Shown here: in pieces, positions 1 to 64,000 of the stretch
Position numbering within the stretch: position 1 is the stretch's first letter
Layout of the letters: the number at the start of each line of letters is the position of its first letter
NCBI GenBank assembly: GCA_025611195.1
Contig: GCA_025611195.1_4718.2
DNA from: a phage
Length of the DNA: 64,000 nt
Direction: 5' to 3' (one strand)
Program-made: the position numbers and the translations under genes
Notes under the pieces: model-generated
What the model saw: only the letters and a program-made list of their open reading frames with translations
The model's database searches: none
Told to the model about the DNA's origin: nothing

Positions 1-542
1 GGAAAACCAGGTCGGAAAATATATACTTGAATATGTGTTAAAGCGTTATCGTTACCTCCACCAACAGCAACATTACGACGTCCGGATGATGGGAAATATT
101 CTTTTAAGAACAGGGGATCGGTTGCCAATAAAGAAGCAGGCCAAGGATTAGCGGATGCGTCAACATCGAATTCGGTCCATCGCCATTTGCGTCCGGTATC
201 GAACCAGGTTGACGTACCACCGCCACGCACCGCAAGATTGCGTGCATCACGGGCACTGTATATTGATTCGATGTTTCGCCACCCACCTTTTGCGGCGTTT
301 GCCGCATAGCAAATCGCATTACCACCATTCTTCTTTTCGTAAACGGTTCGTTTGATATGAACACGGTCGATAAACGCTTCACCGTATTTGTTGACAAGTG
401 TTTGCGCAATATCACGAAGATCGTGCATATGAAAGGCGATGTCTTCGTTGTGGAACCACGTTGTCGGGTTCCAAACGGTGCCGTTTGGTTCGGCACACAT
501 CGATCTGATATTGTTGCGCTGATTAATCGCGATAAAGCCCAT
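1..542 (-). CDS. hypothetical protein, N-terminal part only (gene runs off window start)
   Basis: Minus-strand frame from ATG at 542 (GAGGTGG upstream) is open to the window edge, about 180 codons (MGFIAINQRNN...). Absent from the ORF track because it has no in-window stop. Replaces ORF 104..496, which is in another frame. Confidence 0.5.
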   Translation of the reverse strand, partial: MGFIAINQRNNIRSMCAEPNGTVWNPTTWFHNEDIAFHMHDLRDIAQTLVNKYGEAFIDRVHIKRTVYEKKNGGNAICYAANAAKGGWRNIESIYSARDARNLAVRGGGTSTWFDTGRKWRWTEFDVDASANPWPASLLATDPLFLKEYFPSSGRRNVAVGGGNDNALTHIQVYIFRPGF

Positions 543-616
543 GGTCCACCTCGTTCCTGTTCTCGAAGGAAATTTCATACGATGACGCCATAACAGCTCC
601 CCCATCCCCCCAACCC

Positions 617-648
617 GTAAGGGAAGGGAGGATGTAAGGGAAGGAGGA
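617..648. repeat. tandem direct repeat GTAAGGGAAGG(G)AGGA x2 in intergenic spacer
   Basis: Two adjacent purine-rich copies between the lipoprotein gene stop and the next start, flanked by a C-rich run (CCCCCATCCCCCC). Confidence 0.4.
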
Positions 649-657
649 GCTATTTAA

Positions 658-1161
658 TTACTCGCTGACAACCTCAACGGAACTGGGATCGGCGATCAGC
701 GCACGGTCGGTAGAACAATTGAAGAAGACCATGCCAACACCATCGCCGTTCGAGTTCAGGGTTGAACTTACGTAAGACAATGTTGGTTTATTCATGCGGT
801 AGAAGCGTTCGTTGGTGGTGGTATTGAACCCCAGATCAACGTAGTCTTTCACCGTGGTGTACAGCTGGGTGGACTCGAAAACGGTTACCGGAGAGTCAAC
901 GGTAAACTGACTACCTTCGTCCACAATCAGAACCTTATCGTTCCAGATTTCAGTGGTTGAGAACTTCGGTTTCCAGTGTTCGAATTCCTGGGTTGCTCCC
1001 CAGCAGGAATACACAGCGAGATCGCTGTTCTTCTCAACCGGCTTCAAACCCACCAGTTGTGTCAGGCCTTTATCCAGATTCGGTAAGCCTTCCAGTGTAG
1101 CACACCCACCCAGAGAAAGTACCATCAACATACCGAGAATAATCGCGCAAAGTTTCTTCAT
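658..1161 (-). CDS. predicted lipoprotein
   Basis: N-terminus MKKLCAIILGMLMVLSLGGC has a signal peptide and lipobox (LGGC). AAGGAAA Shine-Dalgarno before ATG. Lies just downstream of the tail fibre and its chaperone. Confidence 0.7.
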   Translation of the reverse strand: MKKLCAIILGMLMVLSLGGCATLEGLPNLDKGLTQLVGLKPVEKNSDLAVYSCWGATQEFEHWKPKFSTTEIWNDKVLIVDEGSQFTVDSPVTVFESTQLYTTVKDYVDLGFNTTTNERFYRMNKPTLSYVSSTLNSNGDGVGMVFFNCSTDRALIADPSSVEVVSE

Positions 1162-1205
1162 CGTCGGATTTCCTTATGTGTTAACGGAAGTGATTTCCAT
1201 AGTAA

Positions 1206-1622
1206 TTACACAGTTTTAGGAAATTCCGGCCAGTCGATATTTGGCGCAGCATCGGTATCGATAGCCGTCACCTCGTCAATGTAATCCAAAACAGCATTAA
1301 GTTGGGCTGTTTCTTCCGGAGTCAGTTTTCGCCCAGCCCGTAATTTTAACTGAATAAGATCAATGGAAGCTAGCGCAGAATCAATCAAAGATTTTTTCAT
1401 CTGTTCTGCCTCGGCGACGAGATCTTCGTGTTGCCGCTCGGGTTCCGGGGGTGCGGTAAACTCACCATTTGAGTATAACCAACCTATTCCAGGCGACACG
1501 GCTACCGTATCGCTAATGCTGACCAACTGTTGATTGTCAGATACATCGAGCTCTGCTTCGCCATCGTAAACAATCGTGTTTACTACTACCCCATTTTCAA
1601 TAACAGCGTATGATGTACTCAT
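1206..1622 (-). CDS. tfa: tail fibre assembly chaperone (lambda Tfa-like)
   Basis: C-terminal region (AEAEQMKKSL...TDAAPNIDWPEFP) resembles the lambda Tfa C-terminus (AEETKKSL...TSTAPDIEWPAVP). Start set at the ATG that overlaps the fibre stop (TAATG); the ORF-track start at 1646 is further upstream. Confidence 0.8.
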   Translation of the reverse strand: MSTSYAVIENGVVVNTIVYDGEAELDVSDNQQLVSISDTVAVSPGIGWLYSNGEFTAPPEPERQHEDLVAEAEQMKKSLIDSALASIDLIQLKLRAGRKLTPEETAQLNAVLDYIDEVTAIDTDAAPNIDWPEFPKTV

Positions 1623-4600
1623 TACATAAACTCCTCGATGATGCAAATCCCGTCAGCGCCACGCCCACCACGCATAACGGTTCCAGTGTAACCGTTATCG
1701 TAAGCGCCGCCACCGCCCGAACCTCGTGCGAGGCCGTTTGACCCACCGCCAACAGCTGCACGACCACCGCCACCCCAATATGACGCACCCCCACCACCAC
1801 ATACAGGAAATGCGCCAGCTTGACCGTCATCACCATCACCACCTGAAATGCGTATATCCCCGGTACTAGGTACACCACCGCTGCCACCGCCAGTGTTTGT
1901 GACGGTTGTTTTTCCTGCACCTTGCCCACCGGGAGCAGTCAGCAGGGATGCAAATTTACTATCCCCGCCCCTGTTTCCAGTTGTTGCCCCGGAACCGCCA
2001 GTGCCACCAGAACCAATTACAACAGAATAACTAGTAGCTGCTACCGTTATAACCGAAATTACTGTTGCCCCGGCCCCACCGCCAGCACCAAAAAACGTTT
2101 CGCTGCCGGAAAAAGCCTGACAACCGCCGCCACCGCCACCGCCGCCGGTTATCGTTACTCTAATCCGTTTTGTTCCTTGTGTTGGGGTGTACGTCCCTGA
2201 CGATGTGAAAACACGCATGTTCAGTAAACGTCCGACATATCCACTAGAATCGGCTAAACCAAGATCTTTAGCTGCTAACGTGATATTAGCTGTGCCATCG
2301 AAAGGTTTACCGTTAATCGTGCGTGCCGTCTGCAGCTTCGTGGCCGTTGCTGCGTTTCCTGATGTATTCTGGTTTCCCGCGGCGTTAACACCTGGTAGAT
2401 TGATGTTCGCACTACCGTCGAAAGACACCCCACCAATAGTGCGGGCTGTTTTCAGTTTTGTCGCCGTGGCAGCATTACCGGTCGTGTCTTGGTTACCGGT
2501 GGTGTTTACCCCAGGTAGGTTGATATTGGCTGTTCCGTTAAATGAAACACCACCAATCGTCCTTGCCGTTTGCAACTTCGTTGCGGATGCCGCATTCCCC
2601 GTGGTGTTTTGGTTACCCGTCGCATTCACGCCTGGGATGCTATCCTTAGATGTGTAGATCTGTGCCCATTCCGACCAGTTCGAGTCGGCCGCATCACGAC
2701 GTGAACGTAGGTAAGCTGGAGCGTGTGCGCCTGAGGTACCTGACCACCCAATGAGGATTTCACCTTCACCGACCGATGAAGCCCCTTTAAGATGAATGAT
2801 GTTACCATAAGCGGTGGGATATCCGTTATTGTACGCTTCATACATCTGGATGCCCGCATTGCTGCCCTGAGCCGTGTTAGCTAAGGCCGTAACACGACCT
2901 TTGGAAGCGAGAGCGTTAATACTGAAGCTAATATCCTTAGTACCGTCAAAGGCGACCCCATTAATCTTCCGTGCTGTTTGGAGTTTCGTAGCAGTAGCCG
3001 CATTACCAGAGGTACTCTGATTACCTGCTTTGTTCACGCCCGGTAAATCAATGTTGGCTGTTCCATCAAAGGACACACCCCCGATGGTTCTCGCTGTCTG
3101 GAGTTTTGTTGCTGAACCAGCGTTTCCAGAAGTGCTTTGATTACCTGCCGCGTTGACACCCGGTAGGTCAATGCTAGCAGAACCATCAAAAGAAACTCCA
3201 CCGATCGTGATCGGTGTTTTCAATTTCGTGGCTGTCGCAGCATTACCCGTCGTATTCTGATTGCCAGCAGCATTAACACCAGGTAATGCGATATCGGTCG
3301 TACCATCGAACGCAACACCACCGACTTTACGGGCGGTCTGTAGCTTGGTCGCTGTAGCCGCGTTGCCGCTGGTATTTTGCGTGCCTGCTTTATTTACGCC
3401 AGGCAAATCAATGTTCGCAGTACCATCAAAAGAAACACCCCCGATGGTTCTCGCGGTCTCAAGTTTGGTTGCGCTTCCTGCGTTTCCGCTGGTGCTTTGA
3501 TTTCCCGCTGCATCAACACCTGGTAGACTGATGCTGGCCGAACCATCGAAACTCACACCGCCGATAGTAACAGCGGTTTTCAACTTCGTCGCCGTTGCTG
3601 CGTTACCGGTTGTATTTTGATTGCCTGTCGCATTAACGCCCGGTAATACAATATCCGCTGTTCCGTCAAAGGCAACGCCACCGATTCTACGTGCAGTTTG
3701 TAGCTTGGTTGCACTAGCAGCGTTACCGCTGGTATTCTGGGTGCCAGCTTTGTTAACACCGGGGAGATCGATATTAGCAGAACCATCGAAGCTGACGCCA
3801 CCTATCGTTCTTGCAGTAGCGAGTTTAGCTGCTGTGGCTGCATTATTACCCACTTTCAGCCAATCATCCCATGGACCATCCTGGCCGTTCCATGATGCCG
3901 TTAAACTACGTACGTAAATATTGCCGGTACGTACAGTGTAACGTTGCGTTCCACCGAATTGTCCGGCAGGGAGCACTTCAAGGTAACCTGCAGCATTTGC
4001 TTCAGGGAAATTGTGGGCGACGTCCGCGTTCGTTGATACTGGTTTAGACCAAATACCCACAGACGCTTCAACCGGACCGTAAGTATTCAGATTTGCGTCG
4101 GTGGGGAGCTGTCCTCGAAAACGTTGGAATTGTGTTGCCGATAACCCCAACGTTGTTTGCATGCTTTCAATGCTGGATTGCTGTAGTAACGTTCGTGCTG
4201 TCGACGTAATCACGGCAAGCGCAACTTTATTAACGCCGGTGAAATACGGGAGTTTGTCTGCTGATGTCGCTAAACCTGAAAAGGCGGTCAGTAATGCGTT
4301 AAGGGGCTGCTTCCCAGCTAACGCATTTGTTACCGTCGTTGCGAAATTAGGATCACTTCCTATAGCTCGAGCCAGCTTATTAAGCGTATTTAGCGTCGCT
4401 GGTGATGAGTCGATCAGCGCTGCGATCGCACGCATCACAAATTCCGTGTTGGCAATCTGTTGACTGCTATTGTTAACTGCTGCGGTGGGCGCTGCTGGCG
4501 TACCAGTGAATACAGGGCTATTAAGATCCGCTTTGAGGGCGATGAGGCGTTTAAGCGCTTCGACATCAACTTTCAGGTTTTCCCATCCGATGAGAGAACC

Positions 4601-5500
4601 ACCACCGCTGGTATGATAACGGTTGTACCAGAAGTCACCGTTAACACCCAAAAAGAATATTCCCTTCTCTTCGTTTTGTGGGCCGGAACTATTTCGTGAT
4701 GCGCTGATATATTTGATTTTAATAAGGCCGTTAAACACCACTCCTGGGATTATTTCGCTGCTTCCAGCTAACTGTGATACTTGGTAAATCCCCGGGGTCG
4801 CGGCTTTAACCCACGTTAAGAATTCTGTTACTCCAGAGTTACCACTGAAATTCTTAACGTCGGTAAGTATCGCACCATAACCGAACATACCGGGCAGAGC
4901 AACTCGCCCGTTGGTACGGTCACGAATATTTGATGCGACCACAGGTAGCTGTTTACGAACGTTATTAACCGCCTTTGGTGTGGCCGATTTTGTCTCATCG
5001 TCACTATCGATGGCATTGCTCAGGATGGTCAGTCCTCGCGTAGCAGTAGTTGCATCAGGAAGAAATGCGTTATCCAACACCTTAAGCTGTATTGCACTCG
5101 TATTACTAACAACGACATGCATCTGACAGTTAAGAACGCTAGTTGCGCCTTCGGTAGGCGTAGGCTTATATCTTTCTGGCGCACTGCAGACGGCAATCAG
5201 AACACCCTTGTCGTCGTACAGACCGATCTCACGTACCCAGAACCCACCTTGACCAGCAGGAATAATACCCTCAACGACAATCCTGGTTGTACTATCGCCA
5301 TCCGCATGGATATTAGAAACTTCCCCACGATAAACTTCGTGAACAAGCGCTGTTTGGCTGGCGGTCGGGGTTGGTGTCGAGCCGTTACCATCACCAACGG
5401 CAAAGTGTGTGATTTTTAGTTTCTCACCGTCGGGAAGTAACGCAGCGGTGATACGTTCTGCTCCTTTATCGGTAACTACCGTTTTATATGCTGTACTCAT
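1622..5500 (-). CDS. tail fibre protein (P2 gpH-like N-terminus, repeat shaft, glycine-rich C-terminal tip)
   Basis: 1292 aa. N-terminus (KTVVTDKGAERITAALLPDGEKLKITHFAVGDG...GGFWVREIGLYDDKGVLIAV) matches the P2 gpH tail-collar fibre N-terminal domain. About eleven 38-aa shaft repeats (TATKLKTARTIGGVSFDGSANIDLPGVNAAGNQ). Poly-Gly C-terminal domain. Followed by Tfa. Confidence 0.9.
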   Translation of the reverse strand: MSTAYKTVVTDKGAERITAALLPDGEKLKITHFAVGDGNGSTPTPTASQTALVHEVYRGEVSNIHADGDSTTRIVVEGIIPAGQGGFWVREIGLYDDKGVLIAVCSAPERYKPTPTEGATSVLNCQMHVVVSNTSAIQLKVLDNAFLPDATTATRGLTILSNAIDSDDETKSATPKAVNNVRKQLPVVASNIRDRTNGRVALPGMFGYGAILTDVKNFSGNSGVTEFLTWVKAATPGIYQVSQLAGSSEIIPGVVFNGLIKIKYISASRNSSGPQNEEKGIFFLGVNGDFWYNRYHTSGGGSLIGWENLKVDVEALKRLIALKADLNSPVFTGTPAAPTAAVNNSSQQIANTEFVMRAIAALIDSSPATLNTLNKLARAIGSDPNFATTVTNALAGKQPLNALLTAFSGLATSADKLPYFTGVNKVALAVITSTARTLLQQSSIESMQTTLGLSATQFQRFRGQLPTDANLNTYGPVEASVGIWSKPVSTNADVAHNFPEANAAGYLEVLPAGQFGGTQRYTVRTGNIYVRSLTASWNGQDGPWDDWLKVGNNAATAAKLATARTIGGVSFDGSANIDLPGVNKAGTQNTSGNAASATKLQTARRIGGVAFDGTADIVLPGVNATGNQNTTGNAATATKLKTAVTIGGVSFDGSASISLPGVDAAGNQSTSGNAGSATKLETARTIGGVSFDGTANIDLPGVNKAGTQNTSGNAATATKLQTARKVGGVAFDGTTDIALPGVNAAGNQNTTGNAATATKLKTPITIGGVSFDGSASIDLPGVNAAGNQSTSGNAGSATKLQTARTIGGVSFDGTANIDLPGVNKAGNQSTSGNAATATKLQTARKINGVAFDGTKDISFSINALASKGRVTALANTAQGSNAGIQMYEAYNNGYPTAYGNIIHLKGASSVGEGEILIGWSGTSGAHAPAYLRSRRDAADSNWSEWAQIYTSKDSIPGVNATGNQNTTGNAASATKLQTARTIGGVSFNGTANINLPGVNTTGNQDTTGNAATATKLKTARTIGGVSFDGSANINLPGVNAAGNQNTSGNAATATKLQTARTINGKPFDGTANITLAAKDLGLADSSGYVGRLLNMRVFTSSGTYTPTQGTKRIRVTITGGGGGGGGCQAFSGSETFFGAGGGAGATVISVITVAATSYSVVIGSGGTGGSGATTGNRGGDSKFASLLTAPGGQGAGKTTVTNTGGGSGGVPSTGDIRISGGDGDDGQAGAFPVCGGGGASYWGGGGRAAVGGGSNGLARGSGGGGAYDNGYTGTVMRGGRGADGICIIEEFM
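2290..2640 (-). repeat. intragenic tandem repeat block, about 3 x 114 bp (fibre shaft repeats)
   Basis: Imperfect 114-bp units within the fibre gene, each encoding a ...TARTIGGVSFDG..NI.LPGVN..GNQ.T.GNAA... unit. Confidence 0.8.
2925..3840 (-). repeat. intragenic tandem repeat block, about 8 x 114 bp with 342-bp higher-order periodicity
   Basis: Same 114-bp unit as 2290..2640. Three unit subtypes (K-, R- and V-type) recur in order, giving a 342-bp supra-repeat. Separated from the other block by a roughly 260-bp non-repeat insert. Confidence 0.8.
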
Positions 5501-5508
5501 GGTGTTTT

Positions 5509-6036
5509 TTATCCTGGATAAATAGTGATGATATCACCAATGACCGTTGTGGCACCGGCGTAAAGATGAGCCGGAGATACATCGTGTTGGTTTGTCACGG
5601 TAAGATCCAATCGACCACGCCAAACCATGGAGGTATTCGCGATGGGGATAGAAATCTTTTTGGATATATCGTCACGAAAATCAATAACAGTGGCAAGGGT
5701 AACTGTATCAAAGTCAACGTCGGGGTCAAAGACGAACCCGTATTGATCTGAAATCGCCCGAATAATCGCGTGTATAGTTGTTGTCTTAACAGACTCTAAA
5801 ACGATTTTTACTGGTATTCCTAGAAATGCCTTCGCAATATCGCGTCGAGCGTAAACGATAAAACTTTCACCGTTCCACCTTGTTCCTTCATTTGCCGTGA
5901 CGATCACTTTTGCCCTGTTAGCACCGGAACTTCCATCCAAGACTAATGTAAGATCGGAGCTGTTGAATACGCTACTGTTACGTCTGTTTATCAACGACGT
6001 CAGTTCGTCTTTCCATGGCGGGTAAAGTGAACACAT
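5509..6036 (-). CDS. short paralog carrying only the shared N-terminal module of the fibre-associated family
   Basis: MCSLYPPWKDELTSLINRRN...YARRDIAKAFLGIPVKIVL aligns to the N-termini of the 6194..7948, 11599..12429 and 48293..49744 products. Start moved to ATG 6036 (GGAGGAGGG upstream). Stop is 8 nt from the fibre start. Confidence 0.6.
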   Translation of the reverse strand: MCSLYPPWKDELTSLINRRNSSVFNSSDLTLVLDGSSGANRAKVIVTANEGTRWNGESFIVYARRDIAKAFLGIPVKIVLESVKTTTIHAIIRAISDQYGFVFDPDVDFDTVTLATVIDFRDDISKKISIPIANTSMVWRGRLDLTVTNQHDVSPAHLYAGATTVIGDIITIYPG

Positions 6037-6125
6037 ATGTGCACCCTCCTCCAACATAACCAGATTAAATATATATTTCTTAAACGTGGGACACGATTCG
6101 AGATAAACGTAAACGGCCTTAACGA

Positions 6126-6181
6126 CCGCATAAAATTCCGCGCATATTACCCCTCTATCCCGACAAAGCGAGATAGAGGGG
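6126..6181 (-). promoter_or_regulatory. intergenic stem-loop (CCCCTCTATC/GATAGAGGGG, 12-nt loop) followed on the minus strand by TTTTATGCGG
   Basis: Perfect 10-bp inverted repeat at 6150..6181 between the stop of 6194..7948 and the start of 5509..6036; TTTTATGCGG at 6126..6135 in minus orientation. Confidence 0.5.
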
Positions 6182-6193
6182 AGGATAATACGA

Positions 6194-7948
6194 TTATGCT
6201 GCTACATATCCAGGCCAACGTTCTCTTGGCCAGTTTGTTGCGCCCTGTCCAACGTTGTCCTTACCAGAAATTACGTTACTTACATCCCATCCACTCAGAT
6301 CCTGATTGAACGCGGTGTTTTCGCGCATCATGAGATCGATCTTACGTAGTGAACGGGTATTCCAGCCGGAAATGTCTTGGTTGAATGCTGTATTGTAGGC
6401 AAACATGTTAGACACGCTTTGTAATTTTGAGGTGTTCCAACCACTGATGTCGCTATTGAACGGCATGCTTGAGAACATGCTGCTCGCATCAACAAGGCTG
6501 TCGGTTTTCCAATTAACCAGTTTATCACCATCAAGTGCAGCGCTGCTGCTGAACATAAAACTCATGTCGTTAACTTTGGACACATCCCATTTATCCAACC
6601 CGTTACCCACGAACGCAGGACAGGACGAGAACATATAACTCATATTAGTAACCCGACTCACATTCCATTTACTGAAGTCGAGGTTAAGTTTCTGACACCC
6701 TAAGAAGGTTTTAGACATGTTGGTGATACGACTAACATCCCACTCTTGGATGTTGGGGTCGTTAAGTGTCGTTAAATAGTTGAACAACATCGCTAACGAC
6801 GTCCATTTCTCTGGAATCCGGTTTGGTACCGTACGAAGCGATGCGAGGTTGTTGGTTGACGGAGAGCAGAACATGCCGTTATCCCAATTTACGATCTCCG
6901 TAATTTTGGACCCTTTGATCGTCTGAGTGACGTTACCATCTTTCACCATACCTGTAGCGACGATGGTATATTCACCGGTGTCCGCATAATCGTGGGAGTA
7001 GGAGTTGTTGCTTGAGGTCTCCGTTACTTTATTCCCATCACCCCAATCGATATTGACCTTATCCCATCCACCTAGATAGAACTGTACTTTGCCTCCGGTG
7101 GCTTTTAGGATGTATTTACCCCCATTGTCTGTATAATAACAGACGACCATCGAACCGTACAGATTACCTATCTGCCAATCATCCTTTTGCGTTATTGCGA
7201 TTTGCGCCGCACCACGCTGTACGAAGAGTACCGTACGATTCTCGGCAGTCTGTAATGTGGTTATTGCCTGAGCCTTATCGTCCTCGCTAATTTCGCCAGA
7301 CACCACCAAAGCGCTTAACATCCTTTCGAAGTATTCGATCGGTAACTCGGTTCCAACAGACTTATCAACAGACGATACGGCAAGATCACCCAATGCTGCG
7401 GTGGTAGCCAACGCCAATGAACCCTTGGTCATATCTGTTTCTTGGATGTAATGCAGTCCTGTAAGCTGGTACGCTTGAATAATAGTAATCAGGTTCAGCG
7501 TATCGTTAACGACCTGTACCTGTAAATTCCCGGACCATACATAACTGCTTTCAGCAATCGGTAGTTCGACCGACTGAATACCCGATGTTTCAAAGGTGAT
7601 CTTCTTATTAAGATCGGTTTCCAGGAAATCAACCGCGAGGTCGAAATTCATGCCGTACTTTTCAGCGATGGAATCTACGATATTCTTGAAAGCAACATCT
7701 GTGCTTACGATAAAACGTAACGGAATTCCTGTAAACGCTTTAGCGATATCTCGACGAACATACGTAAGCGATTGTTCGAAGAAATAGGGACTGTTATCTC
7801 CAGGCTTGATGGTTACCTGACACGCTTCAGGATATTCAGCTGGGATGAACGATTCGAATTTAACATCAGATTCCTTCAACGAAAGCTTGTTATTTCGGTT
7901 CACTAACGCCAGAAGATCGGCTTTCCATCCGGGGTAAACTGTAGACAT
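6194..7948 (-). CDS. fibre-family protein: shared N-terminal module plus C-terminal DUF285/BspA-type repeats
   Basis: N-terminus MSTVYPGWKADLLALVNRNN... is paralogous to three other products. C-terminal half has repeated WDVS.V.NMS.MF..C.AFNQDISGW units typical of DUF285 (Mycoplasma/BspA-like) repeats. Start moved to ATG 7948 (GGAGTG upstream). Confidence 0.7.
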   Translation of the reverse strand: MSTVYPGWKADLLALVNRNNKLSLKESDVKFESFIPAEYPEACQVTIKPGDNSPYFFEQSLTYVRRDIAKAFTGIPLRFIVSTDVAFKNIVDSIAEKYGMNFDLAVDFLETDLNKKITFETSGIQSVELPIAESSYVWSGNLQVQVVNDTLNLITIIQAYQLTGLHYIQETDMTKGSLALATTAALGDLAVSSVDKSVGTELPIEYFERMLSALVVSGEISEDDKAQAITTLQTAENRTVLFVQRGAAQIAITQKDDWQIGNLYGSMVVCYYTDNGGKYILKATGGKVQFYLGGWDKVNIDWGDGNKVTETSSNNSYSHDYADTGEYTIVATGMVKDGNVTQTIKGSKITEIVNWDNGMFCSPSTNNLASLRTVPNRIPEKWTSLAMLFNYLTTLNDPNIQEWDVSRITNMSKTFLGCQKLNLDFSKWNVSRVTNMSYMFSSCPAFVGNGLDKWDVSKVNDMSFMFSSSAALDGDKLVNWKTDSLVDASSMFSSMPFNSDISGWNTSKLQSVSNMFAYNTAFNQDISGWNTRSLRKIDLMMRENTAFNQDLSGWDVSNVISGKDNVGQGATNWPRERWPGYVAA

Positions 7949-7966
7949 AAGCACTCCAAAGTTCAT

Positions 7967-7983
7967 GGGGCGGTAACCGCCCC
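7967..7983 (-). promoter_or_regulatory. GC-rich stem-loop GGGGCGG-TAA-CCGCCCC
   Basis: Perfect 7-bp stem between the stop of 7989..11585 and the start of 6194..7948. Confidence 0.45.
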
Positions 7984-7988
7984 GTTGG

Positions 7989-10900
7989 TTAAATTGTTGG
8001 TTTAATATCGCGTAATAGGGCGATATAATAGCCTAATCCTCGGAGGATCTCCCCGCTCCAGAAACCAAAATACATTCCGTCTCTGCCGAGATTAGCACTA
8101 TCTGGTGCAGGACTCCACCCACCATTCATTGCGTCATCAACGGTGTAACGGTTTATGTAGTTCTCAACGATCTCGTTATAAACATTAACAGCAACAGAAT
8201 AGCCTTTATCGTTGGGATGTTCGTACAACATCGCTAACGACGCTCCGGCTAACCATAATCCCGCCATATGACCAGTAAAGTCGTTCGGGATAAAGGTAGG
8301 GGGTTTATCCATCGGAAAATCCGTAGGAGACCGATAGGCGTTTTCCTGCTGATACGTAAACAAGAAATCGATCCAATGACTGATGTAAGTGGATAACTTC
8401 TCAGGGACAGCCAAACCACGATCAAGCAGTCCTGCATAAAGCCTCACCGCTGAAAAGAAAGCCCTCGGCTGATAACCAGACCATGCTGTCTGATCGCCGA
8501 AGTGGTACATCGTAAAATCATTAACTTTTGATCCGCTTGGCGCATCCCAACGATCCCACACGTACGCACTCGCACCCGGCCCTAAAACCCCGAATTTCTG
8601 ATAATACCACTGTTGTGAGTCATACCAGAAATTCACAACATTCTGGATCATAAGGTCACGTCGTTCAGCCGGTACGTCCATATCCAGGAAGACCCATGGA
8701 TGTTGGTAGCCGGGATAAGGCTGCCCGCGCCAACTGTCGAACGTCGGTGCGTTAGGGATATAGTTGTTCGAGAACGGAATAATACCCGGAGTATAAGGCA
8801 ACGGATCGAGACGCTGGTTGACAATCGTGCAATCACCAACCCGTAATGTTCCCTCCGCCTCAAAGGTTGCTTTTAACGTAAACAGCATGGTATATCCGTC
8901 ATCCGTGGTGTAAGTTGATGGCGGATTGTTGATGGTGTAAAGCTTAAATACCCCTTCAGCGATATCGCTGTCATCGGGCAAGAACAAAATTTCAGTTGAG
9001 CCATCACCCCACACAGGTGCAGAAGGTTTAGGGTCAGTATCCGTGTGGTTCGGTTGATACCCCGAGAGCGTCCATCCGGTAGCCGAAAGCGTCAACGTAT
9101 TTCTTGATGTGGTGGTCGGTAGCATCTGCCACCATCGCCAACCATTCGCATCTTCTACACGAACGTTGAAGTCAATCGACGCGAAATAACTGACCTGTCT
9201 TACGATCTGTTTTGCTGTTGGATTGAATTCAAATTGCCCGCCTGCCGCAGTAAGTTGTGCTTTTAAGAACAACCCATCCCAGGAATCTTCCGCCGCTTCG
9301 CTGAATTCTGTTGTGATTGCGACATCGTCTTTCCAGCCGACTTTATCGGCCGATATCAGCACAGAACCCGTAACAGCATCACCGGTTGGCGTTGAAGCTT
9401 CATCAACCGCATCAGCAGGAATCAACGAGCCTATTTTGAAATCCCATCCTTTCGGTTCAACGCTGGAAGGTAATACCAGCTTATACGTTTTGGCTTTCGC
9501 TTCGGTTTTGTCCAAAGAAAGCGATAACGAGATCTCAACCGGAATTGCAAGGCCTGTCGTATCTTTACCTCCGCAGGTTACACGAAGAATCGATTCGCGA
9601 TTTACGCGGAACGGAATGGCCTGCTGTTCGAGGTAAATTTGTGCTGAAGATGCTTGAATCACGATCCAGCCATCGGTATCACGCGTGATTGTGAACGGCG
9701 CTTTCGATGGGTATGTATACGTGTAAGCGATACCGTCGGTATCGTAACGATTGGTTCCTTTTACCTGACGGAAGAACTTATCGTTGGCGTCGATACGGGT
9801 ATATTCTTCAATTGTAAACAAAGATGCCTTGTACGCTTTCTGATAGCGCTCCTGCTGCGTTAAACGGTATAAGGTGTAGGCTGATTCACAAAACCACTGT
9901 TCGGCGTCTGACGCGTTTCCCATGTAGTCTCTGGTGACTGGCACCTGGATCGGTCGGTTATGCTGACATTCATTCGTTTTAATAAGGTATCCGCCATATT
10001 CAACAGGAACACGGGGTGCCCATGCAACCAAGTAAGAACCGTTGACGGATTTATCTTTGAGTACGATGGTGCCCACCTCATCGTCGGTACACGCTGCAAG
10101 ATCGTCCCCGTCGGCACTTACGTAACGTTTTGTGCGTAACGCAACTTTCTCGATAGGAAACACCGTACCCTTTGTATTCCAGTCAATTGTCCCATCATCA
10201 TTGGTTTTGAACACGTCCGCGTTCAAATTCTGCCAGCCGAGTTTACCCTCATAGACCTTAACAACAAGATCCGCGTATTCCCCGAACGTTGGTGCACCAT
10301 GTGCTATTTTTCCAATACCGTTGGTGAATGTAACCACTGTGTCATGGAAACCACCATGTGTTGGGTAATCGTCTTTTGCAAGAGGATAATGGGCCAACAC
10401 AGGCTGTTTACCATTAACAATCCAGTTAGCGATCCAGCGTGCTGGTGTATCCGGTGGTTCAAGGCCTGCATAGAACGCTTTTATATACGCATCGAACGAT
10501 GATTCTGCTAATGTAAGATAGTGCGCTTTAAGTTTGGTATCATCCGTTGTATGACTGAATATACCAGCACCCAGAATTAACAACGACTGTCCTTCTGTTG
10601 TCGCGTCACCGTCTGGTTGTGCTTCTTGTCGTGTTGCTGCGATGAAATGGCGATTGTTTACCATTACCCCGCTTTCATTTAACACGTAATGATCGGTTTC
10701 TGGGTTGGTAAACGTTCCTGTATTTCGGGTTAAGAAGCTTGCATGGCCGTAACCAACGAAATTAACCGGCGACGCTGTAATCATCCATTTACCGATAAGT
10801 TGGGCGACGTCGTTATAACGCTCCGATGCGGTGATTTGTTTCACGTACCAATCTTTACGGTTGAATGTCCAAAGCAGGAAGTAATACGTGGCATTGATTT

Positions 10901-11585
10901 CCATTACCGGAAACGTCGGTGTTAACGGCTCCAGCGTTAAGTAGTTGCTCCAATCAATCTGCCCACCAACAACCGACGGGGTAATCTCTAATAACTGACA
11001 CCATTCATAACGGTCCGACACACTACTGGACGTTGCTGGTAAAGGTAACTTGTATACGCCAGTACGATTCAGATTGAATGCTTTCCTAGCTGATCCTAAA
11101 TCAACATAAATACCGGATGATGCGTTTGCACTAGATGTCTCCAAAGCACCTAGCGTTGACCGATACATTGAGATGACCAGCGTATCTTTCCAGTAAGGGT
11201 TATCCTTGGTTGGTTCTAGTGCGATTTGTGCAAAGATGCTGTTCTGTGTCCCTAACTGGTATGTTGCACTTAAAGATTCTTCTGTGAAGTAACTTTCTGC
11301 AATCGCCAGATGGAACTGCTCGTTCAATAACGCGAGTGCCGCTCGACCAGAAACCGCTTCATTACCGGTTTCTTTTTTCATGATTGCGCCGAACGGAAAC
11401 AGTGTCGCGAATGACCGTTTTGGTTTATTAACCGTAACCGTCCCCGTGTAATTTCCAACACCATCAAGTTTTTGACTATCGCCGACAGCAGTGACTGTGA
11501 CGCCATCAACTGGGATATCTGTTTTGTTTAGTGCGTTGAGTTGGTCGACCAGATCCTGTTTATCATCAGGTAAGAATGTCGTCAT
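7989..11585 (-). CDS. large protein in the tail-fibre module (function unknown)
   Basis: 1198-aa ORF, tightly packed with neighbours and embedded among fibre-family genes. No catalytic motif recognised with confidence; a virion structural role is inferred from context only. Confidence 0.65.
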   Translation of the reverse strand: MTTFLPDDKQDLVDQLNALNKTDIPVDGVTVTAVGDSQKLDGVGNYTGTVTVNKPKRSFATLFPFGAIMKKETGNEAVSGRAALALLNEQFHLAIAESYFTEESLSATYQLGTQNSIFAQIALEPTKDNPYWKDTLVISMYRSTLGALETSSANASSGIYVDLGSARKAFNLNRTGVYKLPLPATSSSVSDRYEWCQLLEITPSVVGGQIDWSNYLTLEPLTPTFPVMEINATYYFLLWTFNRKDWYVKQITASERYNDVAQLIGKWMITASPVNFVGYGHASFLTRNTGTFTNPETDHYVLNESGVMVNNRHFIAATRQEAQPDGDATTEGQSLLILGAGIFSHTTDDTKLKAHYLTLAESSFDAYIKAFYAGLEPPDTPARWIANWIVNGKQPVLAHYPLAKDDYPTHGGFHDTVVTFTNGIGKIAHGAPTFGEYADLVVKVYEGKLGWQNLNADVFKTNDDGTIDWNTKGTVFPIEKVALRTKRYVSADGDDLAACTDDEVGTIVLKDKSVNGSYLVAWAPRVPVEYGGYLIKTNECQHNRPIQVPVTRDYMGNASDAEQWFCESAYTLYRLTQQERYQKAYKASLFTIEEYTRIDANDKFFRQVKGTNRYDTDGIAYTYTYPSKAPFTITRDTDGWIVIQASSAQIYLEQQAIPFRVNRESILRVTCGGKDTTGLAIPVEISLSLSLDKTEAKAKTYKLVLPSSVEPKGWDFKIGSLIPADAVDEASTPTGDAVTGSVLISADKVGWKDDVAITTEFSEAAEDSWDGLFLKAQLTAAGGQFEFNPTAKQIVRQVSYFASIDFNVRVEDANGWRWWQMLPTTTSRNTLTLSATGWTLSGYQPNHTDTDPKPSAPVWGDGSTEILFLPDDSDIAEGVFKLYTINNPPSTYTTDDGYTMLFTLKATFEAEGTLRVGDCTIVNQRLDPLPYTPGIIPFSNNYIPNAPTFDSWRGQPYPGYQHPWVFLDMDVPAERRDLMIQNVVNFWYDSQQWYYQKFGVLGPGASAYVWDRWDAPSGSKVNDFTMYHFGDQTAWSGYQPRAFFSAVRLYAGLLDRGLAVPEKLSTYISHWIDFLFTYQQENAYRSPTDFPMDKPPTFIPNDFTGHMAGLWLAGASLAMLYEHPNDKGYSVAVNVYNEIVENYINRYTVDDAMNGGWSPAPDSANLGRDGMYFGFWSGEILRGLGYYIALLRDIKPTI

Positions 11586-11598
11586 TATTTACTCCGCC

Positions 11599-12429
11599 TT
11601 AATCGTAACTGAAATAAAGTTTGCTGCTGACGCCGCTATCGGAATGAGGTTTTAATACCAGAACAGAGCTTCCGAACGACGGAAGTATCGGAACATTTAA
11701 ATCGTTTGCGTCGGCAACTTTTCCATTATAAACGACACTGGCTGTTGTGATAAGTTCCCAAGCTAAGGCATAACTCATTGAAATCAGTGAAGAGGCTAAA
11801 CGGAATGCGTTGTATCCTTCAGGAGAATCTCCAACCGACAATGAACGTATCGCATCTTGCGGTGGTAAATTTAGCTTGATGCCGTAGGTGCTAAACGTGT
11901 GGAAATCCCCTTGTTTACTATCTTCTGGATAATAAGAGGTTAGCGGTTCTCGCACCGTAATCAGTTCGCTAATATCGGTATTTACCGCTTTTCGCGCGAG
12001 GAATTGAAACGTACCGTACCACGATGCTGATGCATCAGAACGAATAGGAACAGTTATGGTTTTCTCGCCGCTTTCAAATTCAATCTGTGTCGCTAACATT
12101 GAAGAATCAAAGATCGTTAAATCGATCTTCAACCCATACTTCTTAAACAGCTGCGTTAAGCAGTCTGCTATAGTCGTCATATCAGCAACGACAATAAAAG
12201 GTTGGTGTTTGATAAAGAGCTTATTAATGTCTCGACGTTGAAGATAAACCTGTACCGGGTCTTCGATATAGTAAGTCGATTGTGATGTGGGGACTATAGA
12301 AAGGCGTAGCCGACCTGATGCACCATACCAGGCTGGCGTTAGCGTAATGTCTGACAGGGATAACGGATGCTGGAGATCGGTGTTTATTTTAGATAACACT
12401 TCCTCTTGCCATGATGCTTCAGGATACAT
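11599..12429 (-). CDS. fibre-family paralog (shared N-terminal module, distinct C-terminus)
   Basis: N-terminus MYPEASWQEEVLSKIN...YLQRRDINKLF aligns with the shared module. GAGG before ATG. Confidence 0.6.
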   Translation of the reverse strand: MYPEASWQEEVLSKINTDLQHPLSLSDITLTPAWYGASGRLRLSIVPTSQSTYYIEDPVQVYLQRRDINKLFIKHQPFIVVADMTTIADCLTQLFKKYGLKIDLTIFDSSMLATQIEFESGEKTITVPIRSDASASWYGTFQFLARKAVNTDISELITVREPLTSYYPEDSKQGDFHTFSTYGIKLNLPPQDAIRSLSVGDSPEGYNAFRLASSLISMSYALAWELITTASVVYNGKVADANDLNVPILPSFGSSVLVLKPHSDSGVSSKLYFSYD

Positions 12430-12488
12430 GCTGACCTCATAGATGATCGTTGATAGGAAAGAGACCTAATTCATACCATGGGAACCTC

Positions 12489-12543
12489 AAAAAAAAAAAA
12501 CAAAAATAGGAAAACGGTGCTCATCCTTTTAGGGATGAGCACC
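12489..12543 (-). terminator. rho-independent terminator (minus strand)
   Basis: Perfect 11-bp stem GGTGCTCATCC / GGATGAGCACC with 6-nt loop, followed on the minus strand by a long U-tract (plus-strand A-run at 12489..12514). Sits downstream of 12565..13143. Confidence 0.8.
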
Positions 12544-12564
12544 GCGTACCGTTATATCGAATGA

Positions 12565-13143
12565 TTAGTAAGGAATCAGATCGTTAAGCTTTTCTTCTTC
12601 GATGACAAAGAAGTTGTTCTGGTCGTCTAAATCTGTTAACAGGACTTGTCCGACAGTAAAGCACGTGCCACCCTTCTTAGGCATCCATACCGGCTCATTC
12701 GTTACCTTATCGGGATACCATTTGAAACGATTGGTATCTAAGAAGAACGCTGCTTTGTTCGCTTTATCCGTTGAATGATAACTAACCAATGCAGGCCATT
12801 CAATCCAGGTATTTGTGCACGGCACATGTAAAGGATACCATGCACGCCAGCGTTTGCCTGGCTTGTTAGGATCAACCCAATACTCGGCAGTCAATACAGC
12901 ATCTTTATAATGTTTCTGTATTAACATTTCGAGCACAAGCTCATTACCCTTTGGTGAATCTAAAGTCACTTCAGCCATATAAAGGGATTTAGGTAATCCA
13001 GACTGTTTTGCGGGTGGTATTACGACACCGGTAACCAACGGTCTGCTCGGCTTACGCTTCTGTTCTTTCCGATGTGTGTAAAGGAATAGCCCGATAGCTG
13101 CGGCAACAAGTATAATAAACAACACTACCTTAATCCAATTCAT
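12565..13143 (-). CDS. membrane-anchored protein
   Basis: N-terminal hydrophobic helix (NWIKVVLFIILVAAAIGLFLY) followed by basic residues. ATGA overlap with the upstream gene. Confidence 0.6.
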   Translation of the reverse strand: MNWIKVVLFIILVAAAIGLFLYTHRKEQKRKPSRPLVTGVVIPPAKQSGLPKSLYMAEVTLDSPKGNELVLEMLIQKHYKDAVLTAEYWVDPNKPGKRWRAWYPLHVPCTNTWIEWPALVSYHSTDKANKAAFFLDTNRFKWYPDKVTNEPVWMPKKGGTCFTVGQVLLTDLDDQNNFFVIEEEKLNDLIPY

Positions 13144-13889
13144 TCGTCAATATCTCCTTCTACAAACAGAGTCAATTTGATTTCAGGATCATAGAACATA
13201 GTAATCACACCATCTTGCTCTACTGAACGTTGCGCTGTCCATATTAACTGTTCATCCCGAATATCAAATTTATGCCGCTCATCACTCACCACGGCTTCCG
13301 CATCAACGTAATGGTAAACATCACCGAGAGGATTCTCAATCCAGCCGCGTACCATCAAACGTTCTTTTTGTTTACGTGTAAAGAAGCGATAAGGATCTTC
13401 GCACGTGCGCCATACATCCCCGTTCCCGCTGACCAGCTCATCATAAACTTTAGAGAGTTCGTCAGGTACCGGAATCAAAATGTTATCTTGATAGTTCGAC
13501 CAGAAACGACGTACATCTTGGATCAGCTCATCGTCCTGCAGTTTGATTACCGCGTCACTATGATCGATTTTAACAGTATCGATATCAAGACGGGTAAACG
13601 GAAGAGCGTCTAGGTTTACCGCAGCGACATCGATCCGATCATGATGAACATAAACCCACCCATCAAACCACCGGTAACCATCAGCTTGATATAGCGTTGT
13701 GTGGTATCTGACGACGTTGATGTCTTCAAACGATTCTAATAAGGCTTTAGCTGCTAAAAGCGGTGAAAAGTTCTTTGATTGTCCTGGTTTACGTATCTCT
13801 TCTTTGATGAACAATTTACCAAGCAGTGGGTGTTCGATAACAAAACCACAGGAAAGCATGATGCTTCCTTGATAGCGAGGTTCTTGCAT
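13140..13889 (-). CDS. hypothetical protein
   Basis: 249-aa ORF with GAGGAATAGG before ATG. Confidence 0.55.
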   Translation of the reverse strand: MQEPRYQGSIMLSCGFVIEHPLLGKLFIKEEIRKPGQSKNFSPLLAAKALLESFEDINVVRYHTTLYQADGYRWFDGWVYVHHDRIDVAAVNLDALPFTRLDIDTVKIDHSDAVIKLQDDELIQDVRRFWSNYQDNILIPVPDELSKVYDELVSGNGDVWRTCEDPYRFFTRKQKERLMVRGWIENPLGDVYHYVDAEAVVSDERHKFDIRDEQLIWTAQRSVEQDGVITMFYDPEIKLTLFVEGDIDE

Positions 13890-14064
13890 TTCCTATTCCT
13901 CAAACAAATGATTGTCTTTTACGCGACACGATTACAAGTACACAGGTTACTGAATTTCTGTAAGAGTTAATTTTCGTAAACTAAAAGAAAATGTATCCGT
14001 GTTTCCTGGTTCTTCCCCTCCACAGCCTCAGGAAGAGAAGAACCGTTTGCTAAGTTGTTATATA

Positions 14065-14313
14065 TTAAAATGCATTGATTGGGCTGTTCAATGCTTTATC
14101 ACGGATTTGAATCGCCGCCAGCATTGCTTTCTGGTACGAATCGTAAGCATCAACAGAAACAGTCGTATCAACCAATTCCTTTAATGCTGATTCAGCCGCT
14201 TTTACGCGGACGCGGAACTTGGTGATTGCGTTATCTTTGTTACGATAAACCGTGATGTGGTGCAGCGGTTGAACTTTGGTTTTAACGGATTTAGTTGCTT
14301 TGATCGTTTTCAT
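14065..14313 (-). CDS. hypothetical small protein
   Basis: 82-aa ORF with AAGGAAA Shine-Dalgarno; preceded by the stem-loop/TTATGC element. Confidence 0.5.
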   Translation of the reverse strand: MKTIKATKSVKTKVQPLHHITVYRNKDNAITKFRVRVKAAESALKELVDTTVSVDAYDSYQKAMLAAIQIRDKALNSPINAF

Positions 14314-14360
14314 GATGATTTCCTTCTTTATTAGGATGATTACATTTAGTCAGTTTAACA

Positions 14361-14392
14361 GCATAAACCCTTCCCGCGTAAGGCAGGAAGGG
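14361..14392 (-). promoter_or_regulatory. stem-loop CCCTTCC/GGAAGGG followed on the minus strand by TTTATGCTG
   Basis: Inverted repeat 14368..14374 / 14386..14392 between the stop of 14407..14904 and the start of 14065..14313; TTTATGCTGT read on the minus strand (plus 14358..14367). Confidence 0.5.
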
Positions 14393-14406
14393 CATACGGA
14401 TTTGTT

Positions 14407-14904
14407 TTACGCGTGTCGTCGTTTACCAAAGAAAATGTGATTGTCTACCACGGTGATATTGGTAGCGTGTTTTCTGAAATGTTTAGGGCGAAGATGTTTC
14501 GCGTTAAAGAATACGGCTCCTCGTGTTGGGTCGGCTTTATGGTAAGCCGCAATGTCAGTATAACGTAATGTTGCGACCTCTCGTGCTATCGCTCTTGCCC
14601 GCTCAAAAGCGGCATGATCGCGTATGACAATTCGTTGTTGTCTTGCCCAGGGGAATTGACCTCTTTGCAGTACGACGTCTCTGACGTTCGTAGGGAATCG
14701 GTAGTCCATAGATCGATTATGTATTAAAAACGCCACGGAGTATTGCCCTTTTACAGATTCGCCTCTGGCTTCCATATACACAGCGCATGCGACGATTTCT
14801 TTCCGGCAATCGATTCTAGGTCCTGCGTTCACCGATGCTTGACTTAACGGTGCGATAAGCAACATAACAAGCCCTAAAACCAACGTGTGTAAAATACCTT
14901 GCAT
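14407..14904 (-). CDS. secreted cell-wall hydrolase, SleB/Hydrolase_2 family (candidate endolysin)
   Basis: IVACAVYMEARGESVKGQYSVAFLIHNR matches the SleB-type cell-wall hydrolase signature. Start moved to ATG 14904, giving a signal-peptide-like N-terminus MQGILHTLVLGLVMLLIAPLSQASV. Confidence 0.75.
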   Translation of the reverse strand: MQGILHTLVLGLVMLLIAPLSQASVNAGPRIDCRKEIVACAVYMEARGESVKGQYSVAFLIHNRSMDYRFPTNVRDVVLQRGQFPWARQQRIVIRDHAAFERARAIAREVATLRYTDIAAYHKADPTRGAVFFNAKHLRPKHFRKHATNITVVDNHIFFGKRRHA

Positions 14905-14974
14905 CTTAATTAACCTCACGATAAGGTGCTGTCCACTGGCGTCTTGATAACGCATCCCGTCTATCGGGTTGTTC

Positions 14975-15140
14975 TATTCAGCGGGCAGCAGGTTAGCGTC
15001 AGATGTTTGCCCGACATCCACGACAGAAATAAACGGTACTGAAAATGCGGTCTCCTCTGGTTTGGCAATAAACATAACGTTGGATAACAGAACCCATTTC
15101 CCGCATCCAACGCGGTAAAGGTGTACATCGTTTGAATTCA
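14975..15140 (-). CDS. possible small ORF (55 aa)
   Basis: Open frame MNSNDVHLYRVGCGKWVLL... in the gap between the hydrolase and 15159..15461. Weak Shine-Dalgarno; below the ORF-track size cutoff. Confidence 0.25.
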
Positions 15141-15158
15141 TATAGTTTCTCAAAGATG

Positions 15159-15461
15159 TTAACCTCTACCGTCGAGCCACAAGTTGTATTTCTCACGAGC
15201 GTCGGGATCACGATAGATGCGACGATACCTTAATTCCGGTAATAATCCGGTTCGCACTAACTCATCCGTTAACTTTCTACGACGTTCTACGCCGTTATGG
15301 ATACGACGTAACTCACGAAAGTTAAGCGGTGTTTGTTTCATTAGAACCCCCATTACGATCGGGCGATGATCAATTTCATACAGCGATAATACACCACGTA
15401 TTTCATCTAATACCCGCTCGCGATCGATTAGTATTCGATCATGATATTTTAATTGTTCCAT
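15159..15461 (-). CDS. hypothetical protein
   Basis: 100-aa ORF directly downstream of the holin-like gene. Confidence 0.5.
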   Translation of the reverse strand: MEQLKYHDRILIDRERVLDEIRGVLSLYEIDHRPIVMGVLMKQTPLNFRELRRIHNGVERRRKLTDELVRTGLLPELRYRRIYRDPDAREKYNLWLDGRG

Positions 15462-15487
15462 AACAGTTGCTCTCGTTTCAGGGGGAG

Positions 15488-15691
15488 TTAAGTATTGTGT
15501 TTATTCCTACCTACATTCCTCAACAGTGTAACGATAACGAATACCGCTACCATCAAGAAGACGAACCATAACCCCACGTTAATTCGGACTGCTGGTTCAT
15601 CTACCATGAAGAACATCATCCCACAAAAACCAATTACCATCCATGCTAAAACCATCCCCGTTAATCCCCGTAGTAGCATATGTCCCATCAT
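15488..15691 (-). CDS. small two-TM membrane protein (holin-like)
   Basis: Start moved to ATG 15691 (AAGGAG upstream). 67 aa with two hydrophobic helices and a charged C-terminus (RNVGRNKHNT). Lies next to the SleB-type hydrolase. Confidence 0.5.
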   Translation of the reverse strand: MMGHMLLRGLTGMVLAWMVIGFCGMMFFMVDEPAVRINVGLWFVFLMVAVFVIVTLLRNVGRNKHNT

Positions 15692-15701
15692 GAACTCCTT
15701 C

Positions 15702-15872
15702 TTACTTCTTCTGATAGAGCGATGATTCAAATTTTAGAAACACCGCTAACGCGAGTGCGAGTAATAACGCACGTACCCACATACCTCCTTGACAACTGTT
15801 GTACAACATAAAGACCAGAGCGATGCCGCCCATATGTAGGCGGCACTTATCGAACAGTGTTGGTTTATACAT
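15702..15872 (-). CDS. possible small membrane ORF (56 aa)
   Basis: Frame MYKPTLFDK...MWVRALLLALALAVFLKFESSLYQKK is hydrophobic and ends just before the holin-like Shine-Dalgarno. No clear Shine-Dalgarno of its own. Confidence 0.25.
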   Translation of the reverse strand: MYKPTLFDKCRLHMGGIALVFMLYNSCQGGMWVRALLLALALAVFLKFESSLYQKK

Positions 15873-16074
15873 AGGAGATTAAACGTTGAATGATTTTTAC
15901 TTTGCCTTTACCCGGACCTTTCTTGCGACGATTCAACAGACGGATACGGTTTCCAATTACGGAATCGCCATCATAATCAGCCTGGAACTGTGATAAAAAA
16001 GCAGGTTGTACCCGGTCGACACCAGGATTGCTATAGAAACGATTGAAACTTAAAAGATGGTTAGTTGGAATCAT
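15865..16074 (-). CDS. small basic protein with KKGPGKGK motif
   Basis: Start moved to ATG 16074 (AAGGA upstream). C-terminus IGNRIRLLNRRKKGPGKGKVKII resembles three small proteins at 33866..34431. Confidence 0.4.
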   Translation of the reverse strand: MIPTNHLLSFNRFYSNPGVDRVQPAFLSQFQADYDGDSVIGNRIRLLNRRKKGPGKGKVKIIQRLISYV

Positions 16075-16092
16075 TGTATTGTCCTTATTCAA

Positions 16093-16443
16093 TTATTTAC
16101 CCAGATAGAGGTATTCGCCACCCTGAATAACACCGGTTGATGGGTCAACCAGTATGCGAACCCGCGCGTAGGTCTTGAAAGAGGGGTTGAAAACTTCGAA
16201 GTCAGCCACTTTCAATTTCACGCTGGGATTGATTGGATTCTTAACTCCTGGAAGTTCTTTCGGTAATCCGAAGTCGACTCCATATTCTTCAAGGTCTGCT
16301 GGTGTCATGCTCTCCATGGCCATGTAGATTGCTTTTGCTTTATCGTAAACCTCTGGGCTATCCAGCAACCCAGCCTGCGCTGAACCGACAACACTACCGA
16401 ACAGAATAGCAACAGCAACAAACAATTTAGTTAACGTTTTCAT
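16093..16443 (-). CDS. small secreted protein
   Basis: Signal peptide MKTLTKLFVAVAILFGSVVGSAQA with an AQA-G cleavage-type site. Confidence 0.6.
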   Translation of the reverse strand: MKTLTKLFVAVAILFGSVVGSAQAGLLDSPEVYDKAKAIYMAMESMTPADLEEYGVDFGLPKELPGVKNPINPSVKLKVADFEVFNPSFKTYARVRILVDPSTGVIQGGEYLYLGK

Positions 16444-16479
16444 GATATTTTCCTCGAAAGTAAAATGTTACAATACCTA

Positions 16480-16902
16480 TTAACGTACGGCTGCTACGCT
16501 GTTAGCGCATGCCTGAATATCATCGGTATTTACGATGATGGTTTCGTTAAACGCACGAATACGCGCACGACGGGCTTCTTTAAGGCTGGCGATTGCATTA
16601 GCAGCTTGATCTGTATTCGCAAGGCTAATAACCGGGATCAAACGCATATCCGGACTGCAGATATTCAATGCCTGGTATACACGTCCATTGATTCCTACGG
16701 TATCAGACATCGGATAGTGCGCGCGACATTGAAATTGACCCATGACAACAAGCGAACGATCGGAGATACCAATCTGATAACGACCGTCTTCGCTGTAGGT
16801 ATAGCAGTTATTCCCACGAGCCATCCAGTTAGCTTGCGCTTGTGCACTAACAAAAGCCAGGGTAGCGACGATAGCGAATGCGATATTTTTGAACAGTTTC
16901 AT
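16480..16902 (-). CDS. small secreted protein
   Basis: Start moved to ATG 16902 (AAGGAT upstream). Signal peptide MKLFKNIAFAIVATLAFVSAQAQA. Confidence 0.6.
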   Translation of the reverse strand: MKLFKNIAFAIVATLAFVSAQAQANWMARGNNCYTYSEDGRYQIGISDRSLVVMGQFQCRAHYPMSDTVGINGRVYQALNICSPDMRLIPVISLANTDQAANAIASLKEARRARIRAFNETIIVNTDDIQACANSVAAVR

Positions 16903-16960
16903 GATAAAGATCCTTATTGAAATAAAATCGGTATAAAGCCCCCCATTTAGGGGGACCTGA

Positions 16961-17278
16961 TTAGTTTGCACTTAAGAAATGACCCAGAACCGTTACGATT
17001 GGAAACAGTCCCGTAACCGTATTATCGCCCGAAAACATCATCTTTGAGTCGTTAACGGTGATGAAACGGATGTCGGTTGCGGATCCGTCGATAGCGACAA
17101 AACGCATCGAGTTTGGTGGAAGATCCTCAACAACTTCCACGAGGTGTTCACGATTTTCAAAGGCTTCTTTAACACGACGCATGAAACGAATCAATGTTCC
17201 TTCAGCGTCGGCTTCCAAATGACCTAAGATATCGCGATTATTGCGAATAGCGAATACAGTCATTTTAAACATACACAT
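16961..17278 (-). CDS. hypothetical protein
   Basis: 105-aa ORF with AAGAGGA before ATG; preceded by the TATATTAC-containing element. Confidence 0.5.
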   Translation of the reverse strand: MCMFKMTVFAIRNNRDILGHLEADAEGTLIRFMRRVKEAFENREHLVEVVEDLPPNSMRFVAIDGSATDIRFITVNDSKMMFSGDNTVTGLFPIVTVLGHFLSAN

Positions 17279-17319
17279 CTTGACATCCTCTTATATTGGA
17301 TTGCTTGCTAATAATTCAA

Positions 17320-17368
17320 GGTGAAGCTGATTACTGCATTGCTTCACCTAGGTAATATAGCCGTGAAA
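17320..17368 (-). promoter_or_regulatory. candidate early-type promoter: TTTCACGGCTATATTAC followed by 8-bp stem-loop
   Basis: Minus strand reads TTTCACGGCTATATTAC (plus 17352..17368), then hairpin GGTGAAGC...GCTTCACC (17320..17348), about 73 nt upstream of ATG 17278. The same 17-mer recurs at 45952..45968 and, as a variant, at 63985..64000. Confidence 0.5.
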
Positions 17369-17386
17369 ATTAATGCGTTAATTCAT

Positions 17387-18340
17387 TCACGTCCTTGCTT
17401 TATAGGGTTGGATCTCATTGATACGTTTAACCACAACCTCAGGGAAAAGTTTGAGGATTTCGTCAGGTGGTGTCGTACCTTCTGTCCAACGATAACGTTC
17501 AACCTTCTCGATGCGTGGACTCCCTCCGACGTCAGCGATACGAAAGATACAGGCGATGCCTAAATCAAAACACACGCTGTAAATATCTTCCGTGCCCCCT
17601 TTATCAGCAAGTATTTTCGCAAAATGCTCGTTATCAGGAAGAATGGCTAAATTACGTATACACCAAACGTTATTACCCATTTCTTCAAGTTTTGGGTAGG
17701 TTAAAGTGTGTCCGTATTGTGTTAACCATCGATGATTTTCTAGGTAGAAGTCCTTATCCCCTGGCCGGTAACCCAATATCACTCTGGTGTAGAAGAGATT
17801 GGGCATGTCGAGCAGTTCTTGAATCGTTGGACCGGTATACTCCCAGAGACAGATTTGTTTGCGGTCTATATCGTAATCTGTGACGTTACTCACCTCCCAA
17901 CTTATCGTAAGTTCGTCAACAACATGCCAACCGAAAGTGTGTTCGCCGCCAAGCAGATTAACAATAGCTGATATCTCATGCTTGTCAAATACCCCCAAAT
18001 TACACGGTGGCTGCATCGTACGTAATGGTTCCCACAACACACTGTAATCATAGAGCAAATGGCGACATAAACTTTTTGTTAAGGGTGTATGTTCAGTAAA
18101 CAGTGGAAGAATCACCGTATCTAACAGTGGACGTAATGGATGGTTGTCAGGTGGTAGAGGAGAAACCAGACGACCTCCTTCTTTAGGGTAATCAAGACCA
18201 AACCCGTAACGCTCCGAAATGAGTGCGATCAGCACTTTTGCTACGCGGTTACGCAACATGCGATGGATATCATCACTGTAACTGAATTTAGGTCTATTAC
18301 CGCAAACGAAGGTGATGTATCTAGGCGTTAGTTCAGCCAT
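17387..18340 (-). CDS. hypothetical protein
   Basis: 317-aa ORF; no motif recognised. Confidence 0.55.
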   Translation of the reverse strand: MAELTPRYITFVCGNRPKFSYSDDIHRMLRNRVAKVLIALISERYGFGLDYPKEGGRLVSPLPPDNHPLRPLLDTVILPLFTEHTPLTKSLCRHLLYDYSVLWEPLRTMQPPCNLGVFDKHEISAIVNLLGGEHTFGWHVVDELTISWEVSNVTDYDIDRKQICLWEYTGPTIQELLDMPNLFYTRVILGYRPGDKDFYLENHRWLTQYGHTLTYPKLEEMGNNVWCIRNLAILPDNEHFAKILADKGGTEDIYSVCFDLGIACIFRIADVGGSPRIEKVERYRWTEGTTPPDEILKLFPEVVVKRINEIQPYKART

Positions 18341-18349
18341 GGTCTTTCC

Positions 18350-18796
18350 TTAATCCAAATAGTACGTGATGGATAGGTCTTTTCCATCGAACACGATATC
18401 CGTGCAGTCATGGATTGTCGGCAACACCATTTTTGCCGCTACTGGAACATACGCCTGCAACTCCATGAGGTTGTCCATACGGAATGCACGGCGCACCATC
18501 AACGGTGTTAGCGTAAACGTTACGCTGACGTTACCGCCCTGAGTCAAGTGCATTATCGCATGCCCGTGATCGCACCAACAATGGTTTTCGATCCATCCGG
18601 TGTAAATCAGAATGTTTTTATCTTCGTCGTAATAAGCAATACCGGTCTGCTTTAAACGACTGGTAAATCGAGAAGCTTGCTCGTAGCCCGCACGCAACAT
18701 TCGAGCAACCAGTCGGGTATTGTTAGCAATTCGATTCTGTTCGTTGGTTTTTGTGGTTTTGAAAAGTTCGATACGTTCTGCTTTTGTAATTTGCAT
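18350..18796 (-). CDS. hypothetical protein
   Basis: 148-aa ORF. Confidence 0.5.
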   Translation of the reverse strand: MQITKAERIELFKTTKTNEQNRIANNTRLVARMLRAGYEQASRFTSRLKQTGIAYYDEDKNILIYTGWIENHCWCDHGHAIMHLTQGGNVSVTFTLTPLMVRRAFRMDNLMELQAYVPVAAKMVLPTIHDCTDIVFDGKDLSITYYLD

Positions 18797-18798
18797 GA

Positions 18799-19215
18799 TT
18801 ACTGTCCTAATGAATTGCGTTTAAATAATTGGATGTATGGGGTACCGAATAAAGGGTTGTATGACTGTATTTGGTTCTCCTCTGACTCGTAATACTCGAT
18901 AGGCCACGATACTGGTTTAGGTAGACGATCTAATGCTTGCAACACAGCAAGTTTAACTCTACTACTTTCAACCGGAAATGGGAGTGCCGTTGACGAACAG
19001 AATACTCGTGTTCGATGTAGGTAAATGAGACGCCGTTGCAGCTTAGATAAACGCCTACGCTTGATTAAGAAACCCGTTACATGGCAATCGGGATGATCGC
19101 AGTGATACCGTATACTATCGAAATACACCTCTTCTCTTCTAACAACGAGATACTTTATCGCTTGCATGAAAGAGTAGCGGCGTAATTCTCCATTAGCCAA
19201 CTTAACACGAATCAT
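18799..19215 (-). CDS. hypothetical protein
   Basis: 138-aa ORF with Cys/His cluster (YHCDHPDCH). Confidence 0.45.
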   Translation of the reverse strand: MIRVKLANGELRRYSFMQAIKYLVVRREEVYFDSIRYHCDHPDCHVTGFLIKRRRLSKLQRRLIYLHRTRVFCSSTALPFPVESSRVKLAVLQALDRLPKPVSWPIEYYESEENQIQSYNPLFGTPYIQLFKRNSLGQ

Positions 19216-19814
19216 TACTTAGGTTCCAGTATTGGTCCGAACAACCAGAATGTCAGACGCTGGTAAACCTGTTCGATGACGGCGGCTTCTGTTTGCTCTT
19301 CTAGTGCTTTCCCTTTCTTATGTTGTATTTCTGGCGGGATGTCTCCGCTGTAAACATACTCTGTTGAGAAGTCCCACGCCAACCGTTTACCGAAAGTGGG
19401 TAAGAACACCTCTTCGAATCGGAACGCTTTCGAATTCCAATGAAGCAGCTGATCGGATTCAACATGTAAAGCTTTATTACGTTTGCTTGGCATGTTTCCG
19501 AAGTACTGAACGATAGCTGATTTCATAACCCGATCGACGAAGTCTTTGGCTTCGGCCTCATCGAGGGGAGGCAAGCGATGCGACAGATTCAACTTACGTT
19601 GTTCGATATCGATCTTACGCATTGCTTTAATCAAATCACTAGGGACGATTTTACCTTTATGTCCTTCCTGTCGGTGTACGAAACACCCCTGGAATAGCAC
19701 GCAAAGTTCTTGAGGTGCGGTACTTTCCATTCGTCCGTAAGCAACGATCACCGAACGTCGACGGTCAATAACTTCACGGATAAACCGCGGCTCAGTAATA
19801 CTCACCACTGTCAT
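19215..19814 (-). CDS. hypothetical protein
   Basis: 199-aa ORF. Confidence 0.5.
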   Translation of the reverse strand: MTVVSITEPRFIREVIDRRRSVIVAYGRMESTAPQELCVLFQGCFVHRQEGHKGKIVPSDLIKAMRKIDIEQRKLNLSHRLPPLDEAEAKDFVDRVMKSAIVQYFGNMPSKRNKALHVESDQLLHWNSKAFRFEEVFLPTFGKRLAWDFSTEYVYSGDIPPEIQHKKGKALEEQTEAAVIEQVYQRLTFWLFGPILEPK

Positions 19815-19858
19815 TTAAAGCCCTCTTTATCTTTTTCCATTTCTCTTTACATAACCAA

Positions 19859-20545
19859 TTAAGACGTCGCCATCTTATCTTCCAGAGACTTCTTCGGTAA
19901 ACCATGGATAACTCCTTCCGGGGTTAAGAACACACAGTCTGGATTCTGCGTTCGTGAGCGGTCGTCTGGACTGTTCAACGAGAACAGCAACGCAGAAATA
20001 CCTTTCGTCCGATTTAATGCCGCTACGATCACATCAAGCTGTCGCAGCGCATCCGACACCGTTCGATGAGGAACAATACGTGACTGTTTGAAGCTGGCTA
20101 ACCGCCAAGTCTCGAACAAACAACGTAGTTTAAACACGTCGGACGGAATAGCAGTAGATCCCTGTTCGATAACCTCAACACGATCAGCTTCAGGATAACC
20201 TACAGCAACCGCACTAAAGTGTCTTACCCCATTATGAAAATCATCGATAGATGCTTCGGCGTATTTACATACCGTACCAGAAACGACCATCACTTTTGCT
20301 AAACCGCGATAATTGATCGTCAATGGAATACGAAATACGCGCAAAGCATGTTCTGGATTTAATGAGACGTCGTTAACCTTTGTTGCGGTCAACTTACCAC
20401 GCTCGTAACGTGCGGTGAACGGCAGCCCGTCATAAACGGGATTAATCACAACGCCCCCTGGGGAGGCGTTAGCGTTAAGATGGACATTAAGCCAATCGGA
20501 TACTTCCTGTCTACTAGTTACGATTAACATAAAACGGTCCTCCAT
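19859..20545 (-). CDS. hypothetical protein
   Basis: Start moved to ATG 20545 (AAAGGAAAAG upstream), which removes the overlap with the methyltransferase gene. Confidence 0.5.
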   Translation of the reverse strand: MEDRFMLIVTSRQEVSDWLNVHLNANASPGGVVINPVYDGLPFTARYERGKLTATKVNDVSLNPEHALRVFRIPLTINYRGLAKVMVVSGTVCKYAEASIDDFHNGVRHFSAVAVGYPEADRVEVIEQGSTAIPSDVFKLRCLFETWRLASFKQSRIVPHRTVSDALRQLDVIVAALNRTKGISALLFSLNSPDDRSRTQNPDCVFLTPEGVIHGLPKKSLEDKMATS

Positions 20546-20555
20546 TTCTTTTCCT

Positions 20556-21206
20556 TTATTCATGACGAGTATCTTCCAAATCATCCCTTTGTTTTGTAAA
20601 TTCTGATTGCTTGCGATAAACCGTCCATGAATCGTATATGCCGTGAAAGTTCAAATGACGTGCATTTAAGTTAACGGTGAATTCTTCCACAGAGGAGAAA
20701 TCCGAACGAAGCATCGAATGGAAGGCGTCATCTCCGGTGCAGCCCCCGTATCCCTCACCCTGATAGATCAAAAGCTGATGTGGTTGAATACGCGCGGCAA
20801 CCAACGCAGCTTGTGGTTCGTCGTAAGGTGGCCATGACAGTAAAATAACATCGTACTGTGAAAGATCGATGTTTGTGTAGTCGACCTGCTGAATGTCCTC
20901 GATAAACGGATGGGGATGTACTTTAATATCGTACGCGGTAACATCCTCTACACCGAGTTTACGCAGGACGTAAGTCAGGTAACCTGTCCCACAACCCAAG
21001 TCAGCGACGCGTCGCCCGTAACAGATGTTCGCTAACTGGAGCGCGGTATCCATAGTTAACAACGACCATCCAACGCGTTGTGTGTATTCTTCACGTACAT
21101 CCCATTGTTGATGGAACGTCATGGGTTCTATGATATTAGCAAGCTGCTGGTACGGCAACGGCATTTTGGTTTCGCCTTGCGTGAGTAAAGCAATAACATC
21201 GTTCAT
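20556..21206 (-). CDS. SAM-dependent methyltransferase (Rossmann fold), substrate unknown
   Basis: Motif I VADLGCGTGY, then about 45 aa later ILLSWPPY, resembling the (D/N/S)PPY motif IV of amino-methyltransferases. Start moved to ATG 21206 (AAGGAAAC upstream). Confidence 0.65.
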   Translation of the reverse strand: MNDVIALLTQGETKMPLPYQQLANIIEPMTFHQQWDVREEYTQRVGWSLLTMDTALQLANICYGRRVADLGCGTGYLTYVLRKLGVEDVTAYDIKVHPHPFIEDIQQVDYTNIDLSQYDVILLSWPPYDEPQAALVAARIQPHQLLIYQGEGYGGCTGDDAFHSMLRSDFSSVEEFTVNLNARHLNFHGIYDSWTVYRKQSEFTKQRDDLEDTRHE

Positions 21207-21223
21207 TTTGTTTCCTTTTATCA

Positions 21224-21249
21224 GCATAAACCCTCCCATACCGGGAGGG
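21224..21249 (-). promoter_or_regulatory. stem-loop CCCTCCC-ATACC-GGGAGGG followed on the minus strand by TTTATGCTG
   Basis: Perfect 7-bp stem at 21231..21249 just after the stop of 21255..21683; TTTATGC at 21224..21230 (minus), 15 nt before the methyltransferase Shine-Dalgarno. Confidence 0.55.
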
Positions 21250-21254
21250 CACGA

Positions 21255-21683
21255 TTATTCATTTTCAATAACTTTAAGATTCGGTGTACCGAGCGTTTTC
21301 TTCACCAACGCCTCAGCAATGCGTTTCTCGATGAAATCGGTCGCATTGCTTCCGTCTATCGTACGCATATCACCACGGAAATTGTTGAAGACCATAAACA
21401 AGTCACACCCGTCGATAGGTATCGCAAGATCGTAACTGACTTGTGATGCGGTGAAATGGACGCCAACGACAACGGCGGGAACGAATTCAACCGCCATGTT
21501 ATCTCCTTCTTCTCCGGTTCCGAATGGAAGTTCAACACGATCGCCGATAGAGAATTGAGTGACATCATTAATTGCGTTCGTTAATGCAATTCGTTGCATG
21601 TTAGCGATATTTTCATTATTCGCACCACAAGGTAGATCCAGGACTTCTTCCAATGTGAAGAATTTACGATCGAACCAGCTCAT
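21255..21683 (-). CDS. hypothetical protein
   Basis: 142-aa ORF. Confidence 0.5.
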   Translation of the reverse strand: MSWFDRKFFTLEEVLDLPCGANNENIANMQRIALTNAINDVTQFSIGDRVELPFGTGEEGDNMAVEFVPAVVVGVHFTASQVSYDLAIPIDGCDLFMVFNNFRGDMRTIDGSNATDFIEKRIAEALVKKTLGTPNLKVIENE

Positions 21684-21684
21684 G

Positions 21685-22218
21685 TTAATCTCCTTTGTGT
21701 TTTACGGACGATGTTAACCACGATGATCTTACAGTGAAACCCTCAGACTCGTAGAACGCCTGGGCTTCATCGTTATCGGCACGAACATCCAGGCCGATAG
21801 AATGCCCACCACATCGGTAAGCGATGTTACGTGCTTCATTCATCAAGGCGTGGCCGATCCCGCGTCCACGGTATTCCGGTTTTACAACAATCGATGTAAC
21901 ATCGTGAATGCCCATTTGGCTCTCTGTATTCACTTCCAAGAGGCCTACTGGTATCGAAGCGATGGCGTCGATCATAACGACCAACTTTGCGGTGTCCGGT
22001 AAACGCTTCTCTAATTCTAAGGCATCGTACTCGCGTTTTAAATCGGGGATATTCTCAAACATAAACGTGGTAGCCCATGCCTCTGATTCTACATCGTCGA
22101 GAATACGGTACAGCTCACGAATCTGTCGTTTATGCGGGTAAAGGTGTGGATCGGCAGCCGTTGAGGCGATAACGCAATAGAACGGCCGTTCATTAATAAC
22201 TACTGTTTTGATGCTCAC
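21685..22218 (-). CDS. GNAT-family N-acetyltransferase
   Basis: Acetyl-CoA binding motif VVKPEYRGRGIGHALMNEA and C-terminal AQAFYESEGF. Confidence 0.75.
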   Translation of the reverse strand: MSIKTVVINERPFYCVIASTAADPHLYPHKRQIRELYRILDDVESEAWATTFMFENIPDLKREYDALELEKRLPDTAKLVVMIDAIASIPVGLLEVNTESQMGIHDVTSIVVKPEYRGRGIGHALMNEARNIAYRCGGHSIGLDVRADNDEAQAFYESEGFTVRSSWLTSSVKHKGD

Positions 22219-22721
22219 GCTAAAATTCCCTCATTACCTAACAGTCGATTACGGTGACGTCGGTACATTTGACAAAGTGTTGTGATTTGATAAAGTTTGT
22301 TATAACGTAATTCGATACGTTTTTGCACCTCTTTCCATGAAAGTTTATCGTATTGCCGATAACGATGAATTTCATTCAACATACGAAGACGAGTAGGATC
22401 GGTATTCTTTATTGTTGTGAGCTTCACGCGTTGGTATCCACGCTGTAGTCCCGATTCAGAATACGTGACGCCAAACTCATCTTGAATGGTAGTAATTATC
22501 TCCCGCCATCGGCGCTTCTCGCCGTCACGTAAATGGACAACCCGCGATAAGATATCGTTCCGATTACGATGACTCAGTTTAATGTTAAGCATTGAAGCAA
22601 TCGCGCTGATTGCTCTCTGACTCCGCCCTAACGCTTCACCGATCTCTTTCGATGTCATGACGCCAGCGTTTCGGCGTATGAATGCGATTTCGGTTGTTGT
22701 GTATTCTTTACCTGCTGCCAT
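22215..22721 (-). CDS. Myb/GcrA-like HTH protein, tandem paralog 1
   Basis: Repeat YTTTEIAFIRRNAGVMTSKEIGEALGRSQRAISAIASML plus C-terminal W..I....EF......Y motif. ATGA overlap with the next gene. Confidence 0.6.
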   Translation of the reverse strand: MAAGKEYTTTEIAFIRRNAGVMTSKEIGEALGRSQRAISAIASMLNIKLSHRNRNDILSRVVHLRDGEKRRWREIITTIQDEFGVTYSESGLQRGYQRVKLTTIKNTDPTRLRMLNEIHRYRQYDKLSWKEVQKRIELRYNKLYQITTLCQMYRRHRNRLLGNEGILA

Positions 22722-23185
22722 TTTTTACCACGCGTGTTATAATAGTAACGCTGACAAAGATGTGTGTGATGGTACTCCCGTTTGAACTCGACATTGATAA
22801 TGCGAGTAACTTCTCTCCATCTGACCCCTTCATGTCGCAGTGCTGTGATACGGTCTGAAATTTTGCACCATTCATCTGGGTCGTATCGTCGCAGTTTATG
22901 GCGTCGTATTACGGAGGCGACACTCGCTCTCGATCGGCCAAGATGGTTTGACAGTTGTTTAACCGAGTATCTGTGGATATTGTCGCGAATATAGGAAATC
23001 TCGTTGTCCGTATATGCCTCATTGGTTCTTGACGAAGGGAACAACATATACAACTTATTCTTAATCGCGCTTTCTGTGCGTTGAAACACGGTAACCAGAT
23101 CACTAATCGGTGGTCTGGGTATCTGATCCGCGTAATTCTCGAGGCGTGAGAGTTCCTCATCTGTCCAGCGGCGGTACTTGCGCAT
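22655..23185 (-). CDS. Myb/GcrA-like HTH protein, tandem paralog 2
   Basis: Start moved to ATG 23185 (AAGGAG upstream). Repeats RRWTDEELSRL... and YTDNEISYIRDN...LSNHLGRSRASVASVIRRHKL. Confidence 0.7.
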   Translation of the reverse strand: MRKYRRWTDEELSRLENYADQIPRPPISDLVTVFQRTESAIKNKLYMLFPSSRTNEAYTDNEISYIRDNIHRYSVKQLSNHLGRSRASVASVIRRHKLRRYDPDEWCKISDRITALRHEGVRWREVTRIINVEFKREYHHTHLCQRYYYNTRGKKWQQVKNTQQPKSHSYAETLAS

Positions 23186-23660
23186 GGGCAACTCCTTTGT
23201 TTTTCGTGTAATAGCACCAACGTTGATACAACGCATGTTTATTCGTTGTAATCCCAAATTTAACAACAACGTCGTATGTGATAATATTCCAATTTTGGGT
23301 GACGTTAAGTCGTTCCGCGATAAACGCGATAATCGCTTCCCGTTCTTGCTTGGTTAACGCACGACGAATTCCATTAAGTCGTATAAACTGACGAACCGAG
23401 TCATACGAACGGTTTAAATCATACGCAATCTCCCGCAACGATTTTTGTCTGATTACAGACTTGATGTACGCACGTTCTTCTTCCGTATACGGTCGATGCT
23501 TCTGGCGTTGACGTATTCCCAAACGCCCCAGACACGCGTCGATGCTGGCGCGTGTTCGTCCTGCCTGTTGCGCGATTTCATCAATCGTCAGCGACGTGTT
23601 CAAGTACAGATGTGTAACATCTTTTAACTCATCGTTACGCCACGGCCGAGGTCGTCCCAT
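23157..23660 (-). CDS. Myb/GcrA-like HTH protein, tandem paralog 3
   Basis: RPWRNDELKDV...IDEIAQQAGRTRASIDACLGRL and YTEEERAYIKSV...IAYDLNRSYDSVRQFIRL. AAGAGGGA before ATG. Confidence 0.7.
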   Translation of the reverse strand: MGRPRPWRNDELKDVTHLYLNTSLTIDEIAQQAGRTRASIDACLGRLGIRQRQKHRPYTEEERAYIKSVIRQKSLREIAYDLNRSYDSVRQFIRLNGIRRALTKQEREAIIAFIAERLNVTQNWNIITYDVVVKFGITTNKHALYQRWCYYTKNKGVAHAQVPPLDR

Positions 23661-24138
23661 CTTGTATCCCTCTTTTCTTTCTATGATGCCACCAACGCTG
23701 ATAAACAGCTTGCTTCGTACGTGTTATGCCAAAATGCGCATTAACCCGTTCAGCAATGTGGTACCAATCCTGCGTTTCTTCTAACAATGCATCAACGAAG
23801 GCTATGAAGATCTTAGTATCATCCTCGCTTAACCGCTTGAAGCCATGGCGGTGTGCTATTGTTCGAATACTGTTTGGATCTCTGTTTAAATCGCGCGCAA
23901 GCTGTTTGTAACTTTTGTGCTTACAGTGTAGTCTGATATGTTCCAATTCATCGTCGCTGAAACGTTTATGCGGTTTACGGCGTTCGACGTTTAAGTACCT
24001 CAACCTTGATTCGATTGCTCCATACGTCGTTTCCATGATTTCCGCGATTTCACGGATTTTCAATTTCGGACGACGGTCGTACAATTTCAGCAACTGTTCG
24101 TCGTACTGACGATTCCATCGTCGTATAGGTGGTCTCAC
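23635..24138 (-). CDS. Myb/GcrA-like HTH protein, tandem paralog 4
   Basis: GTG start at 24138 with AGGAGAA upstream. RRWNRQYDEQLLKLY...IAEIMETTYGAIESRLRYL and FSDDELEHIRLH...LARDLNRDPNSIRTIAHRH. Confidence 0.65.
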   Translation of the reverse strand: MRPPIRRWNRQYDEQLLKLYDRRPKLKIREIAEIMETTYGAIESRLRYLNVERRKPHKRFSDDELEHIRLHCKHKSYKQLARDLNRDPNSIRTIAHRHGFKRLSEDDTKIFIAFVDALLEETQDWYHIAERVNAHFGITRTKQAVYQRWWHHRKKRGIQDGTTSAVA

Positions 24139-24151
24139 AACTAAGATTCTC

Positions 24152-24619
24152 CTATTCTACGCGTCTTAATGCCTGAGTGTAGTAAAGAGTATGAACTCCG
24201 CTTAACGTGTAATGGGTGTTAAATTCTTTATTGATGATATTCCGTATTCTCTCCCAGGTTTTCTTCTCTTTTCTAAGAGTATGTATTCGGTGATAAATCA
24301 TCTCTCGACGTTGCGCCTTGCATGCGACGATGCCGTAGCGGTAGCAGAGTTTAGCGATCGCGTCCACGCTACGATTGAACATTACCGCGGCTTCTTTCAC
24401 GCTGTGCGTCTTGAGATAATCGGCTAACATTACCCGCTCTTCGAAACAACAATAGCGATGACGCGACATGAGTTTCCAACGCTTGCGATTGCGGTTAATT
24501 CGACCTTGAACCGAACCTTCCGTTCGGCCAAGCCGTACCGCAATCTCTTGCATCGGGATACCGTTTCGATAGAGGGTAATCAACAACGCATCTTCTTCGG
24601 GTGTCCAGTCCTTGACCAT
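24152..24619 (-). CDS. Myb/GcrA-like HTH protein, tandem paralog 5
   Basis: KDWTPEEDALLITLYRNGIPMQEIAVRLGRTEGSVQGRINRN resembles the GcrA N-terminal HTH (WTDE...L...G.S...IA..LG..RNAVIGK..RL). GGGGTGG before ATG. Confidence 0.7.
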   Translation of the reverse strand: MVKDWTPEEDALLITLYRNGIPMQEIAVRLGRTEGSVQGRINRNRKRWKLMSRHRYCCFEERVMLADYLKTHSVKEAAVMFNRSVDAIAKLCYRYGIVACKAQRREMIYHRIHTLRKEKKTWERIRNIINKEFNTHYTLSGVHTLYYTQALRRVE

Positions 24620-24631
24620 AATGCCACCCCA

Positions 24632-27292
<2,661 letters not shown>

Positions 27293-27339
27293 GTTGTCGT
27301 TTCCTCCATACGAAACCAAAAAATTGTCAAAATGTACAT

Positions 27340-27379
27340 CGGCATAACACCCGTGTCCGCCCGCGATGGGAGGGACACG
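27340..27379 (-). promoter_or_regulatory. stem-loop CGTGTCC/GGACACG followed on the minus strand by GTTATGCCG
   Basis: Inverted repeat 27352..27379 after the stop of 27400..28008; TTATGCCG at 27340..27348 (minus) upstream of the 27008..27292 start. Confidence 0.45.
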
Positions 27380-27399
27380 AGCAATACGCTTTTATTTCT

Positions 27400-28008
27400 T
27401 CAAGACTTCACAACACATTCGACTTCGTCGTTCATATAGGCTTCGTATAAAGACAGCACTTCCTTCATTTTAATTTCAGGTAGCGCGACGGAACGAATCG
27501 CTTTCAGGATATTCCGTGTTTGATGATGTTTAACCTTCGCTTCACGTAGTTTACAGAATTGACGGATGCAGGTATTAACTTTACCACCTTCCGCACGTTC
27601 GAGGGCGACGTGCAGTTTCAGATCCAGTAATACTTCCGTGAGTTCCTGGGTGGCGGGATCGTTACGAATAAGTCGCACCGTCCGTTCATCCGGATTCAGC
27701 ATCGTAAGGTACTGAAGCTTGATCTGCTCAGGTACGGGTTTCGTGTTCATCATGATGGTGTCAAACTGTTCCTTAACATCCAACTCATTGAACACATAAC
27801 GTTCGATGTGTACGACGTGCGCTTTTCCTGACTCGCCATAAACCGCCATCGCACGATAGTCATCGAACAACACGACATACATCAGATCTTGTTCCGGTCC
27901 GGTGGTACCATCGATGAGCTTCGGTGCATACTTCTTAAAGAAGCCGCAACGAACCGCCTCATCCGGCATGAGCGTCCACGCATTAACGGGTTGCTTTACG
28001 AGTTCCAT
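27400..28008 (-). CDS. hypothetical protein
   Basis: Start moved to ATG 28008 (GAGGTG upstream). Confidence 0.5.
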   Translation of the reverse strand: MELVKQPVNAWTLMPDEAVRCGFFKKYAPKLIDGTTGPEQDLMYVVLFDDYRAMAVYGESGKAHVVHIERYVFNELDVKEQFDTIMMNTKPVPEQIKLQYLTMLNPDERTVRLIRNDPATQELTEVLLDLKLHVALERAEGGKVNTCIRQFCKLREAKVKHHQTRNILKAIRSVALPEIKMKEVLSLYEAYMNDEVECVVKS

Positions 28009-28276
28009 GTAACACCTCATCAAGATTATCACTTACACCTGGCGGTACCACGATGCCGGTACGAATCACAGCAGCAACTTCCTGCATGCCTTTACCCTTC
28101 AACGCATAGGTTTCATGTACCACATTACGTCGAGTCGTTAATCCAACAAATTTACATACAACCATGTTGTTTTCTGAAAGATAAGCGGTGTCGAGTTCAC
28201 CGTGCAACAATTCTTTTTCTTTGGTATCGATGCCTAATAACGCAATTTGATAAGCGGAAAGTTTCCAATAACGCAT
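27983..28276 (-). CDS. hypothetical protein
   Basis: Start moved to ATG 28276 (GGGTGA upstream). Confidence 0.5.
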   Translation of the reverse strand: MRYWKLSAYQIALLGIDTKEKELLHGELDTAYLSENNMVVCKFVGLTTRRNVVHETYALKGKGMQEVAAVIRTGIVVPPGVSDNLDEVLHGTRKATR

Positions 28277-28292
28277 GTTATCACCCAAACTG

Positions 28293-28709
28293 TTAAGAAG
28301 CGTCCTGTTTAATGTTGATGACTATTTCCGTTCGAACCGGATTGGTCAGTACGGTCTGCATGCGTTCAAGCATCATTGGGTTATCCGTAACCACCACATC
28401 GGCGTAACACAACGGATGACTTTCGAACGCTTCGGTGTCACTTACTAACAGAACGCCCATCACATTTACGTATTGCGGTATGCGACCACGAATGCGTTGC
28501 CACATGTCTTGAGTAAGGTCTTCGCTTTCTAATGCAACCACGACAACAGGACTGATATTTACCGGGAAACGCGGATGCACCGTGCGGCGAAACGTTATCC
28601 AGCTTTCGACGTGGGATAATGCAAGCTCGAGAGAACAGCATTTTGGAGAAATCTGTATGTTTATTTGCTGAATCAATGAAAGGGGGTTTTGTACAGTCGC
28701 TTCAGCCAT
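28293..28709 (-). CDS. hypothetical protein
   Basis: 138-aa ORF abutting the upstream gene. Confidence 0.5.
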   Translation of the reverse strand: MAEATVQNPLSLIQQINIQISPKCCSLELALSHVESWITFRRTVHPRFPVNISPVVVVALESEDLTQDMWQRIRGRIPQYVNVMGVLLVSDTEAFESHPLCYADVVVTDNPMMLERMQTVLTNPVRTEIVINIKQDAS

Positions 28710-29687
28710 TTACTTTTTCCTGAAAATCAATGTCGGTAAGCCGTTTCTTACAGCATAATACAACACTAAGAGGTTAATCTTGCCTGCGGATACCGTAAGC
28801 ATTTTACGACGACGCGGTAAACTAACCGGTACCGTCGACGCCATCGTCGCACTGTTCTTGAACGTTTGGGAATAACGTCGCAGCGACGCTTCACCTAACA
28901 ACGGAAGGAACAGATCTTCGGTAAGAATATCATCGCAGATATACGTAATCGCAAGTAACGGCGGATTCCACTCGTTCAGGAACTCGAAAATCTCGTTTGC
29001 GATACCCAATACATTATTAGGAAGCGGAACCTCACGAACGTATTTCTGATTGCCTTTATCCAGCAGGATTCTCGACATACAGTAGTCGTGGATTATACCC
29101 GCAACGTCATCGGCTGTTTCTGCCGTCTGCATCAACGCTTGTGCTTCTTCCCAAGCCAGCTGACGTTTTGTTTCGTAATAGGTTGGTTTCAAAACCGCGT
29201 AAAAATCATGGATTAAACGACCAACGTCGCCACGGGTTTTCTCAGCCAGCGCGATTGCGTACGCTTTCTTCTCCGCATCCGTTAAGATCTGATTACGCCA
29301 CAGTTCATATTCGTCTAACAGCTCGGTGTATTTGGCGGTCCAGTCAGAGGAAAGATAATAACCGATGCTATCAATCAACGCCTTCGTTAAAACACCCAGA
29401 CGTTCGCGTCTCGGATCGACCGACGGCTCATAGACGAAAGGCAGCTTCGGTTTTTCAAAACCACTGGCTACGACGGTATCTGAAAAAGCGTTCGCGAAAA
29501 CACCCATCGGTTTCCATGACGTAAGGAGATCCTGATATAGCATCGGATGAACGTTATTGATCGCTGTGAATTTATCGTCGAAAAGACTCACGCTTGGATG
29601 TTCGGCATTCGCAAGTTCAAAATAAATTATTTCGAGCAACGCCTTTACCGCATCGCGTGTCTTATCGATAGGGCCAACAGAAGCCAT
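28710..29687 (-). CDS. hypothetical protein
   Basis: 325-aa ORF with GAGGA before ATG. Confidence 0.55.
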   Translation of the reverse strand: MASVGPIDKTRDAVKALLEIIYFELANAEHPSVSLFDDKFTAINNVHPMLYQDLLTSWKPMGVFANAFSDTVVASGFEKPKLPFVYEPSVDPRRERLGVLTKALIDSIGYYLSSDWTAKYTELLDEYELWRNQILTDAEKKAYAIALAEKTRGDVGRLIHDFYAVLKPTYYETKRQLAWEEAQALMQTAETADDVAGIIHDYCMSRILLDKGNQKYVREVPLPNNVLGIANEIFEFLNEWNPPLLAITYICDDILTEDLFLPLLGEASLRRYSQTFKNSATMASTVPVSLPRRRKMLTVSAGKINLLVLYYAVRNGLPTLIFRKK

Positions 29688-29701
29688 TTAAATTATCCTC
29701 G

Positions 29702-29968
29702 TTAAAAAGTACCCATGATCGATAGGGCAATATGGTCTTTATTCGCACGCGCTTGTAACGACATATCGAGACCGCTTTTCTTAATATGCCAACGTGCCAC
29801 CAGTTCCGGTTGGTCAACGGAATACAACCCTTCTCGATGTTGATTCAACCATTTAGCAATCGGATGCAATTTATCGGGATTGACCACACCCAATTCCAAG
29901 CCGCCAGGTGTTAATGGTTTAGAATAAAAGTCAAGTGCGTTCCGTAAAAAGTCATCCTCGATGTTCAT
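29702..29968 (-). CDS. hypothetical protein
   Basis: 88-aa ORF; its ATG overlaps the stop of the small upstream ORF (ATGA). Confidence 0.5.
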   Translation of the reverse strand: MNIEDDFLRNALDFYSKPLTPGGLELGVVNPDKLHPIAKWLNQHREGLYSVDQPELVARWHIKKSGLDMSLQARANKDHIALSIMGTF

Positions 29969-30081
29969 CGTAACATACCTACCATGCCAATTACAGCAAA
30001 CAGTACGCCGACGGCGCTATACGCAAGCAGCGCTTTAGCAACCCAAGATTTTATTTCCGTAAGCTCGTCATTATTTACCAT
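29965..30081 (-). CDS. possible small membrane ORF (38 aa)
   Basis: MVNNDELTEIKSWVAKALLAYSAVGVLFAVIGMVGMLR with a hydrophobic C-terminus. Its stop overlaps the next ATG. Below the ORF-track cutoff. Confidence 0.35.
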   Translation of the reverse strand: MVNNDELTEIKSWVAKALLAYSAVGVLFAVIGMVGMLR

Positions 30082-30157
30082 ATCTCACCCCGTTATGTTA
30101 TTGTCTGATCTCATACCTTTACCTAAGCGTATCCCCGCCATTAAGACGGGGTACTTA

Positions 30158-30532
30158 TCACCAGAGACGATTACCTTCCTCGTCCCACCAAGCAATCGCT
30201 TGTGTCGACCCAAATGCGTTAGGGCGTAATGCCATGCCCTTACGGTCAACGATTAACCGCAACTCAGTACCGAACCATTCAATCGAGATAAACAAACCCT
30301 TCCGAATGATTGCTTGATAACCTGATAGCCGTTCAAAGAGTCGTTGAAAAATCTCATCATGTTCACACGACACTAATGCTTCTGAATAGCGCCGCATCGA
30401 TCTTGCGTCAGCGGGTAAACGTGTTTTACAGTCCCACCATAACACAGCGTACATCAATGCGGCATTACGCAATCGTAGTGATTGAACCGGTGTTAATTGT
30501 CGTCCTTCAACATCGTCGATAATAACGTACAT
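30158..30532 (-). CDS. hypothetical protein
   Basis: 124-aa ORF. Confidence 0.5.
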   Translation of the reverse strand: MYVIIDDVEGRQLTPVQSLRLRNAALMYAVLWWDCKTRLPADARSMRRYSEALVSCEHDEIFQRLFERLSGYQAIIRKGLFISIEWFGTELRLIVDRKGMALRPNAFGSTQAIAWWDEEGNRLW

Positions 30533-30538
30533 TGCGTC

Positions 30539-30793
30539 TTATTCCGCACTTGTTTCCTTAACATGAACACATTCCGCATCGATAGTCACGCCGGTAGAAC
30601 GATGGGTCTCGTTGGGAGAATCAAATCCGCCATTGAACAGCATCGCGAACGTGTTATTATCCATACGAGCAAAGGTCTCCGCAATACGATCGGGATGAAA
30701 ATCGGTACGGTTGATGGTCGATTTCACAAAAACTCCTATAAACAATTTAATTATTGGTATTAAGATTAAAGCAGGATCTGCGGACAGCAACAT
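30539..30793 (-). CDS. hypothetical small membrane protein
   Basis: GAAGGTGG before ATG; hydrophobic N-terminus LLSADPALILIPIIKLFIGVFV. Confidence 0.4.
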   Translation of the reverse strand: MLLSADPALILIPIIKLFIGVFVKSTINRTDFHPDRIAETFARMDNNTFAMLFNGGFDSPNETHRSTGVTIDAECVHVKETSAE

Positions 30794-31251
30794 GATTCGT
30801 AACCACCTTCATGCGGTAACGTATTGCTGGTGTCAGGCCAGACAAGCTGAATGCCTGCAACTTTTTTACCATATCGAGCGACAGCAGCTATCGCATACAC
30901 TTCATTGAAGGATTCAATATCCTCAATTTCGCGTACGTCGAGACGCAACGTTTCGCCTGTACCCTTCAAAGTCAGATTGCCATCGAACGCGCCTAACGGG
31001 ATGGTCTTTGCCTTCACCATGAAGTTACCCAGCTTGTTGATTGCCGAACCAAGGGCAGGGCAGTAACCGGACACGAAGATTTCCGGCATTCCGTGTTCGG
31101 TTAGACCAACGGTATACATAAAGCCAGGCTCGTCGCTTCCCTCATCAGGAGCGACACCGACAATAGCCCACTGCTTTTTCTCGATATATTCTTCGACAAA
31201 ATCGTCCAGTTTTGAAAAATTGTTTTCATTAAGTTTAACCGTGTTACTCAT
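30766..31251 (-). CDS. hypothetical protein
   Basis: 161-aa ORF. Confidence 0.5.
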   Translation of the reverse strand: MSNTVKLNENNFSKLDDFVEEYIEKKQWAIVGVAPDEGSDEPGFMYTVGLTEHGMPEIFVSGYCPALGSAINKLGNFMVKAKTIPLGAFDGNLTLKGTGETLRLDVREIEDIESFNEVYAIAAVARYGKKVAGIQLVWPDTSNTLPHEGGYESCCCPQILL

Positions 31252-31525
31252 GTTCTTTATCCTTTAATGCGTTTTCTAACCAACGGACATAACTTTCGCG
31301 ATAAACATGAATATGTCTTTTACCGTCGCGAAAGTTGGGATCAATAAGATGAATCGCAGCGTGGGTTGAGGCAGCCGCATGCTGCAAATGTTTTCGTGTT
31401 AATCGTCCACGTTTTACCCAGCGTTGAATATACCGTGCGTCTGCTGCAAGACAGGTACGTTCATCGATGAAAGGTACCAATACCTGAACGATACTACCGT
31501 AATACACCATCGAACTGTTGAACAT
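31244..31525 (-). CDS. hypothetical protein
   Basis: 93-aa ORF. Confidence 0.45.
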   Translation of the reverse strand: MFNSSMVYYGSIVQVLVPFIDERTCLAADARYIQRWVKRGRLTRKHLQHAAASTHAAIHLIDPNFRDGKRHIHVYRESYVRWLENALKDKEHE

Positions 31526-31555
31526 CTGCGTCTCCGTGCAAATGGATGGGGCGGA

Positions 31556-31864
31556 TTAGTGAAGAATTACTGTTTGCGATCCGTTCTCGTATTCAGCGAG
31601 TAACTCGTCGTACCGACGATCAACTGTCTTGATCGCATTATCAATCTCCGACATGTCTGATACAACAGATCGTTTCGCTTCCAATCGATATACTAACGCA
31701 TCACGCATACCTTCGGCTGCAGCGAGTTCACAGGTTGCTTGATGTTTATTATCCGAAAAGACGAAGAACGGTTTGTTCTCTTCATCAGCCAAGAAGTAGT
31801 CACGAATCGCAGCCAATCTTTCTTCTGGAACCAGTTCACAATTGTTTTCGTTCATTTTCATCAT
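31556..31864 (-). CDS. hypothetical protein
   Basis: 102-aa ORF. Confidence 0.45.
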   Translation of the reverse strand: MMKMNENNCELVPEERLAAIRDYFLADEENKPFFVFSDNKHQATCELAAAEGMRDALVYRLEAKRSVVSDMSEIDNAIKTVDRRYDELLAEYENGSQTVILH

Positions 31865-31869
31865 CTCAC

Positions 31870-32202
31870 TTAAAGTTTTAACGTATTGACGCCGCTTATA
31901 AAGGCGTTGATTTCATTGTCGATGTTACCGGTTTGCTCGATAATCTTCTCCACCATCAATCTTGGTTTGTTGTAAGCGATGCTTACAGCATCGGGTCCAT
32001 TTCCATACACGCTCGCCACGTAAATTCGAAGTTCTTTTAAACGATCAAGTAACAACTGTGCGATTTCCAGAGCTTCTTCTGTGGCGGTCTGTGTGTTGCA
32101 ACCACGTAACTTGTGCTCTAACAGCGAAGTCGCGGCATCGAGCATGGATGTGTATTTACGATAGTTATAAATATCAATTATAGCTGTCTGATTCATATAC
32201 AC
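31870..32202 (-). CDS. hypothetical protein
   Basis: 110-aa ORF. Confidence 0.45.
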   Translation of the reverse strand: MYMNQTAIIDIYNYRKYTSMLDAATSLLEHKLRGCNTQTATEEALEIAQLLLDRLKELRIYVASVYGNGPDAVSIAYNKPRLMVEKIIEQTGNIDNEINAFISGVNTLKL

Positions 32203-32207
32203 GTTGT

Positions 32208-32900
32208 TTATTTGTTAGGGTCAGGTAATACTAGGTATTGCCGGTAAAGAGAGTCGATCGCTTTCCTAATATGGCTTGCTTGAAGACGACGCCCGAGAAA
32301 AGTCTTATAAAAGGGGTTACGGTCCATGTACAGATCATAATTCCATCTCATCACGACTATGACGTTTTTTATAAACAAACGACATTGCATAATGACTGGA
32401 TCGTTATCTTGAGTGTACTTACTCGCGCTACCGATACCACACCTCTTATTAACTTCCCTTAACCGTATTATCACTTTCACGAATTTAATCAGTTCAACCA
32501 ATTGGCGTAAATTACGTCGAAACCAATATTGTCGCCAACCTCTCAATGTTTTATGAAAAGGGCCGAAGAGAGTTCTATACCCACACGCATAAAAACTTAA
32601 TGTAGATTTCGTATAGCTTGTATATACCCTCAGGCTCTTTTTGGCGCTCTCTTTGTCGTAGTAAACAACACGACCAGGTTTATAATTACGGTTATATAAC
32701 TGATCAACACATTCGCCGATTAGACCCACGGTCGACAAACAATCGGTCATGGCTTTAACGGTTTCCGTGTCGTTATACAGTTCTCCTAGCCAGCGAAGCT
32801 GTTCTGCTTTTTCCCGTAAACGACGAATACGTTGCTGCCACCAAAACCATCGAATATCCCGAATAGGTTTCTCTGTCCCTGTATTAGAGTTTGTCGTCAT
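32208..32900 (-). CDS. hypothetical basic, Trp/Arg-rich protein
   Basis: 230-aa ORF. Confidence 0.5.
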   Translation of the reverse strand: MTTNSNTGTEKPIRDIRWFWWQQRIRRLREKAEQLRWLGELYNDTETVKAMTDCLSTVGLIGECVDQLYNRNYKPGRVVYYDKESAKKSLRVYTSYTKSTLSFYACGYRTLFGPFHKTLRGWRQYWFRRNLRQLVELIKFVKVIIRLREVNKRCGIGSASKYTQDNDPVIMQCRLFIKNVIVVMRWNYDLYMDRNPFYKTFLGRRLQASHIRKAIDSLYRQYLVLPDPNK

Positions 32901-33531
32901 TAATACCCTCTATTAGTTGTACGGCAACTTCTCTTTCGGTGTTATAAAAGAACTTACGGTGAAACTGAACAAGAAGTTTTTCGAATTTATGTTGAACGAT
33001 CTTTTTGCGTTCAATATGACCCAGGGAGAGCAAAGCGCCCATGCAACGTACCGCTTGTTCGAGAACTTGTTTCGCGGTATCGTGATCGTCCGGCAACGGT
33101 AAATCTTCCTCGTCATCTTTCGCGATAAGGCGTCTGATGATGTTATCAATACGTATCTCATCACCGTTAATGAAAGCGCCTTTCTCCCATTCATCAAATC
33201 GTTGATGGATTCGACGTTGTAAGTTGGCCCTGTCTTCCATTAACTCTTTCAACTGTTTTTCTAAGTGGGATACGGTACGGCGGTCGGTATCAGTGAAGTT
33301 TTCCGATTCTTTATACCACCAATCATTACGCGCTTGTAGGTCATTGATGCGAGATATTATCCGACGACACTCGTTAACAAACGCATCACCGTTCGATAGC
33401 TCCGTACCGAAATAGCATTTGTATTTATAACGCATAACACGGATTAAACGTTTCGCTAGAAAACCTTGTTTCTCCAGTTTCTTCTTCAGTTGTGCGTATT
33501 TCTCTTCTTTTGTTTCCGCGATATCTTTCAT
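32884..33531 (-). CDS. hypothetical protein
   Basis: 215-aa ORF; ATGA overlap with the next gene. Confidence 0.5.
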   Translation of the reverse strand: MKDIAETKEEKYAQLKKKLEKQGFLAKRLIRVMRYKYKCYFGTELSNGDAFVNECRRIISRINDLQARNDWWYKESENFTDTDRRTVSHLEKQLKELMEDRANLQRRIHQRFDEWEKGAFINGDEIRIDNIIRRLIAKDDEEDLPLPDDHDTAKQVLEQAVRCMGALLSLGHIERKKIVQHKFEKLLVQFHRKFFYNTEREVAVQLIEGINDDKL

Positions 33532-33845
33532 GTCATATTCTCCGCTATATGCTTTAAACTGTTGCGTATACTTTTCAATCGATGGTTAAATCCGGAACGA
33601 TAACATTTCCGTACAACCCTTGGCGCTCGCGCTTTATTCGCCTGATGAAGCTGTTCATTCACCTGCGACGCTATACGTAAACGTTCTAATAAAGACCTCA
33701 ACCGAACGACAACCAACGGTTGTTCTTTCACCTTCTCTAGTTTGAGTAAAGAGTCAATACGAAACTTTATATCGATAATCTGATTCCTGTTTTTGCGGTA
33801 CTGATGAATATACCAGCATCGACGAAAATAGGTGATGCTAAGCAT
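33528..33845 (-). CDS. hypothetical protein
   Basis: Start moved to ATG 33845 (AAGAGGA upstream); the ORF-track start is TTG. Confidence 0.45.
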   Translation of the reverse strand: MLSITYFRRCWYIHQYRKNRNQIIDIKFRIDSLLKLEKVKEQPLVVVRLRSLLERLRIASQVNEQLHQANKARAPRVVRKCYRSGFNHRLKSIRNSLKHIAENMT

Positions 33846-33865
33846 AGGGTAGATCCTCTTCAACG

Positions 33866-34063
33866 CTATCTCCAACAATACATCGGATTAGGTGCTTTAT
33901 GGCATTTATAAATACCTACTTTCTTCTGTCTACCTTTACCTGGGCCTCGTTTAACGCGTTTGTTATAAACACGACCAAAATATCGTGTGGCGATAAATCG
34001 GGATGTATACATCGGGTCGATATATTCTAGCGTACCTGCTTCTGTCACTTCGAGACATTGCAT
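33866..34063 (-). CDS. small basic protein with K-R-G-P-G-K-G motif
   Basis: GRVYNKRVKRGPGKGRQKKVGIYKC; start moved to ATG 34063 (GAGAGGT upstream). Confidence 0.45.
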   Translation of the reverse strand: MQCLEVTEAGTLEYIDPMYTSRFIATRYFGRVYNKRVKRGPGKGRQKKVGIYKCHKAPNPMYCWR

Positions 34064-34088
34064 GCGTAACCTCTCTTTCATCTAAAAG

Positions 34089-34295
34089 TCAGTCCAACAT
34101 AAGCCATGGCATCGCTTTCGCGATAGAATCCACCGCAGCATTTGCGATCCTTCGTTCAGTCGTTGGTACCACGTGCGCCACGAACCGTTTCCCTTTATTG
34201 CAACCTTTCTTGTGTTTTCCTTTGACTAAACGAACACCAATCATGTCGTTGATAACATGATTTAGTATGTGGCGCTGTAGAGAATTAATCATCAC
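34089..34295 (-). CDS. small basic protein with related Lys/Gly motif
   Basis: IGVRLVKGKHKKGCNKGKRFVAHVV; start overlaps the stop of the upstream small ORF. Confidence 0.45.
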   Translation of the reverse strand: MMINSLQRHILNHVINDMIGVRLVKGKHKKGCNKGKRFVAHVVPTTERRIANAAVDSIAKAMPWLMLD

Positions 34296-34431
34296 TTTTA
34301 CTCCAGGCAGAGAAGATTCTCGGTTTTAGTTCTATCTGTCCGCAAATCCAGGTGTATCGCCATTTACCTTTACGAGGACCTTTCTTATTTTTAACGCCTA
34401 TCAGAATACGATAGGGGTATGACCAAGCCAT
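34285..34431 (-). CDS. small basic protein with KNKKGPRKGK motif (48 aa)
   Basis: Not in the ORF track (under 60 aa). ATG at 34431 with AGGAG 7 nt upstream; ILIGVKNKKGPRKGKWRYTWIC; stop overlaps the next start. Confidence 0.45.
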   Translation of the reverse strand: MAWSYPYRILIGVKNKKGPRKGKWRYTWICGQIELKPRIFSAWSKSDD

Positions 34432-34461
34432 TCTAAACTCCTAAAATAAATCTCGATATTC

Positions 34462-34755
34462 TTAATGCAATTGCTTCTTAAAACCTAATTTAAGAAGCGT
34501 CATTCTCTTGTCGATGGTATCCAAGGCTTCCAGCAAGGATTTACGCTGCTCCTTTGTAAGCATATCGACGCGTAGACGTTCGTTAATTTCTGCTTTAAGC
34601 TGTATAGGAAGGGTTTGTGTAAGTATGCTATCAGCCTCCATCTCGTAACTATTTTTCGGTATGGGTAATGCTTCAGTAACACCAGTGAGATAAAAACCGA
34701 TAGTGGTTACTCGCTCATCCATTGCTTCTAACAGTTCAGAACTTACTTCATCCAC
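34462..34755 (-). CDS. hypothetical protein
   Basis: GTG start at 34755 with GGAG 7 nt upstream; alternative ATG at 34722. Confidence 0.4.
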   Translation of the reverse strand: MDEVSSELLEAMDERVTTIGFYLTGVTEALPIPKNSYEMEADSILTQTLPIQLKAEINERLRVDMLTKEQRKSLLEALDTIDKRMTLLKLGFKKQLH

Positions 34756-34772
34756 GATAGTTCTCCGTATTA

Positions 34773-34790
34773 GGGTGGGCGTACCCACCC
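34773..34790 (-). promoter_or_regulatory. stem-loop GGGTGGG-CGTA-CCCACCC
   Basis: Perfect 7-bp stem between the thymidylate synthase stop and the next gene. Confidence 0.45.
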
Positions 34791-34802
34791 CCAGTTGTTA
34801 AT

Positions 34803-35822
34803 TTACACCGCCACCTTAGCCTTGATAGCCGGATGTGATTGATATCCGACGAACACAAAGTCTTCGTAACGGTAATCCGTAATACTTTCCGGTTTACGTA
34901 CGATTGTTAGCTTCGGTAATGGATACGGCTCACGGCTGAGCTGCTCTTTAACCTGTTCGAAGTGGTTGTGATAGATGTGGCAATCTCCACCCGTCCACAC
35001 GAACTCACCAACGTCCATATTCAGCTGTTGGGCAAGCATATGCGTCAGCAACGAATATGATGCGATGTTGAACGGTTTCCCGAGCACTGCGTCGCACGAA
35101 CGCTGGTAAAGCTGACAGGATAAGGCACGTGTTGGTACGTTATGCGCATTCAACCAAAGTTCTGTTTCACTGTGTCGTACATCATCCGTAACCCACTGGG
35201 TTCTTAATACGTCATTGCGTTGAACATAACCAACGCGTTCATCGATGGTGAGCTCGTGGGTATAGAACTGATAAAATGAATGGCACGGAGCGAGATGCAT
35301 ATCGTCTAAATCACCTACGTTCCACGCGCTAACGATGATCCGTCGAGAATCGGGGTCTTCTTTAAGCTGGCGCATCACGTTTGCAATCTGATCGTGATGT
35401 CTAACATACACGAGGTGTTTTAGCATACCGTCATTAAGAATGCCGCAATACTCATAGCCGCGTTGCATCAACTCACGAGTACGTTCTGTATCGTGCGGAA
35501 CAACCACTTTGTAGTCGATCCATTCCCGCCATTGTTTGCCGTAAATCGGTCCTAGATTCCCTTCTTCGTCAGCCCACTCATTCCAAATACGAACACCGTT
35601 ATCTTGAAGATAAGCAACGTTTGTGTCGCCGTTAAGAAACCAGAGCAGTTCGTGGATAACGCTCTTAAGGTGAATCTTCTTGGTGGTTACCAGCGGGAAC
35701 CCTTTCTTCAAGTCAAAACGCATCTGACGTCCGAATACAGAACGGGTCCCGGTGCCTGTACGATCGGCTTTATCACGGCCGTTATCCATGATGTCTTGCA
35801 AAAGGTCCAAATACTGTTTCAT
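34803..35822 (-). CDS. thyA: thymidylate synthase with two insertions
   Basis: Near-colinear with E. coli ThyA (MKQYL.L.Q..., DRTGTGT, LLWFL.GDTN, SAWNV, catalytic [21 protein letters not shown]). Two inserts of about 35 and 40 aa, after WREW and after FYQFY; 339 aa against 264. Confidence 0.9.
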
Positions 35823-36022
35823 TTTAATCCTCTAAGTGTTTCAAGTAGTTCCTGAAATTTGTAACGATATTTAGAATCACTTAACGTGTAACAGCAACCA
35901 CGTAACACGTTATGCGCGTAATCAGCTTGTAAACCACGAACCTTCGGATCCAGTGATAGATTCAATGACGCGTCATCAAAAATCCACGCTTCAATGTTCT
36001 TCTTAGATTCCTTCGTTAACAT
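35819..36022 (-). CDS. hypothetical small protein
   Basis: Start moved to ATG 36022 (GAGGTGA upstream); the ORF-track start lies inside the stem-loop. ATGA overlap with thyA. Confidence 0.45.
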
Positions 36023-36146
36023 CGTTTTCACCTCGTAGTAAAAGTAAATAGAGTTTTGTCGAGACGCCCTAATTACATACAACGTAGGTTCTCCTGGCTT
36101 CAGAGAATTCTTAAAATCCGTTAGTTTTGATGGACAGGATAAGACA

Positions 36147-36175
36147 GCATAAAAGCCTCCCATTACGGGAGGCTT
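36147..36175 (-). promoter_or_regulatory. stem-loop AAGCCTCCC-ATTAC-GGGAGGCTT followed on the minus strand by TTTTATGCTG
   Basis: 9-bp stem 36153..36175 after the stop of 36187..36735; TTTTATGC at 36147..36154 (minus). Confidence 0.55.
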
Positions 36176-36186
36176 CATTAATCAGC

Positions 36187-36735
36187 TTATTTCACAAGAA
36201 CAGCGAATTCGAGAACGTAAATAGCTTCATCGTCCATCGGATTTGTTGTGGTATAGCCAACGAAGCAATAACCCATATCCACGATAAACTCGCTAAGTTT
36301 ATCGATGACTGATGCCTCGATGCGATCATCAACAGACAGACGACATTTACGGGTTATGTTTTGCCCGCGAGGAACACCAGCCAACACGGATAGAAAATGT
36401 ACGATCCGATTATTGGTTGTGAACTGCACGTAATCATCGTAGTGCTTAAGGTCTTTCATCGCAGACTCTACCGTCATCCGGCGACCAGGTGATACATACT
36501 CAGAATAAGAATAAGCTGCAATCGTGCGGCGGTCTTCAGTGAGGTAAGTATTCCCTTCGGGATGATAGCTCTCGATTGTTCCGTCTTCATAGGCGACGGT
36601 TACAACAGGTGCGCCGTACTCGTCGCGACCGAAATCAATCTTACATTTATTCGAAAGCGGTAGAACTGTACAAGGCTTTGCATTGTTCTCATCGGGGAGA
36701 TCGTAACCACTCATCATTTTCAAGAACATAGACAT
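36187..36735 (-). CDS. hypothetical protein, tandem paralog A
   Basis: MSMFLKMMSGYDLPDENNAKPCTV... resembles the 36822..37355 product. Confidence 0.55.
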   Translation of the reverse strand: MSMFLKMMSGYDLPDENNAKPCTVLPLSNKCKIDFGRDEYGAPVVTVAYEDGTIESYHPEGNTYLTEDRRTIAAYSYSEYVSPGRRMTVESAMKDLKHYDDYVQFTTNNRIVHFLSVLAGVPRGQNITRKCRLSVDDRIEASVIDKLSEFIVDMGYCFVGYTTTNPMDDEAIYVLEFAVLVK

Positions 36736-36821
36736 AATAGAACCTCATGATAATAGATAATAGAAATGATAGATAGTACAACAAATTGAGGGGGTATTAT
36801 CCCACCCCCTCGCAGGGATTA

Positions 36822-37355
36822 CTACTTAACGATCGCGATGATTTTGCCGCTCGCACCGGCGTAATATGCTGTTAATTCACCAGTAAACAACTCTTGTAAA
36901 AGACGATTTACGTGACTAACAAAGTTAGGATTGTCTGATTTTACAAACTCGATATTGCGCGTTTGTTTTATATCACGATCGATTAAACGGATTTCCAACA
37001 ACGCACAAATAAGGCGATCGTCGAGTTCACCACTCGCATCCAGCACTTCCCCATACTTCGTAGCACGGACGTCCGCATACATACGGTCAACATCATCCTT
37101 CCCAAAACCACAGGAATAGGCATACGTTGCGATGGTGTTACCATTGTCCATCACATAAACGTTACCACCTGGGTAATCGATAAATCGTTGATCCTTATCA
37201 CCATGAGCGACGAACTCCAGTGTCGGTCTACCCATCGAATCACGGTTGAATTCAATTGTGGTCAAGCGATCTGGTACCACATGCAACGTAAATGGTTTCG
37301 CATTGTTACGATCGCTAGTATCGCAGTTGCCCATTACTTTTACAATAACACTCAT
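36822..37355 (-). CDS. hypothetical protein, tandem paralog B
   Basis: MSVIVKVMGNCDTSDRNNAKPFTL... resembles the 36187..36735 product; AAGGA before ATG. Confidence 0.55.
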   Translation of the reverse strand: MSVIVKVMGNCDTSDRNNAKPFTLHVVPDRLTTIEFNRDSMGRPTLEFVAHGDKDQRFIDYPGGNVYVMDNGNTIATYAYSCGFGKDDVDRMYADVRATKYGEVLDASGELDDRLICALLEIRLIDRDIKQTRNIEFVKSDNPNFVSHVNRLLQELFTGELTAYYAGASGKIIAIVK

Positions 37356-37429
37356 GTTTTATTCCTTAGTAGTCCTAGTAGTAGTATTGAGGAATAGCAC
37401 CTCATTAGATAGTCTATTTTGGTAATGAT

Positions 37430-37729
37430 TTACTGAAACAGGACATTAAACTCGACGAGATACCCATCGGATCTATCACCACGATATCTGTTGCAGAAAA
37501 CACCGAATTTCATCAAGAACTCACATAACTCTTCGGCTTTGTATAACGGAATACGATTTTCGTCGAGCAGAGGACACATATGGCTAACCAGCTCCGACGA
37601 ATCAACGCAACACAAATAAAGAAGGAACCGAACAATAGCTCGGTTCTTAGTGAAGCTCTCGAATTCACCTGCGGTTCTGAACTCATCGAGGAGCTTTGTC
37701 GTTTTCTTCAATCGTTCACGATCAAGCAT
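37430..37729 (-). CDS. hypothetical protein
   Basis: 99-aa ORF with GAGGT before ATG. Confidence 0.5.
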   Translation of the reverse strand: MLDRERLKKTTKLLDEFRTAGEFESFTKNRAIVRFLLYLCCVDSSELVSHMCPLLDENRIPLYKAEELCEFLMKFGVFCNRYRGDRSDGYLVEFNVLFQ

Positions 37730-37742
37730 GTTAACCTCAATA

Positions 37743-37783
37743 CGAACATAACCCTCCTCCGACCCATCAGGGAAGGAGGAGGG
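37743..37783 (-). promoter_or_regulatory. stem-loop CCCTCCTCC/GGAGGAGGG (14-nt loop) followed on the minus strand by TTATGTTCG
   Basis: 9-bp stem 37752..37783 after the stop of 37793..38107; the plus strand carries AATATGCTG on the other side. Confidence 0.5.
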
Positions 37784-37792
37784 AATATGCTG

Positions 37793-38107
37793 TTATTTTG
37801 TTTTAGGTGTTGAACCGTTCTTCTTGAAGTCGGATTCGTATTTCACGTTAGAATCGAGAACCTCACGAACGGTTTTATCCGTACAGCCACGAGCGATGTA
37901 TGCATTAAGATCATCACGTAATTTACGCATTGTTGTTTTATCCGCATCAGAAATATCTGACTTGGTAAGACGGAATGCAATTGCGTCACGGATTTTATTC
38001 AGCGTCGCTGGGTTAATACGCTGTTCTGCAAATACCGCTTTGATGAACTTATCGCTATCTTTCGAAGCGACGGCAGCATCAAGAATCTCAATATGCTTTT
38101 CAGACAT
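37793..38107 (-). CDS. hypothetical protein
   Basis: 104-aa ORF. Confidence 0.5.
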   Translation of the reverse strand: MSEKHIEILDAAVASKDSDKFIKAVFAEQRINPATLNKIRDAIAFRLTKSDISDADKTTMRKLRDDLNAYIARGCTDKTVREVLDSNVKYESDFKKNGSTPKTK

Positions 38108-38163
38108 CTTCTTTCCTTTAATAAACGATCATCGTCATATTCATTGCGCAGGGTACTATCACT

Positions 38164-39387
38164 TCAGTAGCTTAGACATCCCGTGCTACGCGCCAACGCA
38201 ACGTCATATGCATCCATGATCGCATCACCGATAGCGGTATGACGAATCAACGGAATACCCATGTCTGGATACTCTTTGGTACCTAAGATGGATACCGGTT
38301 TGTCTTGATACGCGGCAATCATCGAACGGATATCCTGAACCTGGTTATAACGACAAACTGGCTTAAAGCCTGCTTTACGGAACCAATGTTCTAATTGAGG
38401 CCAATCTGTTTCACCGCGAGCAAGATAATAGAAGGTATCCTTACCGTAGTATTCGGTCATCTCATCACGGATATTGTTAACAAATGCATTTACTGTAGCA
38501 ATGGCTTCTTTATAGTCCATCACTCCGACATGCTGAAAACAATAGTCGCGCGCTTCCTTCGGTGCTTTGGTTTGCCACCATTCTACCGTGGACTTACTAA
38601 TATCACCGCCATCAGCGATTTGACCGTAAACGTCAGGGAAGATATCTATACGTGGACCGTTAATAACAGATTCTGGATTAGCTAGATCAAAGAACAAGAT
38701 GCCGATTTCCAGCAGTACCCCGTTCTTTTCCAGACTGAGATTCTCCACATCCAGGCAAAACGCAGGTTTCTCTACCGCTGAAAAATCAAAATATTCTTCG
38801 AGGCGCGGCGTTGGTTCGGCGGCGAAAAACGTCTCATGAATGAACTGGGCGAATGTCTTATTCTCTGCTACTAAGTCAATACCCAATTTACTTAGCAGAG
38901 GTATAATTGCACGGTCGTTGTACTCCATTACCACCAACTCTTGGCTTTTGATAGAACGACCAATTGAGTAAAAAAGATGAACGATATCTAACGGTTTGTA
39001 CGGAGCCTCAAAAGTTGTTCCCTGGAACGACTCAGCCAGCGCCTTATGCGTTTCTTCACGATGATTCATCAGTTGGAAAATAGCACAGCGCAGATAATGC
39101 CGTAATGTTATCTCGTGAAGGTGTGATGTATCTTCCTGAAATAACGTCATGAAACCGTGATATGTATAATACTCGCCTCTTTGAATTTCTTCGAGGAGTT
39201 CTTTGTCCCCATTTATTTCCTCTGGTGTTATCGGTTCGATTTGATCATGGATAATATTGAGCAGGTCACTGCCGTGTACCTTAAACAGTTTTTCAACGCT
39301 AAAATCGGGTAATGTCGCAATTGCTGCGTACATTAATGTTTCTGCGGGATTAAGTTCTTTATTGTCAATTGTGATGGTTAAAGCCAT
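38164..39387 (-). CDS. protein with C-terminal DEDDh (DnaQ-like) 3'-5' exonuclease domain
   Basis: Exo I-like FCLDVENLSL (DxE) and Exo III-like HTAIGDAIMDAYD (H-x4-D). Start moved to ATG 39387 (GAGGT upstream). Confidence 0.55.
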   Translation of the reverse strand: MALTITIDNKELNPAETLMYAAIATLPDFSVEKLFKVHGSDLLNIIHDQIEPITPEEINGDKELLEEIQRGEYYTYHGFMTLFQEDTSHLHEITLRHYLRCAIFQLMNHREETHKALAESFQGTTFEAPYKPLDIVHLFYSIGRSIKSQELVVMEYNDRAIIPLLSKLGIDLVAENKTFAQFIHETFFAAEPTPRLEEYFDFSAVEKPAFCLDVENLSLEKNGVLLEIGILFFDLANPESVINGPRIDIFPDVYGQIADGGDISKSTVEWWQTKAPKEARDYCFQHVGVMDYKEAIATVNAFVNNIRDEMTEYYGKDTFYYLARGETDWPQLEHWFRKAGFKPVCRYNQVQDIRSMIAAYQDKPVSILGTKEYPDMGIPLIRHTAIGDAIMDAYDVALARSTGCLSY

Positions 39388-39412
39388 TTTATTATACCTC
39401 ATCGAAATCAAA

Positions 39413-39754
39413 TTAGTTAAATTCAGGTTTATCAGCAGCCAGACCAAGTCCAGCCAGTATTACGTAATCATACCAAGCTTTTACTTTTGCTTTCGCTTCA
39501 TCTAAACTATCTGCGTTGATGTGCGGAAACTCATCGTTGACTGGGAAAGGTAAATCGCAGTCGTAGCTTGTATAGTCTTTCCAACCTTTCCATTCGATAG
39601 TTAGAGAACCAAAAACGGTCTCAGCAACAACGTGGTTATAGCGACATTCTTCACATGGCGTACGCTCTTCCGACCAAACAAGCTCGTGCTGTGCTAAAAG
39701 TTGTTGTACGACCGATAATGGTTGCTCTTCATTAAGTTCGATACTGTCTATCAC
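39413..39754 (-). CDS. hypothetical protein
   Basis: 113-aa ORF; ATGA overlap. Confidence 0.5.
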   Translation of the reverse strand: MIDSIELNEEQPLSVVQQLLAQHELVWSEERTPCEECRYNHVVAETVFGSLTIEWKGWKDYTSYDCDLPFPVNDEFPHINADSLDEAKAKVKAWYDYVILAGLGLAADKPEFN

Positions 39755-40347
39755 TGTATACCCTCCTTTTCCTTATCGTAATTACTACACATATTGACAA
39801 ACGCAGTATTATCAGACAGCATGCTAACCATCTGACGGATTGCGTCCAACGGTTCAAGTTTAGGATTGATTGATTCACCGGTCAACGCGCTTATTGCTCG
39901 TGTGATCTCAGCCAAATCAACGTTCGGGTCTTTATCATCAATGATGAGCAGACTCTTCGCCGGTTTCTGACGACGTTTGATGATTAACAAATACGTGACA
40001 AGGTTCTCACGCCAAGCGTCAGAATCCAGATTGCGTATCAGGGTTAACGCACGACGTTCTTCCGCCCATGATGGTTTCTCACGGATAACGGGCATGTAAG
40101 ATAATTGCTCAGCAAGCCCTTTCAAACTGACACGGTTGGTGCCACCAGGATGCTCACTAATCCGCAACATCTCGGTTAACAGACGGACATATGCGGTTGT
40201 TGTAGAAACACCCCGCAGCGGCAGGAACAAATTATGTCCCGGAACCCCATCATGACTCAGCGGTGCGATATACGCCATGAATTGACGGATATCGTCATCG
40301 GTCTGTTCTCCAGCAACGAACTTAAACGCTTCACGTAGAACGCTCAC
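39751..40347 (-). CDS. hypothetical protein
   Basis: 198-aa ORF. Confidence 0.5.
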   Translation of the reverse strand: MSVLREAFKFVAGEQTDDDIRQFMAYIAPLSHDGVPGHNLFLPLRGVSTTTAYVRLLTEMLRISEHPGGTNRVSLKGLAEQLSYMPVIREKPSWAEERRALTLIRNLDSDAWRENLVTYLLIIKRRQKPAKSLLIIDDKDPNVDLAEITRAISALTGESINPKLEPLDAIRQMVSMLSDNTAFVNMCSNYDKEKEGIQ

Positions 40348-40633
40348 TACGAAGTCTCCTTAATGTTTCTTTTATATGCAATCTCTTCGGCAAGTACAGA
40401 CGTTTGTACAGATCAACTAACAGATAACGCATAACGGAAGCAACCACCAGGTATTCGCCTTCAGCTTCCGAATAGCGTATCATGTTAATCGGGTAATTCA
40501 AATAAGAATAAGAAAAGAGATCATCATTGGTGAGGCGATGATCTTCAAGATACTGACGAAACAATTCTGCTAAGGCATCGTACTCCATTCCGTAGTAACA
40601 CAACGATACCTGTCTTACCGACAGTCGTTTCAT
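40331..40633 (-). CDS. hypothetical protein
   Basis: 100-aa ORF. Confidence 0.45.
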   Translation of the reverse strand: MKRLSVRQVSLCYYGMEYDALAELFRQYLEDHRLTNDDLFSYSYLNYPINMIRYSEAEGEYLVVASVMRYLLVDLYKRLYLPKRLHIKETLRRLRSERST

Positions 40634-41472
40634 GCTGAGTTACCTTTTAGTTTTCCGCGTATCATGTCAACAACGCGTGAGGGATCAGAAATAACATTAG
40701 CGATAAGATGATCGATAGGTAGGTCGAGAACGATTTTCTTCAGCTGGAAAGTCGTATCTTTACGACGCACGCCGTAGAACACACCATCTTTAAACACAAC
40801 CTCGTACGAAATTGGTAGCTGACTGATAATCGTGTTAGCGTAATCACCCAACCACATCGACCCCGCCATCAAATGCGCACAAACCGCATGACTAATACGC
40901 ACATCTTTGTTCTTCTGGCTAACGTCTTTGATTTTCGACATGGTGACCAGAAGTTCACCGATCTTACTGAGCATATCGTCGTATACCCCAAAGAACTTAA
41001 TCAGTTGTCGGGCACCTAACGATATATATGTTTCTCGCGGTAAGACACAACACACCTGCGGTAACGTCCCAACCCCATAGACACAACTGTGGGGTGACAA
41101 TGGGAGCAAATCAGCAACCGCGTTCTTGATGTTGTTATACTCAACGATATCGTTGAACGGCGAAAGCCCTTTCGTAATCGGTTTATCAATCGCCACATCA
41201 AACTCCGCGAACGTCCATGCTGCTTTACGGGGTTCCCCTTTCTTGTACGGTGGGGCCAGTATCGCAACAACACGAAGTCGATACTCATGTGTATCGCGTA
41301 GCTTAAGTTGGATACCATCATCATCGCCTTCACGCACAAGTGAGTAGCGGCTCGCGCAACCATCACAGACCACCGTTGGTTCGTGTTGACCGTATGCTGC
41401 AAGCATCGGTTTACTAAGATCTTTATCACAGTGTTTACAATGATGATCCTGTTCCTGATAACTGATTTTCAC
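40630..41472 (-). CDS. hypothetical protein with N-terminal zinc ribbon
   Basis: HHCKHCDK...VVCDGCASRY (CxxC...CxxC). Confidence 0.5.
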   Translation of the reverse strand: MKISYQEQDHHCKHCDKDLSKPMLAAYGQHEPTVVCDGCASRYSLVREGDDDGIQLKLRDTHEYRLRVVAILAPPYKKGEPRKAAWTFAEFDVAIDKPITKGLSPFNDIVEYNNIKNAVADLLPLSPHSCVYGVGTLPQVCCVLPRETYISLGARQLIKFFGVYDDMLSKIGELLVTMSKIKDVSQKNKDVRISHAVCAHLMAGSMWLGDYANTIISQLPISYEVVFKDGVFYGVRRKDTTFQLKKIVLDLPIDHLIANVISDPSRVVDMIRGKLKGNSA

Positions 41473-41487
41473 ATCAGGGCTCCTTTG

Positions 41488-42444
41488 TTAATGTAATACG
41501 CGATCTACTGGAATTGTCGACGCGTTGCTGGCGGACAGATTCGTTGCTTTACGATCAGGACTGAATCGACGAGCGTTCTCTTCATGGTAGTTAACCGGGT
41601 TATCCTGTTTCAGCAATTCTATTGCTTCATCAAACGCTAATTCCCTATAACCCTTTGGATATAGGAACAGGGGTTCGTCAATATCCAACCCTTTAACAAA
41701 CTCATGCGACAACCAAACGCTACCATCAGCACTGTAAAGAACAGGCTCAACATCATAATCCAAAACGTATTGATACCAGTAATTAAACAGTTGGGCGATC
41801 CATCGATTACGTAATAAATAATCGATTACAACCGCACTACGCACGCTATGGCACCAGCCGATCTTACCGTCAACTCTCTGCAACAACGTACCGTCATTTG
41901 CTTGGTGGATGACAGCATTAAATAACCAGGCAAGATCGGTTGCGAAAAGTGCCGCTTCTTGAATATCGCTAATGTAGCGCACAGGTATCGTCAGATGAGT
42001 GCGGTAATGCGCCATCGCTTCTTCGTAGTTGTCTCCTTCGATACAGAGAATACCATTTGACGACAGATGCCCCTGATTCAATGACTGACTGATATAAAGA
42101 TCAGCGATCGCGTTAATATGTTCGACGGTACCCAAGGTTAATTCAGACATAAAACGATCAACGTCAACGGACATCGATGTACCGGAAATGAACGGATTGG
42201 CTGGGCGAGCCGTATTAGAGAAAATAATCGACCAGATCGCTTCGTGTTTTTCATCCGATGGGACAAACGAAATATGGCGTTCTGCACTATTAGCATCAAC
42301 AGATACTTCTACTGTTTTCAAGCAGCTAGTACAAACATAACACGTGTTCGGCAACGGCATATCCGAAAACATATCGTAACGAATTGTCGCAATTGAAATA
42401 TCATGTCCGCAGTGAGGGCATGTGGTATCAATAAGTGTTCTCAT
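41488..42444 (-). CDS. hypothetical protein with N-terminal zinc ribbon
   Basis: TTCPHCGHD...CYVCTSCLK. Confidence 0.5.
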   Translation of the reverse strand: MRTLIDTTCPHCGHDISIATIRYDMFSDMPLPNTCYVCTSCLKTVEVSVDANSAERHISFVPSDEKHEAIWSIIFSNTARPANPFISGTSMSVDVDRFMSELTLGTVEHINAIADLYISQSLNQGHLSSNGILCIEGDNYEEAMAHYRTHLTIPVRYISDIQEAALFATDLAWLFNAVIHQANDGTLLQRVDGKIGWCHSVRSAVVIDYLLRNRWIAQLFNYWYQYVLDYDVEPVLYSADGSVWLSHEFVKGLDIDEPLFLYPKGYRELAFDEAIELLKQDNPVNYHEENARRFSPDRKATNLSASNASTIPVDRVLH

Positions 42445-42674
42445 TGTTGAATTCCTTTTGATAAGAATAACTGTATATCGGTAAACTGTTCTTTAGGAAC
42501 ATCGTCGGCAGCCGTTAGAACCTCAGGACCGTGTTCGTTGAGGTAAGCTTCTCGTTGAAGATGATAAAGTCGATTGGCTTCTTGGAACTCAGTGTCCGTC
42601 ATGTAAACCAACTTAAACTTCGAACGTTTATTCGGATTATATCTCTTATTACGTTTCTTTGGTTTCTTCGCCAT
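42441..42674 (-). CDS. small basic protein
   Basis: Start moved to ATG 42674 (GAGG upstream); MAKKPKKRNKRYNPNKRSK. Confidence 0.45.
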   Translation of the reverse strand: MAKKPKKRNKRYNPNKRSKFKLVYMTDTEFQEANRLYHLQREAYLNEHGPEVLTAADDVPKEQFTDIQLFLSKGIQQ

Positions 42675-42686
42675 AATAGCCTCGTG

Positions 42687-42713
42687 AAGGTGGATGGTAC
42701 ACCCATCCACCTT
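42687..42713 (-). promoter_or_regulatory. stem-loop AAGGTGGATGG-TACAC-CCATCCACCTT
   Basis: Perfect 11-bp stem between the stop of 42722..43243 and the start of 42441..42674. Confidence 0.5.
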
Positions 42714-42721
42714 CCTCCATG

Positions 42722-43243
42722 TTAAAGTGCGTTCATTTCTTCAGGTGTGCGTACAGTGCGCGTGTTGGGATCGACCATTGCTGGTACGCCCGCAGGACAT
42801 TTACGGACATCAATCCGCATCTCAGGCTCGATCGGACGAACGCGATACGTTTTACCGTCGTCGGTTAACACCGAAATGGTCAACGCTTGGTTCAATTCAT
42901 TAACGAAGTTCACCAAACGCTGCTGCCCGCCTGCCGACCAGAAGTTGAGATCGGTTTCTCCGCTGAAATAACTGATTCCTTCGGCGGTCCCAATCGTGAT
43001 TTTAACGATGCCCGGATAGTCACGAAGAAGGGGTGCCTGATAACCTTCATCTTCCGTATCCAATTTTACCCACGCGCCTCCCGTAGACAAGCAGTTAACT
43101 TCCAAGGCGGTTGGCGCACTGACTTCTGCCGATGACCAGGTATACATCGTGCCTAGTTTAGCGTGTCCGGTTTCCAGCTCGCTGTAATCCCAAGCGTGTG
43201 CTGATGCCGTAATAAAGAGGGCTGCAAGAAACAACTTTTTCAT
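42722..43243 (-). CDS. secreted protein
   Basis: Signal peptide MKKLFLAALFITASAHA. Confidence 0.6.
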   Translation of the reverse strand: MKKLFLAALFITASAHAWDYSELETGHAKLGTMYTWSSAEVSAPTALEVNCLSTGGAWVKLDTEDEGYQAPLLRDYPGIVKITIGTAEGISYFSGETDLNFWSAGGQQRLVNFVNELNQALTISVLTDDGKTYRVRPIEPEMRIDVRKCPAGVPAMVDPNTRTVRTPEEMNAL

Positions 43244-43298
43244 TCTTTTCGATTCCTATTAAAAGTGACCGATTTCTGTGGTCAGGATTGCTAATACA

Positions 43299-43733
43299 TT
43301 AAATCTGGTTTTGTTTCCGTATTGCACGGTTACGTTTACGTTCTTGGTCTTTGACAGTACCAAGAAACTTCCTTAATTCTGACGGTTCGAGCGTACCCTC
43401 ACGTACCACGCCGTTTTGTTCGATATGGTACGACCAATAACCAACTTCAGCTGTTAAAGATAACGTTGTTGGTTGCGCATCAGGCAACGATCGGGGTGAG
43501 AAAATAAAGAGTAATTCAAAAGGCGTTTCTCGGCTGATGGTGGGACGGATACTAACGTCAAGCCCCTCCCATCGCTGCGGCTTAAATATTCCTCCGGCGG
43601 CGACGATTGTCTCCGAGCGTTGGTCTACAAGCTCAGCTAATTCACGATCGTCATTGAAATAAATATCGTGAAGGATATCTGTGTCGATAAAAAACCCGCG
43701 CTCCAAATCGTGACGAACAATTGAATTCTTCAT
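43299..43733 (-). CDS. hypothetical protein
   Basis: Start moved to ATG 43733; the ORF-track ATG at 43760 is the alternative. Confidence 0.45.
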   Translation of the reverse strand: MKNSIVRHDLERGFFIDTDILHDIYFNDDRELAELVDQRSETIVAAGGIFKPQRWEGLDVSIRPTISRETPFELLFIFSPRSLPDAQPTTLSLTAEVGYWSYHIEQNGVVREGTLEPSELRKFLGTVKDQERKRNRAIRKQNQI

Positions 43734-43807
43734 TCTAACGCCTTTGTTGTTTGTTTTCATGTCCTATACGAACACGAAAAACCGTTAATTTTTACCTTGA
43801 TTGCGTG

Positions 43808-44095
43808 TTAAAATTCCACACCGCGACCGGTCATCGACGAAGGAACCGTGCGATAATAGAAGTAGATGTAATGGTCACGATGGCTAAAATAGTTTTTGCA
43901 AGCATAGAACTCTCCAGATCCAATGAATGATTTAATACGTGTAACTTGAGGGTGTCGTTCGATTAGCGCTCGTAGGACGATTTCCATTTGGTGTGCGCTC
44001 AAGCCTGGTCGAGCTGCGACATGATAATGAAGCTCCTTAAGAAATCGTTTCCAGGGTTCGGGTTGTGTCGACGATCGAGACATCGTTATCTCCAT
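43808..44095 (-). CDS. hypothetical protein
   Basis: 95-aa ORF downstream of a stem-loop/TTATGC element. Confidence 0.45.
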   Translation of the reverse strand: MEITMSRSSTQPEPWKRFLKELHYHVAARPGLSAHQMEIVLRALIERHPQVTRIKSFIGSGEFYACKNYFSHRDHYIYFYYRTVPSSMTGRGVEF

Positions 44096-44114
44096 AGCAG
44101 GTACCGGTAACGCG

Positions 44115-44139
44115 GCATAAACCCTCCCCGAAGGGAGGG
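44115..44139 (-). promoter_or_regulatory. stem-loop CCCTCCC-CGAA-GGGAGGG followed on the minus strand by TTTATGCCG
   Basis: 7-bp stem 44122..44139 after the stop of 44150..44707; TTTATGC at 44115..44121 (minus). Confidence 0.55.
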
Positions 44140-44149
44140 CGGTTAATGA

Positions 44150-44707
44150 TTACTCCATCCATACTTCTTCGTCGTAATGATTTTCTATCGCATTACGCCA
44201 AAAACGTACGGTGTCCAAACTAATCGGTGCGTAAAAATGTTGGTCAACGCCTACATTAAGTCCGTTGGCCTTCGCTAACATACAGCGATGAATATGCCCG
44301 AATAGATTGAAGTAGCCCGGGTTTCTTTCGCTGGGTTTATGGCATAGCCAGTAGGATTCGTCATTGCTAATCGGCAATACCAACGGATGTTCATAAACAG
44401 CAGCAAACCCCATACCGAGCAGTTTATCACGCCACGCGTCGAAGCTTAATCCTGTCGCTTTGTATGCGTCTTCGTCCCAATTCCCCATTACCAATTGAAC
44501 CTGGATATCAGAACGAATGGCTTCCACGAACTCGAACTTACCCCAATCACCTAAATGCCACAACACACTGTTCTTTGGAAGATTGTTGATGGCTTTCAGC
44601 ATATGTTGGTTCATATCGGCGACGCTTGCGAACGGACGGCGTGAATACGTCCATGTACGCTCGCTATCGAAATGGGTATCCGATGTAAAGAAGATGGGTG
44701 GGGTCAT
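44150..44707 (-). CDS. calcineurin-like metallophosphoesterase
   Basis: Motifs SDTHF (D-x-H), LGDWG (GD), GNWDED (GNHD/E-like) and GHIHR (GH-x-H) in canonical order. Confidence 0.75.
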   Translation of the reverse strand: MTPPIFFTSDTHFDSERTWTYSRRPFASVADMNQHMLKAINNLPKNSVLWHLGDWGKFEFVEAIRSDIQVQLVMGNWDEDAYKATGLSFDAWRDKLLGMGFAAVYEHPLVLPISNDESYWLCHKPSERNPGYFNLFGHIHRCMLAKANGLNVGVDQHFYAPISLDTVRFWRNAIENHYDEEVWME

Positions 44708-45186
44708 TGATCTAATTGCTCCAGAAATGCGCGACCCGATTTACTTGCTTTTAAATGCTGTTCTGCGGAAGTAAGCAGAAGATCGGTTGGTGTGAATGCA
44801 GCGCTACCTTTCCACGCCGTTTTCAGTTTACCCTTTTCGATACTGAACTGAATCAGTTGTTGGGTACCGAAGTTAAGCGTGTTCGTCGCGGCGCTAAATA
44901 CACCACCCATCATGCTGTAACCAAAGACTTTCACATTTTCCGTGTAGAAGTCATTGTCGATCAATTTGTTCTGGAGCTCGAGTTGATCGGACGGCAGCAA
45001 TCCCCCATCAAAGACACTTAAAATACCAGCCAGGCGATACATACTCACCTTCCCTGCAACGCCCACCACGTAATTGCCATACACGGTTTCTTCCAGTTTA
45101 GCAACAACGGTGCGATCGTCGGAGGTTTTCATCGAAACCTCAATACCATCACCAACTTCTGTCAACGTTAAATCAACGATACTCAT
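44704..45186 (-). CDS. hypothetical protein
   Basis: 160-aa ORF; ATGA overlap with the phosphoesterase gene. Confidence 0.5.
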   Translation of the reverse strand: MSIVDLTLTEVGDGIEVSMKTSDDRTVVAKLEETVYGNYVVGVAGKVSMYRLAGILSVFDGGLLPSDQLELQNKLIDNDFYTENVKVFGYSMMGGVFSAATNTLNFGTQQLIQFSIEKGKLKTAWKGSAAFTPTDLLLTSAEQHLKASKSGRAFLEQLDQ

Positions 45187-45208
45187 TCATCATTCTCCGC
45201 TTTCATGT

Positions 45209-45895
45209 TTAACACATGATTTCACCATGTTTCTTTTCAACATACGTATAAACATCATCCAAATAAGCAATGAGTTTATCCCGATTTGCACAAAGCGATT
45301 TAATCACCGCAATCTCTTTCATATAAAGCTGCTGACCTAACGCCGGATAAGTAATCCAAGCATAGCCGTCAGGCGCAAATTTAGAAATAAGATAATCGGC
45401 GGTTTCCTGTAGTGCGAACTCTTTACTCATCTGACCGTAACGATGTTCGATTGCACGGATACCAAAACGTTCGCTATCCAGACGACCCATATCCGCCAAA
45501 CGAAGCACCTGAGAAGCAACCGAGCTACGTGGACCGGAGTATGAGGCGCGGTGTTCAGCAATAAGTACACGTATCTCCTCGATGTCTTCTGGTGTGAAAA
45601 TATGTTGCTCGTTACGAAGCAGGATAACCGATGCACGAATACCTCCGATAAGGTGGTGGTACGTTCTGTTTTCGTGGCATGCAATATCATGCATAAAAGC
45701 GGCAGTTAATAGACGACGACGTTCCGTGGGTCTGATGATGCCAACCACATCGGCAAGTTCATTTGCCAATTCGACAACAGCAAGCACGTGTTCTTCTTGA
45801 TGAGCAAGATCATTTTTACGAATATTATCAATTACTTCAGTGCGTGTTTCCTGAGATAAGAAATTTAGACAATCCAACGAATATAAAGATTTCAT
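45209..45895 (-). CDS. HD-domain phosphohydrolase
   Basis: H...HD...D pattern (HVLAV ... AAFMHDIA ... D). AAAGAGG before ATG. Preceded by the TATATTAC element. Confidence 0.6.
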   Translation of the reverse strand: MKSLYSLDCLNFLSQETRTEVIDNIRKNDLAHQEEHVLAVVELANELADVVGIIRPTERRRLLTAAFMHDIACHENRTYHHLIGGIRASVILLRNEQHIFTPEDIEEIRVLIAEHRASYSGPRSSVASQVLRLADMGRLDSERFGIRAIEHRYGQMSKEFALQETADYLISKFAPDGYAWITYPALGQQLYMKEIAVIKSLCANRDKLIAYLDDVYTYVEKKHGEIMC

Positions 45896-45944
45896 CGCAC
45901 GTACCTCTTTGAATCGGTAGATAGATTAATAGATATTGATTACT

Positions 45945-45968
45945 CACGTAAGTAATATAGCCGTGAAA
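45945..45968 (-). promoter_or_regulatory. candidate early-type promoter: TTTCACGGCTATATTAC (second copy)
   Basis: Exact 17-mer shared with 17352..17368, minus orientation, about 56 nt upstream of ATG 45895, followed by the imperfect palindrome TTACGTGAGTAA. Lies in the divergent intergenic region 45896..46111. Confidence 0.5.
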
Positions 45969-46048
45969 GGATTTGTGTTGGTCCGTTTCGATGCCCATCG
46001 TATTTTATGGATTGTCGAATGACGTCATTTTTAAGGGACATCCCCGAC

Positions 46049-46088
46049 CTCCTCCCCACACCTTTCCTGGGGAGGAGTTTTATCATAC
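46049..46088 (+). promoter_or_regulatory. stem-loop CTCCTCCCC/GGGGAGGAG followed by TTTTATCATAC, upstream of plus-strand helicase gene
   Basis: 9-bp stem at 46049..46077, then TTTTATCATAC at 46078..46088, 24 nt before ATG 46112. The same TTTTATCATAC occurs at 54712..54722. Confidence 0.45.
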
Positions 46089-46111
46089 TTTCTATTAATT
46101 CGAGCGCGATT

Positions 46112-48193
46112 ATGTTGGATAGAATCAATCGTTTAATGAACCGAATGACGGTTAAAAATCAGAGTAACAATACCGTGCATATCGGGGGTATCGATGCGTG
46201 GCGTCTTTCAGATGACATTCAGCGTATATGGGGTACCTCCCGATTTATGAAACACATGTTTCGTAATTTCTCTTCTAGTGGACTCAGTCTCCACAACTTT
46301 TACCTTCCCGATTTCGTTTATATTCTCGAAACGATCATCGAAGCAAAGAATACCCGTAGTAACAAACGCATGCTGAAACACCTTATCGAGATACTACTGC
46401 AGGAAACATGGTTGCAAAATACCACCATCGAGCAGCCTGCAATCCTCGATAAAGCACGCATGAACAAAATGCTAACGCTCTCTTTGTTCGATTATCAAGA
46501 TGAGTTCATCGACATCTATAACCGTAATGTACCTAAGTATCGACTGAAAGGATACGTGTGTGCGATGGGTGCTGGTGCTGGTAAAACGATCACAGCATTG
46601 GCATTAAGCGCCGCAATGAACGTCGATGTATTTGTGGTCTGCTGCCCTAAGAACACCATGCGTTCAGCATGGCAATCCGATGTAAACAAAGCCATCGTTG
46701 ATCCTGCAACAGAAACCGCGTTCTGGTCGGATACAATGCCACCATCACAGCTGCAGAAAAGCGATAAATACTATTTTTTACATTACGAATCGATGGGCTT
46801 ATTAAACGATGTGATGATCAAGCATAAACGCACAGCGAAGCGCGTTCTTATTGTTGTTGACGAAAGCCATAACTTCAACGACAAGAACAGCCAACGTTCC
46901 CAGCGACTGGTTGATCTTGTACAGACAATGCGTCAAACCATGAATGCGGATGTGCACGTCTTGTTTATGTCGGGTACGCCTGTTAAACAGATGGGTTCTG
47001 AGATGATCCCATGTTTAGGTTGTATCGATCCGATGTTCCAAGGACAGGTGGTCGATAGCTTCAAAGCAATTTACGGTTTAACCAGCAGCCGTGCTAACGA
47101 TATCCTCAGACATCGTCTTGGGTTCATGATGCATGTCGTACCTAAAGAGGCTTACCGTAAAACCCGTCCGGAAGTTCAGGACGTTTACGTGAAGCTCCCT
47201 AACGGTAGCGATTATACCATCTCGAGCATTCGTGACGACATGGCGATATTTGTACGCGATCGGGCGAAGTATTACAAGGATAACTGGGGACATTACCGAA
47301 AGATTTTTGATGATGCCTTGGACTACTATCGTAAGACTATTCGTACCGACGGAGAACGTAAAGAGCTATCTCGATACGAATCGATTGTTGCGCGTTTCCA
47401 GAAAGGTTACGATCCCGTCAGAGACAAAGAAGATGCGATGTTCTGCAACGCGTTTGAAAAACGTTCCATCATGCCAGTTCTTCCTTCTGATTTAAGGGTT
47501 GCTTTCAAAGACGCCAAGAGCGTCATCAAGTACGTTGGGTTGAAAATTCAGGGTGAAGCGTTGGCGCGTGTTCTGGGCGCAGCGCGCATTCGGTGTCATG
47601 TCGACATGGTGGAATACATCGACTTCGAAGAGTACATCAATAACGCCGAAGCCAAAGTGTTGATCTTCACATCGTACGTTCAGGTGGTTGAACGCGTCGA
47701 TAACATGCTTCGTGATGCGGGCTTCTTACCGGAACCCATTTACGGGAAGACCAACAAAAACATCAACCAAATACTTGCCCGTCTACGCGACGATCCTGAC
47801 AGCGGTCCCGCTATCGCAACATTTGATAGCTTAGCTGAAGGGGTTCCGATGCTGATGTGTAATGTGGGTCTTTTCCTGAACAACCCGTGGCGCTCATCCG
47901 ATGAAATCCAAGCCATCAGCCGTCTCGATCGTGTAGGGCAAACGCAACCTGTTCGGATTTATCGTTTCATGTTAGATACAGGAAGCGAAGGTAACGTTTC
48001 TACACGTAGCCACGAAATCATGGAGTTAAGTCGGCAGCTTGTTGAAGAAATCACGGGCGTCAAATACGTGGTGAACAAGCAAGATGATGTTAACTTGCAG
48101 GAAACGTTAGCGATGGAAGGATACGATCAATACGTTACCGTAAACACCTCGGAATACGATATTAAACCACGACCTGCGTTCTTGGAATGGTAA
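46112..48193 (+). CDS. SNF2-family helicase/ATPase
   Basis: Motif I MGAGAGKT, motif II VVDESHNF, motif III FMSGTPV, motif VI QAISRLDRVGQ. Start moved to ATG 46112. Confidence 0.8.
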   Translation: MLDRINRLMNRMTVKNQSNNTVHIGGIDAWRLSDDIQRIWGTSRFMKHMFRNFSSSGLSLHNFYLPDFVYILETIIEAKNTRSNKRMLKHLIEILLQETWLQNTTIEQPAILDKARMNKMLTLSLFDYQDEFIDIYNRNVPKYRLKGYVCAMGAGAGKTITALALSAAMNVDVFVVCCPKNTMRSAWQSDVNKAIVDPATETAFWSDTMPPSQLQKSDKYYFLHYESMGLLNDVMIKHKRTAKRVLIVVDESHNFNDKNSQRSQRLVDLVQTMRQTMNADVHVLFMSGTPVKQMGSEMIPCLGCIDPMFQGQVVDSFKAIYGLTSSRANDILRHRLGFMMHVVPKEAYRKTRPEVQDVYVKLPNGSDYTISSIRDDMAIFVRDRAKYYKDNWGHYRKIFDDALDYYRKTIRTDGERKELSRYESIVARFQKGYDPVRDKEDAMFCNAFEKRSIMPVLPSDLRVAFKDAKSVIKYVGLKIQGEALARVLGAARIRCHVDMVEYIDFEEYINNAEAKVLIFTSYVQVVERVDNMLRDAGFLPEPIYGKTNKNINQILARLRDDPDSGPAIATFDSLAEGVPMLMCNVGLFLNNPWRSSDEIQAISRLDRVGQTQPVRIYRFMLDTGSEGNVSTRSHEIMELSRQLVEEITGVKYVVNKQDDVNLQETLAMEGYDQYVTVNTSEYDIKPRPAFLEW

Positions 48194-48196
48194 TTA

Positions 48197-48233
48197 AGAA
48201 GCTCTGCCTGATGTCAGGCAGAGCTTTATGCTG
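48197..48233 (+). terminator. rho-independent terminator after the helicase gene, followed by TTTATGCTG
   Basis: At least 10-bp stem GCTCTGCCTG / CAGGCAGAGC with a 4-nt loop, directly after stop TAA (48191..48193), followed by TTTATGCTGCG. Confidence 0.75.
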
Positions 48234-48292
48234 CGTTCGCTGCAAAATCGTATGACGTATATGCGTTGTACTTATTAAATAGGACTGAATAC

Positions 48293-49744
48293 ATGAAACT
48301 CAAACAAAGCTGGAAAGACGAACTTCTTGCGTTAGTAAATAGCAAAAACAGTTTACAGCTGACATTAGACGACGTAAAATTTGAACTAACTGAACCGGTA
48401 AGCGAAGTGCCCGGAACGGTTACTGTCACGATCAAACCGAACGATGATAGCCGTTACTTTAACGAGCAGTCTCTGACCTACGTTCGTCGAGACATCGCTA
48501 AAAACTTCACCGGGATCCCGTTACGGGTTATCGTTAAAAATGATACCGCCGTAAAGGATATCATCAACACGATCGCTGAACGTTACGGATTGGTATTTGA
48601 CACAACCGTCGACTTCCTCGAATCCGAGCTGAATAAACAAATTACGTTCGCAGACACCGGTATTAAAGACATCACGGTTCCGGTTGCAAACACGTCTTAT
48701 GTTTGGGCTGGTAATCTTCAGTTCAACATTGCTAACGATACGTTAAGCTTGATTACGATCATCAAGAAAACCGATCTTACGAATCTGGTTTATCTGGATG
48801 GTGTTGAAGCTGATACAACGGGATCGTTACTATTAGCAACGACCTCGGTTATCGACGAAAACGGAAATACCGAAACAACTGAAGGTGTCCTTGACGCCGC
48901 GCACTTCCAGAATGTCCTGAACGTCATGGTTCGTTATGGTGATATTACCAACGAACAAATGCAACAAGCAATGCAGACAATTAACCAAAGCGAAGACGTT
49001 CGTAGAGTAGAGGTGAGATCATACGGTGACGCCGAATTACTGGTAACCACCAAGAAAGATTGGGCTATCGGTAGCCTTAAGGGTGCTATGGCTGTTGGAC
49101 GCGCTTCACCTAAACCGATCCAATACGTTCTTAAAACAAAAGGCGGCAGCATTATATTATCATTAAATGGTTGGACAAATGTTTCCATCGATTGGGGTGA
49201 TGGGAATAAGACGACGGAGGACTCAGTCGATAATGAATATCGGCACAATTATACGGACACTACAGAACGTACGATCGTCGCTACGGGTACCCCTACCAAC
49301 GTTGAAGATACAGAGGTACAGCAAAGCTTCACCGGTGGTAACATTACAGAAATCGTTGACTGGAACAACGGATTACCTAAGGCCCCATCATTACTTGCGG
49401 CGAACAGTTTAACTAAGGTTCCTAATTATATCCCGGCATACTGGACATCGTTAGAAGGTATGTTTACGAGATGTAGCGTTATTAACGACGTGAACATCAC
49501 CAAATGGAACACCCGCAACATTACTTCAATGAAGGACCTCTTCTACGGTTGCGCTGCGTTCAACCAACCGATCGGTTCGTGGGATGTTTCGTCTGTTAAG
49601 AATATCGACAATATGTTGTCTGGATGCTTCGCGTTCAATCAGGATCTGAGTGGTTGGACATTCCCGGCAGGCACTTCACACATTAACTACGACGCCATGA
49701 CCGCCGTGTGGAGTACTGAACACAAACCACACTTCACCGAGTAA
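48293..49744 (+). CDS. fibre-family paralog on the plus strand: shared N-terminal module plus DUF285/BspA-type repeats
   Basis: MKLKQSWKDELLALVNSKN...YVRRDIAKNFTGIPLRVIV aligns with the 6194..7948 product. C-terminus has the same TSMKDLFYGCAAFNQPIGSWDVSSV units. Start moved to ATG 48293 (AGGA upstream). Confidence 0.7.
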   Translation: MKLKQSWKDELLALVNSKNSLQLTLDDVKFELTEPVSEVPGTVTVTIKPNDDSRYFNEQSLTYVRRDIAKNFTGIPLRVIVKNDTAVKDIINTIAERYGLVFDTTVDFLESELNKQITFADTGIKDITVPVANTSYVWAGNLQFNIANDTLSLITIIKKTDLTNLVYLDGVEADTTGSLLLATTSVIDENGNTETTEGVLDAAHFQNVLNVMVRYGDITNEQMQQAMQTINQSEDVRRVEVRSYGDAELLVTTKKDWAIGSLKGAMAVGRASPKPIQYVLKTKGGSIILSLNGWTNVSIDWGDGNKTTEDSVDNEYRHNYTDTTERTIVATGTPTNVEDTEVQQSFTGGNITEIVDWNNGLPKAPSLLAANSLTKVPNYIPAYWTSLEGMFTRCSVINDVNITKWNTRNITSMKDLFYGCAAFNQPIGSWDVSSVKNIDNMLSGCFAFNQDLSGWTFPAGTSHINYDAMTAVWSTEHKPHFTE

Positions 49745-49762
49745 AAAAAATAGTTAGCATAT

Positions 49763-49795
49763 CTTCCTCCCTACCCATAACGGGCGGGGAGGAAG
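49763..49795. terminator. bidirectional stem-loop at convergent gene junction
   Basis: CTTCCTCCC / GGGAGGAAG 9-bp stem with 15-nt loop between the plus gene (stop 49744, then an A-run) and the minus gene (stop 49813). Flanked by AGCATAT and TTTATG. Confidence 0.6.
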
Positions 49796-49812
49796 GTTTA
49801 TGTGGCTATGAC

Positions 49813-50151
49813 TTAGAACCAGAGTTCTTTCATGAGGTAGGCTTCCATATCGTAGATAAGCCACTCGTCAGGAATTTCTAAAGGATCGTCTTCGGTTAAG
49901 GTCAGCATGTGCAGGGCGAACGCACGCTTAATATCGTTCAGCAGTTTCTCGTCGTCGTAACCTTCAGGTAACTTACGGTCTACCAGTTGGGTTTGTTTAT
50001 AGACAGCACAGAACGCTTCTGGGCTGTGTTTGTCCATCGGAAATTGTTCAGCAGCCTGAACCATCGTCAACGTCCAGCTTACAACATTGTAGCGCTCACC
50101 GTTAATTTCACTGAACTGATCATCGATTAAACAGATTTGTTGTACGTTCAT
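49813..50151 (-). CDS. hypothetical acidic protein
   Basis: 112-aa ORF; ATGA overlap. Confidence 0.5.
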   Translation of the reverse strand: MNVQQICLIDDQFSEINGERYNVVSWTLTMVQAAEQFPMDKHSPEAFCAVYKQTQLVDRKLPEGYDDEKLLNDIKRAFALHMLTLTEDDPLEIPDEWLIYDMEAYLMKELWF

Positions 50152-51041
50152 TCATTTTCTCCATTCTTATCTTGGTCGCAATCACACTCTTCGACGTCTT
50201 TCTTACTTAAACGCAAGACACCAAGTGCGGCATGCTTGAGTTCTTGCAACGCGCTTTTCAGCTGACCTTCTTCATCGAAATCAAAATACTTCTCGTTGTA
50301 GCTTAATGCTGGAATCATATTTACGAGAGGCTCGATGGCAGGCATCAACATTTCAATAACAACCTTAGGATCAACAAAGCGTTCAAACCCTTCAGGAAGT
50401 TTGCTCGCCACAACCTTATCGTTCTTGATGAAGAATTTGTTCTTGAATAAATCGTCAAGAATAGCGTTCTCTTCATCCGTACGTTTTGCGTGAGGACGAT
50501 CGATCATCTGCACAAACACATCACTCAACGCTTCAGGCAGGGTCGGATTTTCACGAAGAGAAGTTCCAGCCGGAATTTCAATATCGATCTTTGCCCACTC
50601 AACAACCTGGTGATCTCGTGTGTAGATAACATCGACTTCCCACGCCAGGCCGTCCGGACTTTCCACAGTGTAACGTGTTTTCGCTTGACCTTCCGGAGCC
50701 ATACGCTCAATGGCATCAAACATCTCGACTGGGATTTCGACTTCGCTTTCCGTTGCATCGCCTGGACCACGATACACCTTCGTGGTCATGATGTATTTCG
50801 GTTCTTCGTTATCGATCTGTATCGCACGTGCGCGTACCTGACCTTTCACACCACCAACGGCCGTGTTATCAAACAACCATTGATGTTGCACCATATGTTC
50901 GATTTTTGATGCGACTTGACGAAGACGTTCAACACCGTCCTCAGCCAGTTTACCAAAGAAGACCAGCTCACGTTCCTGCTGTGTCTCACCACTTAACATC
51001 ATTAAATTGGCGATTTGTTTCACGCCTCTTACTTTTGACAT
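50148..51041 (-). CDS. hypothetical protein
   Basis: 297-aa ORF. Confidence 0.55.
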   Translation of the reverse strand: MSKVRGVKQIANLMMLSGETQQERELVFFGKLAEDGVERLRQVASKIEHMVQHQWLFDNTAVGGVKGQVRARAIQIDNEEPKYIMTTKVYRGPGDATESEVEIPVEMFDAIERMAPEGQAKTRYTVESPDGLAWEVDVIYTRDHQVVEWAKIDIEIPAGTSLRENPTLPEALSDVFVQMIDRPHAKRTDEENAILDDLFKNKFFIKNDKVVASKLPEGFERFVDPKVVIEMLMPAIEPLVNMIPALSYNEKYFDFDEEGQLKSALQELKHAALGVLRLSKKDVEECDCDQDKNGENE

Positions 51042-51056
51042 ACATGCTCCGGTTAT

Positions 51057-51094
51057 AAGGGCCTGCTTCGAGGCCCTTCATTGATTTTTTGATT
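51057..51094 (+). promoter_or_regulatory. stem-loop AAGGGCC/GGCCCTT followed on the plus strand by a T-tract
   Basis: Hairpin 51057..51078 then CATTGATTTTTTGATT. Has plus-strand terminator polarity although the flanking genes are on the minus strand. Confidence 0.4.
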
Positions 51095-51110
51095 CCACCA
51101 AACGCTATCG

Positions 51111-52685
51111 TTACAATTCAAAATCTTCATCGATAACGCGCTGGGTAAGCACTTTGTCGCTGAAGAACTCCACCTTGCGCTGATGGTATTTACGATGCGC
51201 TTCGATAGAAGTACATACCAGATACCAGAAGGTTGGCGTCATTCCTTCAAACTTCCCTTTCAGCTGACGCAGTCGCCCCAACACCTGAATGTTACCGGTT
51301 CGTGACCCCATCGCTAACGTCATGAACGCCATCACCAAGTCAGGAAGGTCGATACCCGTACCTGCCGATTTCACCGTCGTAACGCTAATATCGTTATCCA
51401 ACAAGACCATGAAATCTTCTTCAGCCGTATAAGGACCGATCTCTAACTCAGGAATACGTTCACTAAGGTAATGCGACAACGACTTACACATATCGACGGT
51501 TGCACAATACACCAGCATCTTCATACCTTCCTGATACTGGTTCATGAAACCTTTGATGATAACCGTATAGATGAAGTTAAAATACGCGAGTTTGAGTTGC
51601 TTGTTCTTCATGATAGACTGTTCGAATATCGTGTGAGAATAAGAACCCCCAAACCCTTTATATCTGACTTTATCTGTACTGCGTAGTCGATACGTCACGG
51701 CATTTACCGCAATGTATTTCTTGTATTCGCCTTTCGCATAACGGGCTTCTTTCGGATACATCAAATACAACATCCGCTCGATGAACGGATCATCGGACAC
51801 CGCCGTTGCTGACAGATAGATGATTTCCGGAATACTAGCGTAACACTTGACCTTAAACAAGAAATGCAATGCTTCATGGCACTCGTCATGAATCAGAAGG
51901 CCTATGCCGGTCTTTTCCCAAAACTCAGCGGGATGGAAGGCATATGGCGCAACGCAGTTATTCTTCTCGTAGTCCGCAATATAACGTTGGAACATGTTCA
52001 AGGAGAACAATGCGATTTTGAAGTCGAGTTCGCCTTGTTCAACCAAGGTTTGAAACTCCAACATACTGTAACGAGGAATGTCAGGATGCGGTGGATCCTC
52101 CTTAGCGTTCCCGCGTATCTCGATAACATCCCCTGGTTCCATCCCGAAGAAGTTCAGTAGTGAGCTTCGCCAACCTGGCATGTATCTCGGCGACAGAATG
52201 ATACCCGTCCGCACACCGCGTCGGAAGGTAATCTCCTGCGACATGGCCGTTTTTCCCGACCCCGTTTGAGCGGTGTTTAGGCTCATTCTGAAGGGGGTAT
52301 CCTTACCCCCGTCCATGTACTCCAACCATTCTTGCTGATCTTCACGCCATGGGAACTTCCATTTCTTTACGAACTCCACTTCTTTACCTGGTGCCGGATC
52401 GTGGTAAACGATTTCCAACCACTCTTTTCGTATCCCTCGGGAAAAGATAAAATCCAAAAACGATTTCAACTGTTCGCGGAGTAAGTATACCTCACTATAA
52501 TCGCTTCTTGCCGCGGCATACGTGTTTATGGTATCGGTAACCATTCTCCGTGTACGAGGGTCGCGCCGTTTCCTCAGATGCAAACAACGGTCTCGAAGGT
52601 AATGGCCGATAAGATGGGCAAATCGAAGTCCGTATCCGCTCAGCCTCATGCCGTGCGAGAAGACATCGATACGAGCTAACTTCAT
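51111..52685 (-). CDS. SF2 DExH-box helicase
   Basis: Motif I QTGSGKT, motif II LLIHDECH, motif III YLSATAV, motif VI-like QVLGRLRQ. ATGA overlap with the upstream gene. Confidence 0.75.
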   Translation of the reverse strand: MKLARIDVFSHGMRLSGYGLRFAHLIGHYLRDRCLHLRKRRDPRTRRMVTDTINTYAAARSDYSEVYLLREQLKSFLDFIFSRGIRKEWLEIVYHDPAPGKEVEFVKKWKFPWREDQQEWLEYMDGGKDTPFRMSLNTAQTGSGKTAMSQEITFRRGVRTGIILSPRYMPGWRSSLLNFFGMEPGDVIEIRGNAKEDPPHPDIPRYSMLEFQTLVEQGELDFKIALFSLNMFQRYIADYEKNNCVAPYAFHPAEFWEKTGIGLLIHDECHEALHFLFKVKCYASIPEIIYLSATAVSDDPFIERMLYLMYPKEARYAKGEYKKYIAVNAVTYRLRSTDKVRYKGFGGSYSHTIFEQSIMKNKQLKLAYFNFIYTVIIKGFMNQYQEGMKMLVYCATVDMCKSLSHYLSERIPELEIGPYTAEEDFMVLLDNDISVTTVKSAGTGIDLPDLVMAFMTLAMGSRTGNIQVLGRLRQLKGKFEGMTPTFWYLVCTSIEAHRKYHQRKVEFFSDKVLTQRVIDEDFEL

Positions 52686-54688
52686 AACGTGAATACATCC
52701 TCCGGTTTAGGTTCTTTGCGCGGTAAAAGCATGTAGTCGATCGGATGATCCGGCTTCATGGTTGGGATATAACTGTTCGGGTTTTGGAACGCATCCAGTT
52801 GCTCTTGGTGAGCGAACTTCATACTCAAGGAGCGCATGTTCATGTTCTTCTTGAAGGTGCTGAAGTATCGTGTTGTTCCCTGTTTCGGCATGCGATAATC
52901 TTTCGTGTGTGGCGAACGAATCATGCTGGCGTAGAGAATAACATCGAGATGCGAAAGGTTCATTCGCAGACGCTGTGCGCACAAGCGATGCCAATAGTAC
53001 AGCACGTTTGCAACTTCTTCCGGTGTTGCTTCGTCTTCCGAGAGGAACCCGGCACTGAAAGAACCTTTCCCGAATTTGAACTCACGTTCGATTTCTTTTG
53101 CGTATTCCATCATGTTTTTGTGGATTAACGGCATCTGGAATAACGTACGTGAATTGTCCCAATGTTTCAAGTCGAAAATCACAATCCCGTCAGACGTCAC
53201 TTCCCAGCTATGGCGTTTAAGATAACGGATAAACGCTTTACTCGGTACAACAGGACGTCCGCAGAAATCGAAATTGACTTTGAGCTTACGATAGCTTTCA
53301 TCTTTCCTGTCGTAAATCTCCATATCGCAAAGCGTCATGTTAAACAGACGCTGTGGTATCAGCGAACTGATTTCTTCCGCTTCGGCTACATCGTACAACA
53401 TGTTCGCAAGACCTAACTTCATCTTAATCAGCACGTGTTTACCTTTCAGCTCACGTGCGAGTTTGATGTCGTTCATGTTCTGGCTGTAACGAAGGATATG
53501 TTGATATTCCGGTGGGATTGGTGCTGTAGAGACCGTTGACGAACCGTCGTGGTGTTTGGTAGAAAGAATGTTCTGCGTTACCTGTTGCGAGCAGGTACGC
53601 GCTGCGCCATCGCCGACATTATCGGTTAATGCGAAGTTATGACTTAATTCACCATAACACGTTGTGCATACCCCAGCAGGATCGGGATGATGACAATAGT
53701 TAACGGAGCGCATACGCACTGTGGTGCCGATCAATTCTTTCATATGTGGTTGTATCGCTACCAACGAACCGTCATCACGAATAATGAATCGGCCGTGGAA
53801 GCCACGCAGGTCGGTCTCATCACGGATTGGCATCGGGATGGTCTCTCTACTACCACAATCACCAGGATGTAGTCGTTGCACAACCGCTGTCGCTATCTGA
53901 AGTTCACGACCGAAATATTCAGACTTTTTAATCTGCTCTTTGTTGAACAGCAACGATTTCGCCGCAGAACGACTTTCTTTCAAGCTGTCGGGAAGAGAGA
54001 TCAAACCTGACGCGTACGACCGCATTACTGGATCACGGAATATCTCGGAGTTAATATCGGTCAAGAATCCACGCATCCCAATACACTGCAGCACCTGCCC
54101 AATCGAAACGTGTTCGGTTCTTACCGCACGTGCAATAGGGTTTGCATGTAATGTTTTATCGGTGCTCAGTACCTTTGTCAGTTTCTTGTATGCGCTTTCG
54201 ATACCTTCGCGGGTGGGTTCCGCTTCAGCGATGATTTTCTTAACTTCGGGGTGTACGGTAATCTGATAAAAATCATCCGCACAAATAGTTGTTACGTATT
54301 CCTCCAACGCATACGTAAAGAAGTTATACACGTTGTTAAACATATCGAACAGTGCTTTCCAGAGAACCTCACGATTCTCTTGTGGGTAAGCATACATGCA
54401 TTGACGATACGCTGCGCTTTGCAACGCTACCGATGAACCCGCTGTAAACTTACGTTTATCAACCAGGTTCTCTTTTGTCAATGGTGTCTCAGGATACATG
54501 CGATGTACAGACCAGTGCATGTAACTAAAGAAAATGCGTCGCGCACGTAATTCATGAACGCCATCGTCCATCTCGATATATACACGGTCATTAGGCTGTG
54601 CCCACTCGAATACCTCATCAACCGGCCAGTGCATAAGCTCGCGTGCCCTCACACGACGTTTCGTGGTGGTCGTCTGTGTTGTAGTCAT
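52682..54688 (-). CDS. RNA polymerase beta'-like subunit, C-terminal fragment (multisubunit phage RNAP)
   Basis: Colinear similarity to bacterial beta' region F through the trigger loop: CIGMRGFLTDINSEIF (beta' AGMRGLMAKPDGSIIE), bridge-helix-like SRSAAKSLL, VRMRSVNYCHHPDPAGVCTTCYGEL (beta' [22 protein letters not shown]). No NADFDGD motif, so the N-terminal part is encoded elsewhere. Confidence 0.7.
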   Translation of the reverse strand: MTTTQTTTTKRRVRARELMHWPVDEVFEWAQPNDRVYIEMDDGVHELRARRIFFSYMHWSVHRMYPETPLTKENLVDKRKFTAGSSVALQSAAYRQCMYAYPQENREVLWKALFDMFNNVYNFFTYALEEYVTTICADDFYQITVHPEVKKIIAEAEPTREGIESAYKKLTKVLSTDKTLHANPIARAVRTEHVSIGQVLQCIGMRGFLTDINSEIFRDPVMRSYASGLISLPDSLKESRSAAKSLLFNKEQIKKSEYFGRELQIATAVVQRLHPGDCGSRETIPMPIRDETDLRGFHGRFIIRDDGSLVAIQPHMKELIGTTVRMRSVNYCHHPDPAGVCTTCYGELSHNFALTDNVGDGAARTCSQQVTQNILSTKHHDGSSTVSTAPIPPEYQHILRYSQNMNDIKLARELKGKHVLIKMKLGLANMLYDVAEAEEISSLIPQRLFNMTLCDMEIYDRKDESYRKLKVNFDFCGRPVVPSKAFIRYLKRHSWEVTSDGIVIFDLKHWDNSRTLFQMPLIHKNMMEYAKEIEREFKFGKGSFSAGFLSEDEATPEEVANVLYYWHRLCAQRLRMNLSHLDVILYASMIRSPHTKDYRMPKQGTTRYFSTFKKNMNMRSLSMKFAHQEQLDAFQNPNSYIPTMKPDHPIDYMLLPRKEPKPEDVFTL

Positions 54689-54809
54689 TATTGCTTTCCG
54701 ATTTAAATGGTTTTATCATACGGTTTACCAAATCCGTTGGACTTTACTATCGTTGTGATAGCATCGGGAATCCCTTCCCTTAGGTTATGTAGGTGTTAAT
54801 ATATCTCCA

Positions 54810-54831
54810 CTGCTGTCGTAAAGGTCAGCAG
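54810..54831 (-). promoter_or_regulatory. stem-loop CTGCTG/CAGCAG just after the stop of 54834..55319
   Basis: 6-bp stem with 10-nt loop. On the minus strand it is followed by GGAGATATATTAACACC, a TATATTA-containing variant. Confidence 0.35.
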
Positions 54832-54833
54832 CA

Positions 54834-55319
54834 TTATCCAGCTTCCTGTTGTATAGCGTATGGATCCATAGCGTCTGACATATTCGCAAAAACGGTGAGA
54901 ATAAACCCCTTTATCTGTCTCACCTCGGTTACACGAAGCCCTTTATCATTACGGTATACGTTTTCTTCACCAACCAACTTCGGCCTGATAGCATAAACCC
55001 CATCAACAAACGGGAATGTCGGATACGGATAAATACCGATACGAATGATGTTTGGATGATCGCCTAGAAGGTCACGCCCAAATGTATCTACTCTACCGTA
55101 AACCGTTCCATCCACACCCTCCACTTCAATGAGATCATTTCGAATATCCTGAAATAGCTGCTCTAATGTGTCGGCGGGGTACGTATATGCGACACCTAAC
55201 GCTGGGTCCTCAATGGTTTTGACACTGAATCCGTTAAGCCAAACAATCTGTTCATCCGCCCATGTTTCTTCATATACCGTTAATCCATCGCCGTATATGT
55301 TGGCGCGTGCTATCTCCAT
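54834..55319 (-). CDS. hypothetical protein
   Basis: 161-aa ORF with AAGAGGAAA before ATG. Confidence 0.5.
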   Translation of the reverse strand: MEIARANIYGDGLTVYEETWADEQIVWLNGFSVKTIEDPALGVAYTYPADTLEQLFQDIRNDLIEVEGVDGTVYGRVDTFGRDLLGDHPNIIRIGIYPYPTFPFVDGVYAIRPKLVGEENVYRNDKGLRVTEVRQIKGFILTVFANMSDAMDPYAIQQEAG

Positions 55320-55433
55320 AATCTCATTTCCTCTTATACGTTCGGATAGATGACATGTTGGATATACGTTGCCTTTGCATATATTGCTTTATTTCCGTCA
55401 GAAATAACGGAAAATAAAAACAACGACATAGTT

Positions 55434-55463
55434 CCCTCCCACCTCCACATGGGAGAGGGAGGG
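55434..55463 (-). promoter_or_regulatory. stem-loop CCCTCCC/GGGAGGG (16-nt loop) after the stop of 55477..55842
   Basis: 7-bp stem; a second hairpin TTTCCGT...ACGGAAA lies at 55391..55412. Confidence 0.5.
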
Positions 55464-55476
55464 CTATTCGTGTTTA

Positions 55477-55842
55477 TTACTCTATGCTGTCTTCTTCAAC
55501 ACAATCCTCTTCGGAACCGTCGAACGTTTTCTGCACCGCAGTGGTATCCCAGTTGGCAGCGTAATCAGCCATCGCTTCGCGCAACGCTTCTTCACCAGCA
55601 TCGCCAGCCAGATCAAGCACAACCAAACCTTGCGCGACGTTTTGAGCGACAGTATCAATAACGGTTGCATCTTCTTCAAAACTACGTACCGGTTCAATGG
55701 TGCCTACATCAACAGCATAGTTCGTGGTCGCTGTAAGCACGGCGACTTGTAGTGCATCGCTATTATCATCATCATGCAGTGCTGCTTCAATACCGATTGG
55801 ACGGGCCAGTTCTTGCAGTGTTAATTTGCGAATTAAGTTCAT
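55477..55842 (-). CDS. small acidic protein (acidic trio A)
   Basis: Shares LTLQELAR with the 55866..56216 product and VLDL.G with the 56335..56748 product. Confidence 0.5.
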   Translation of the reverse strand: MNLIRKLTLQELARPIGIEAALHDDDNSDALQVAVLTATTNYAVDVGTIEPVRSFEEDATVIDTVAQNVAQGLVVLDLAGDAGEEALREAMADYAANWDTTAVQKTFDGSEEDCVEEDSIE

Positions 55843-55865
55843 TATGTTTTTTCCTCAGGTGAATG

Positions 55866-56216
55866 TTAGCAATCGTTTAAAACTTTTTCGATACGATGGT
55901 TGACGAGTTCATTGAACGACTCTTCAACTTGTTCGATAATTTCATCAACGTCGATATCTAATTGTTGGGGTTGGATAACATGCTCTTTCATGGTTTCTAA
56001 CCAGTATTCGGCTTTAACCATAACGTTAGCTACTTGTTCGACCTGGCTGCGTATGTCGACGATCTGGCAGTCAGGATTTTTAATATCGATGATGTGTCCG
56101 TGCTGATTGATAAAGCCTAGTTTATTCGACGCCTTTACCGCATCGCGGGCAAGTTCTTGCAAGATTAAATTATTTACGTAGTTCACTGCTACGGAACGAT
56201 TTTCTTTATCACTCAT
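55866..56216 (-). CDS. small acidic protein (acidic trio B)
   Basis: Start moved to ATG 56216 (AAGAGGA upstream); the ORF-track N-terminal extension runs through the stem-loop. Confidence 0.5.
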   Translation of the reverse strand: MSDKENRSVAVNYVNNLILQELARDAVKASNKLGFINQHGHIIDIKNPDCQIVDIRSQVEQVANVMVKAEYWLETMKEHVIQPQQLDIDVDEIIEQVEESFNELVNHRIEKVLNDC

Positions 56217-56284
56217 ACCAGGGATCCTCTTTAAGTCTTCACATTCTAGTGTTAAGCAGTTAAAATAAACCGTCCCTTTAATCA

Positions 56285-56323
56285 GCATAAACATCCTCCT
56301 CCTACCATGCGGGCAGGAGGAGG
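56285..56323 (-). promoter_or_regulatory. stem-loop CCTCCTCCT/AGGAGGAGG followed on the minus strand by TTTATGCTG
   Basis: 9-bp stem 56295..56323 after the stop of 56335..56748; TTTATGC at 56285..56291 (minus), about 70 nt upstream of ATG 56216. Confidence 0.55.
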
Positions 56324-56334
56324 CGTAATATGCA

Positions 56335-56748
56335 TCAGAAAGGTGTGCGATTCTTATATTCGAATAATGTCTGAAGGACACATCGTGTTAACGAGTTTTG
56401 TAATTCGATACGTCCTTGTTCTCCGAACAGATCCAACACCATCATCCCTTTTGCTGTTTTCTCTGCCACTTCTTCACAAATCTGTAAATTGTACATGTCG
56501 TCATTGCCGAGTTCCTTTCGACCGATCGAACTGACACGCATCAACTCACCTTTACTATCGCGAACATCGGAGAATGCATCATAGACCGCATCGATGTTCG
56601 CAGAACGCGTCAAACCCTCCGCTTCGCGCCACTCTCGATATGTACCATCAAGCGTTTGTTCCTCGCCCGAGGTTGTTGATTCGCTGTTGGTGGTTGGGCG
56701 AATTAAATGGGGTGTTATCATCGCGATCACGCTGTCGTAATGGTCCAT
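56335..56748 (-). CDS. small acidic protein (acidic trio C)
   Basis: 137-aa ORF immediately downstream of the beta-like gene. Confidence 0.5.
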   Translation of the reverse strand: MDHYDSVIAMITPHLIRPTTNSESTTSGEEQTLDGTYREWREAEGLTRSANIDAVYDAFSDVRDSKGELMRVSSIGRKELGNDDMYNLQICEEVAEKTAKGMMVLDLFGEQGRIELQNSLTRCVLQTLFEYKNRTPF

Positions 56749-56759
56749 CGTTTACCTCG

Positions 56760-58928
56760 TTAGCTTTCGCAGTCATCTGCGTCGATGATTTGTCCGCCAG
56801 CAACGTTCAGTTGATGATACAGAATCCTCAACGCACGGTTGCCACCAATGGGATACTTCTCGAAGTTGGTCGCAATAGGAATCGCTGACGGCTTATCGGT
56901 CGCATAGATGCTTTCAGTGATGCTATCCACCTGTTTTGGATTGTTCGCATAGTCCATAAAGACGCTCGCAAACCATCCGCCAGCGAAGGCGGTAACTTCG
57001 CGATGTTCAGATTCGCCACAGTAACGAGTCGGTTGCTCTTTACCGGGAGAACTGTATTTATCGCTATTACTGAGTTTCGACGGTAATCCATGCGCTTGCA
57101 ATTTAGGGATACCCACAGCCGACCAATCGTTCGCCGTCTTCTCCAACATCATGATGTACGTGTCACCGATCGCAATATCGTTCTTGGTTGTCCGCCACTG
57201 TCCAGAACGCCCGCGGTACCGTACAGGACCTTTCTTCAACGGGAACTCACGAATCAGATTCTCCATACGTTCTGAACCTGCTGCGATACTGTCCGTCGGG
57301 ATATAAACTTCCGTACCGTGGCGCTGTACGTACCGTAAATGATCCCATTTATCCTCATTCGTGATACAGTATTTTTCAACAACCTGTTCCACGAACTCAG
57401 GACTGACGATATAGTAATAGCGCATCAGTGTGTTCCAGGCGGTCTCCAGATCGCCTGCATCCATCACTGGTTTCAGTTCACGCATGATCTGATCACCAAC
57501 GCCGTTGATGTATGGCGCATTAACACGACTTAAACTCATCCTTTTAATTACCGTGCTATCGTCAAACATAAAGTCCGCAACGTTACCCCATTGGTCAACC
57601 GGCATTTCATCGTCTTCCATGATGTCGGTTACGACGAATTTATCGCCTGCCATACCGGTGAATTTAAACCCGATGCCTGGAACAACGTCATACGTGTATG
57701 TGATGGTCACACGCCAATCATCAAGATTCTCTTTACGGTAATCGCGGGTCGGTAACACATGGCGTAGCTGTCCGTTAGGATTGCGGATATCAATACCGTG
57801 TTCAGCGTCAGCCAGGTTCAACCACCACATCACCGTTTGATGATGACGTATCGGCGTACCAACGCGTTCACGTTCGTACTTACGAACAGCATCCTGAATT
57901 CGGGTGTAAAGCAAACCGATTGCGTTCTCGTATTTCAGGAATTGACGATACGGAGGACGCATCTTCTCTTCCATCATAATCGCGCGCTCGCGGGCTTGAC
58001 GTCCAGAACGACGATGTCGATCGCTGACAACATCGATATCCGTTACACGCGCATTCGGTTCAGCGTAAGTGAGATCATCGTAAACATAATCCACACGCTG
58101 AAGATTACACGTCATCATGTCAACAACGCTGAGGATAGGATCTATTTCGCGTGTTGCTGCAAGTAACCCATCCTTACGAATACGCTCACCGTTCTCGGGT
58201 ATCGCTTGATATACCTCATCATCGCCGTAGAGATTAATTGGATATCGTGATTTACCTGATGTGATCGTTCGCTTCTCAATGCCGGTACTGGTGAAATGCT
58301 TCAATACACCACGACGGGCAACGCCACCATCTTCAATACACTGGTAGAAGCTACCGAAACACACCTTGCAATCGCGACCGTAACCCCACTCACGTGTTTC
58401 TTGATTGATCGCTGGGCTTTCCATCAAACGAGAATATCGCGGTACGATCTGGCCTCGACGAAGGGAATGGAACAAGTTGGTTGGTCGAAAACGGAAACCG
58501 TACTGCTGATGCATGATGTGATGCTCAGGCACTTCAAGCAAGCGTAGCTCGTGACGGTTACCATCCTCTTGGTTTTCGTACAGCACGTAATGCATCGTGT
58601 TTGTTTTGATGCTGTTTGCTGTATGTCCTGGTTGAAACCGTGGAATGATATCTATGATGCGAGATTCAACTGGAAACTCTACTGACCAAGTGTTCTGTCC
58701 GTACTGGTATTCAATCCCCGTCGTTAGTCGGGACGGCTTCGCATCTTTGATAACCAACGCTTGGCTAAGATGTCCACCAAACATCGCAGCGCGCTGTGCT
58801 GAGTTATAATGCAATAGCCCGTTAAGTCCAGTCCCTACGCCAGTATACTCCTGTTTAATGGGAATGATTTTACCTTCAGCGATTGCCTGCTTCACAGATT
58901 CATAAAGAGGTTTTTCTTTATAATGCAT
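56760..58928 (-). CDS. RNA polymerase beta-like subunit, C-terminal fragment (multisubunit phage RNAP)
   Basis: Colinear matches to the beta catalytic region: GMAGDKFVV (beta GDKMAGRHGNKG), EDDEMPVDQWGNVAD...KRMSLSR (beta EDMPYDENGTPVD...SRMNIGQ), IGDTYIMMLEKTANDW (beta GYMYMLKLNHLVDDKMHA), GESEHREVTAFAGG (beta GEMEVWALEAYGAA). Start moved to ATG 58928 (AGGAAG upstream). Confidence 0.65.
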   Translation of the reverse strand: MHYKEKPLYESVKQAIAEGKIIPIKQEYTGVGTGLNGLLHYNSAQRAAMFGGHLSQALVIKDAKPSRLTTGIEYQYGQNTWSVEFPVESRIIDIIPRFQPGHTANSIKTNTMHYVLYENQEDGNRHELRLLEVPEHHIMHQQYGFRFRPTNLFHSLRRGQIVPRYSRLMESPAINQETREWGYGRDCKVCFGSFYQCIEDGGVARRGVLKHFTSTGIEKRTITSGKSRYPINLYGDDEVYQAIPENGERIRKDGLLAATREIDPILSVVDMMTCNLQRVDYVYDDLTYAEPNARVTDIDVVSDRHRRSGRQARERAIMMEEKMRPPYRQFLKYENAIGLLYTRIQDAVRKYERERVGTPIRHHQTVMWWLNLADAEHGIDIRNPNGQLRHVLPTRDYRKENLDDWRVTITYTYDVVPGIGFKFTGMAGDKFVVTDIMEDDEMPVDQWGNVADFMFDDSTVIKRMSLSRVNAPYINGVGDQIMRELKPVMDAGDLETAWNTLMRYYYIVSPEFVEQVVEKYCITNEDKWDHLRYVQRHGTEVYIPTDSIAAGSERMENLIREFPLKKGPVRYRGRSGQWRTTKNDIAIGDTYIMMLEKTANDWSAVGIPKLQAHGLPSKLSNSDKYSSPGKEQPTRYCGESEHREVTAFAGGWFASVFMDYANNPKQVDSITESIYATDKPSAIPIATNFEKYPIGGNRALRILYHQLNVAGGQIIDADDCES

Positions 58929-58959
58929 AGGACTTCCTATTATCGAATTGAGGTACGTC

Positions 58960-59313
58960 ATGTCTAACACGCCCCTGAACGACTTTCTTAAGACAAACCC
59001 CGATGACCTCATCCACGATCTTGATTTCAGGAACGTTGTTGAGATGCATCTGGAATATTTCAAAAATGCCGGACTGGTCTCTACGATAGACATACCACCC
59101 GAACGCGCCTACGAATTCGATGGTAACTTTTATGGATTGTGTCGTGTTCTGCTCGGCGAGGGCAGTGAATCAATGCACTGGATCACCATGAGACTCAATG
59201 GTTATCGCGACCCTACGGAATACACGGCCGATGTTCTAACCATGAAGATTGTCGATACAAGCGCAATCAACACATTAAAACAGCAGTACCGCACAATCCA
59301 CTACAGCGCTTAA
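58960..59313 (+). CDS. hypothetical protein (lone plus-strand gene)
   Basis: MSNTPLNDFLKTNPDDLIHDL...; GAGGT 6 nt before ATG 58960. Divergent from the beta-like gene with a 31-bp spacer. Confidence 0.5.
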   Translation: MSNTPLNDFLKTNPDDLIHDLDFRNVVEMHLEYFKNAGLVSTIDIPPERAYEFDGNFYGLCRVLLGEGSESMHWITMRLNGYRDPTEYTADVLTMKIVDTSAINTLKQQYRTIHYSA

Positions 59314-59318
59314 GATAA

Positions 59319-59358
59319 CCCTCCCACAGCGTAAAGCGTAGGGAGGGCATTTATGCCG
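59319..59358. terminator. stem-loop CCCTCCC/GGGAGGG at convergent junction, followed on the plus strand by ATTTATGCCG
   Basis: 7-bp stem 59319..59347 with 15-nt loop between the plus gene stop (59313) and the minus gene stop (59379). Confidence 0.5.
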
Positions 59359-59378
59359 TCGTTCGTTGGCTTAGCACA

Positions 59379-60659
59379 TCAGAAACGATTTACAGTACGT
59401 CCTGTCCACGCACTCAGGATGTTGTTACGTTCCATCTCAGCCCGACGACGTAAACCGTTTGGCGACTGCGGTGCTGGCGGCATCCCCCACCCAGCAGGCT
59501 GCATACCCATACCAGGCCAAGCGGTATTATTGAACATCGTGCCGTTACGTTCCGCGACACGATTCATCAACGCATCAAACGTGCTATTACCTGCCGGTTG
59601 GTTACCACCACTTTCCCACTGATTAGGTTGAACAGGTGCGGTTTTACCTAACAGGTTATCAATCACGTTACTTGTTGCAGCAGGACGCGGTTGCATACCT
59701 TCATGTGCAGCTGCTGATGGATTTGGCTTAACCGTCGGCTGCGGACGACTGTTCAGCGTTACACCCATGTTGTATTTCGCTGGTGGAATCTGACCACGAT
59801 GTTGGGTAATCGGCTCAAAATCCTCGACCCAGGTAACATCGCAATAACCGTTCTCTTTACCGTCGTACTTATCACCAAACAGTTTGATGAGATTGTTCAG
59901 CGGTTCCATCAGCTTCGCGAAGCTGTGGATAAGACAATCGAAATAGGGAGCATGAGGATCGCTTGACCCAGCATTATACGTTTCACTTACTTCACCGGAG
60001 TGAGGGATAACGTACTCAACCAGGTTTCTCAGCATGTTAAGATCTTTCTTGGAAATCTCAACACCACACCAGTACGTTTTCTTATCTTTCGTGCTGATGT
60101 GTTCCTCTTCCATGAACGGGAAAGTAACTACCGCAACACGGGTCATCTTCTTACCCATGTAGGTTGCGCCGGTACGACGAAGATAAATTTTAGACAGCGT
60201 ATACGGTGTGTCGCGTTTCAACCAAACGGTAACCAGTTTGCCCAGGGTCGTTAATGTTTTATCGCTGGCGTCCGCAAGGATGTTGAAGAACTCTTTTTGC
60301 TTCGGTCCGAAACGTTTTGCTTCTTTAGGGTTGATTGCGGTTTCAACCATCCAAATCAGCATAGAACACAGCGTGGCGTTAAAACGAACAACCATCGCGC
60401 GACGCAGGAACTGAAGTACTTCCGATTCGCCGTTCATCACGTCTTCACTTAACGGATGGAACAACACGCGTTCAGCTAACTGGTTTCCGGTACGAACTTC
60501 GGGAACCGGCATCAGCAACGGCATGCTTTCCACGGTAGCGGCAACTGCAACAACTTTACCATCCCCATCCGTAAAACGATATTCTAATTCGTGGGCATCA
60601 TTCTCAAAATAGTTAACGCTTTGCAGCGCTTTGCGATAAGCTTCAATAAGCTTCGACAT
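59379..60659 (-). CDS. hypothetical protein with Gln/Pro/Gly-rich C-terminal tail
   Basis: 426-aa ORF with AAGGAAA before ATG. Confidence 0.55.
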   Translation of the reverse strand: MSKLIEAYRKALQSVNYFENDAHELEYRFTDGDGKVVAVAATVESMPLLMPVPEVRTGNQLAERVLFHPLSEDVMNGESEVLQFLRRAMVVRFNATLCSMLIWMVETAINPKEAKRFGPKQKEFFNILADASDKTLTTLGKLVTVWLKRDTPYTLSKIYLRRTGATYMGKKMTRVAVVTFPFMEEEHISTKDKKTYWCGVEISKKDLNMLRNLVEYVIPHSGEVSETYNAGSSDPHAPYFDCLIHSFAKLMEPLNNLIKLFGDKYDGKENGYCDVTWVEDFEPITQHRGQIPPAKYNMGVTLNSRPQPTVKPNPSAAAHEGMQPRPAATSNVIDNLLGKTAPVQPNQWESGGNQPAGNSTFDALMNRVAERNGTMFNNTAWPGMGMQPAGWGMPPAPQSPNGLRRRAEMERNNILSAWTGRTVNRF

Positions 60660-60687
60660 ATTACGTTTCCTTTTCTTTTACGTCAAC

Positions 60688-60708
60688 GGTCCCCCACAAC
60701 AGGGGACC
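60688..60708 (-). promoter_or_regulatory. stem-loop GGTCCCC-CACAACA-GGGGACC
   Basis: 7-bp stem after the stop of 60715..62301. Confidence 0.45.
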
Positions 60709-60714
60709 TATGGA

Positions 60715-62301
60715 TTAGAAGTTGCCTTTGGTAGTTACCGCATCCACCAGGTTAAACAAATCAACACTCAGCTTGTAAACCTCCTGCTGGCTACGGTTGA
60801 GCAGTGGGCTGTACGCGGACGGGTTGATGTTCGGCATGGTGTACGGAATCGGTGAAGAGCCGTCAACGCTGATCTTGAACTGGCTGTCCAGGAACAGGTT
60901 GATTGCGCCACTCACCATAACCGCGTTCGGGTTGTTACCCAACATGGAGGGCAGGATATTGGTAATCATGTCAGAGCGCATCTGTTCAGCAGCGCGGTTA
61001 CAATCATACCCTTTAATGAACGGTACAGCGTCAGTAACCGCAACCGCCCATTGCCCAGGCATGATACCTAGTTCTGGATGGCCGTGGTTATCAGCAATGA
61101 AACGGAACGATTCCAACATGCGATACGTCATCGCAGCAGGCATCATCGCAGCAAGCGACGAACAGTACAATGTTGGGTAATCGATAACGTCCCAGCTCTG
61201 GCTATCGGTCGGCATCCAGCCAAACTCAGTGGTTGCTGATGTACCGCGACGAGCTTCCACATACGGGAATAACGTTAATACGTCACGGATATGTTCGCCG
61301 AACATCCGTTTCATGTCTACCCAACTCATGCTACCGCTGAAGGCGAATCCCTCATCACGCATGATCGCACCGAATACCGGATGTGCAACCAACGGTTCTT
61401 CACGAACAGCTTGAGCTGCTTCTACGTAAATATCCTCATTCTCTGCGCTACCTGGATGAGACCCGCTTTCGTACGTCTGACGAATAGCCCCGACGTTATC
61501 GAAGGCTTTTCTTAGATAGATGGTTGGGATGTTCGTATCAGCACTCGCTGGTTTGATTTTCTCCGTTGCGAAACACATTGCTGCTTCCACACCACGAAAA
61601 ACCGGTTCCGGTTGCGATTGATAGGAAGAGCGATGGACCACATCAGCGTAGGCTGGATCGAACTGCTGCATCACGTTCTGCATGGCTGGGTCCATGAACT
61701 GGTTATCAAAACCACCATTGCCTACCCAACGTGCTGTCGACGCATAAGTCAGCGTATCCTGAACACGAGTACTGAACTGAACATCACGATTAACAGGGTC
61801 GTATGCGCCAGTCAAAAGGTTCGTTGCGTCCATCGGGGTCGCGCGAACGATTTGCTTACCGAACATATCCGTTGTGGTTGTTTCGGTTACCTGGATTACA
61901 TTCGTGAAGAAGAACACCAGTTCGTTCGGTAGATCGATAGAACGCGTTGTAAACGCATCGAGGCTTACCGAATGGTCGGTGTATCCAGAAATGTAATGGA
62001 CGCGCTTGGTTCCTGGTGCAAGGGCCAAGGATTCTTCCACAGCCATCATGAAATGGAAACGACGTGTGCCCCAACCATTCGCAATCTCCGAAACCCCCTC
62101 AGGTTCTGCAGACTGCTGTAACAAACCGGTTGCAAGCTTATTGATTGCTGATGGGGTTGTTGCCGTACCGAACTTCGTCGTGTTAATAAAGTCTTCGATG
62201 CTACGCATGCTATCTGCATGGAATCGTAGTGGACGACGTTGTACGTTGTTGTACGGTGCGGTTTCAACCATCAGTATTTCACGAACATTCATCGGGATCA
62301 T
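60715..62301 (-). CDS. hypothetical protein (528 aa)
   Basis: Long ORF with AAGAGGAAA before ATG; one of two adjacent 528-aa genes. Confidence 0.6.
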   Translation of the reverse strand: MIPMNVREILMVETAPYNNVQRRPLRFHADSMRSIEDFINTTKFGTATTPSAINKLATGLLQQSAEPEGVSEIANGWGTRRFHFMMAVEESLALAPGTKRVHYISGYTDHSVSLDAFTTRSIDLPNELVFFFTNVIQVTETTTTDMFGKQIVRATPMDATNLLTGAYDPVNRDVQFSTRVQDTLTYASTARWVGNGGFDNQFMDPAMQNVMQQFDPAYADVVHRSSYQSQPEPVFRGVEAAMCFATEKIKPASADTNIPTIYLRKAFDNVGAIRQTYESGSHPGSAENEDIYVEAAQAVREEPLVAHPVFGAIMRDEGFAFSGSMSWVDMKRMFGEHIRDVLTLFPYVEARRGTSATTEFGWMPTDSQSWDVIDYPTLYCSSLAAMMPAAMTYRMLESFRFIADNHGHPELGIMPGQWAVAVTDAVPFIKGYDCNRAAEQMRSDMITNILPSMLGNNPNAVMVSGAINLFLDSQFKISVDGSSPIPYTMPNINPSAYSPLLNRSQQEVYKLSVDLFNLVDAVTTKGNF

Positions 62302-62302
62302 T

Positions 62303-63889
62303 TTATTTTTTTCCTCTTAAATTTACTACATGTTCATTTAATCGAACAACTAATTGCACAAGCTGCTGACGGATATCTGCTGGACAAAGCATCAATCCTT
62401 TACGATCAGCTGGGACTTTCTCAAGGATTTCCGGACCTGCTGCGGAAACATCCCAATCCCATTCACAAAACGCATCAGCCACCATGTTAATACCGACAAC
62501 CGGTAAAGTTGTACGTTCATCTTCATACATGGCATGCGGATACAATTTATTGACGGTAATGACCTCCTGTGGTTTTAACTGATGGATAATCTGGTAAACG
62601 TCGTCGCGTTTAACCTGGATACCTACGGTCAGCGCAGCCAGTTGAGGAAAACCCCAATGGTCTAATAAACACGCTGCGATCGCTAACGCTTTTGCCTGAT
62701 GTACGGCTTCAATCGGTGATAGACTTCTCGCTGGAAGATGGCTATCAAGCAACCATTGTGCCAATGCTCGGCATCCACGGTTGATTGGTTTTAACTCAAC
62801 GCTGTCATCATGTTTAGCGTAGGTGTATCCGTCGTAACGTTTTGCGATACGCGCATACATGTCTTCAACTTTACCGTAAGGTGCCGTTTCATCGATGTCG
62901 TGCAGCACCCGTTCCATCTGGGTAAGATACGCGATGTCGAGAATGAGTACGCGCGGTGAACGTTTATCTTTCACCATCAACGCATCGATCACGCCTTGGC
63001 TATCTTCGTCTTGCGCGTTCCCTCGCGGGGTTTTCTCGCGAATCGGTCCGCTGAAACGTCGTTCCGTACAAAGGTTATTCACATAGCTAAAGATCAACGT
63101 TACCAGGTGCGTACAACTTACCAACACCCCATCTTTAACGACAGGCTGTACGGCTTGGTCCAAATCGCGTACTGCGAGACGGCGAACGATGGCTTGTGAA
63201 CGCAACCAACCGGGTACTTTCTCCGTCGACATGTAATCCACTGTCATCGACAGCGTGATCTTTTTATCACCTGTCTGCGCACGGATATAATCTTCCAGTC
63301 GGTCGTAAGCAGCGATATCATGAATGCGTGTTTTATACATTAACGACATAGCTACTTCTTCTTTACGTACCGTCCCGTACGTTTTCCCTGCGTCAATCAG
63401 AAACTCCGCCCAAATCGGCACCATCAGACGGACGTAGATCGCTAACGCCGTTAACTCAACGTAATCATTTCGTAAATAGGTTTTCTCGGGTATATCATCC
63501 TCACCTAATGTTGTTTTCATGTCCGGCGGTAATTTTACCCAACCTGGGGTATTACACAACGCCAGAATCTCTTCATACACAACCGGTTTGTAAATTTCAC
63601 CAACAGCGCGGCTCAACTCCTCCATTTGTTGTTGTGGAGCAATGTAGTTATCCATCGCTTCACGTGCTTTAACGAACCCTTCGAAGATGTCGTCGATTCG
63701 ACGTGGGTTCTTTTGTTCTATCCAGGCGAGATACTTGTTAATCTCCCGCATCTGATTGCTAGCCATATCCCCATCAATCTTGATGTAACCCTGGCCTGAA
63801 AATTCCACGGTACGTCCGTCACGATGTTTGATGAGATAGTGATCCAGCTTTTCTTTGCCTTGCGTCGTAATGACGGGCACTATGTGCAT
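62303..63889 (-). CDS. hypothetical protein (528 aa)
   Basis: Long ORF with AAGAGG before ATG; preceded by the TATATTAC-like element. Confidence 0.6.
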   Translation of the reverse strand: MHIVPVITTQGKEKLDHYLIKHRDGRTVEFSGQGYIKIDGDMASNQMREINKYLAWIEQKNPRRIDDIFEGFVKAREAMDNYIAPQQQMEELSRAVGEIYKPVVYEEILALCNTPGWVKLPPDMKTTLGEDDIPEKTYLRNDYVELTALAIYVRLMVPIWAEFLIDAGKTYGTVRKEEVAMSLMYKTRIHDIAAYDRLEDYIRAQTGDKKITLSMTVDYMSTEKVPGWLRSQAIVRRLAVRDLDQAVQPVVKDGVLVSCTHLVTLIFSYVNNLCTERRFSGPIREKTPRGNAQDEDSQGVIDALMVKDKRSPRVLILDIAYLTQMERVLHDIDETAPYGKVEDMYARIAKRYDGYTYAKHDDSVELKPINRGCRALAQWLLDSHLPARSLSPIEAVHQAKALAIAACLLDHWGFPQLAALTVGIQVKRDDVYQIIHQLKPQEVITVNKLYPHAMYEDERTTLPVVGINMVADAFCEWDWDVSAAGPEILEKVPADRKGLMLCPADIRQQLVQLVVRLNEHVVNLRGKK

Positions 63890-63962
63890 AACAACCTCTT
63901 TTCGCGGTTCCCTGTTAAAACGTCTTCGGCGACGTCTACCACAAAGGTAACATTTATGTCGC

Positions 63963-64000
63963 CTCTATGACTTTGTTCATAGAGGTAATATAAGCGTGAA
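63963..64000 (-). promoter_or_regulatory. candidate early-type promoter variant: TTCACGCTTATATTAC next to 8-bp stem-loop (truncated by window end)
   Basis: Minus strand reads ...TTCACGCTTATATTAC (plus 63985..64000) then hairpin CTCTATGA...TCATAGAG (63963..63984), about 96 nt upstream of ATG 63889. Same layout as 17320..17368. Confidence 0.4.

Follow-up and report, generated by a model that had tools for sequence, protein, structure and literature searches.

A conserved lipoprotein of Goslar-like and related jumbo phages: a predicted tethered beta-barrel with a possible role in envelope-level exclusion

The window studied here is a stretch of 64,000 nucleotides of phage DNA (assembly GCA_025611195.1, contig GCA_025611195.1_4718.2). 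It derives from a jumbo phage of E. coli that is Goslar-like and nucleus-forming. Close to its first position the minus strand carries a tail fibre gene, a tail-fibre assembly chaperone (Tfa) gene and a small lipoprotein gene, in that order. The original prediction of a 167-aa lipoprotein with an LGGC lipobox stands: the open reading frame is present as described and agrees fully with a PS51257-type lipoprotein rule. Its placement straight after the fibre and Tfa genes was likewise borne out, with a gap of 44 nt after the Caudo_TAP gene on the same strand. The features of the locus are as follows.

658..1161, minus strand: lipoprotein coding sequence, 167 aa plus stop, ATG start; phrog_9559; orthologues Goslar gp88, SPN3US gp159 and Kwan gp173
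1105..1161, minus strand: predicted signal peptide, residues 1-19 (MKKLCAIILGMLMVLSLGG), by the lipoprotein rule; predicted helix 2-18 (AlphaFold)
1102..1113, minus strand: lipobox L17-G18-G19-C20; Cys20 is the predicted acylated first mature residue, Ala at +2
1042..1101, minus strand: predicted flexible tether, residues ~21-40, low confidence (AlphaFold block pLDDT 41-56)
706..1041, minus strand: predicted 8-stranded beta-barrel domain, residues ~41-152 (AlphaFold), which carries the invariant residues
1169..1175, minus strand: Shine-Dalgarno sequence AAGGAAA, 7 nt upstream of the lipoprotein ATG
1198..1201, minus strand: TATG, phiKZ-type late-promoter core, 37 nt upstream of the lipoprotein ATG
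592..654, minus strand: GC-rich hairpin, part of a -47.8 kcal/mol fold, starting 4 nt past the lipoprotein stop
589..592, minus strand: TATG directly past the hairpin, probable promoter core of the next gene (ATG at 542)
592, 6146, 14365, 21228, 27346, 36151, 37750, 44119, 55430 and 56289, minus strand: TATG positions of hairpin-plus-TATG modules
1206..1622, minus strand: Caudo_TAP tail-fibre assembly chaperone (Tfa), 138 aa (PF02413, E 7.8e-21), overlapping the fibre stop by 1 nt
1622..5500, minus strand: P1 S-like tail fibre, 1292 aa, with Phage_tail_fib, Phage_fiber_2 and Gly_rich_2 (tip) matches and a repeat-rich shaft

The N-terminus of the lipoprotein reads MKKLCAIILGMLMVLSLGGC followed by ATLEG, with two Lys in the n-region and an uncharged h-region of 14 residues. 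It was screened with the lipobox pattern [LVI][ASTVIG][GAS]C with the Cys at position 15-35, and with a self-coded rule of the PROSITE PS51257 type that asks for a Cys at 15-35, [AGS] at -1, K/R near the N-terminus and no charged residue at -5 to -10. Every term of this rule holds for MKKLCAIILGMLMVLSLGGC. At the level of sequence, this rule-based test and the family-wide conservation of the lipobox described below confirm the gene product as a lipoprotein, with a mature part of ~147 aa. Cys20 is followed by Ala at +2 and not by Asp. In E. coli a residue other than Asp at this position leads to Lol-dependent sorting to the outer membrane, and since +2 is Ala such sorting, and hence an outer-membrane location, is predicted here. 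That the open reading frame arose by chance can be dismissed because its product is 94.6% identical to Goslar_00088 (Goslar gp88), has an exact match in NCBI (HCP6915967.1), has homologues at ~30% identity and shares with them the lipobox Cys.

The only PHROG matched is phrog_9559, a family with unannotated function (profile match, E 1.1e-20, residues 3-152). With tblastn, homologues of ~30% identity were detected in 55 phage records, every one of which is that of a jumbo phage of Erwinia, Salmonella, Escherichia or Proteus. When 5.8 billion clustered proteins were searched with a profile, 31 were returned, and an exhaustive HMMER search of 1.84 billion representatives returned only 12 clusters at E<1e-10. 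Given these counts, the family is, by the sequences searched, tiny and restricted to phages, namely nucleus-forming jumbo phages of Enterobacterales; the large contigs that carry its members measure 225-250 kb. We found no mention of the gene in two papers on chimalliviruses.

In the family alignment the lipobox Cys is kept in 31 of the 32 members, and the five most distant cluster representatives also have a lipobox. Invariant residues in this alignment are Y51, C53, G83, R119, Y121, S133, G139, G141 and C149. Scans of the lipoprotein and its homologues with Pfam, NCBIfam and PADLOC assigned no family, no Pfam family matching more than a few of the 32 members. DUF2846, the GenBank label of the pEa_SNUABM_43 homologue, was rejected as no member gave a DUF2846 match at E<=10. 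The 90%-identity cluster that includes the window lipoprotein has 258 members on contigs of 236-248 kb. The assemblies are drafts that carry the labels E. coli, Salmonella (Panama, Kentucky and Typhimurium) and Shigella flexneri; 5,426 complete E. coli genomes yielded no match. Goslar-like phages seem to travel with bacterial isolates, as a carrier state or as contamination.

The AlphaFold2 model is all-beta with pLDDT ~90 over residues 41-150, and BFVD models of the Kwan and Huxley homologues have this predicted fold as well. In the model C53 belongs to the first and C149 to the last strand, and the two probably form a disulfide. Hydrophobicity is confined to residues 1-19 and there is no C-terminal transmembrane segment; proline accounts for 6 of 148 residues, ~4% of the periplasmic part. 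A Foldseek search of the PDB gave nothing below E 1e-3 and a profile search of PDB sequences gave noise only (E>0.3). The weak structural matches include generic small barrels of lipocalin, YceI and LolA types, and several of the weak matches of the lipoprotein are lysozyme inhibitors.

TATG is the late-promoter core of the phiKZ non-virion RNA polymerase (PMC4666361). Upstream of the lipoprotein ATG it occurs at a distance of 37-67 nt in the window as well as in ten further phages or contigs (Goslar, L008, L010, L011, SPN3US, Kwan, S43, phiEaH2, S11 and S9), the sequence around it being otherwise not conserved among the orthologues; in contig L009, where the intergenic gap before the lipoprotein gene is 16 nt, no TATG was found upstream. 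The arrangement of hairpin and then TATG 3' of the gene recurs in L008-L011. Across the coding (minus) strand of the window 15 such hairpin-plus-TATG modules were counted, against a mean of 1.85 in shuffled sequences. Their hairpins are typically of the form CCCTCCC...GGGAGGG, with (T)TATG(C) within 8 nt. By analogy with phiKZ, these modules look like coupled terminators and late promoters that bound transcription units. The hairpin after the lipoprotein stop is probably such a unit end, and the lipoprotein gene would therefore close a unit of middle-to-late class read by the phage polymerase.

The lipoprotein is probably not a structural protein. In excerpts of the mass-spectrometry table of the SPN3US virion proteome the number 159 occurs only as a molecular mass and does not figure as a gene, whereas those excerpts list the adjacent 160 and 157 among the virion proteins (PMC5694885); it is because of this difference, within those excerpts, that we consider the protein a non-virion one.

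The mechanically called Tfa frame (1206..1646) opens at TTG 1646, within the fibre gene. The Goslar annotation and the 1-nt stop/start overlap make ATG 1622 the most likely real start. The fibre shaft is built of repeats of ~40 aa (...GNAA(T/S)ATKL(Q/K)TAR(T/K)IGGV(S/A)FDG...). Fibres of 1172, 1268 and 1292 aa occur among relatives, a length polymorphism that suggests gain and loss of repeats. From position 643 onward the window is 86.5% identical to Goslar in nucleotide sequence. Comparison of window 1..657 with Goslar (L001 5198..5839) showed that the similarity ends just beyond the lipoprotein stop codon. The next gene downstream (ATG at 542, exiting the window) encodes a product 94-95% identical to a 255-aa protein of L009 and L017, whereas its identity to Goslar_00087 is only 26%. 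Judged by these alignments, the window is a mosaic with breakpoints that flank the lipoprotein gene on both sides.

Further along the minus strand, the products of 5509..6057, 6194..7966 and 11599..12429 have a DUF7941 N-terminal domain in common, which is also encoded in L009, L010 and L016-L024; their C-terminal parts are very different (DUF285, LRR_5, NCTSP TIM-barrel). These neighbours were considered as receptor-binding proteins, an idea that was dropped as the related SPN3US gp153/gp154 family is reported to be head-associated. The SPN3US study reports this for the paralogue family that includes gp153 and gp154 because of its detection in tailless particles, and it reports gp157 (DUF1353) as a head protein too (PMC5694885). 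Because the related paralogues are reported to be head-associated, the DUF7941 proteins may be not tail fibres but display proteins anchored in the virion.

A SleB-like cell-wall hydrolase with an N-terminal signal/SAR-like hydrophobic segment is encoded at 14407..14955 on the same strand (PF07486, endolysin PHROGs). Beside it, also on the minus strand, lie 15488..15730, 15702..15872, 16093..16443 and 16480..16971; of the proteins encoded there, two have signal peptides, one of 80 aa has two TMDs and another is a TMD protein of 56 aa. This neighbourhood, ~11 kb upstream of the lipoprotein gene, may be a lysis/envelope cluster.

Comparison of loci shows that the company of the lipoprotein gene differs between lineages. 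The window, Goslar and L020-L023 combine a Gly_rich_2 fibre tip with Caudo_TAP. In L016-L019 a fibre of 1268 aa bears a Peptidase_S74 tip, Tfa is absent and the lipoprotein is 89% identical; L009 has a third tip type with a DUF4376 chaperone (lipoprotein 84% identical) and L011 an S74-like tip (77%). Close relatives overall keep the lipoprotein at 77-95% identity despite their differing fibre modules, and the last 260 aa of the alternative fibres have no similarity to the tip of the window fibre (E>4). The gene 3' of the lipoprotein gene also changes type, that of the window being of the 255-aa L009/L017 type and not Goslar_00087. In the mature domain, ~10 positions differ between the E. coli-type and Salmonella-type variants.

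In L008 and L010, which belong to the Goslar group with lipoproteins 48-49% identical, the gene stands directly after or between DUF7941 genes and neither an S-like fibre nor Tfa is found beside it; in L024, the most distant member, it closes a DUF7941 array. The lipoprotein gene is solitary in SPN3US, Kwan, phiEaH2 and the pEa_SNUABM phages, often on the strand opposite to both neighbours, and no Tfa or S-like fibre gene occurs near it. In these SPN3US-like and Erwinia loci it adjoins DUF7941-type virion-protein arrays and small paralogues of gp160, an abundant head protein; within 1-4 genes of it lie a 38-aa ORF and the genes of a DUF1353 protein and a GH108 lysozyme. At the loci of these phages, L002-L007, between one and three tandem gp160 paralogues (C-terminal motif NGELDGF) lie divergently upstream of the lipoprotein gene, which, near locus position 7000, has the opposite orientation to its neighbours in some of the genomes only.

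On these comparisons the adjacency to fibre and Tfa genes is a lineage-specific trait. Because fibre tip, chaperone and downstream gene vary while the lipoprotein is conserved, its gene is, by comparative sequence, a conserved island between recombining modules and not cargo of a fibre cassette. The conserved neighbourhood is an array of virion-protein genes, and neither a receptor-binding cluster nor a lysis cassette can be demonstrated in it.

How the protein could act is best outlined from its export. After export by Sec and acylation of Cys20, signal peptidase II would remove its signal peptide; since +2 is Ala, the Lol pathway would then carry it to the inner leaflet of the outer membrane. 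There a flexible linker of ~20 residues would hold a compact 8-stranded barrel, probably closed by a disulfide, in the periplasm of the infected cell. It would be expressed as the last gene of the fibre transcription unit, between an upstream TATG of the phage non-virion RNA polymerase and the terminator-like hairpin downstream. The topology, that of a phage-made, unpackaged barrel tethered to the outer membrane and facing the periplasm, is well supported by sequence and model. Its target would most likely be a conserved envelope or periplasmic component rather than the receptor of the adjacent fibre, because the mature domain is near-identical across unrelated tips and across phages recovered with E. 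coli, Salmonella and Shigella. With low confidence we suggest that binding such a component from the periplasmic side protects the infection at the level of the envelope, by excluding further injections of related phages or by limiting the loss of progeny on debris.

The exact role is harder to settle than the topology, and four other readings have to be set against exclusion or protection. The gene's position had suggested a receptor mask of the Llp/Cor type: attached on the periplasmic side to the outer-membrane receptor that the adjacent fibre recognises, the lipoprotein would prevent adsorption. The cor gene of T1 and phi80 is indeed encoded next to a host-recognition gene. T5 Llp is a periplasm-facing lipoprotein of 61 mature residues with its termini constrained by a disulfide, and it is the product of an early gene (PMC9586334). 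An outer-membrane lipoprotein encoded straight after fibre and chaperone genes, with an invariant Cys pair comparable to the disulfide-forming pair of Llp, resembles this arrangement, and a conserved secondary receptor, other than that of the fibre tip, would fit the absent co-variation. The positional argument fails nonetheless, the adjacency being lineage-specific and the tips swapped while the lipoprotein stays constant: fibre tip and chaperone are replaced or missing in relatives, and SPN3US-like phages have the gene away from fibre genes. Nor is there homology, as phrog_9559 is the sole PHROG match and no sequence relation to annotated exclusion lipoprotein families was found; the ~147 mature residues exceed both the 61 of Llp and the ~60-80 expected of the class, and a late-type promoter motif stands here in place of an early gene. 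We therefore regard a mask matched to the adjacent fibre as improbable. A part in lysis, as an atypical o-spanin or as some other late-acting disruptor or regulator of the outer membrane, is also unlikely, somewhat less so than the mask. Lipobox scans that took in the window together with Goslar 1-100 kb and 150-237 kb (Goslar 100-150 kb being covered through the homologous window only) gave no second credible lipoprotein, which leaves this one as the sole credible candidate in the regions scanned; its late-type TATG, the nearby GH108 lysozyme in the Erwinia and Salmonella relatives and the length of the verified phiKZ o-spanin, 120 codons (PMC12894885), point the same way. An o-spanin gene, however, lies within an i-spanin gene, overlaps it or follows it directly (PMC12894885). 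With an i-spanin taken as an N-terminal TMD plus a coiled-coil, TMD scans found no coiled-coil type-II membrane protein beside the lipoprotein gene: the upstream gene encodes the cytoplasmic Tfa here, and in SPN3US-like and Erwinia relatives it is an opposite-strand gene. Among proteins with an N-terminal TMD the nearest (12565..13143) is 11 kb off and does not look coiled-coil. The spanin-like function offered in the original prediction thus lost ground on several sides, with no adjacent i-spanin, no spanin match in PHROG or Pfam, and a periplasmic domain predicted as a confident globular barrel (pLDDT ~90) with 6 Pro in 148 residues; the missing C-terminal transmembrane segment also argues against a u-spanin of the T1 gp11 type. 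In Goslar 80 kb separate the lipoprotein gene from that of the GH108 protein, gp24, and SPN3US gp157 of the neighbouring cluster is reported as a head protein and not a lysis protein (PMC5694885).

A small barrel tethered to the outer membrane could also inhibit a hydrolase in the manner of MliC/PliC, acting on the lysozyme of an incoming tail or on a hydrolase that the phage itself secretes. MliC is itself a lipoprotein, with terminal cysteines, and for this reason, and because several weak matches are lysozyme inhibitors, the comparison was made. The E. coli MliC sequence used for hhalign was confirmed against PDB 2F09. Homology was rejected, as hhalign aligned the signal peptide only (probability 31%), and none of the 32 family members matched Pfam MliC (PF09864). 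That the barrel is a functional analogue, giving Spackle-like exclusion via the tail lysozyme or restraining the phage's own SleB-like or GH108 hydrolase until lysis, seems to us improbable. An accessory binding role in the periplasm, such as binding of a ligand or lipid or remodelling of the envelope, with no direct part in exclusion or lysis, has a better though still small chance: lipocalin, YceI and LolA-type barrels are among the weak structural matches and a patchy distribution among chimalliviruses marks an accessory gene, but such a role sits less easily with strong conservation in strictly lytic phages across host genera. Envelope-level exclusion or protection, Llp-like in its logic but not matched to a receptor, remains the most likely single reading, with reservations of its own. 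A late-type promoter suits exclusion less, T5 Llp being early. Expression timing is read from a 4-nt motif by analogy with phiKZ, and L009 is without TATG; being the sole credible lipoprotein in the scanned Goslar regions and the window leaves room for a lysis role, as does the GH108 lysozyme within 1-4 genes in SPN3US-like and Erwinia relatives. Our preference for a non-virion, outer-membrane-anchored periplasmic accessory protein with a conserved envelope target, probably serving exclusion or protection, is accordingly a tentative one that falls short of even odds; superinfection exclusion is possible in a looser sense of the term.

The cytoplasmic biology of nucleus-forming jumbo phages has been intensively studied, whereas very little is known of their actions at the envelope. 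A lipoprotein conserved across jumbo phages of E. coli, Salmonella, Shigella, Erwinia and Proteus is of interest in that respect. Should it prove to exclude related phages or to protect progeny, it would represent a new exclusion family with a conserved rather than a receptor-specific target, which would be relevant to the design of phage cocktails and to competition among chimalliviruses. If its role lies in lysis, a non-canonical step at the outer membrane would come to light.

Among known systems, T5 Llp and the Cor proteins of T1 and phi80 are likewise phage outer-membrane lipoproteins that face the periplasm and are encoded near a host-recognition gene. A disulfide is present in Llp and predicted in the window lipoprotein. 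Unlike Llp and Cor, the latter is a predicted beta-barrel without sequence similarity to them and without co-variation with the fibre tip, and it differs from T5 Llp in its late-type motif as opposed to an early promoter and in its mature length (~147 versus 61 aa). The o-spanins lambda Rz1 and phiKZ gp141.1 are outer-membrane lipoproteins of Gram-negative phages as well, gp141.1 being of comparable length; o-spanins are, however, linked to an i-spanin and have a periplasmic domain that is short, proline-rich and largely unstructured, whereas the window lipoprotein is unlinked and predicted to be globular. The inhibitors MliC, PliC, PhiA and ACP have inhibitory loop motifs (SGxxY in MliC/PliC) that are absent from the window lipoprotein, share no sequence or profile similarity with it and score no better against its barrel in structural comparison than unrelated barrels do. 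By any feature tested it therefore falls outside the Llp/Cor, spanin and MliC/PliC families. Its true homologues are Goslar gp88 (94.6% identity) and, at ~30%, gp173 of the Erwinia phage Kwan and gp159 of the Salmonella phage SPN3US. They differ in context, the gene being the last of a fibre operon here and a solitary, strand-switched gene in SPN3US-like phages, but all four proteins have the lipobox, Y51-x-C53, C149 and the predicted barrel in common.

Follow-up and report, generated by a model that had tools for sequence, protein, structure and literature searches.

A DUF7941 protein family with exchanged C-terminal domains in a Goslar-like jumbo phage

Five proteins encoded in the window, the stretch of 64,000 nucleotides of phage DNA analyzed here, share an N-terminal module of about 150 residues that is the DUF7941 domain, already described for nucleus-forming jumbo phages. 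They are homologous to a phage baseplate component of solved structure, their domain content differs from one member to the next, and the gene locus varies among related phages. The likely reading of these observations is that DUF7941 is an assembly module, which would build filaments anchored at the baseplate and would present variable C-termini for host recognition. The initial annotation, made from the sequence alone, had proposed a family with a shared N-terminus and swapped C-termini, perhaps a set of alternative receptor-binding proteins. Its finding was right in outline but already known, and while the observation is confirmed, the interpretation is partly supported: beforehand, the Pfam domain existed, the Goslar orthologs were on record with their copy numbers in the virion, and the structure of one member in the phiKZ baseplate had been determined. 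The additions made here are modest, namely the membership of gene E at the sequence level, the extra PARCEL-repeat member B and the variability of the locus. The DUF7941 family, which went unrecognized until 2025–2026, apparently serves nucleus-forming jumbo phages in reaching for and recognizing their hosts, and these phages, which evade DNA-targeting defenses, are of interest for phage therapy.

Members of the family and their domain architecture

The DNA of the window is about 93% identical to that of the jumbo phage Escherichia phage Goslar across both regions studied, and the other phages matched are Serratia phage PCH45 and Xanthomonas phage Xoo-sp14. DUF7941 is exclusive to chimalliviruses, the phiKZ-like, nucleus-forming phages (bioRxiv 10.64898/2026.04.21.720040), and it is on the basis of its DNA identity to Goslar that the window phage is counted among them.

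The four open reading frames A, B, C and D are confirmed in position and length (Table 1). Their start codons had been chosen correctly over those of longer versions beginning at 6057, 7966 and 48266, because a Shine–Dalgarno sequence lies in front of them and the resulting lengths equal those of the orthologs. All four products exceed the gathering score of 27 bits of the Pfam model PF25613 (DUF7941, 276 positions), and every pair of their N-termini aligns over about 145–165 residues with 29–38% identity and 48–98 bits, so that the pairwise comparisons and the independent Pfam matches both place the shared module far above chance. The motifs originally given for it, W-K/Q-x-E/D-L and YxRRDIAKxFxGIP, are found in three of the proteins, but C has SWQEEV and RRDINKLF in their place and no GIP. 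Family-wide, 170 clusters were found, and among the 150 representatives listed the module is N-terminal in nearly all, with protein lengths ranging from 51 to 1478 aa.

Table 1. Genes of the DUF7941 family in the window, with their domains, neighboring gene and candidate signals. Positions are counted from the first nucleotide of the window; bits and E-values of the DUF7941 domain refer to PF25613, those of DUF285 to PF03382.
Feature	Position (nt)	Strand	Residues	Description
Gene A	5509..6036	-		175 aa; DUF7941 N-terminal domain at residues 1-150 (57.1 bits, E 2.6e-15)
A, variable spacer		-	151-160	Between the domain and the conserved C-terminal peptide
A, conserved C-terminal peptide	5512..5556	-	161-175	
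A, RRDIAKAFLGIP codons	5812..5847	-	64-75	Local peak of A/B DNA identity; hybrid crossover site
Gene B	6194..7948	-		584 aa; DUF7941 N-terminal domain (83.0 bits, E 3.3e-23), then linker motif LNLITIIQAYQLTGLHY
B, PARCEL/DUF285 repeats	6257..6802	-	383-564	DUF285 155.4 bits, E 6.5e-46; TIGR02167 74.6 bits, E 3.3e-21
B, RRDIAKAFTGIP codons	7721..7756	-	65-76	Partner crossover site of B/A hybrids (relatives)
Gene C	11599..12429	-		276 aa; complete canonical DUF7941 protein (39.8 bits, E 4.7e-10), linker motif ISELITVREPLTSYY
Gene D	48293..49744	+		483 aa; DUF7941 N-terminal domain (87.3 bits, E 1.6e-24), linker motif, middle region
D, PARCEL/DUF285 repeats	49445..49663	+	385-457	DUF285 78.2 bits, E 5.3e-22; TIGR02167 32.4 bits, E 5.4e-8
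Gene E	7989..11585	-		1198 aa, annotated 'tail protein'; between the family copies
E, divergent DUF7941 N-terminal domain	11151..11567	-	7-145	Without the RRDIAK motif
E, C-terminal (alpha/alpha)6 six-hairpin glycosidase-like domain	8010..8702	-	~962-1192	
Tail-fiber gene	1622..5500	-		1292 aa, P1 gpS / P2 gpH type; tightly coupled downstream of A
Hairpin and TATG upstream of D	48199..48230	+		12-bp hairpin (48199-48226), then TATG (48227-48230); D start codon 63 nt downstream
Hairpin and TATG between B and A	6143..6181	-		10-bp hairpin (6181-6150), then TAATATG (TATG 6146-6143)

The canonical architecture consists of the N-terminal domain, a linker and a C-terminal domain, and it is complete in C only. 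The C-terminus of this protein had been taken for an unrelated domain, but it represents the second half of canonical DUF7941: C aligns with positions 56–274 of the 276 in PF25613, and its residues 192–276 match a profile made from the C-terminal halves of 28 other members (E 4.7e-11). The possibility that B, D and E also carry this C-terminal domain was considered and rejected, as the C-terminal-domain profile gives it no support in any of the three. A linker motif found family-wide directly after the domain, LxxxIxxxxLxGLxY, is shared by B, C and D, and A and E are without the first linker motif. In B and D, the DUF7941 domain and the linker motif are followed by other domains, including the DUF285 repeats already recognized in both by the initial annotation, which NCBIfam names PARCEL repeats (cut-offs 25 bits for PF03382 and 30 bits for TIGR02167), and the middle region of B has a weak PKD-like match. 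These two proteins are paralogs of each other, with 48% identity across 445 aa. The Goslar orthologs are gp091 for A (92.6% identity), gp093 for C (91.7%), gp161 for D (91.7%) and gp092 for E (94.9%), and the Goslar paralogs show the same range of architecture variants (bioRxiv 10.64898/2026.04.21.720040).

Gene E, a divergent fifth member

The family had been described as having four members, and E, which lies inside the interval then reported, was missed. Its N-terminal module matches a broad profile of 135 sequences with an E-value of 1.4e-8, the next best open reading frame of the window reaching 0.54, and a leave-out profile with 6.3e-8, while hhalign gives a probability of 94.5% and an E-value of 7.4e-8. 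Neither Pfam PF25613 nor the four-sequence profile detects the module; a first hhalign run gave a probability of 0.4%, and detection needed a profile enriched with the 135 representatives. A homolog search with the E N-terminus in a database of 5.8 billion proteins yielded only two fragments, and a search of PDB sequences with full-length E gave no match. The preprint on the family also lists Goslar gp92 as a DUF7941 protein (bioRxiv 10.64898/2026.04.21.720040), and the profile matches provide proof at the sequence level that this large tail protein, whose residues 279–1193 match PHROG 2871 'tail protein' (E 1e-294), belongs to it. The C-terminus of E has an (alpha/alpha)6 barrel fold, preceded by a beta-sandwich resembling a carbohydrate-binding module, and because of these two predicted folds E probably binds or cleaves polysaccharide.

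Homology to a baseplate protein and probable presence in the virion

The link to the baseplate is provided by phiKZ gp127 (PHIKZ127). A profile of 71 family sequences, A and C included, matches this protein in chain 0 of PDB entry 9xqd over residues 12–290 (E 9.2e-26), and in a Foldseek search with the AlphaFold2 model of A, 9xqd_0 is the sole PDB match with an E-value below 0.001 (7e-6, over all 150 modeled residues). The model is moderate (pLDDT 64), and its superposition on gp127 is poor, with TM 0.32–0.37 despite the significant Foldseek E-value. The four-protein alignment had no meaningful match among PDB sequences. According to the phiKZ atlas, the gp139 band of every star lobe terminates in a single gp127, which touches the spoke of the baseplate directly; the six spokes each bear this protein at their outer tip (PMC13250141).

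By analogy with the 92–95% identical orthologs of Goslar, A, C, D and E would be virion components with similar copy numbers. Published LC-MS/MS of Goslar virions gives about 111 copies of gp161, 4.9 of gp092, 4.8 of gp093 and 1.2 of gp091, together with about 580 copies of the paralog gp22, 2140 of the paralog gp23 and 5 of gp86. Goslar gp91, gp92, gp93 and gp161 are all listed as DUF7941 proteins in the preprint of April 2026, whose virion preparation also held chimallin and PhuZ (bioRxiv 10.64898/2026.04.21.720040), and low-copy detections such as that of gp091 could therefore be contamination. Since gp091, the ortholog of A, is represented by 2 peptides only, at about 1.2 copies, the members may not all be structural.

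In the receptor-binding model of the initial annotation, the proteins would be independent fibers or spikes, each with its module plugged into its own docking site in the baseplate, like branched tailspikes. Such an arrangement would agree with the N-terminal position of the module and the variation of the C-termini, with the direct contact of a single gp127 per lobe with the spoke, and with the near six-fold stoichiometry of the orthologs gp92, gp93 and gp86, at about 5 copies each. One docking site for each protein is nevertheless ruled unfitting because some paralogs are present in hundreds to thousands of copies, gp22, gp23 and gp161 being far in excess of the available baseplate sites; moreover, gp22 makes filaments alone, and searches of Pfam, PHROGs and the PDB reveal in the shared module neither a classical tail-fiber or tailspike docking domain, or similarity to any other known anchor domain, nor signs of a trimeric fiber or beta-helix. 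We regard this arrangement as unlikely. What stands of the proposed receptor-binding set is a group of domain-shuffled virion proteins, tied to the baseplate and with C-termini of host-recognition-like type; the one-to-one docking is not supported.

Proposed assembly and host recognition

Filaments of Goslar gp22 are visible by negative stain, and for pairs of paralogs AlphaFold 3 predicts dimers arranged head-to-tail (bioRxiv 10.64898/2026.04.21.720040). Filament formation is demonstrated for gp22 alone, in vitro, and in the Goslar baseplate no DUF7941 density is resolved. The current proposal is that these proteins build head-to-tail filaments bearing host-recognition domains (bioRxiv 10.64898/2026.04.21.720040).

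In the assembly-module reading, which we favor with some confidence, the module of about 150 residues would be an assembly domain and not a receptor binder. Following the published model, the N-terminal domain of each protomer would receive the linker that follows the domain in its neighbor, and the paralogs would thereby line up head-to-tail as flexible filaments held at the periphery of the baseplate, with function supplied by the variable C-termini. C would represent the complete 'plain' protomer and A a minimal one that ends in a conserved peptide, while the PARCEL/DUF285 repeats of B and D, which are of leucine-rich type, would probably bind a putative surface ligand. Between the gp094 homolog and the tail-fiber chaperone, the genes could be organized in three cassettes, formed by C and E, by B alone, and by A with the tail fiber, and D could constitute a separately transcribed late unit; these cassettes would come and go among related phages and recombine between them.

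C and E may act as a unit, paired in the manner of phiKZ gp126 and gp127, for which a head-to-tail heterodimer has been predicted and fitted into map density (bioRxiv 10.64898/2026.04.21.720040). The two genes are separated by 12–13 nt (C lies 13 nt upstream of E), their Goslar orthologs have the same copy number, about 5, which is near that of the anchor sites, six, and across relatives both genes are intact or neither is, an intact C being found only beside an intact E.

Putative transcription signals

The position of D beside an SNF2 helicase gene, distant from the other members, had been pointed out as atypical, yet it is compatible with a role in the family: among the four orthologs quantified in Goslar, that of D (gp161) has the highest copy number, and D has a promoter-like site of its own. 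This site has TATG directly behind a hairpin; judged from its sequence, it probably terminates transcription of the helicase gene and acts as a late-type promoter of D. The Goslar annotation has a terminator at the same place, and the late promoter consensus of phiKZ is TATG, with transcription starting at the G (PMC4666361). The same arrangement is found between B and A, where it may also serve as terminator and promoter. A scan for sigma-70 promoters and terminators around D performed no better than with shuffled sequence, which is expected because the phage uses its own polymerases.

Variability of the locus and recombination between members

The search for related loci with the four-sequence alignment yielded Goslar-like contigs alone, and its results describe these rather than the wider distribution of the family. 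At least seven layouts occur among the 13 loci (that of the window and 12 related ones), and those of the relatives are rich in truncations, split genes and hybrids. B has no counterpart in Goslar, where only 206 bp are found at its position, and is common in relatives, with six related loci (L006–L011) having it at the same position with 76–84% identity; an exact-sequence look-up with B returned no contig. A recent insertion or duplication of B in the window phage was considered and rejected, given its divergence from D and its presence in the six loci, and absence of the gene from Goslar and L013 is the simpler explanation. Two independent B/A hybrid genes exist in relatives, with crossover intervals at nt 204–210 and 218–225 of the hybrids, that is, 10–15 nt apart within the RRDIAKAF-GIP codons, and an E/B chimera has also been found. 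Comparison of these sequences indicates a hot spot of rearrangement: in genomes otherwise 93% identical, this locus varies and recombines, and it is hence an obvious place for host-range determinants and for engineering them.

It could be argued that the coding patch for RRDIAKAF-GIP, which is short, strongly conserved and located within the DUF7941 domain, is a recombination joint through which host-recognition cassettes are swapped, fused or deleted between paralogs. We advance this idea tentatively and with low confidence. If true, Goslar-like phages would have a natural module-shuffling system for host range, made of the separable units C plus E, B, and A plus fiber. The arms of the baseplate would then differ in their tips, seeded by the members present in low copy (about 6 per virion).

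The abundance of truncations, split genes and hybrids in the relatives also bears on the function of A, which sits 8 nt upstream of the tail-fiber gene. The product of the latter is 80% identical to Goslar gp090 and, unlike A–E, bears a classical Phage_tail_fib N-terminus (Pfam E 2.4e-42), plus Phage_fiber_2 and Gly_rich_2. Some members, above all A, could be non-functional in the virion, either as fiber assembly factors or as decaying remnants of duplication, and the low count of the A ortholog, against about 43 copies of the Goslar tail fiber, would be in line with this. However, all 12 related loci have either an intact A or an intact B/A hybrid whose C-terminal half is still of A type, and this gene lies 6–8 nt upstream of the fiber gene in every locus having the fiber. 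Furthermore, the last 15 residues of A are conserved like the fold, the tail showing 53% invariant columns versus 46% in the domain, although residues 155–175 are predicted to be disordered in the AlphaFold2 model. A non-virion role is thus improbable. That the proteins are internal to the head or ejected, as the filing of the matched PHROGs 1037, 2935 and 3589 under 'head and packaging: virion structural protein' might suggest, is barely credible given that the only solved member is in the outer baseplate, that the C-terminal domains belong to types that bind carbohydrates or surfaces outside the cell, and that the genes lie among tail-fiber genes.

Relation to known systems

The closest system is that of Goslar, in which gp91, gp92, gp93 and gp161, the orthologs of A, E, C and D, are found in the same gene order and context and have the same domain reading, with the DUF7941 module joined to glycoside hydrolase, carbohydrate-binding or LRR-type domains. 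It differs in being without B, which the window phage has between the orthologs of gp91 and gp92. phiKZ gp127 belongs to the same family by profile and fold search and has the canonical architecture seen in C, although its identity to the model of A in the structural alignment is 13%. About three members are reported for phiKZ, none of them listed with PARCEL or glycosidase fusions, and phiKZ is the one phage for which the position of DUF7941 in the baseplate is demonstrated.

Branched multi-tailspike systems with shared N-terminal adaptors, such as CBA120 TSP1–4, G7C gp63.1/gp66 and those of Klebsiella phage PhiK64-1, carry several receptor-binding or depolymerase proteins per virion, with swapped C-terminal specificity domains encoded by clustered mosaic genes. 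They resemble the DUF7941 family in combining a conserved N-terminal assembly part with swapped C-termini; in Pfam, PHROGs and Foldseek searches the DUF7941 module shows no sequence or fold similarity to their adaptor domains. They also differ in form, since branched tailspikes are a fixed complex of trimers, whereas DUF7941 proteins are proposed to form linear head-to-tail filaments of monomers, in thousands of copies.

The repeats of B and D are those of the PARCEL/DUF285 (BspA-like) surface proteins of Mycoplasma, Listeria and other bacteria. The bacterial proteins have a lipoprotein or cell-wall anchor, whereas B and D join the repeats to a module for the assembly of phage virions, and this fusion recurs within the phage family, as DUF285 is carried by 11 of the 49 long DUF7941 representatives.

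Membership and diversity of the DUF7941 family

The four ORFs A, B, C and D singled out by the initial annotation are real. In a mechanical ORF list, three of them begin further upstream than the start codons chosen there, which are preferable because they are preceded by Shine-Dalgarno sequences and give lengths equal to those of the orthologues. The N-terminal module proposed to be shared by them is borne out as well: all pairs align over the first ~150 residues with 29-38% identity (48-98 bits), and each protein separately passes the gathering score of DUF7941 (Pfam PF25613; E-values 2.6e-15 for A, 3.3e-23 for B, 4.7e-10 for C and 1.6e-24 for D). They belong to PHROGs families 1037 and 2935, both named 'virion structural protein'. 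The likeness of B and D goes well beyond the module (48% identity across 445 residues), and both indeed carry DUF285 repeats (E-values 6.5e-46 and 5.3e-22), named by NCBIfam as PARCEL repeats of surface proteins. The C-terminus of C had been read as an unrelated domain, wrongly, since C covers positions 56-274 of the 276-position PF25613 model. Its residues 192-276 also match a profile of the C-terminal half built from 28 family members other than C (E-value 4.7e-11), which found nothing else within the window. C is therefore the complete canonical form of the family, A its short form, and B and D are fusions.

The count of four members was too low, as a fifth, the 'tail protein' E, is encoded among them. 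Its module was missed by Pfam, by a four-sequence profile and by a first hhalign run. The four-module profile found 170 clusters (E-value <=0.001) among 1.84 billion representative proteins, and a broader profile of 135 module sequences taken from that search matches residues 7-145 of E with an E-value of 1.4e-8, the next ORF in the window scoring 0.54. The match persists (E-value 6.3e-8) after dropping every representative with even weak BLAST similarity to E, and hhalign against a 71-sequence alignment gives a probability of 94.5% (E-value 7.4e-8, 138 columns). A to E are members of the family, and the 135-sequence profile finds no further copy within the window.

Among 148 family representatives, in nearly all of which the module is N-terminal, 49 are domain-only (130-215 aa), 35 canonical (216-330 aa), 18 intermediate and 43 longer than 450 aa. 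DUF285 occurs in 11 of 49 long members, LRR_5 in one and the 'non-contractile tail sheath' TIM barrel (gp86 type) in another; the remaining ones have no Pfam domain at an E-value <=1e-5. An 870-aa orthologue of gp086 of phage Goslar, with 'non-contractile tail sheath' N-terminal and TIM-barrel domains (PF23844, PF23845), is another DUF7941 fusion, encoded shortly before position 1 of the window, and also in the related loci L004 (6085-8697) and L006 (16427-19042). As it lies a few genes past the left edge, the family gene cluster extends outside the window.

Organization of the individual proteins

Features of the window and their organization
Feature	Position (strand)	Length	Organization
A	5509-6036 (-)	175 aa	DUF7941 domain (1-150); variable spacer (151-160; 10% invariant columns in 28 A-type sequences, A plus 27 orthologues); C-terminal peptide G..T..GD..TIYPG (161-175)
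B	6194-7948 (-)	584 aa	Domain, linker motif, middle region (weak PKD-like match), PARCEL repeats
C	11599-12429 (-)	276 aa	Domain, linker motif, canonical C-terminal domain
D	48293-49744 (+)	483 aa	As B
E	7989-11585 (-)	1198 aa	Divergent domain, ~600 residues without matches, C-terminal region
Tail fibre	1622-5500 (-)	1292 aa
Lipoprotein-type ORF	658-1161 (-)	167 aa
Hairpin (12-bp) and TATG	48199-48230 (+)		TATG at 48227-48230, 63 nt before D start codon
Hairpin, then TATG	6143-6181 (-)		Same arrangement, precedes A
GC-rich hairpins, TATG within a few bases	36153-36175 (-), 42686-42714 (-), 34239-34262 (+)

The linker motif, with consensus LxxxIxxxxLxGLxY, is found family-wide, including B, D and also phiKZ gp127. 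The C-terminal region of E, modelled with nine homologues, reached a pLDDT of 62 overall and 67-96 in its helical part. The AlphaFold2 model of A is moderate (pLDDT 64), with a disordered tail (155-175). Across the A-type sequences the terminal peptide has 53% invariant columns, against 46% in the domain, although it is predicted to be disordered; conserved like the fold in spite of this, it bears the signature of a docking peptide.

Counterparts in Goslar and variation of the locus

The regions 5000-13000 and 46000-52700 have a single megablast match among phage genomes, Escherichia phage vB_EcoM_Goslar, with 93% identity. Goslar (237 kb, Goslarvirus) belongs to the chimalliviruses, phiKZ-like jumbo phages that form a nucleus-like compartment. 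Its gp091, gp093, gp161 and gp092 are the counterparts of A, C, D and E (92.6, 91.7, 91.7 and 94.9% amino acid identity, respectively). B has none in Goslar, where the gp091-gp092 interval is only 206 bp.

The window was compared with 12 related loci drawn from metagenomes, IMG/VR and GenBank, two of which, L001 and L012, are one and the same region of Goslar. Seven layouts emerged; B is common, and Goslar is among the genomes devoid of it.

Gene layouts between the gp094 homologue and the genes past the fibre
Layout	Loci
C-E-B-A-fibre	Window, L006
C-E-A-fibre	Goslar (L001 and L012), L013
B-A-fibre	L009, L010, L011
Truncated C (215 aa)-E fragment (929-1170)-B-A-fibre	L007, L008
B/A hybrid-fibre	L003
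C stub (81 aa)-E fragment (732-1198)-B/A hybrid-fibre chaperone, no fibre	L014, partly L005
E fragment (743-1198)-B split in two-A-chaperone, no fibre	L004

Intact C occurs only beside intact E, and the two are lost or degraded together. This joint loss suggests, along with their spacing of 12-13 nt and the equal copy numbers of gp093 and gp092 in Goslar, that C and E function jointly, in the way proposed for phiKZ gp126-gp127. A, or a hybrid with an A-type second half, is kept in every locus, 6-8 nt upstream of the fibre where this is present. In the fibre-less relatives (L004 3702-4653, L005 2024-2978, L014 3835-4840) it is directly followed by the chaperone gene, and E is cut to its C-terminal 456 to ~470 residues; these contigs could be natural variants or defective genomes.

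The fibre of the window is 80% identical to that of Goslar (1324 aa), its neighbours being far less diverged, and consists mostly of ~44-aa repeats (…GGVSFDGSANIDLPGVN…ATKLQTAR…). Its terminal domain is glycine-rich, and the next gene codes for a Caudo_TAP chaperone. In several of the relatives compared (L003, L006, L009-L011, L013) the end is formed instead by a self-cleaving chaperone domain (Peptidase_S74); the tip of the fibre is therefore exchanged too. Just downstream of the chaperone gene lies an ORF with a lipoprotein-type signal peptide (MKKLCAIILGMLMVLSLGGC), of the same length and position as Goslar gp088. Receptor-blocking phage proteins, T5 Llp for example, come to mind for a lipoprotein encoded beside fibre genes.

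Recombination within the family

Hybrid genes for 176-aa proteins in L003 (5426-5956) and L005 (2024-2554) are B-type over the first ~200 nt and A-type over the remainder. In L005, whose parents resemble A and B of the window, the crossover falls at nt 218-225 (G-I-P codons): of the informative sites, 97 of 110 before the junction are B-type, and 59 of 64 after it are A-type. For L003, with parents like those of L011, the corresponding counts are 100 of 106 and 58 of 64, and the crossover falls at nt 204-210 (A-K-A-F codons). Two independent events have therefore hit the same 36-nt RRDIAKAF-GIP patch, where A and B are most alike in DNA, the first 45 nt of the genes excepted. A third gene (L014 3835-4416) is hybrid-like at the protein level (68% identity to A, 61% to B). 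In the metagenomic protein P0186 (573 aa), residues 743-1140 of E (91% identity) are joined to residues 384-584 of B (83%), which places part of the glycosidase-like region directly on PARCEL repeats, without the module.

The distant member and its putative transcription signals

The hairpin upstream of D, with TATG directly behind it, is annotated as a terminator in Goslar, and another hairpin lies downstream. The non-virion RNA polymerase of phiKZ has TATG as its late-promoter consensus and initiates at the G (PMC4666361). TATG lies within 16 nt of 5 of the 24 strand-specific perfect hairpins in the window, against a 3% background, which suggests that such pairs are back-to-back terminator and late-promoter units between genes. 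D is thus probably an independent late unit, with a putative promoter. Its place beside an SNF2 helicase gene says nothing on function; its orthologue gp161 is the most abundant of the set in Goslar virions.

Virion association and proposed assembly

A preprint on Goslar (bioRxiv 10.64898/2026.04.21.720040) describes ten DUF7941 proteins (gp22, 23, 31, 33, 34, 86, 91, 92, 93 and 161), three of which (gp86, gp92 and gp161) carry additional domains of carbohydrate-binding, glycoside hydrolase or LRR type. Its Table S4 estimates, for a virion preparation that also included non-virion assemblies, ~2144 copies per virion of gp23, ~577 of gp22, ~112 of gp33, ~111 of gp161, ~4.9 of gp092, ~4.8 of gp093, ~4.5 of gp086 and ~1.2 of gp091, the orthologue of A (2 peptides, near the detection limit), besides ~43 of the tail fibre gp090 and ~737 of gp088. 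Through these 92-95% identical orthologues, A, C, D and E are likely to be virion-associated. Purified gp22 formed filaments; head-to-tail docking of a protomer's linker onto the next protomer's N-terminal domain was predicted, and a 'fibre cloud' anchored at the peripheral baseplate was proposed. No density was resolved for DUF7941 proteins in the Goslar structure.

In the phiKZ atlas (Nat Commun 2026, PMC13250141), one gp127 occupies each 'star lobe', at the outer end of the gp139-dimer band (PDB 9XQD, which appears as 9QXD in the preprint). A 71-sequence family profile that includes A and C matches this protein (9xqd_0, PHIKZ127) over residues 12-290 with an E-value of 9.2e-26, and it is the sole PDB match of the A model below 0.001 (E-value 7e-6; all 150 modelled residues aligned, at a low TM-score of 0.32-0.37). 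The family is homologous to a solved baseplate component.

The initial annotation assumed a single docking site per protein, which is possible for members present in ~5-6 copies; it cannot explain why other paralogues are so abundant. The evidence best supports a reading in which the shared module acts as a self-associating assembly domain, which would anchor at the six outer baseplate tips and chain outward, while the C-termini would supply the function, either binding (PARCEL repeats) or polysaccharide processing (six-hairpin fold), their ligands being presumed. Filaments have been demonstrated for gp22 only, and the paralogues of the window may form them likewise.

For the near-identical Goslar, the family has been published together with its modular build, its occurrence in virions and its likely role, and the domain is in Pfam, so that the finding as such is already known. 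To what is described for Goslar, the window and its relatives add an extra member, B, sequence-level support for placing E in the family, a conserved peptide at the tail of A, and a list of locus variants, with one motif as a repeated site of recombination.

Follow-up and report, generated by a model that had tools for sequence, protein, structure and literature searches.

The window analysed here, a 64-kb (64,000-nucleotide) stretch of a relative of Escherichia phage Goslar (Chimalliviridae; 94% nucleotide identity), carries intergenic GGAGG/CCTCC hairpins followed by TTATGC which very probably are conserved terminators of the phiKZ type, the class of phiKZ and 201phi2-1, an assignment made by sequence identity with elements of Pseudomonas phages whose nvRNAP beta' is only ~30% identical at the protein level. 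The reading rests on motif identity with the published consensus, placement after genes, a stem kept by purifying selection and a tail conserved throughout the family, all directly established here, as are the motif itself and its enrichment. The terminator class is already known from phiKZ and 201phi2-1, and current knowledge is not overturned. In line with a chimallivirus encoding a split-subunit vRNAP and nvRNAP, nvRNAP/vRNAP beta-like subunits (RNAP beta-like PHROGs at 52682-54688 and 56760-59093) and a homologue of phiKZ gp74 are encoded in the window. No Rfam family matched at the gathering threshold across the whole window on either strand.

Intergenic hairpins of the window

The 64-kb window holds 23 strong intergenic hairpins, beginning 2-32 nt past the upstream stop codon, 4 of which the Goslar record already lists as putative terminators. 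An earlier note had listed 18 sites, placing most of them between genes; hairpins of the described kind are present at 18/18, with a density far above chance, and the placement holds, while the hairpins at 603-634, 14008-14044, 16938-16956, 36788-36811 and 51057-51078 were absent from its list. Its description of CCTCC-like and GGAGG-like arms fits most sites but not 7967, 34773, 42687 and 60688, which are G/C-rich and of another type; similarly, most stems are perfect (7-12 bp, against the 7-11 bp it gave), but those at 27352, 37752, 49763, 55434 and 59319 are two-tier or contain one mismatch or bulge. TTAT or TATG begins 0-4 nt after the hairpin in ~16 of the 23, and TTATGC(Y)G follows it at 8 sites, the "at least eight" sense tails TTATGC(T/C/G)G of the note being exactly 14368, 21231, 27352, 36153, 44122, 48201, 56295 and 59319(+). 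A TATG tail of looser form is present on both strands at 37752 and 49763, and also at 6150, 55434 and 56295(+). The tail-bearing elements, read as putative terminators, are the following.

6141..6181, minus strand: hairpin CCCCTCTATC...GATAGAGGGG with tail TAATATGCG, -23 kcal/mol, after gene 6194-7966; a second TTTTATGCGG lies 20 nt beyond the tail
14359..14392, minus strand: CCCTTCC...GGAAGGG with TTTATGCTG, probable phiKZ-type terminator; an upstream CGTATG pairs with the tail, giving an elongated stem
16929..16956, minus strand: GTCCCCC-TAAAT-GGGGGGC with tail TTTATACCG (A after TTAT), absent from the earlier list
21222..21249, minus strand: CCCTCCC-GGTAT-GGGAGGG with TTTATGCTG, probable phiKZ-type terminator, strict consensus match
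27340..27382, minus strand: two-tier GCTCGTGTCC..CCC...GGG..GGACACGGGT with GTTATGCCG, putative terminator hairpin; 4 stem differences from Goslar, pairing kept in all
36145..36175, minus strand: AAGCCTCCC-GTAAT-GGGAGGCTT with TTATGCTG, probable phiKZ-type terminator; Goslar annotates a terminator at 132985-133005
37743..37792, bidirectional: two-tier CCCTCCTCC-TTCCC-TGAT-GGG-TCGGAGGAGGG, tails TTATGTTCG (minus) and AATATGCTG (plus); belongs to a family of ~32-nt hairpins present at least 10 times in Goslar
44113..44139, minus strand: CCCTCCC-TTCG-GGGAGGG with TTTATGCCG, probable phiKZ-type terminator, strict consensus match
46049..46086, plus strand: hairpin CTCCTCCCCA...TGGGGAGGAG with TTTTATCAT, in a divergent intergenic region upstream of a helicase gene, possibly a leader-RNA terminator; loop inverted relative to Goslar, which annotates a terminator at 142891-142915
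48199..48235, plus strand: AAGCTCTGCCTG-ATGT-CAGGCAGAGCTT with TATGCTGCG, putative terminator after the helicase gene; stem other than CCTCC type, tail the same; Goslar has the loop inverted and the tail TTCATG
49754..49805, bidirectional: CTTCCTCCC..CCC...GGG..GGGAGGAAG, tails GTTTATGTGG (plus) and ATATGCTAA (minus), at the convergent junction 48266-49744(+) / 49813-50151(-)
51048..51078, minus strand: AAGGGCCT-CGAAGC-AGGCCCTT with tail ATAACC, TTAT overlapping the stem end, after helicase gene 51111-52685; phiKZ has a terminator in the same position after gp75
55425..55463, minus strand: two-tier CCCTCCCTCTCC...GGAGGTGGGAGGG with AACTATGTC; Goslar copy identical
56283..56336, both strands: CCTCCTCCTGCC...GGTAGGAGGAGG, tails ATGTTTATGCTG (minus) and CGTAATATGCATC (plus); GCATA/TATGC flanks lengthen the stem, -30 kcal/mol
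59309..59358, putative bidirectional terminator: CCCTCCC...GGGAGGG, tails CATTTATGCCG (plus) and TTATCTTAAG (minus), between the small plus-strand gene 58948-59313 and the minus-strand gene 59379-60659; arms and TTATGCCG kept at the orthologous site in L014

The other hairpins, among which are the six or seven lacking a tail, are listed below.

603..634, minus strand: two-tier CATCCTCCC-TTCCC-TTAC-GGG-TTGGGGGGATG, no TTAT tail, the next ATG being a start codon; Goslar has a flipped version at the site
7967..7983, minus strand: G-first GGGGCGG-TTA-CCGCCCC, no TTAT tail, lying ~20 nt ahead of where gene 6194-7948 probably starts
12490..12544, minus strand: 12-bp stem CGGTGCTCATCC...GGATGAGCACCG then a long T-rich run, canonical intrinsic terminator; compared with Goslar, the loop is inverted and a C-G pair has become T-A by compensatory change
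14008..14044, minus strand: 14-bp hairpin GGTTCTTCTCTTCC...GGAGGGGAAGAACC, no TTAT tail, absent from the earlier list
34773..34790, minus strand: G-first GGGTGGG-TACG-CCCACCC, then TAATAC, no TTAT tail
36788..36811, minus strand: G-first GAGGGGGT...ACCCCCTC then AATTTGTTG; Goslar annotates a terminator at 133619-133642
42686..42714, minus strand: 12-bp hairpin GAAGGTGGATGG...CCATCCACCTTC; the GAGG...ATG after it is no tail but the Shine-Dalgarno sequence (SD) and start of the next gene
60688..60708, minus strand: GGTCCCC...GGGGACC between two minus-strand genes, no sense tail; TATGGATTAG follows on the plus strand

Strand readings with a perfect stem of at least 7 bp and at least 60% GC numbered 34, compared with 9.4 after dinucleotide shuffling, and GGAGG-N0-6-TATG matched 13 times where 1.94 +/- 1.39 were expected, a number attained in 0/100 shuffles. 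A fold of -15 kcal/mol or lower in the 36 nt directly upstream was found at 21/402 TATG sites and 8/35 TTATGC sites, compared with 0.5% of random positions and 0.5-1% for control tetramers. The association put forward in the note also held genome-wide, since in the complete Goslar genome a strong hairpin precedes 25/124 TTATGC and 63/1293 TATG sites, against a background of 0.42%.

Match to the phiKZ and 201phi2-1 terminators

The phiKZ terminator consensus, BCCYCCCCHWWDGGGRRGGBYTTATKYYGT, was derived from 61 ONT-cappable-seq terminators (Putzeys et al. 2024, Microlife, PMC10914365); it has a similar counterpart in motif A of 201phi2-1 (n = 59), a phage of which 8 terminators were validated in vivo, strongly terminating transcription between two reporter genes (PMC11512511) placed in P. 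chlororaphis with the host RNAP, not the phage RNAPs. Like phiKZ, the window shows (i) C-rich/G-rich arms (CCYCCCC...GGGRRGG), (ii) TTAT 0-3 nt past the stem followed by K-Y-Y-G-T, with TTATGC(Y)G at the 8 sites, and (iii) placement downstream of stop codons in the sense direction, bidirectional at convergent genes, 49763 and 59319 having tails on both strands. Four strict consensus matches (no more than 1 mismatch in each arm, and TTATK) lie at 21249, 36172, 37776 and 44139; relaxed CCTCC/GGAGG arms are found at 6150, 14368, 46049, 49763, 55434, 56295 and 59319, and a minority of tail-bearing stems (48199, 27349, 51057) are other than CCYCC-type. Some instances are almost letter-identical in the two phages: a 42-kb stretch of phiKZ contains CCCTCCC-GTAAT-GGGAGGG-TTTTATG, nearly the same as 36145..36175, and GCCTCCCCTAGGGGAGGC-TTTATGCTGA. 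In contrast to phiKZ, the window phage has an E. coli host and a genome of ~46% GC, its loops and stems are more variable (two-tier, up to 14 bp, non-CCYCC stems such as GCTCTGCCTG), its type of tail prefers G (about 64-70%) where phiKZ has K after TTAT, and its elements are predictions from sequence, those of phiKZ having been mapped by ONT-cappable-seq.

All 5 in-vivo-validated 201phi2-1 terminators that we examined consist of a hairpin and CTTTATGN[Y]G, i.e. CTTTATGNYG, with the published RNA 3' end on the Y preceding the final G, 2 nt downstream of the G of TATG. The window elements share this arrangement with 201phi2-1 motifs A and A/B (elongated hairpins), and at 14368, 27349, 37752, 49763 and 56295 an upstream CATA pairs with the tail TATG and lengthens the stem, as in that phage; 201phi2-1 stems, however, are mostly of GCC(A/C)G type, unlike the CCCTCCC of the window. 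This match to an experimentally mapped, reporter-validated class of related phages supports the terminator reading, and we infer that 3' ends form at these elements in the window phage too, where the responding polymerase or polymerases may be the phage vRNAP, the nvRNAP or the host RNAP.

Stable hairpins directly past stop codons generally protect against 3' exonucleases, and the elements could instead be 3'-end protectors or endonuclease landmarks to which polycistronic RNAs are cut or trimmed. ONT-cappable-seq 3' ends alone do not separate termination from trimming to a protective hairpin, and processed RNA species occur in phiKZ (Putzeys 2024). Selection for a specific 9-nt sequence past the stem, in hosts whose genomes range from 31-60% GC, would however not result from trimming, nor does trimming fit the in vivo behaviour of the 8 reporter-tested 201phi2-1 elements, so that we regard processing as quite improbable.

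Conservation of the tail and the promoter question

At 50 intergenic Goslar sites, the positions after TTAT are G (64%), C (52%), Y (80%) and G (60%), while the frequencies are flat after hairpins inside genes. Across 78 diverse IMG/VR chimallivirus loci (324 sites) the corresponding values are G 60% (background 16%), C 50%, Y 80%, G 49% and T 48%. The tail is thus retained across hosts with 31-60% GC genomes while stem sequences vary widely, and the motif is kept at orthologous junctions of a relative with 68% protein identity in nvRNAP beta'. A statement of family-wide TTATGCYGT conservation was not found in the literature examined.

The earlier note had proposed a terminator coupled to a phage-RNAP promoter, pointing to a TATG-containing late promoter of phiKZ. 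Such a promoter does exist: phiKZ late promoters require a TATG core, whose G is +1 and to which the beta-like subunit GP123 binds, although TATG alone is insufficient for nvRNAP initiation (Yakunina 2015; de Martin Garrido 2024 and 2026). The same tetranucleotide is present in the window tails, in a phage with homologous RNAPs, so that the hairpin might end the upstream unit and TATG restart the next gene; at tandem window sites a start codon with its own SD follows the G at a distance of 17-125 nt, and TATG is enriched ~2-fold in intergenic DNA. Nevertheless, G after TTAT is as frequent at convergent as at tandem junctions (0.70 vs 0.68 in the 78 loci, Fisher p = 0.87; 10/13 vs 15/23 in Goslar), and a downstream promoter therefore does not explain the conservation of the tail; at convergent junctions a restart would yield antisense RNA only. 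Moreover, conservation runs past TATG to CYGT, and phiKZ late promoters need no hairpin (p119L, the best studied, is without one upstream), whereas the window TATG is embedded in a longer conserved tail. A general terminator-promoter arrangement is accordingly unlikely. Because TTATGC(Y)G is the published terminator tail (TTATKYYGT) with the 201phi2-1 3' end inside it, and because the tail is equally frequent at convergent junctions and p119L has no upstream hairpin, promoter coupling is neither needed nor supported, though individual tandem sites may still function in this way. The terminator half of the proposal is supported, and TTATGC is the tail of a stop signal, not evidence of a promoter.

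Divergence of stems and loops

Between the window and Goslar, substitutions amount to 3.8% in stems, 19.5% in loops and 6-8% in flanks, and the stem changes are mostly pairing-preserving G-C/G-U/A-U interconversions, with one compensatory C-G to T-A change. The stem is thus under purifying selection. Near-identity of the ~32-nt two-tier hairpin at its Goslar sites, and inversion of loops between window and Goslar at 3-4 sites, which shows DNA-level recombination at the arms, could also point to palindromic DNA repeats (REP- or MITE-like, or signals for recombination, replication or packaging) spread by copying and unrelated to transcription. We consider this very unlikely, given that the elements lie strictly past stop codons with tails following gene direction, that widely different stems retain the tail, that G-U-keeping substitutions point to RNA, and that 3' ends have been mapped in phiKZ and 201phi2-1.

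The hairpins as possible translational elements

The note had also suggested that the stems sequester SD-like GGAGG. In that case the GGAGG 3' arm would be an SD and the ATG of TTATG a start codon, and GGGAGGG-TTT-ATG does resemble such a pair; the ATG opens an annotated 31-codon ORF of Goslar at 55434 and shares the frame of the downstream gene at 21231 and 56295. Most motif ATGs, however, open ORFs of 3-10 codons (14368, 36153, 44122, 49763+), and the motif is found on either strand, convergent junctions included. An SD within the stem at functional spacing was not found; at nearly all sites the real start lies further downstream with its own SD (AAGGAAA, GGAGGAAA, GAGG, GGAGA) 15-125 nt beyond the hairpin. 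Sequestration is therefore not supported, and translational control is extremely improbable.

Proposed mode of termination

Under the terminator reading, a hairpin rich in G/C would fold in the nascent RNA a few nt past the stop codon, typically of the form 5'-CCYCC...GGRGG-3' and in many cases two-tier, and the next 8-9 nt, (U)UUAUGCYG, would occupy the position of the U-tract of a canonical terminator, as the mapped 201phi2-1 3' end inside the tail indicates. By analogy with 201phi2-1, the transcript would be expected to end on the pyrimidine preceding the last G, ~8 nt past the stem. Since the two strands of a C-arm-first palindrome read alike, many elements have a tail on each side and could stop transcription both ways, at convergent junctions and against antisense read-through.

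Canonical Rho-independent terminators likewise have a G/C-rich hairpin, with release predicted 7-9 nt past the stem, but the window tails offer UUUAUGCYG with only 3-4 U in place of the U-tract, and most do not reach 5 T in the 8 nt after a G/C-rich stem. A canonical scan of 34001-54000 found 22 sites against 18 expected and did not list the GGAGG+TTATGC hairpins at 36153, 37752, 44122, 48199 and 49763; at 46049 it gave only an inner 6-pair stem (46061-46075) with a AGTTTTATCA tail. The textbook example is 12515, outside the scanned interval, where direct reading shows a long T-rich run past the stem. Like the shortfall in T, the tail-less hairpins and the location of 46049 upstream of a gene in a divergent region count against the terminator reading; once selection bias was removed, the strand with the tail had no significant advantage in RNA stability (83 vs 61, p = 0.08).

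A possible analogy is the class II pause/termination signal of T7 RNAP, the specific sequence ATCTGTT, in that a phage polymerase would read a short specific sequence instead of a plain U-run; the T7 signal, however, needs no hairpin, acts on a single-subunit RNAP and has no sequence similarity to the window tail. The tail TATG is the non-template-strand tetranucleotide read by the nvRNAP beta-lobe pocket at late promoters, and mapped 3' ends fall on a pyrimidine then G, with a G near -10. One sequence-reading pocket of the chimallivirus RNAP might thus serve both initiation and a sequence-programmed pause replacing the U-tract, maybe with immediate re-initiation at tandem junctions, a speculation that we hold to be rather doubtful; if true, the family-wide TTATGCYGT conservation would be a polymerase-specific termination code. 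More generally, conservation of the tail hints at a specific termination sequence recognized by the multisubunit RNAPs of the phages or by a conserved factor.

Implications for annotation

The elements extend the phiKZ terminator motif to E. coli chimalliviruses and provide a transcription-unit map of the window with about 23 boundaries in 64 kb. TTATGCYGT, conserved in at least 78 diverse family members whatever the genome GC or stem, offers a practical annotation signature. The putative terminators may also serve as parts for engineering Goslar, a main model for phage-nucleus biology. Finally, ORF calls over-extended through hairpins can be corrected, e.g. 20556-21239, 35819-36178, 46007 onwards and 55866-56381.

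Hairpins and tails in the window

At the DNA level, the helicase region of the window is 94% identical to that of Escherichia phage vB_EcoM_Goslar (Goslarvirus, Chimalliviridae) and matched no other phage record, the stretch of Goslar aligned with the window lying at ~96.8-160.8 kb. The gene content includes tail-fibre proteins, an NAD-dependent ligase and two RNA polymerase (RNAP) beta-like subunits; the protein encoded at 52682-54688 is a homologue of the phiKZ nvRNAP subunit gp74 (~30% identity), and a 100% identical protein is found on a 237.5-kb IMG/VR contig. The minus strand carries nearly all genes and is thus the RNA sense for most hairpin sites.

A hairpin was present at every coordinate listed in the earlier note, whose count of eight TTATGC(N)G tails was exact, and five more hairpins were identified. 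In sense orientation, a typical element has the form 5'-CCCTCCC-loop-GGGAGGG-TTTATGC(T/C)G, and the hairpins start 2-32 nt 3' of the upstream stop codon. Overall, ~16 hairpin-TATG/TTAT readings fall on 13-14 hairpins of the window. Stems that are perfect over 7 bp or more and have at least 60% GC occur in the window 3.6-fold above dinucleotide shuffles, and GGAGG-N0-6-TATG has 13 matches there, against 1.94 +/- 1.39 expected. When the 36 nt preceding each occurrence of a motif were folded, a structure of -15 kcal/mol or lower was found directly upstream of 5.2% of all TATG and 23% of all TTATGC sites in the window; control tetramers gave 0.5-1%, and randomly placed positions 0.5%. The enrichment of TTATGC beside hairpins extended to the whole Goslar genome (25/124 sites; 63/1293 for TATG directly after a strong fold; background 0.42%). 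Hairpin calling by energy, with stems refined automatically, was dropped, as it counted too few tails because the stem often runs on into CATA...TATG. Greedy longest-ORF calls wrongly placed several sites inside genes, since the longest ORFs over-extend through the hairpins, and contexts were checked against the Goslar annotation. Hairpin stability by strand gave 83 versus 61 (p = 0.08) with symmetric site selection, an earlier p = 3e-10 being judged selection-biased.

Relationship to mapped jumbo phage terminators

Transcript 3' ends of phiKZ have been mapped by ONT-cappable-seq (Putzeys et al. 2024; PMC10914365), and 61 of its terminators have a common motif, 5'-BCCYCCCCHWWDGGGRRGGBYTTATKYYGT-3', in which TTAT comes after a stem-loop (PMC10914365). 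The closely similar motif A of 201phi2-1 (n = 59) often occurs with a stem-lengthening motif B, and eight 201phi2-1 terminators of this type showed strong termination in a two-reporter assay (PMC11512511). The (T)TTATGC(T/C/G)G of the window corresponds to the TTAT-K-Y-Y-G portion of the phiKZ consensus. A scan of 42 kb of phiKZ returned near-identical elements, such as CCCTCCC-GTAAT-GGGAGGG-TTTTATG and GCCTCCCCTAGGGGAGGC-TTTATGCTGA, some of them bidirectional elements at convergent genes that carry TTATG on either side. At the published coordinates of the five strongest validated 201phi2-1 terminators, we found in each case CTTTATG(A/T/C)[Y]G after a G/C hairpin, with an upstream CATA pairing with the TATG of the tail; the published 3' end is the bracketed Y, 8 nt past the stem, the positional accuracy of ONT-cappable-seq being only ~2 nt (PMC11512511). 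As this 3' end lies inside the tail, the tail is transcribed and stands in the place of the U-tract of a canonical terminator. The same CATA...TATG stem extension is seen at window positions 14368, 27349, 37752, 49763 and 56295. The terminator function proposed in the earlier note thus agrees with an experimentally mapped, reporter-validated class, of which the window elements are, judging from their sequence, very probably new members.

That the hairpins serve purely as RNA-stability or processing elements, the alternative raised at the outset, seems improbable: stability alone explains neither the specific 9 nt after the stem, common to very different hosts, nor the termination seen in the 201phi2-1 reporter assays (PMC11512511). 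Translational control, in which the stem would sequester the Shine-Dalgarno (SD) sequence and the ATG of TTATG would act as start codon, is extremely unlikely, as the downstream genes have separate SDs, 15-125 nt past the hairpin, and the motif ATG mostly opens ORFs of 3-10 codons. No RNA motif is reported in the eCLIP study of ChmC in Goslar and PhiPA3, and an Rfam scan of the window gave 0 matches. Over window positions 34001-54000, a canonical terminator scan missed the tail-bearing elements, except for an inner-stem match at 46049, and sigma-70-like promoter matches were, if anything, depleted (26 versus 37.7 +/- 7.4 in shuffles). Both results would fit host-independent transcription.

Promoter or terminator tail

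Late promoters of phiKZ do contain TATG, as the earlier note stated: the tetranucleotide is necessary, with its G as +1 (Yakunina 2015), and the beta-like subunit GP123 reads the non-template strand. The proposal built on it, a terminator-promoter cassette in which the TATG of the tail is a promoter, nevertheless appears unlikely, given that (i) the conserved part reaches beyond TATG, to CYGT, (ii) the mapped RNA 3' end of 201phi2-1 lies 2 nt past the G of the tail, (iii) the region upstream of the phiKZ late promoter p119L is AT-rich and without a hairpin, and (iv) the tail occurs as often at convergent junctions (49763 and 59319 in the window), from which a promoter could yield antisense RNA only, as at tandem ones, G following TTAT at 10/13 convergent versus 15/23 tandem junctions in Goslar, and at 73/104 versus 54/79 in 78 chimallivirus loci (Fisher p = 0.87). 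These four points argue against a promoter as the cause of the conservation of the tail, although individual tandem junctions may occasionally serve both functions. The intergenic density of TATG, only ~2-fold enriched on both strands of Goslar, is uninformative on this question.

Conservation of the tail and a possible mechanism

At the intergenic hairpin+TTAT sites of Goslar (n = 50), TTAT is followed by G (64%), C (52%), Y (80%) and G (60%), whereas base frequencies are flat at such sites inside genes. In a relative whose nvRNAP beta' protein is 68% identical, the motif is kept at orthologous junctions, while loops and inner stems differ. We then sampled 78 diverse chimallivirus loci from IMG/VR, anchored by protein around the nvRNAP gene (1.6 Mb, 31-60% GC). 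Their 324 sites read TTAT-G(60%)-C(50%)-Y(80%)-G(49%)-T(48%), G following TTAT overall in 16%, and only a minority have CCYCC-type arms; the tail is therefore conserved more widely than the stem sequence. An exact-pattern IMG/VR scan, too strict to show spread, returned 5 loci, four on contigs of 231-267 kb and the fifth on a 31-kb contig. Between the window and Goslar, differences amount to 3.8% in stems, 19.5% in loops and 6-8% in flanks. Most of the 17 stem differences are G-C/G-U/A-U interconversions, one is a compensatory C-G to T-A change and about four weaken a pair. TATG is retained at all tail sites except one (48199, in Goslar), and the Y position alternates between C and T.

As a working model, the hairpin would form in the nascent RNA, the weak UUUAU stretch and the following GCYG would set the position at which the polymerase stops, and release would occur on the Y before G. 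A palindrome with its C-rich arm first reads the same on either strand, so that elements with a tail on each side would be bidirectional terminators. The geometry of this model, with G near -10, Y at -1 and G at +1, would be like that of the consensus elemental pause of multisubunit RNAPs. The TATG of the tail is also the sequence that the nvRNAP pocket reads at promoters, on which basis one may speculate about a shared initiation and pause pocket. Only two findings go beyond the literature consulted: the tail is conserved throughout the family, and it overlaps the tetranucleotide of the promoter.

Loop inversions and repeated hairpins

The loops of three hairpins are exactly reverse-complemented between the two 94%-identical phages, with arms and flanks unmoved, and a fourth hairpin is replaced by a flipped version.

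Hairpins with inverted loops or units, window versus Goslar
46049-46077 versus 142891-142919: loop reverse-complemented (9 mismatches direct, 0 to the reverse complement)
48199-48226 versus 145040-145067: loop ATGT versus ACAT
12515-12544 versus ~108130: loop CTAAAA versus TTTTTAG
603-634 versus ~97900: two-tier hairpin (outer and inner stem) replaced by its flipped version

Such a pattern suggests that spacers invert frequently, whether by recombination or by template switching from one inverted arm to the other. A 32-nt two-tier hairpin, CCCTCCTCC-TTCCC-TTAC-GGG-TTGGAGGAGGG, usually followed by TTATG, has at least 10 near-identical copies genome-wide.

Copies of the two-tier hairpin
Goslar: 4144, 15776, 27745, 48140, 49774, 61006, 71989, 93444, 134584, 224380, 237278
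Window: 603, 37752

Either selection has maintained an optimal terminator design at these sites, or one unit has been copied from site to site. The repeats in Goslar, together with the loop inversions, would suit a palindrome family acting at the DNA level, a reading that we regard as very unlikely in view of the gene-oriented placement of the elements.

The 46049 hairpin, with a TTTTATC tail (plus strand), lies in a divergent intergenic region (45896-46111) that precedes the helicase gene. The long ORF from 46007 is interrupted by indels relative to Goslar, so that this region does not code for protein; it might give rise to a short leader RNA or act as an attenuator, comparable to the small RNAs reported to derive from 5'UTRs in phiKZ.

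G-first hairpins and gene starts

Four hairpins of the window have the G-rich arm 5' (G-first).

G-first hairpins
7967-7983
34773-34790
36788-36811
42686-42714

All lack the TTAT tail and lie 8-13 nt 3' of a stop codon, with an SD or start codon following after ~10-20 nt. Such hairpins may constitute a class of their own, perhaps stabilising RNA or coupling translation.

The starts of six longest ORFs (20556-21239, 35819-36178, 46007-48193, 55866-56381, 42441-42710 and 34462-34788) run through hairpins, and the true starts must therefore lie further 3'; shorter versions of these genes are annotated in Goslar. Two of the TTATGC tails, at 21231 and 56295, have their ATG in frame with the gene, leaving its true start ambiguous. 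At 55334-55429, the 31-codon ORF annotated in Goslar as Goslar_00167 starts at the ATG of the tail AACTATG after hairpin 55434-55463, and may be an artefact of the motif, not a gene.
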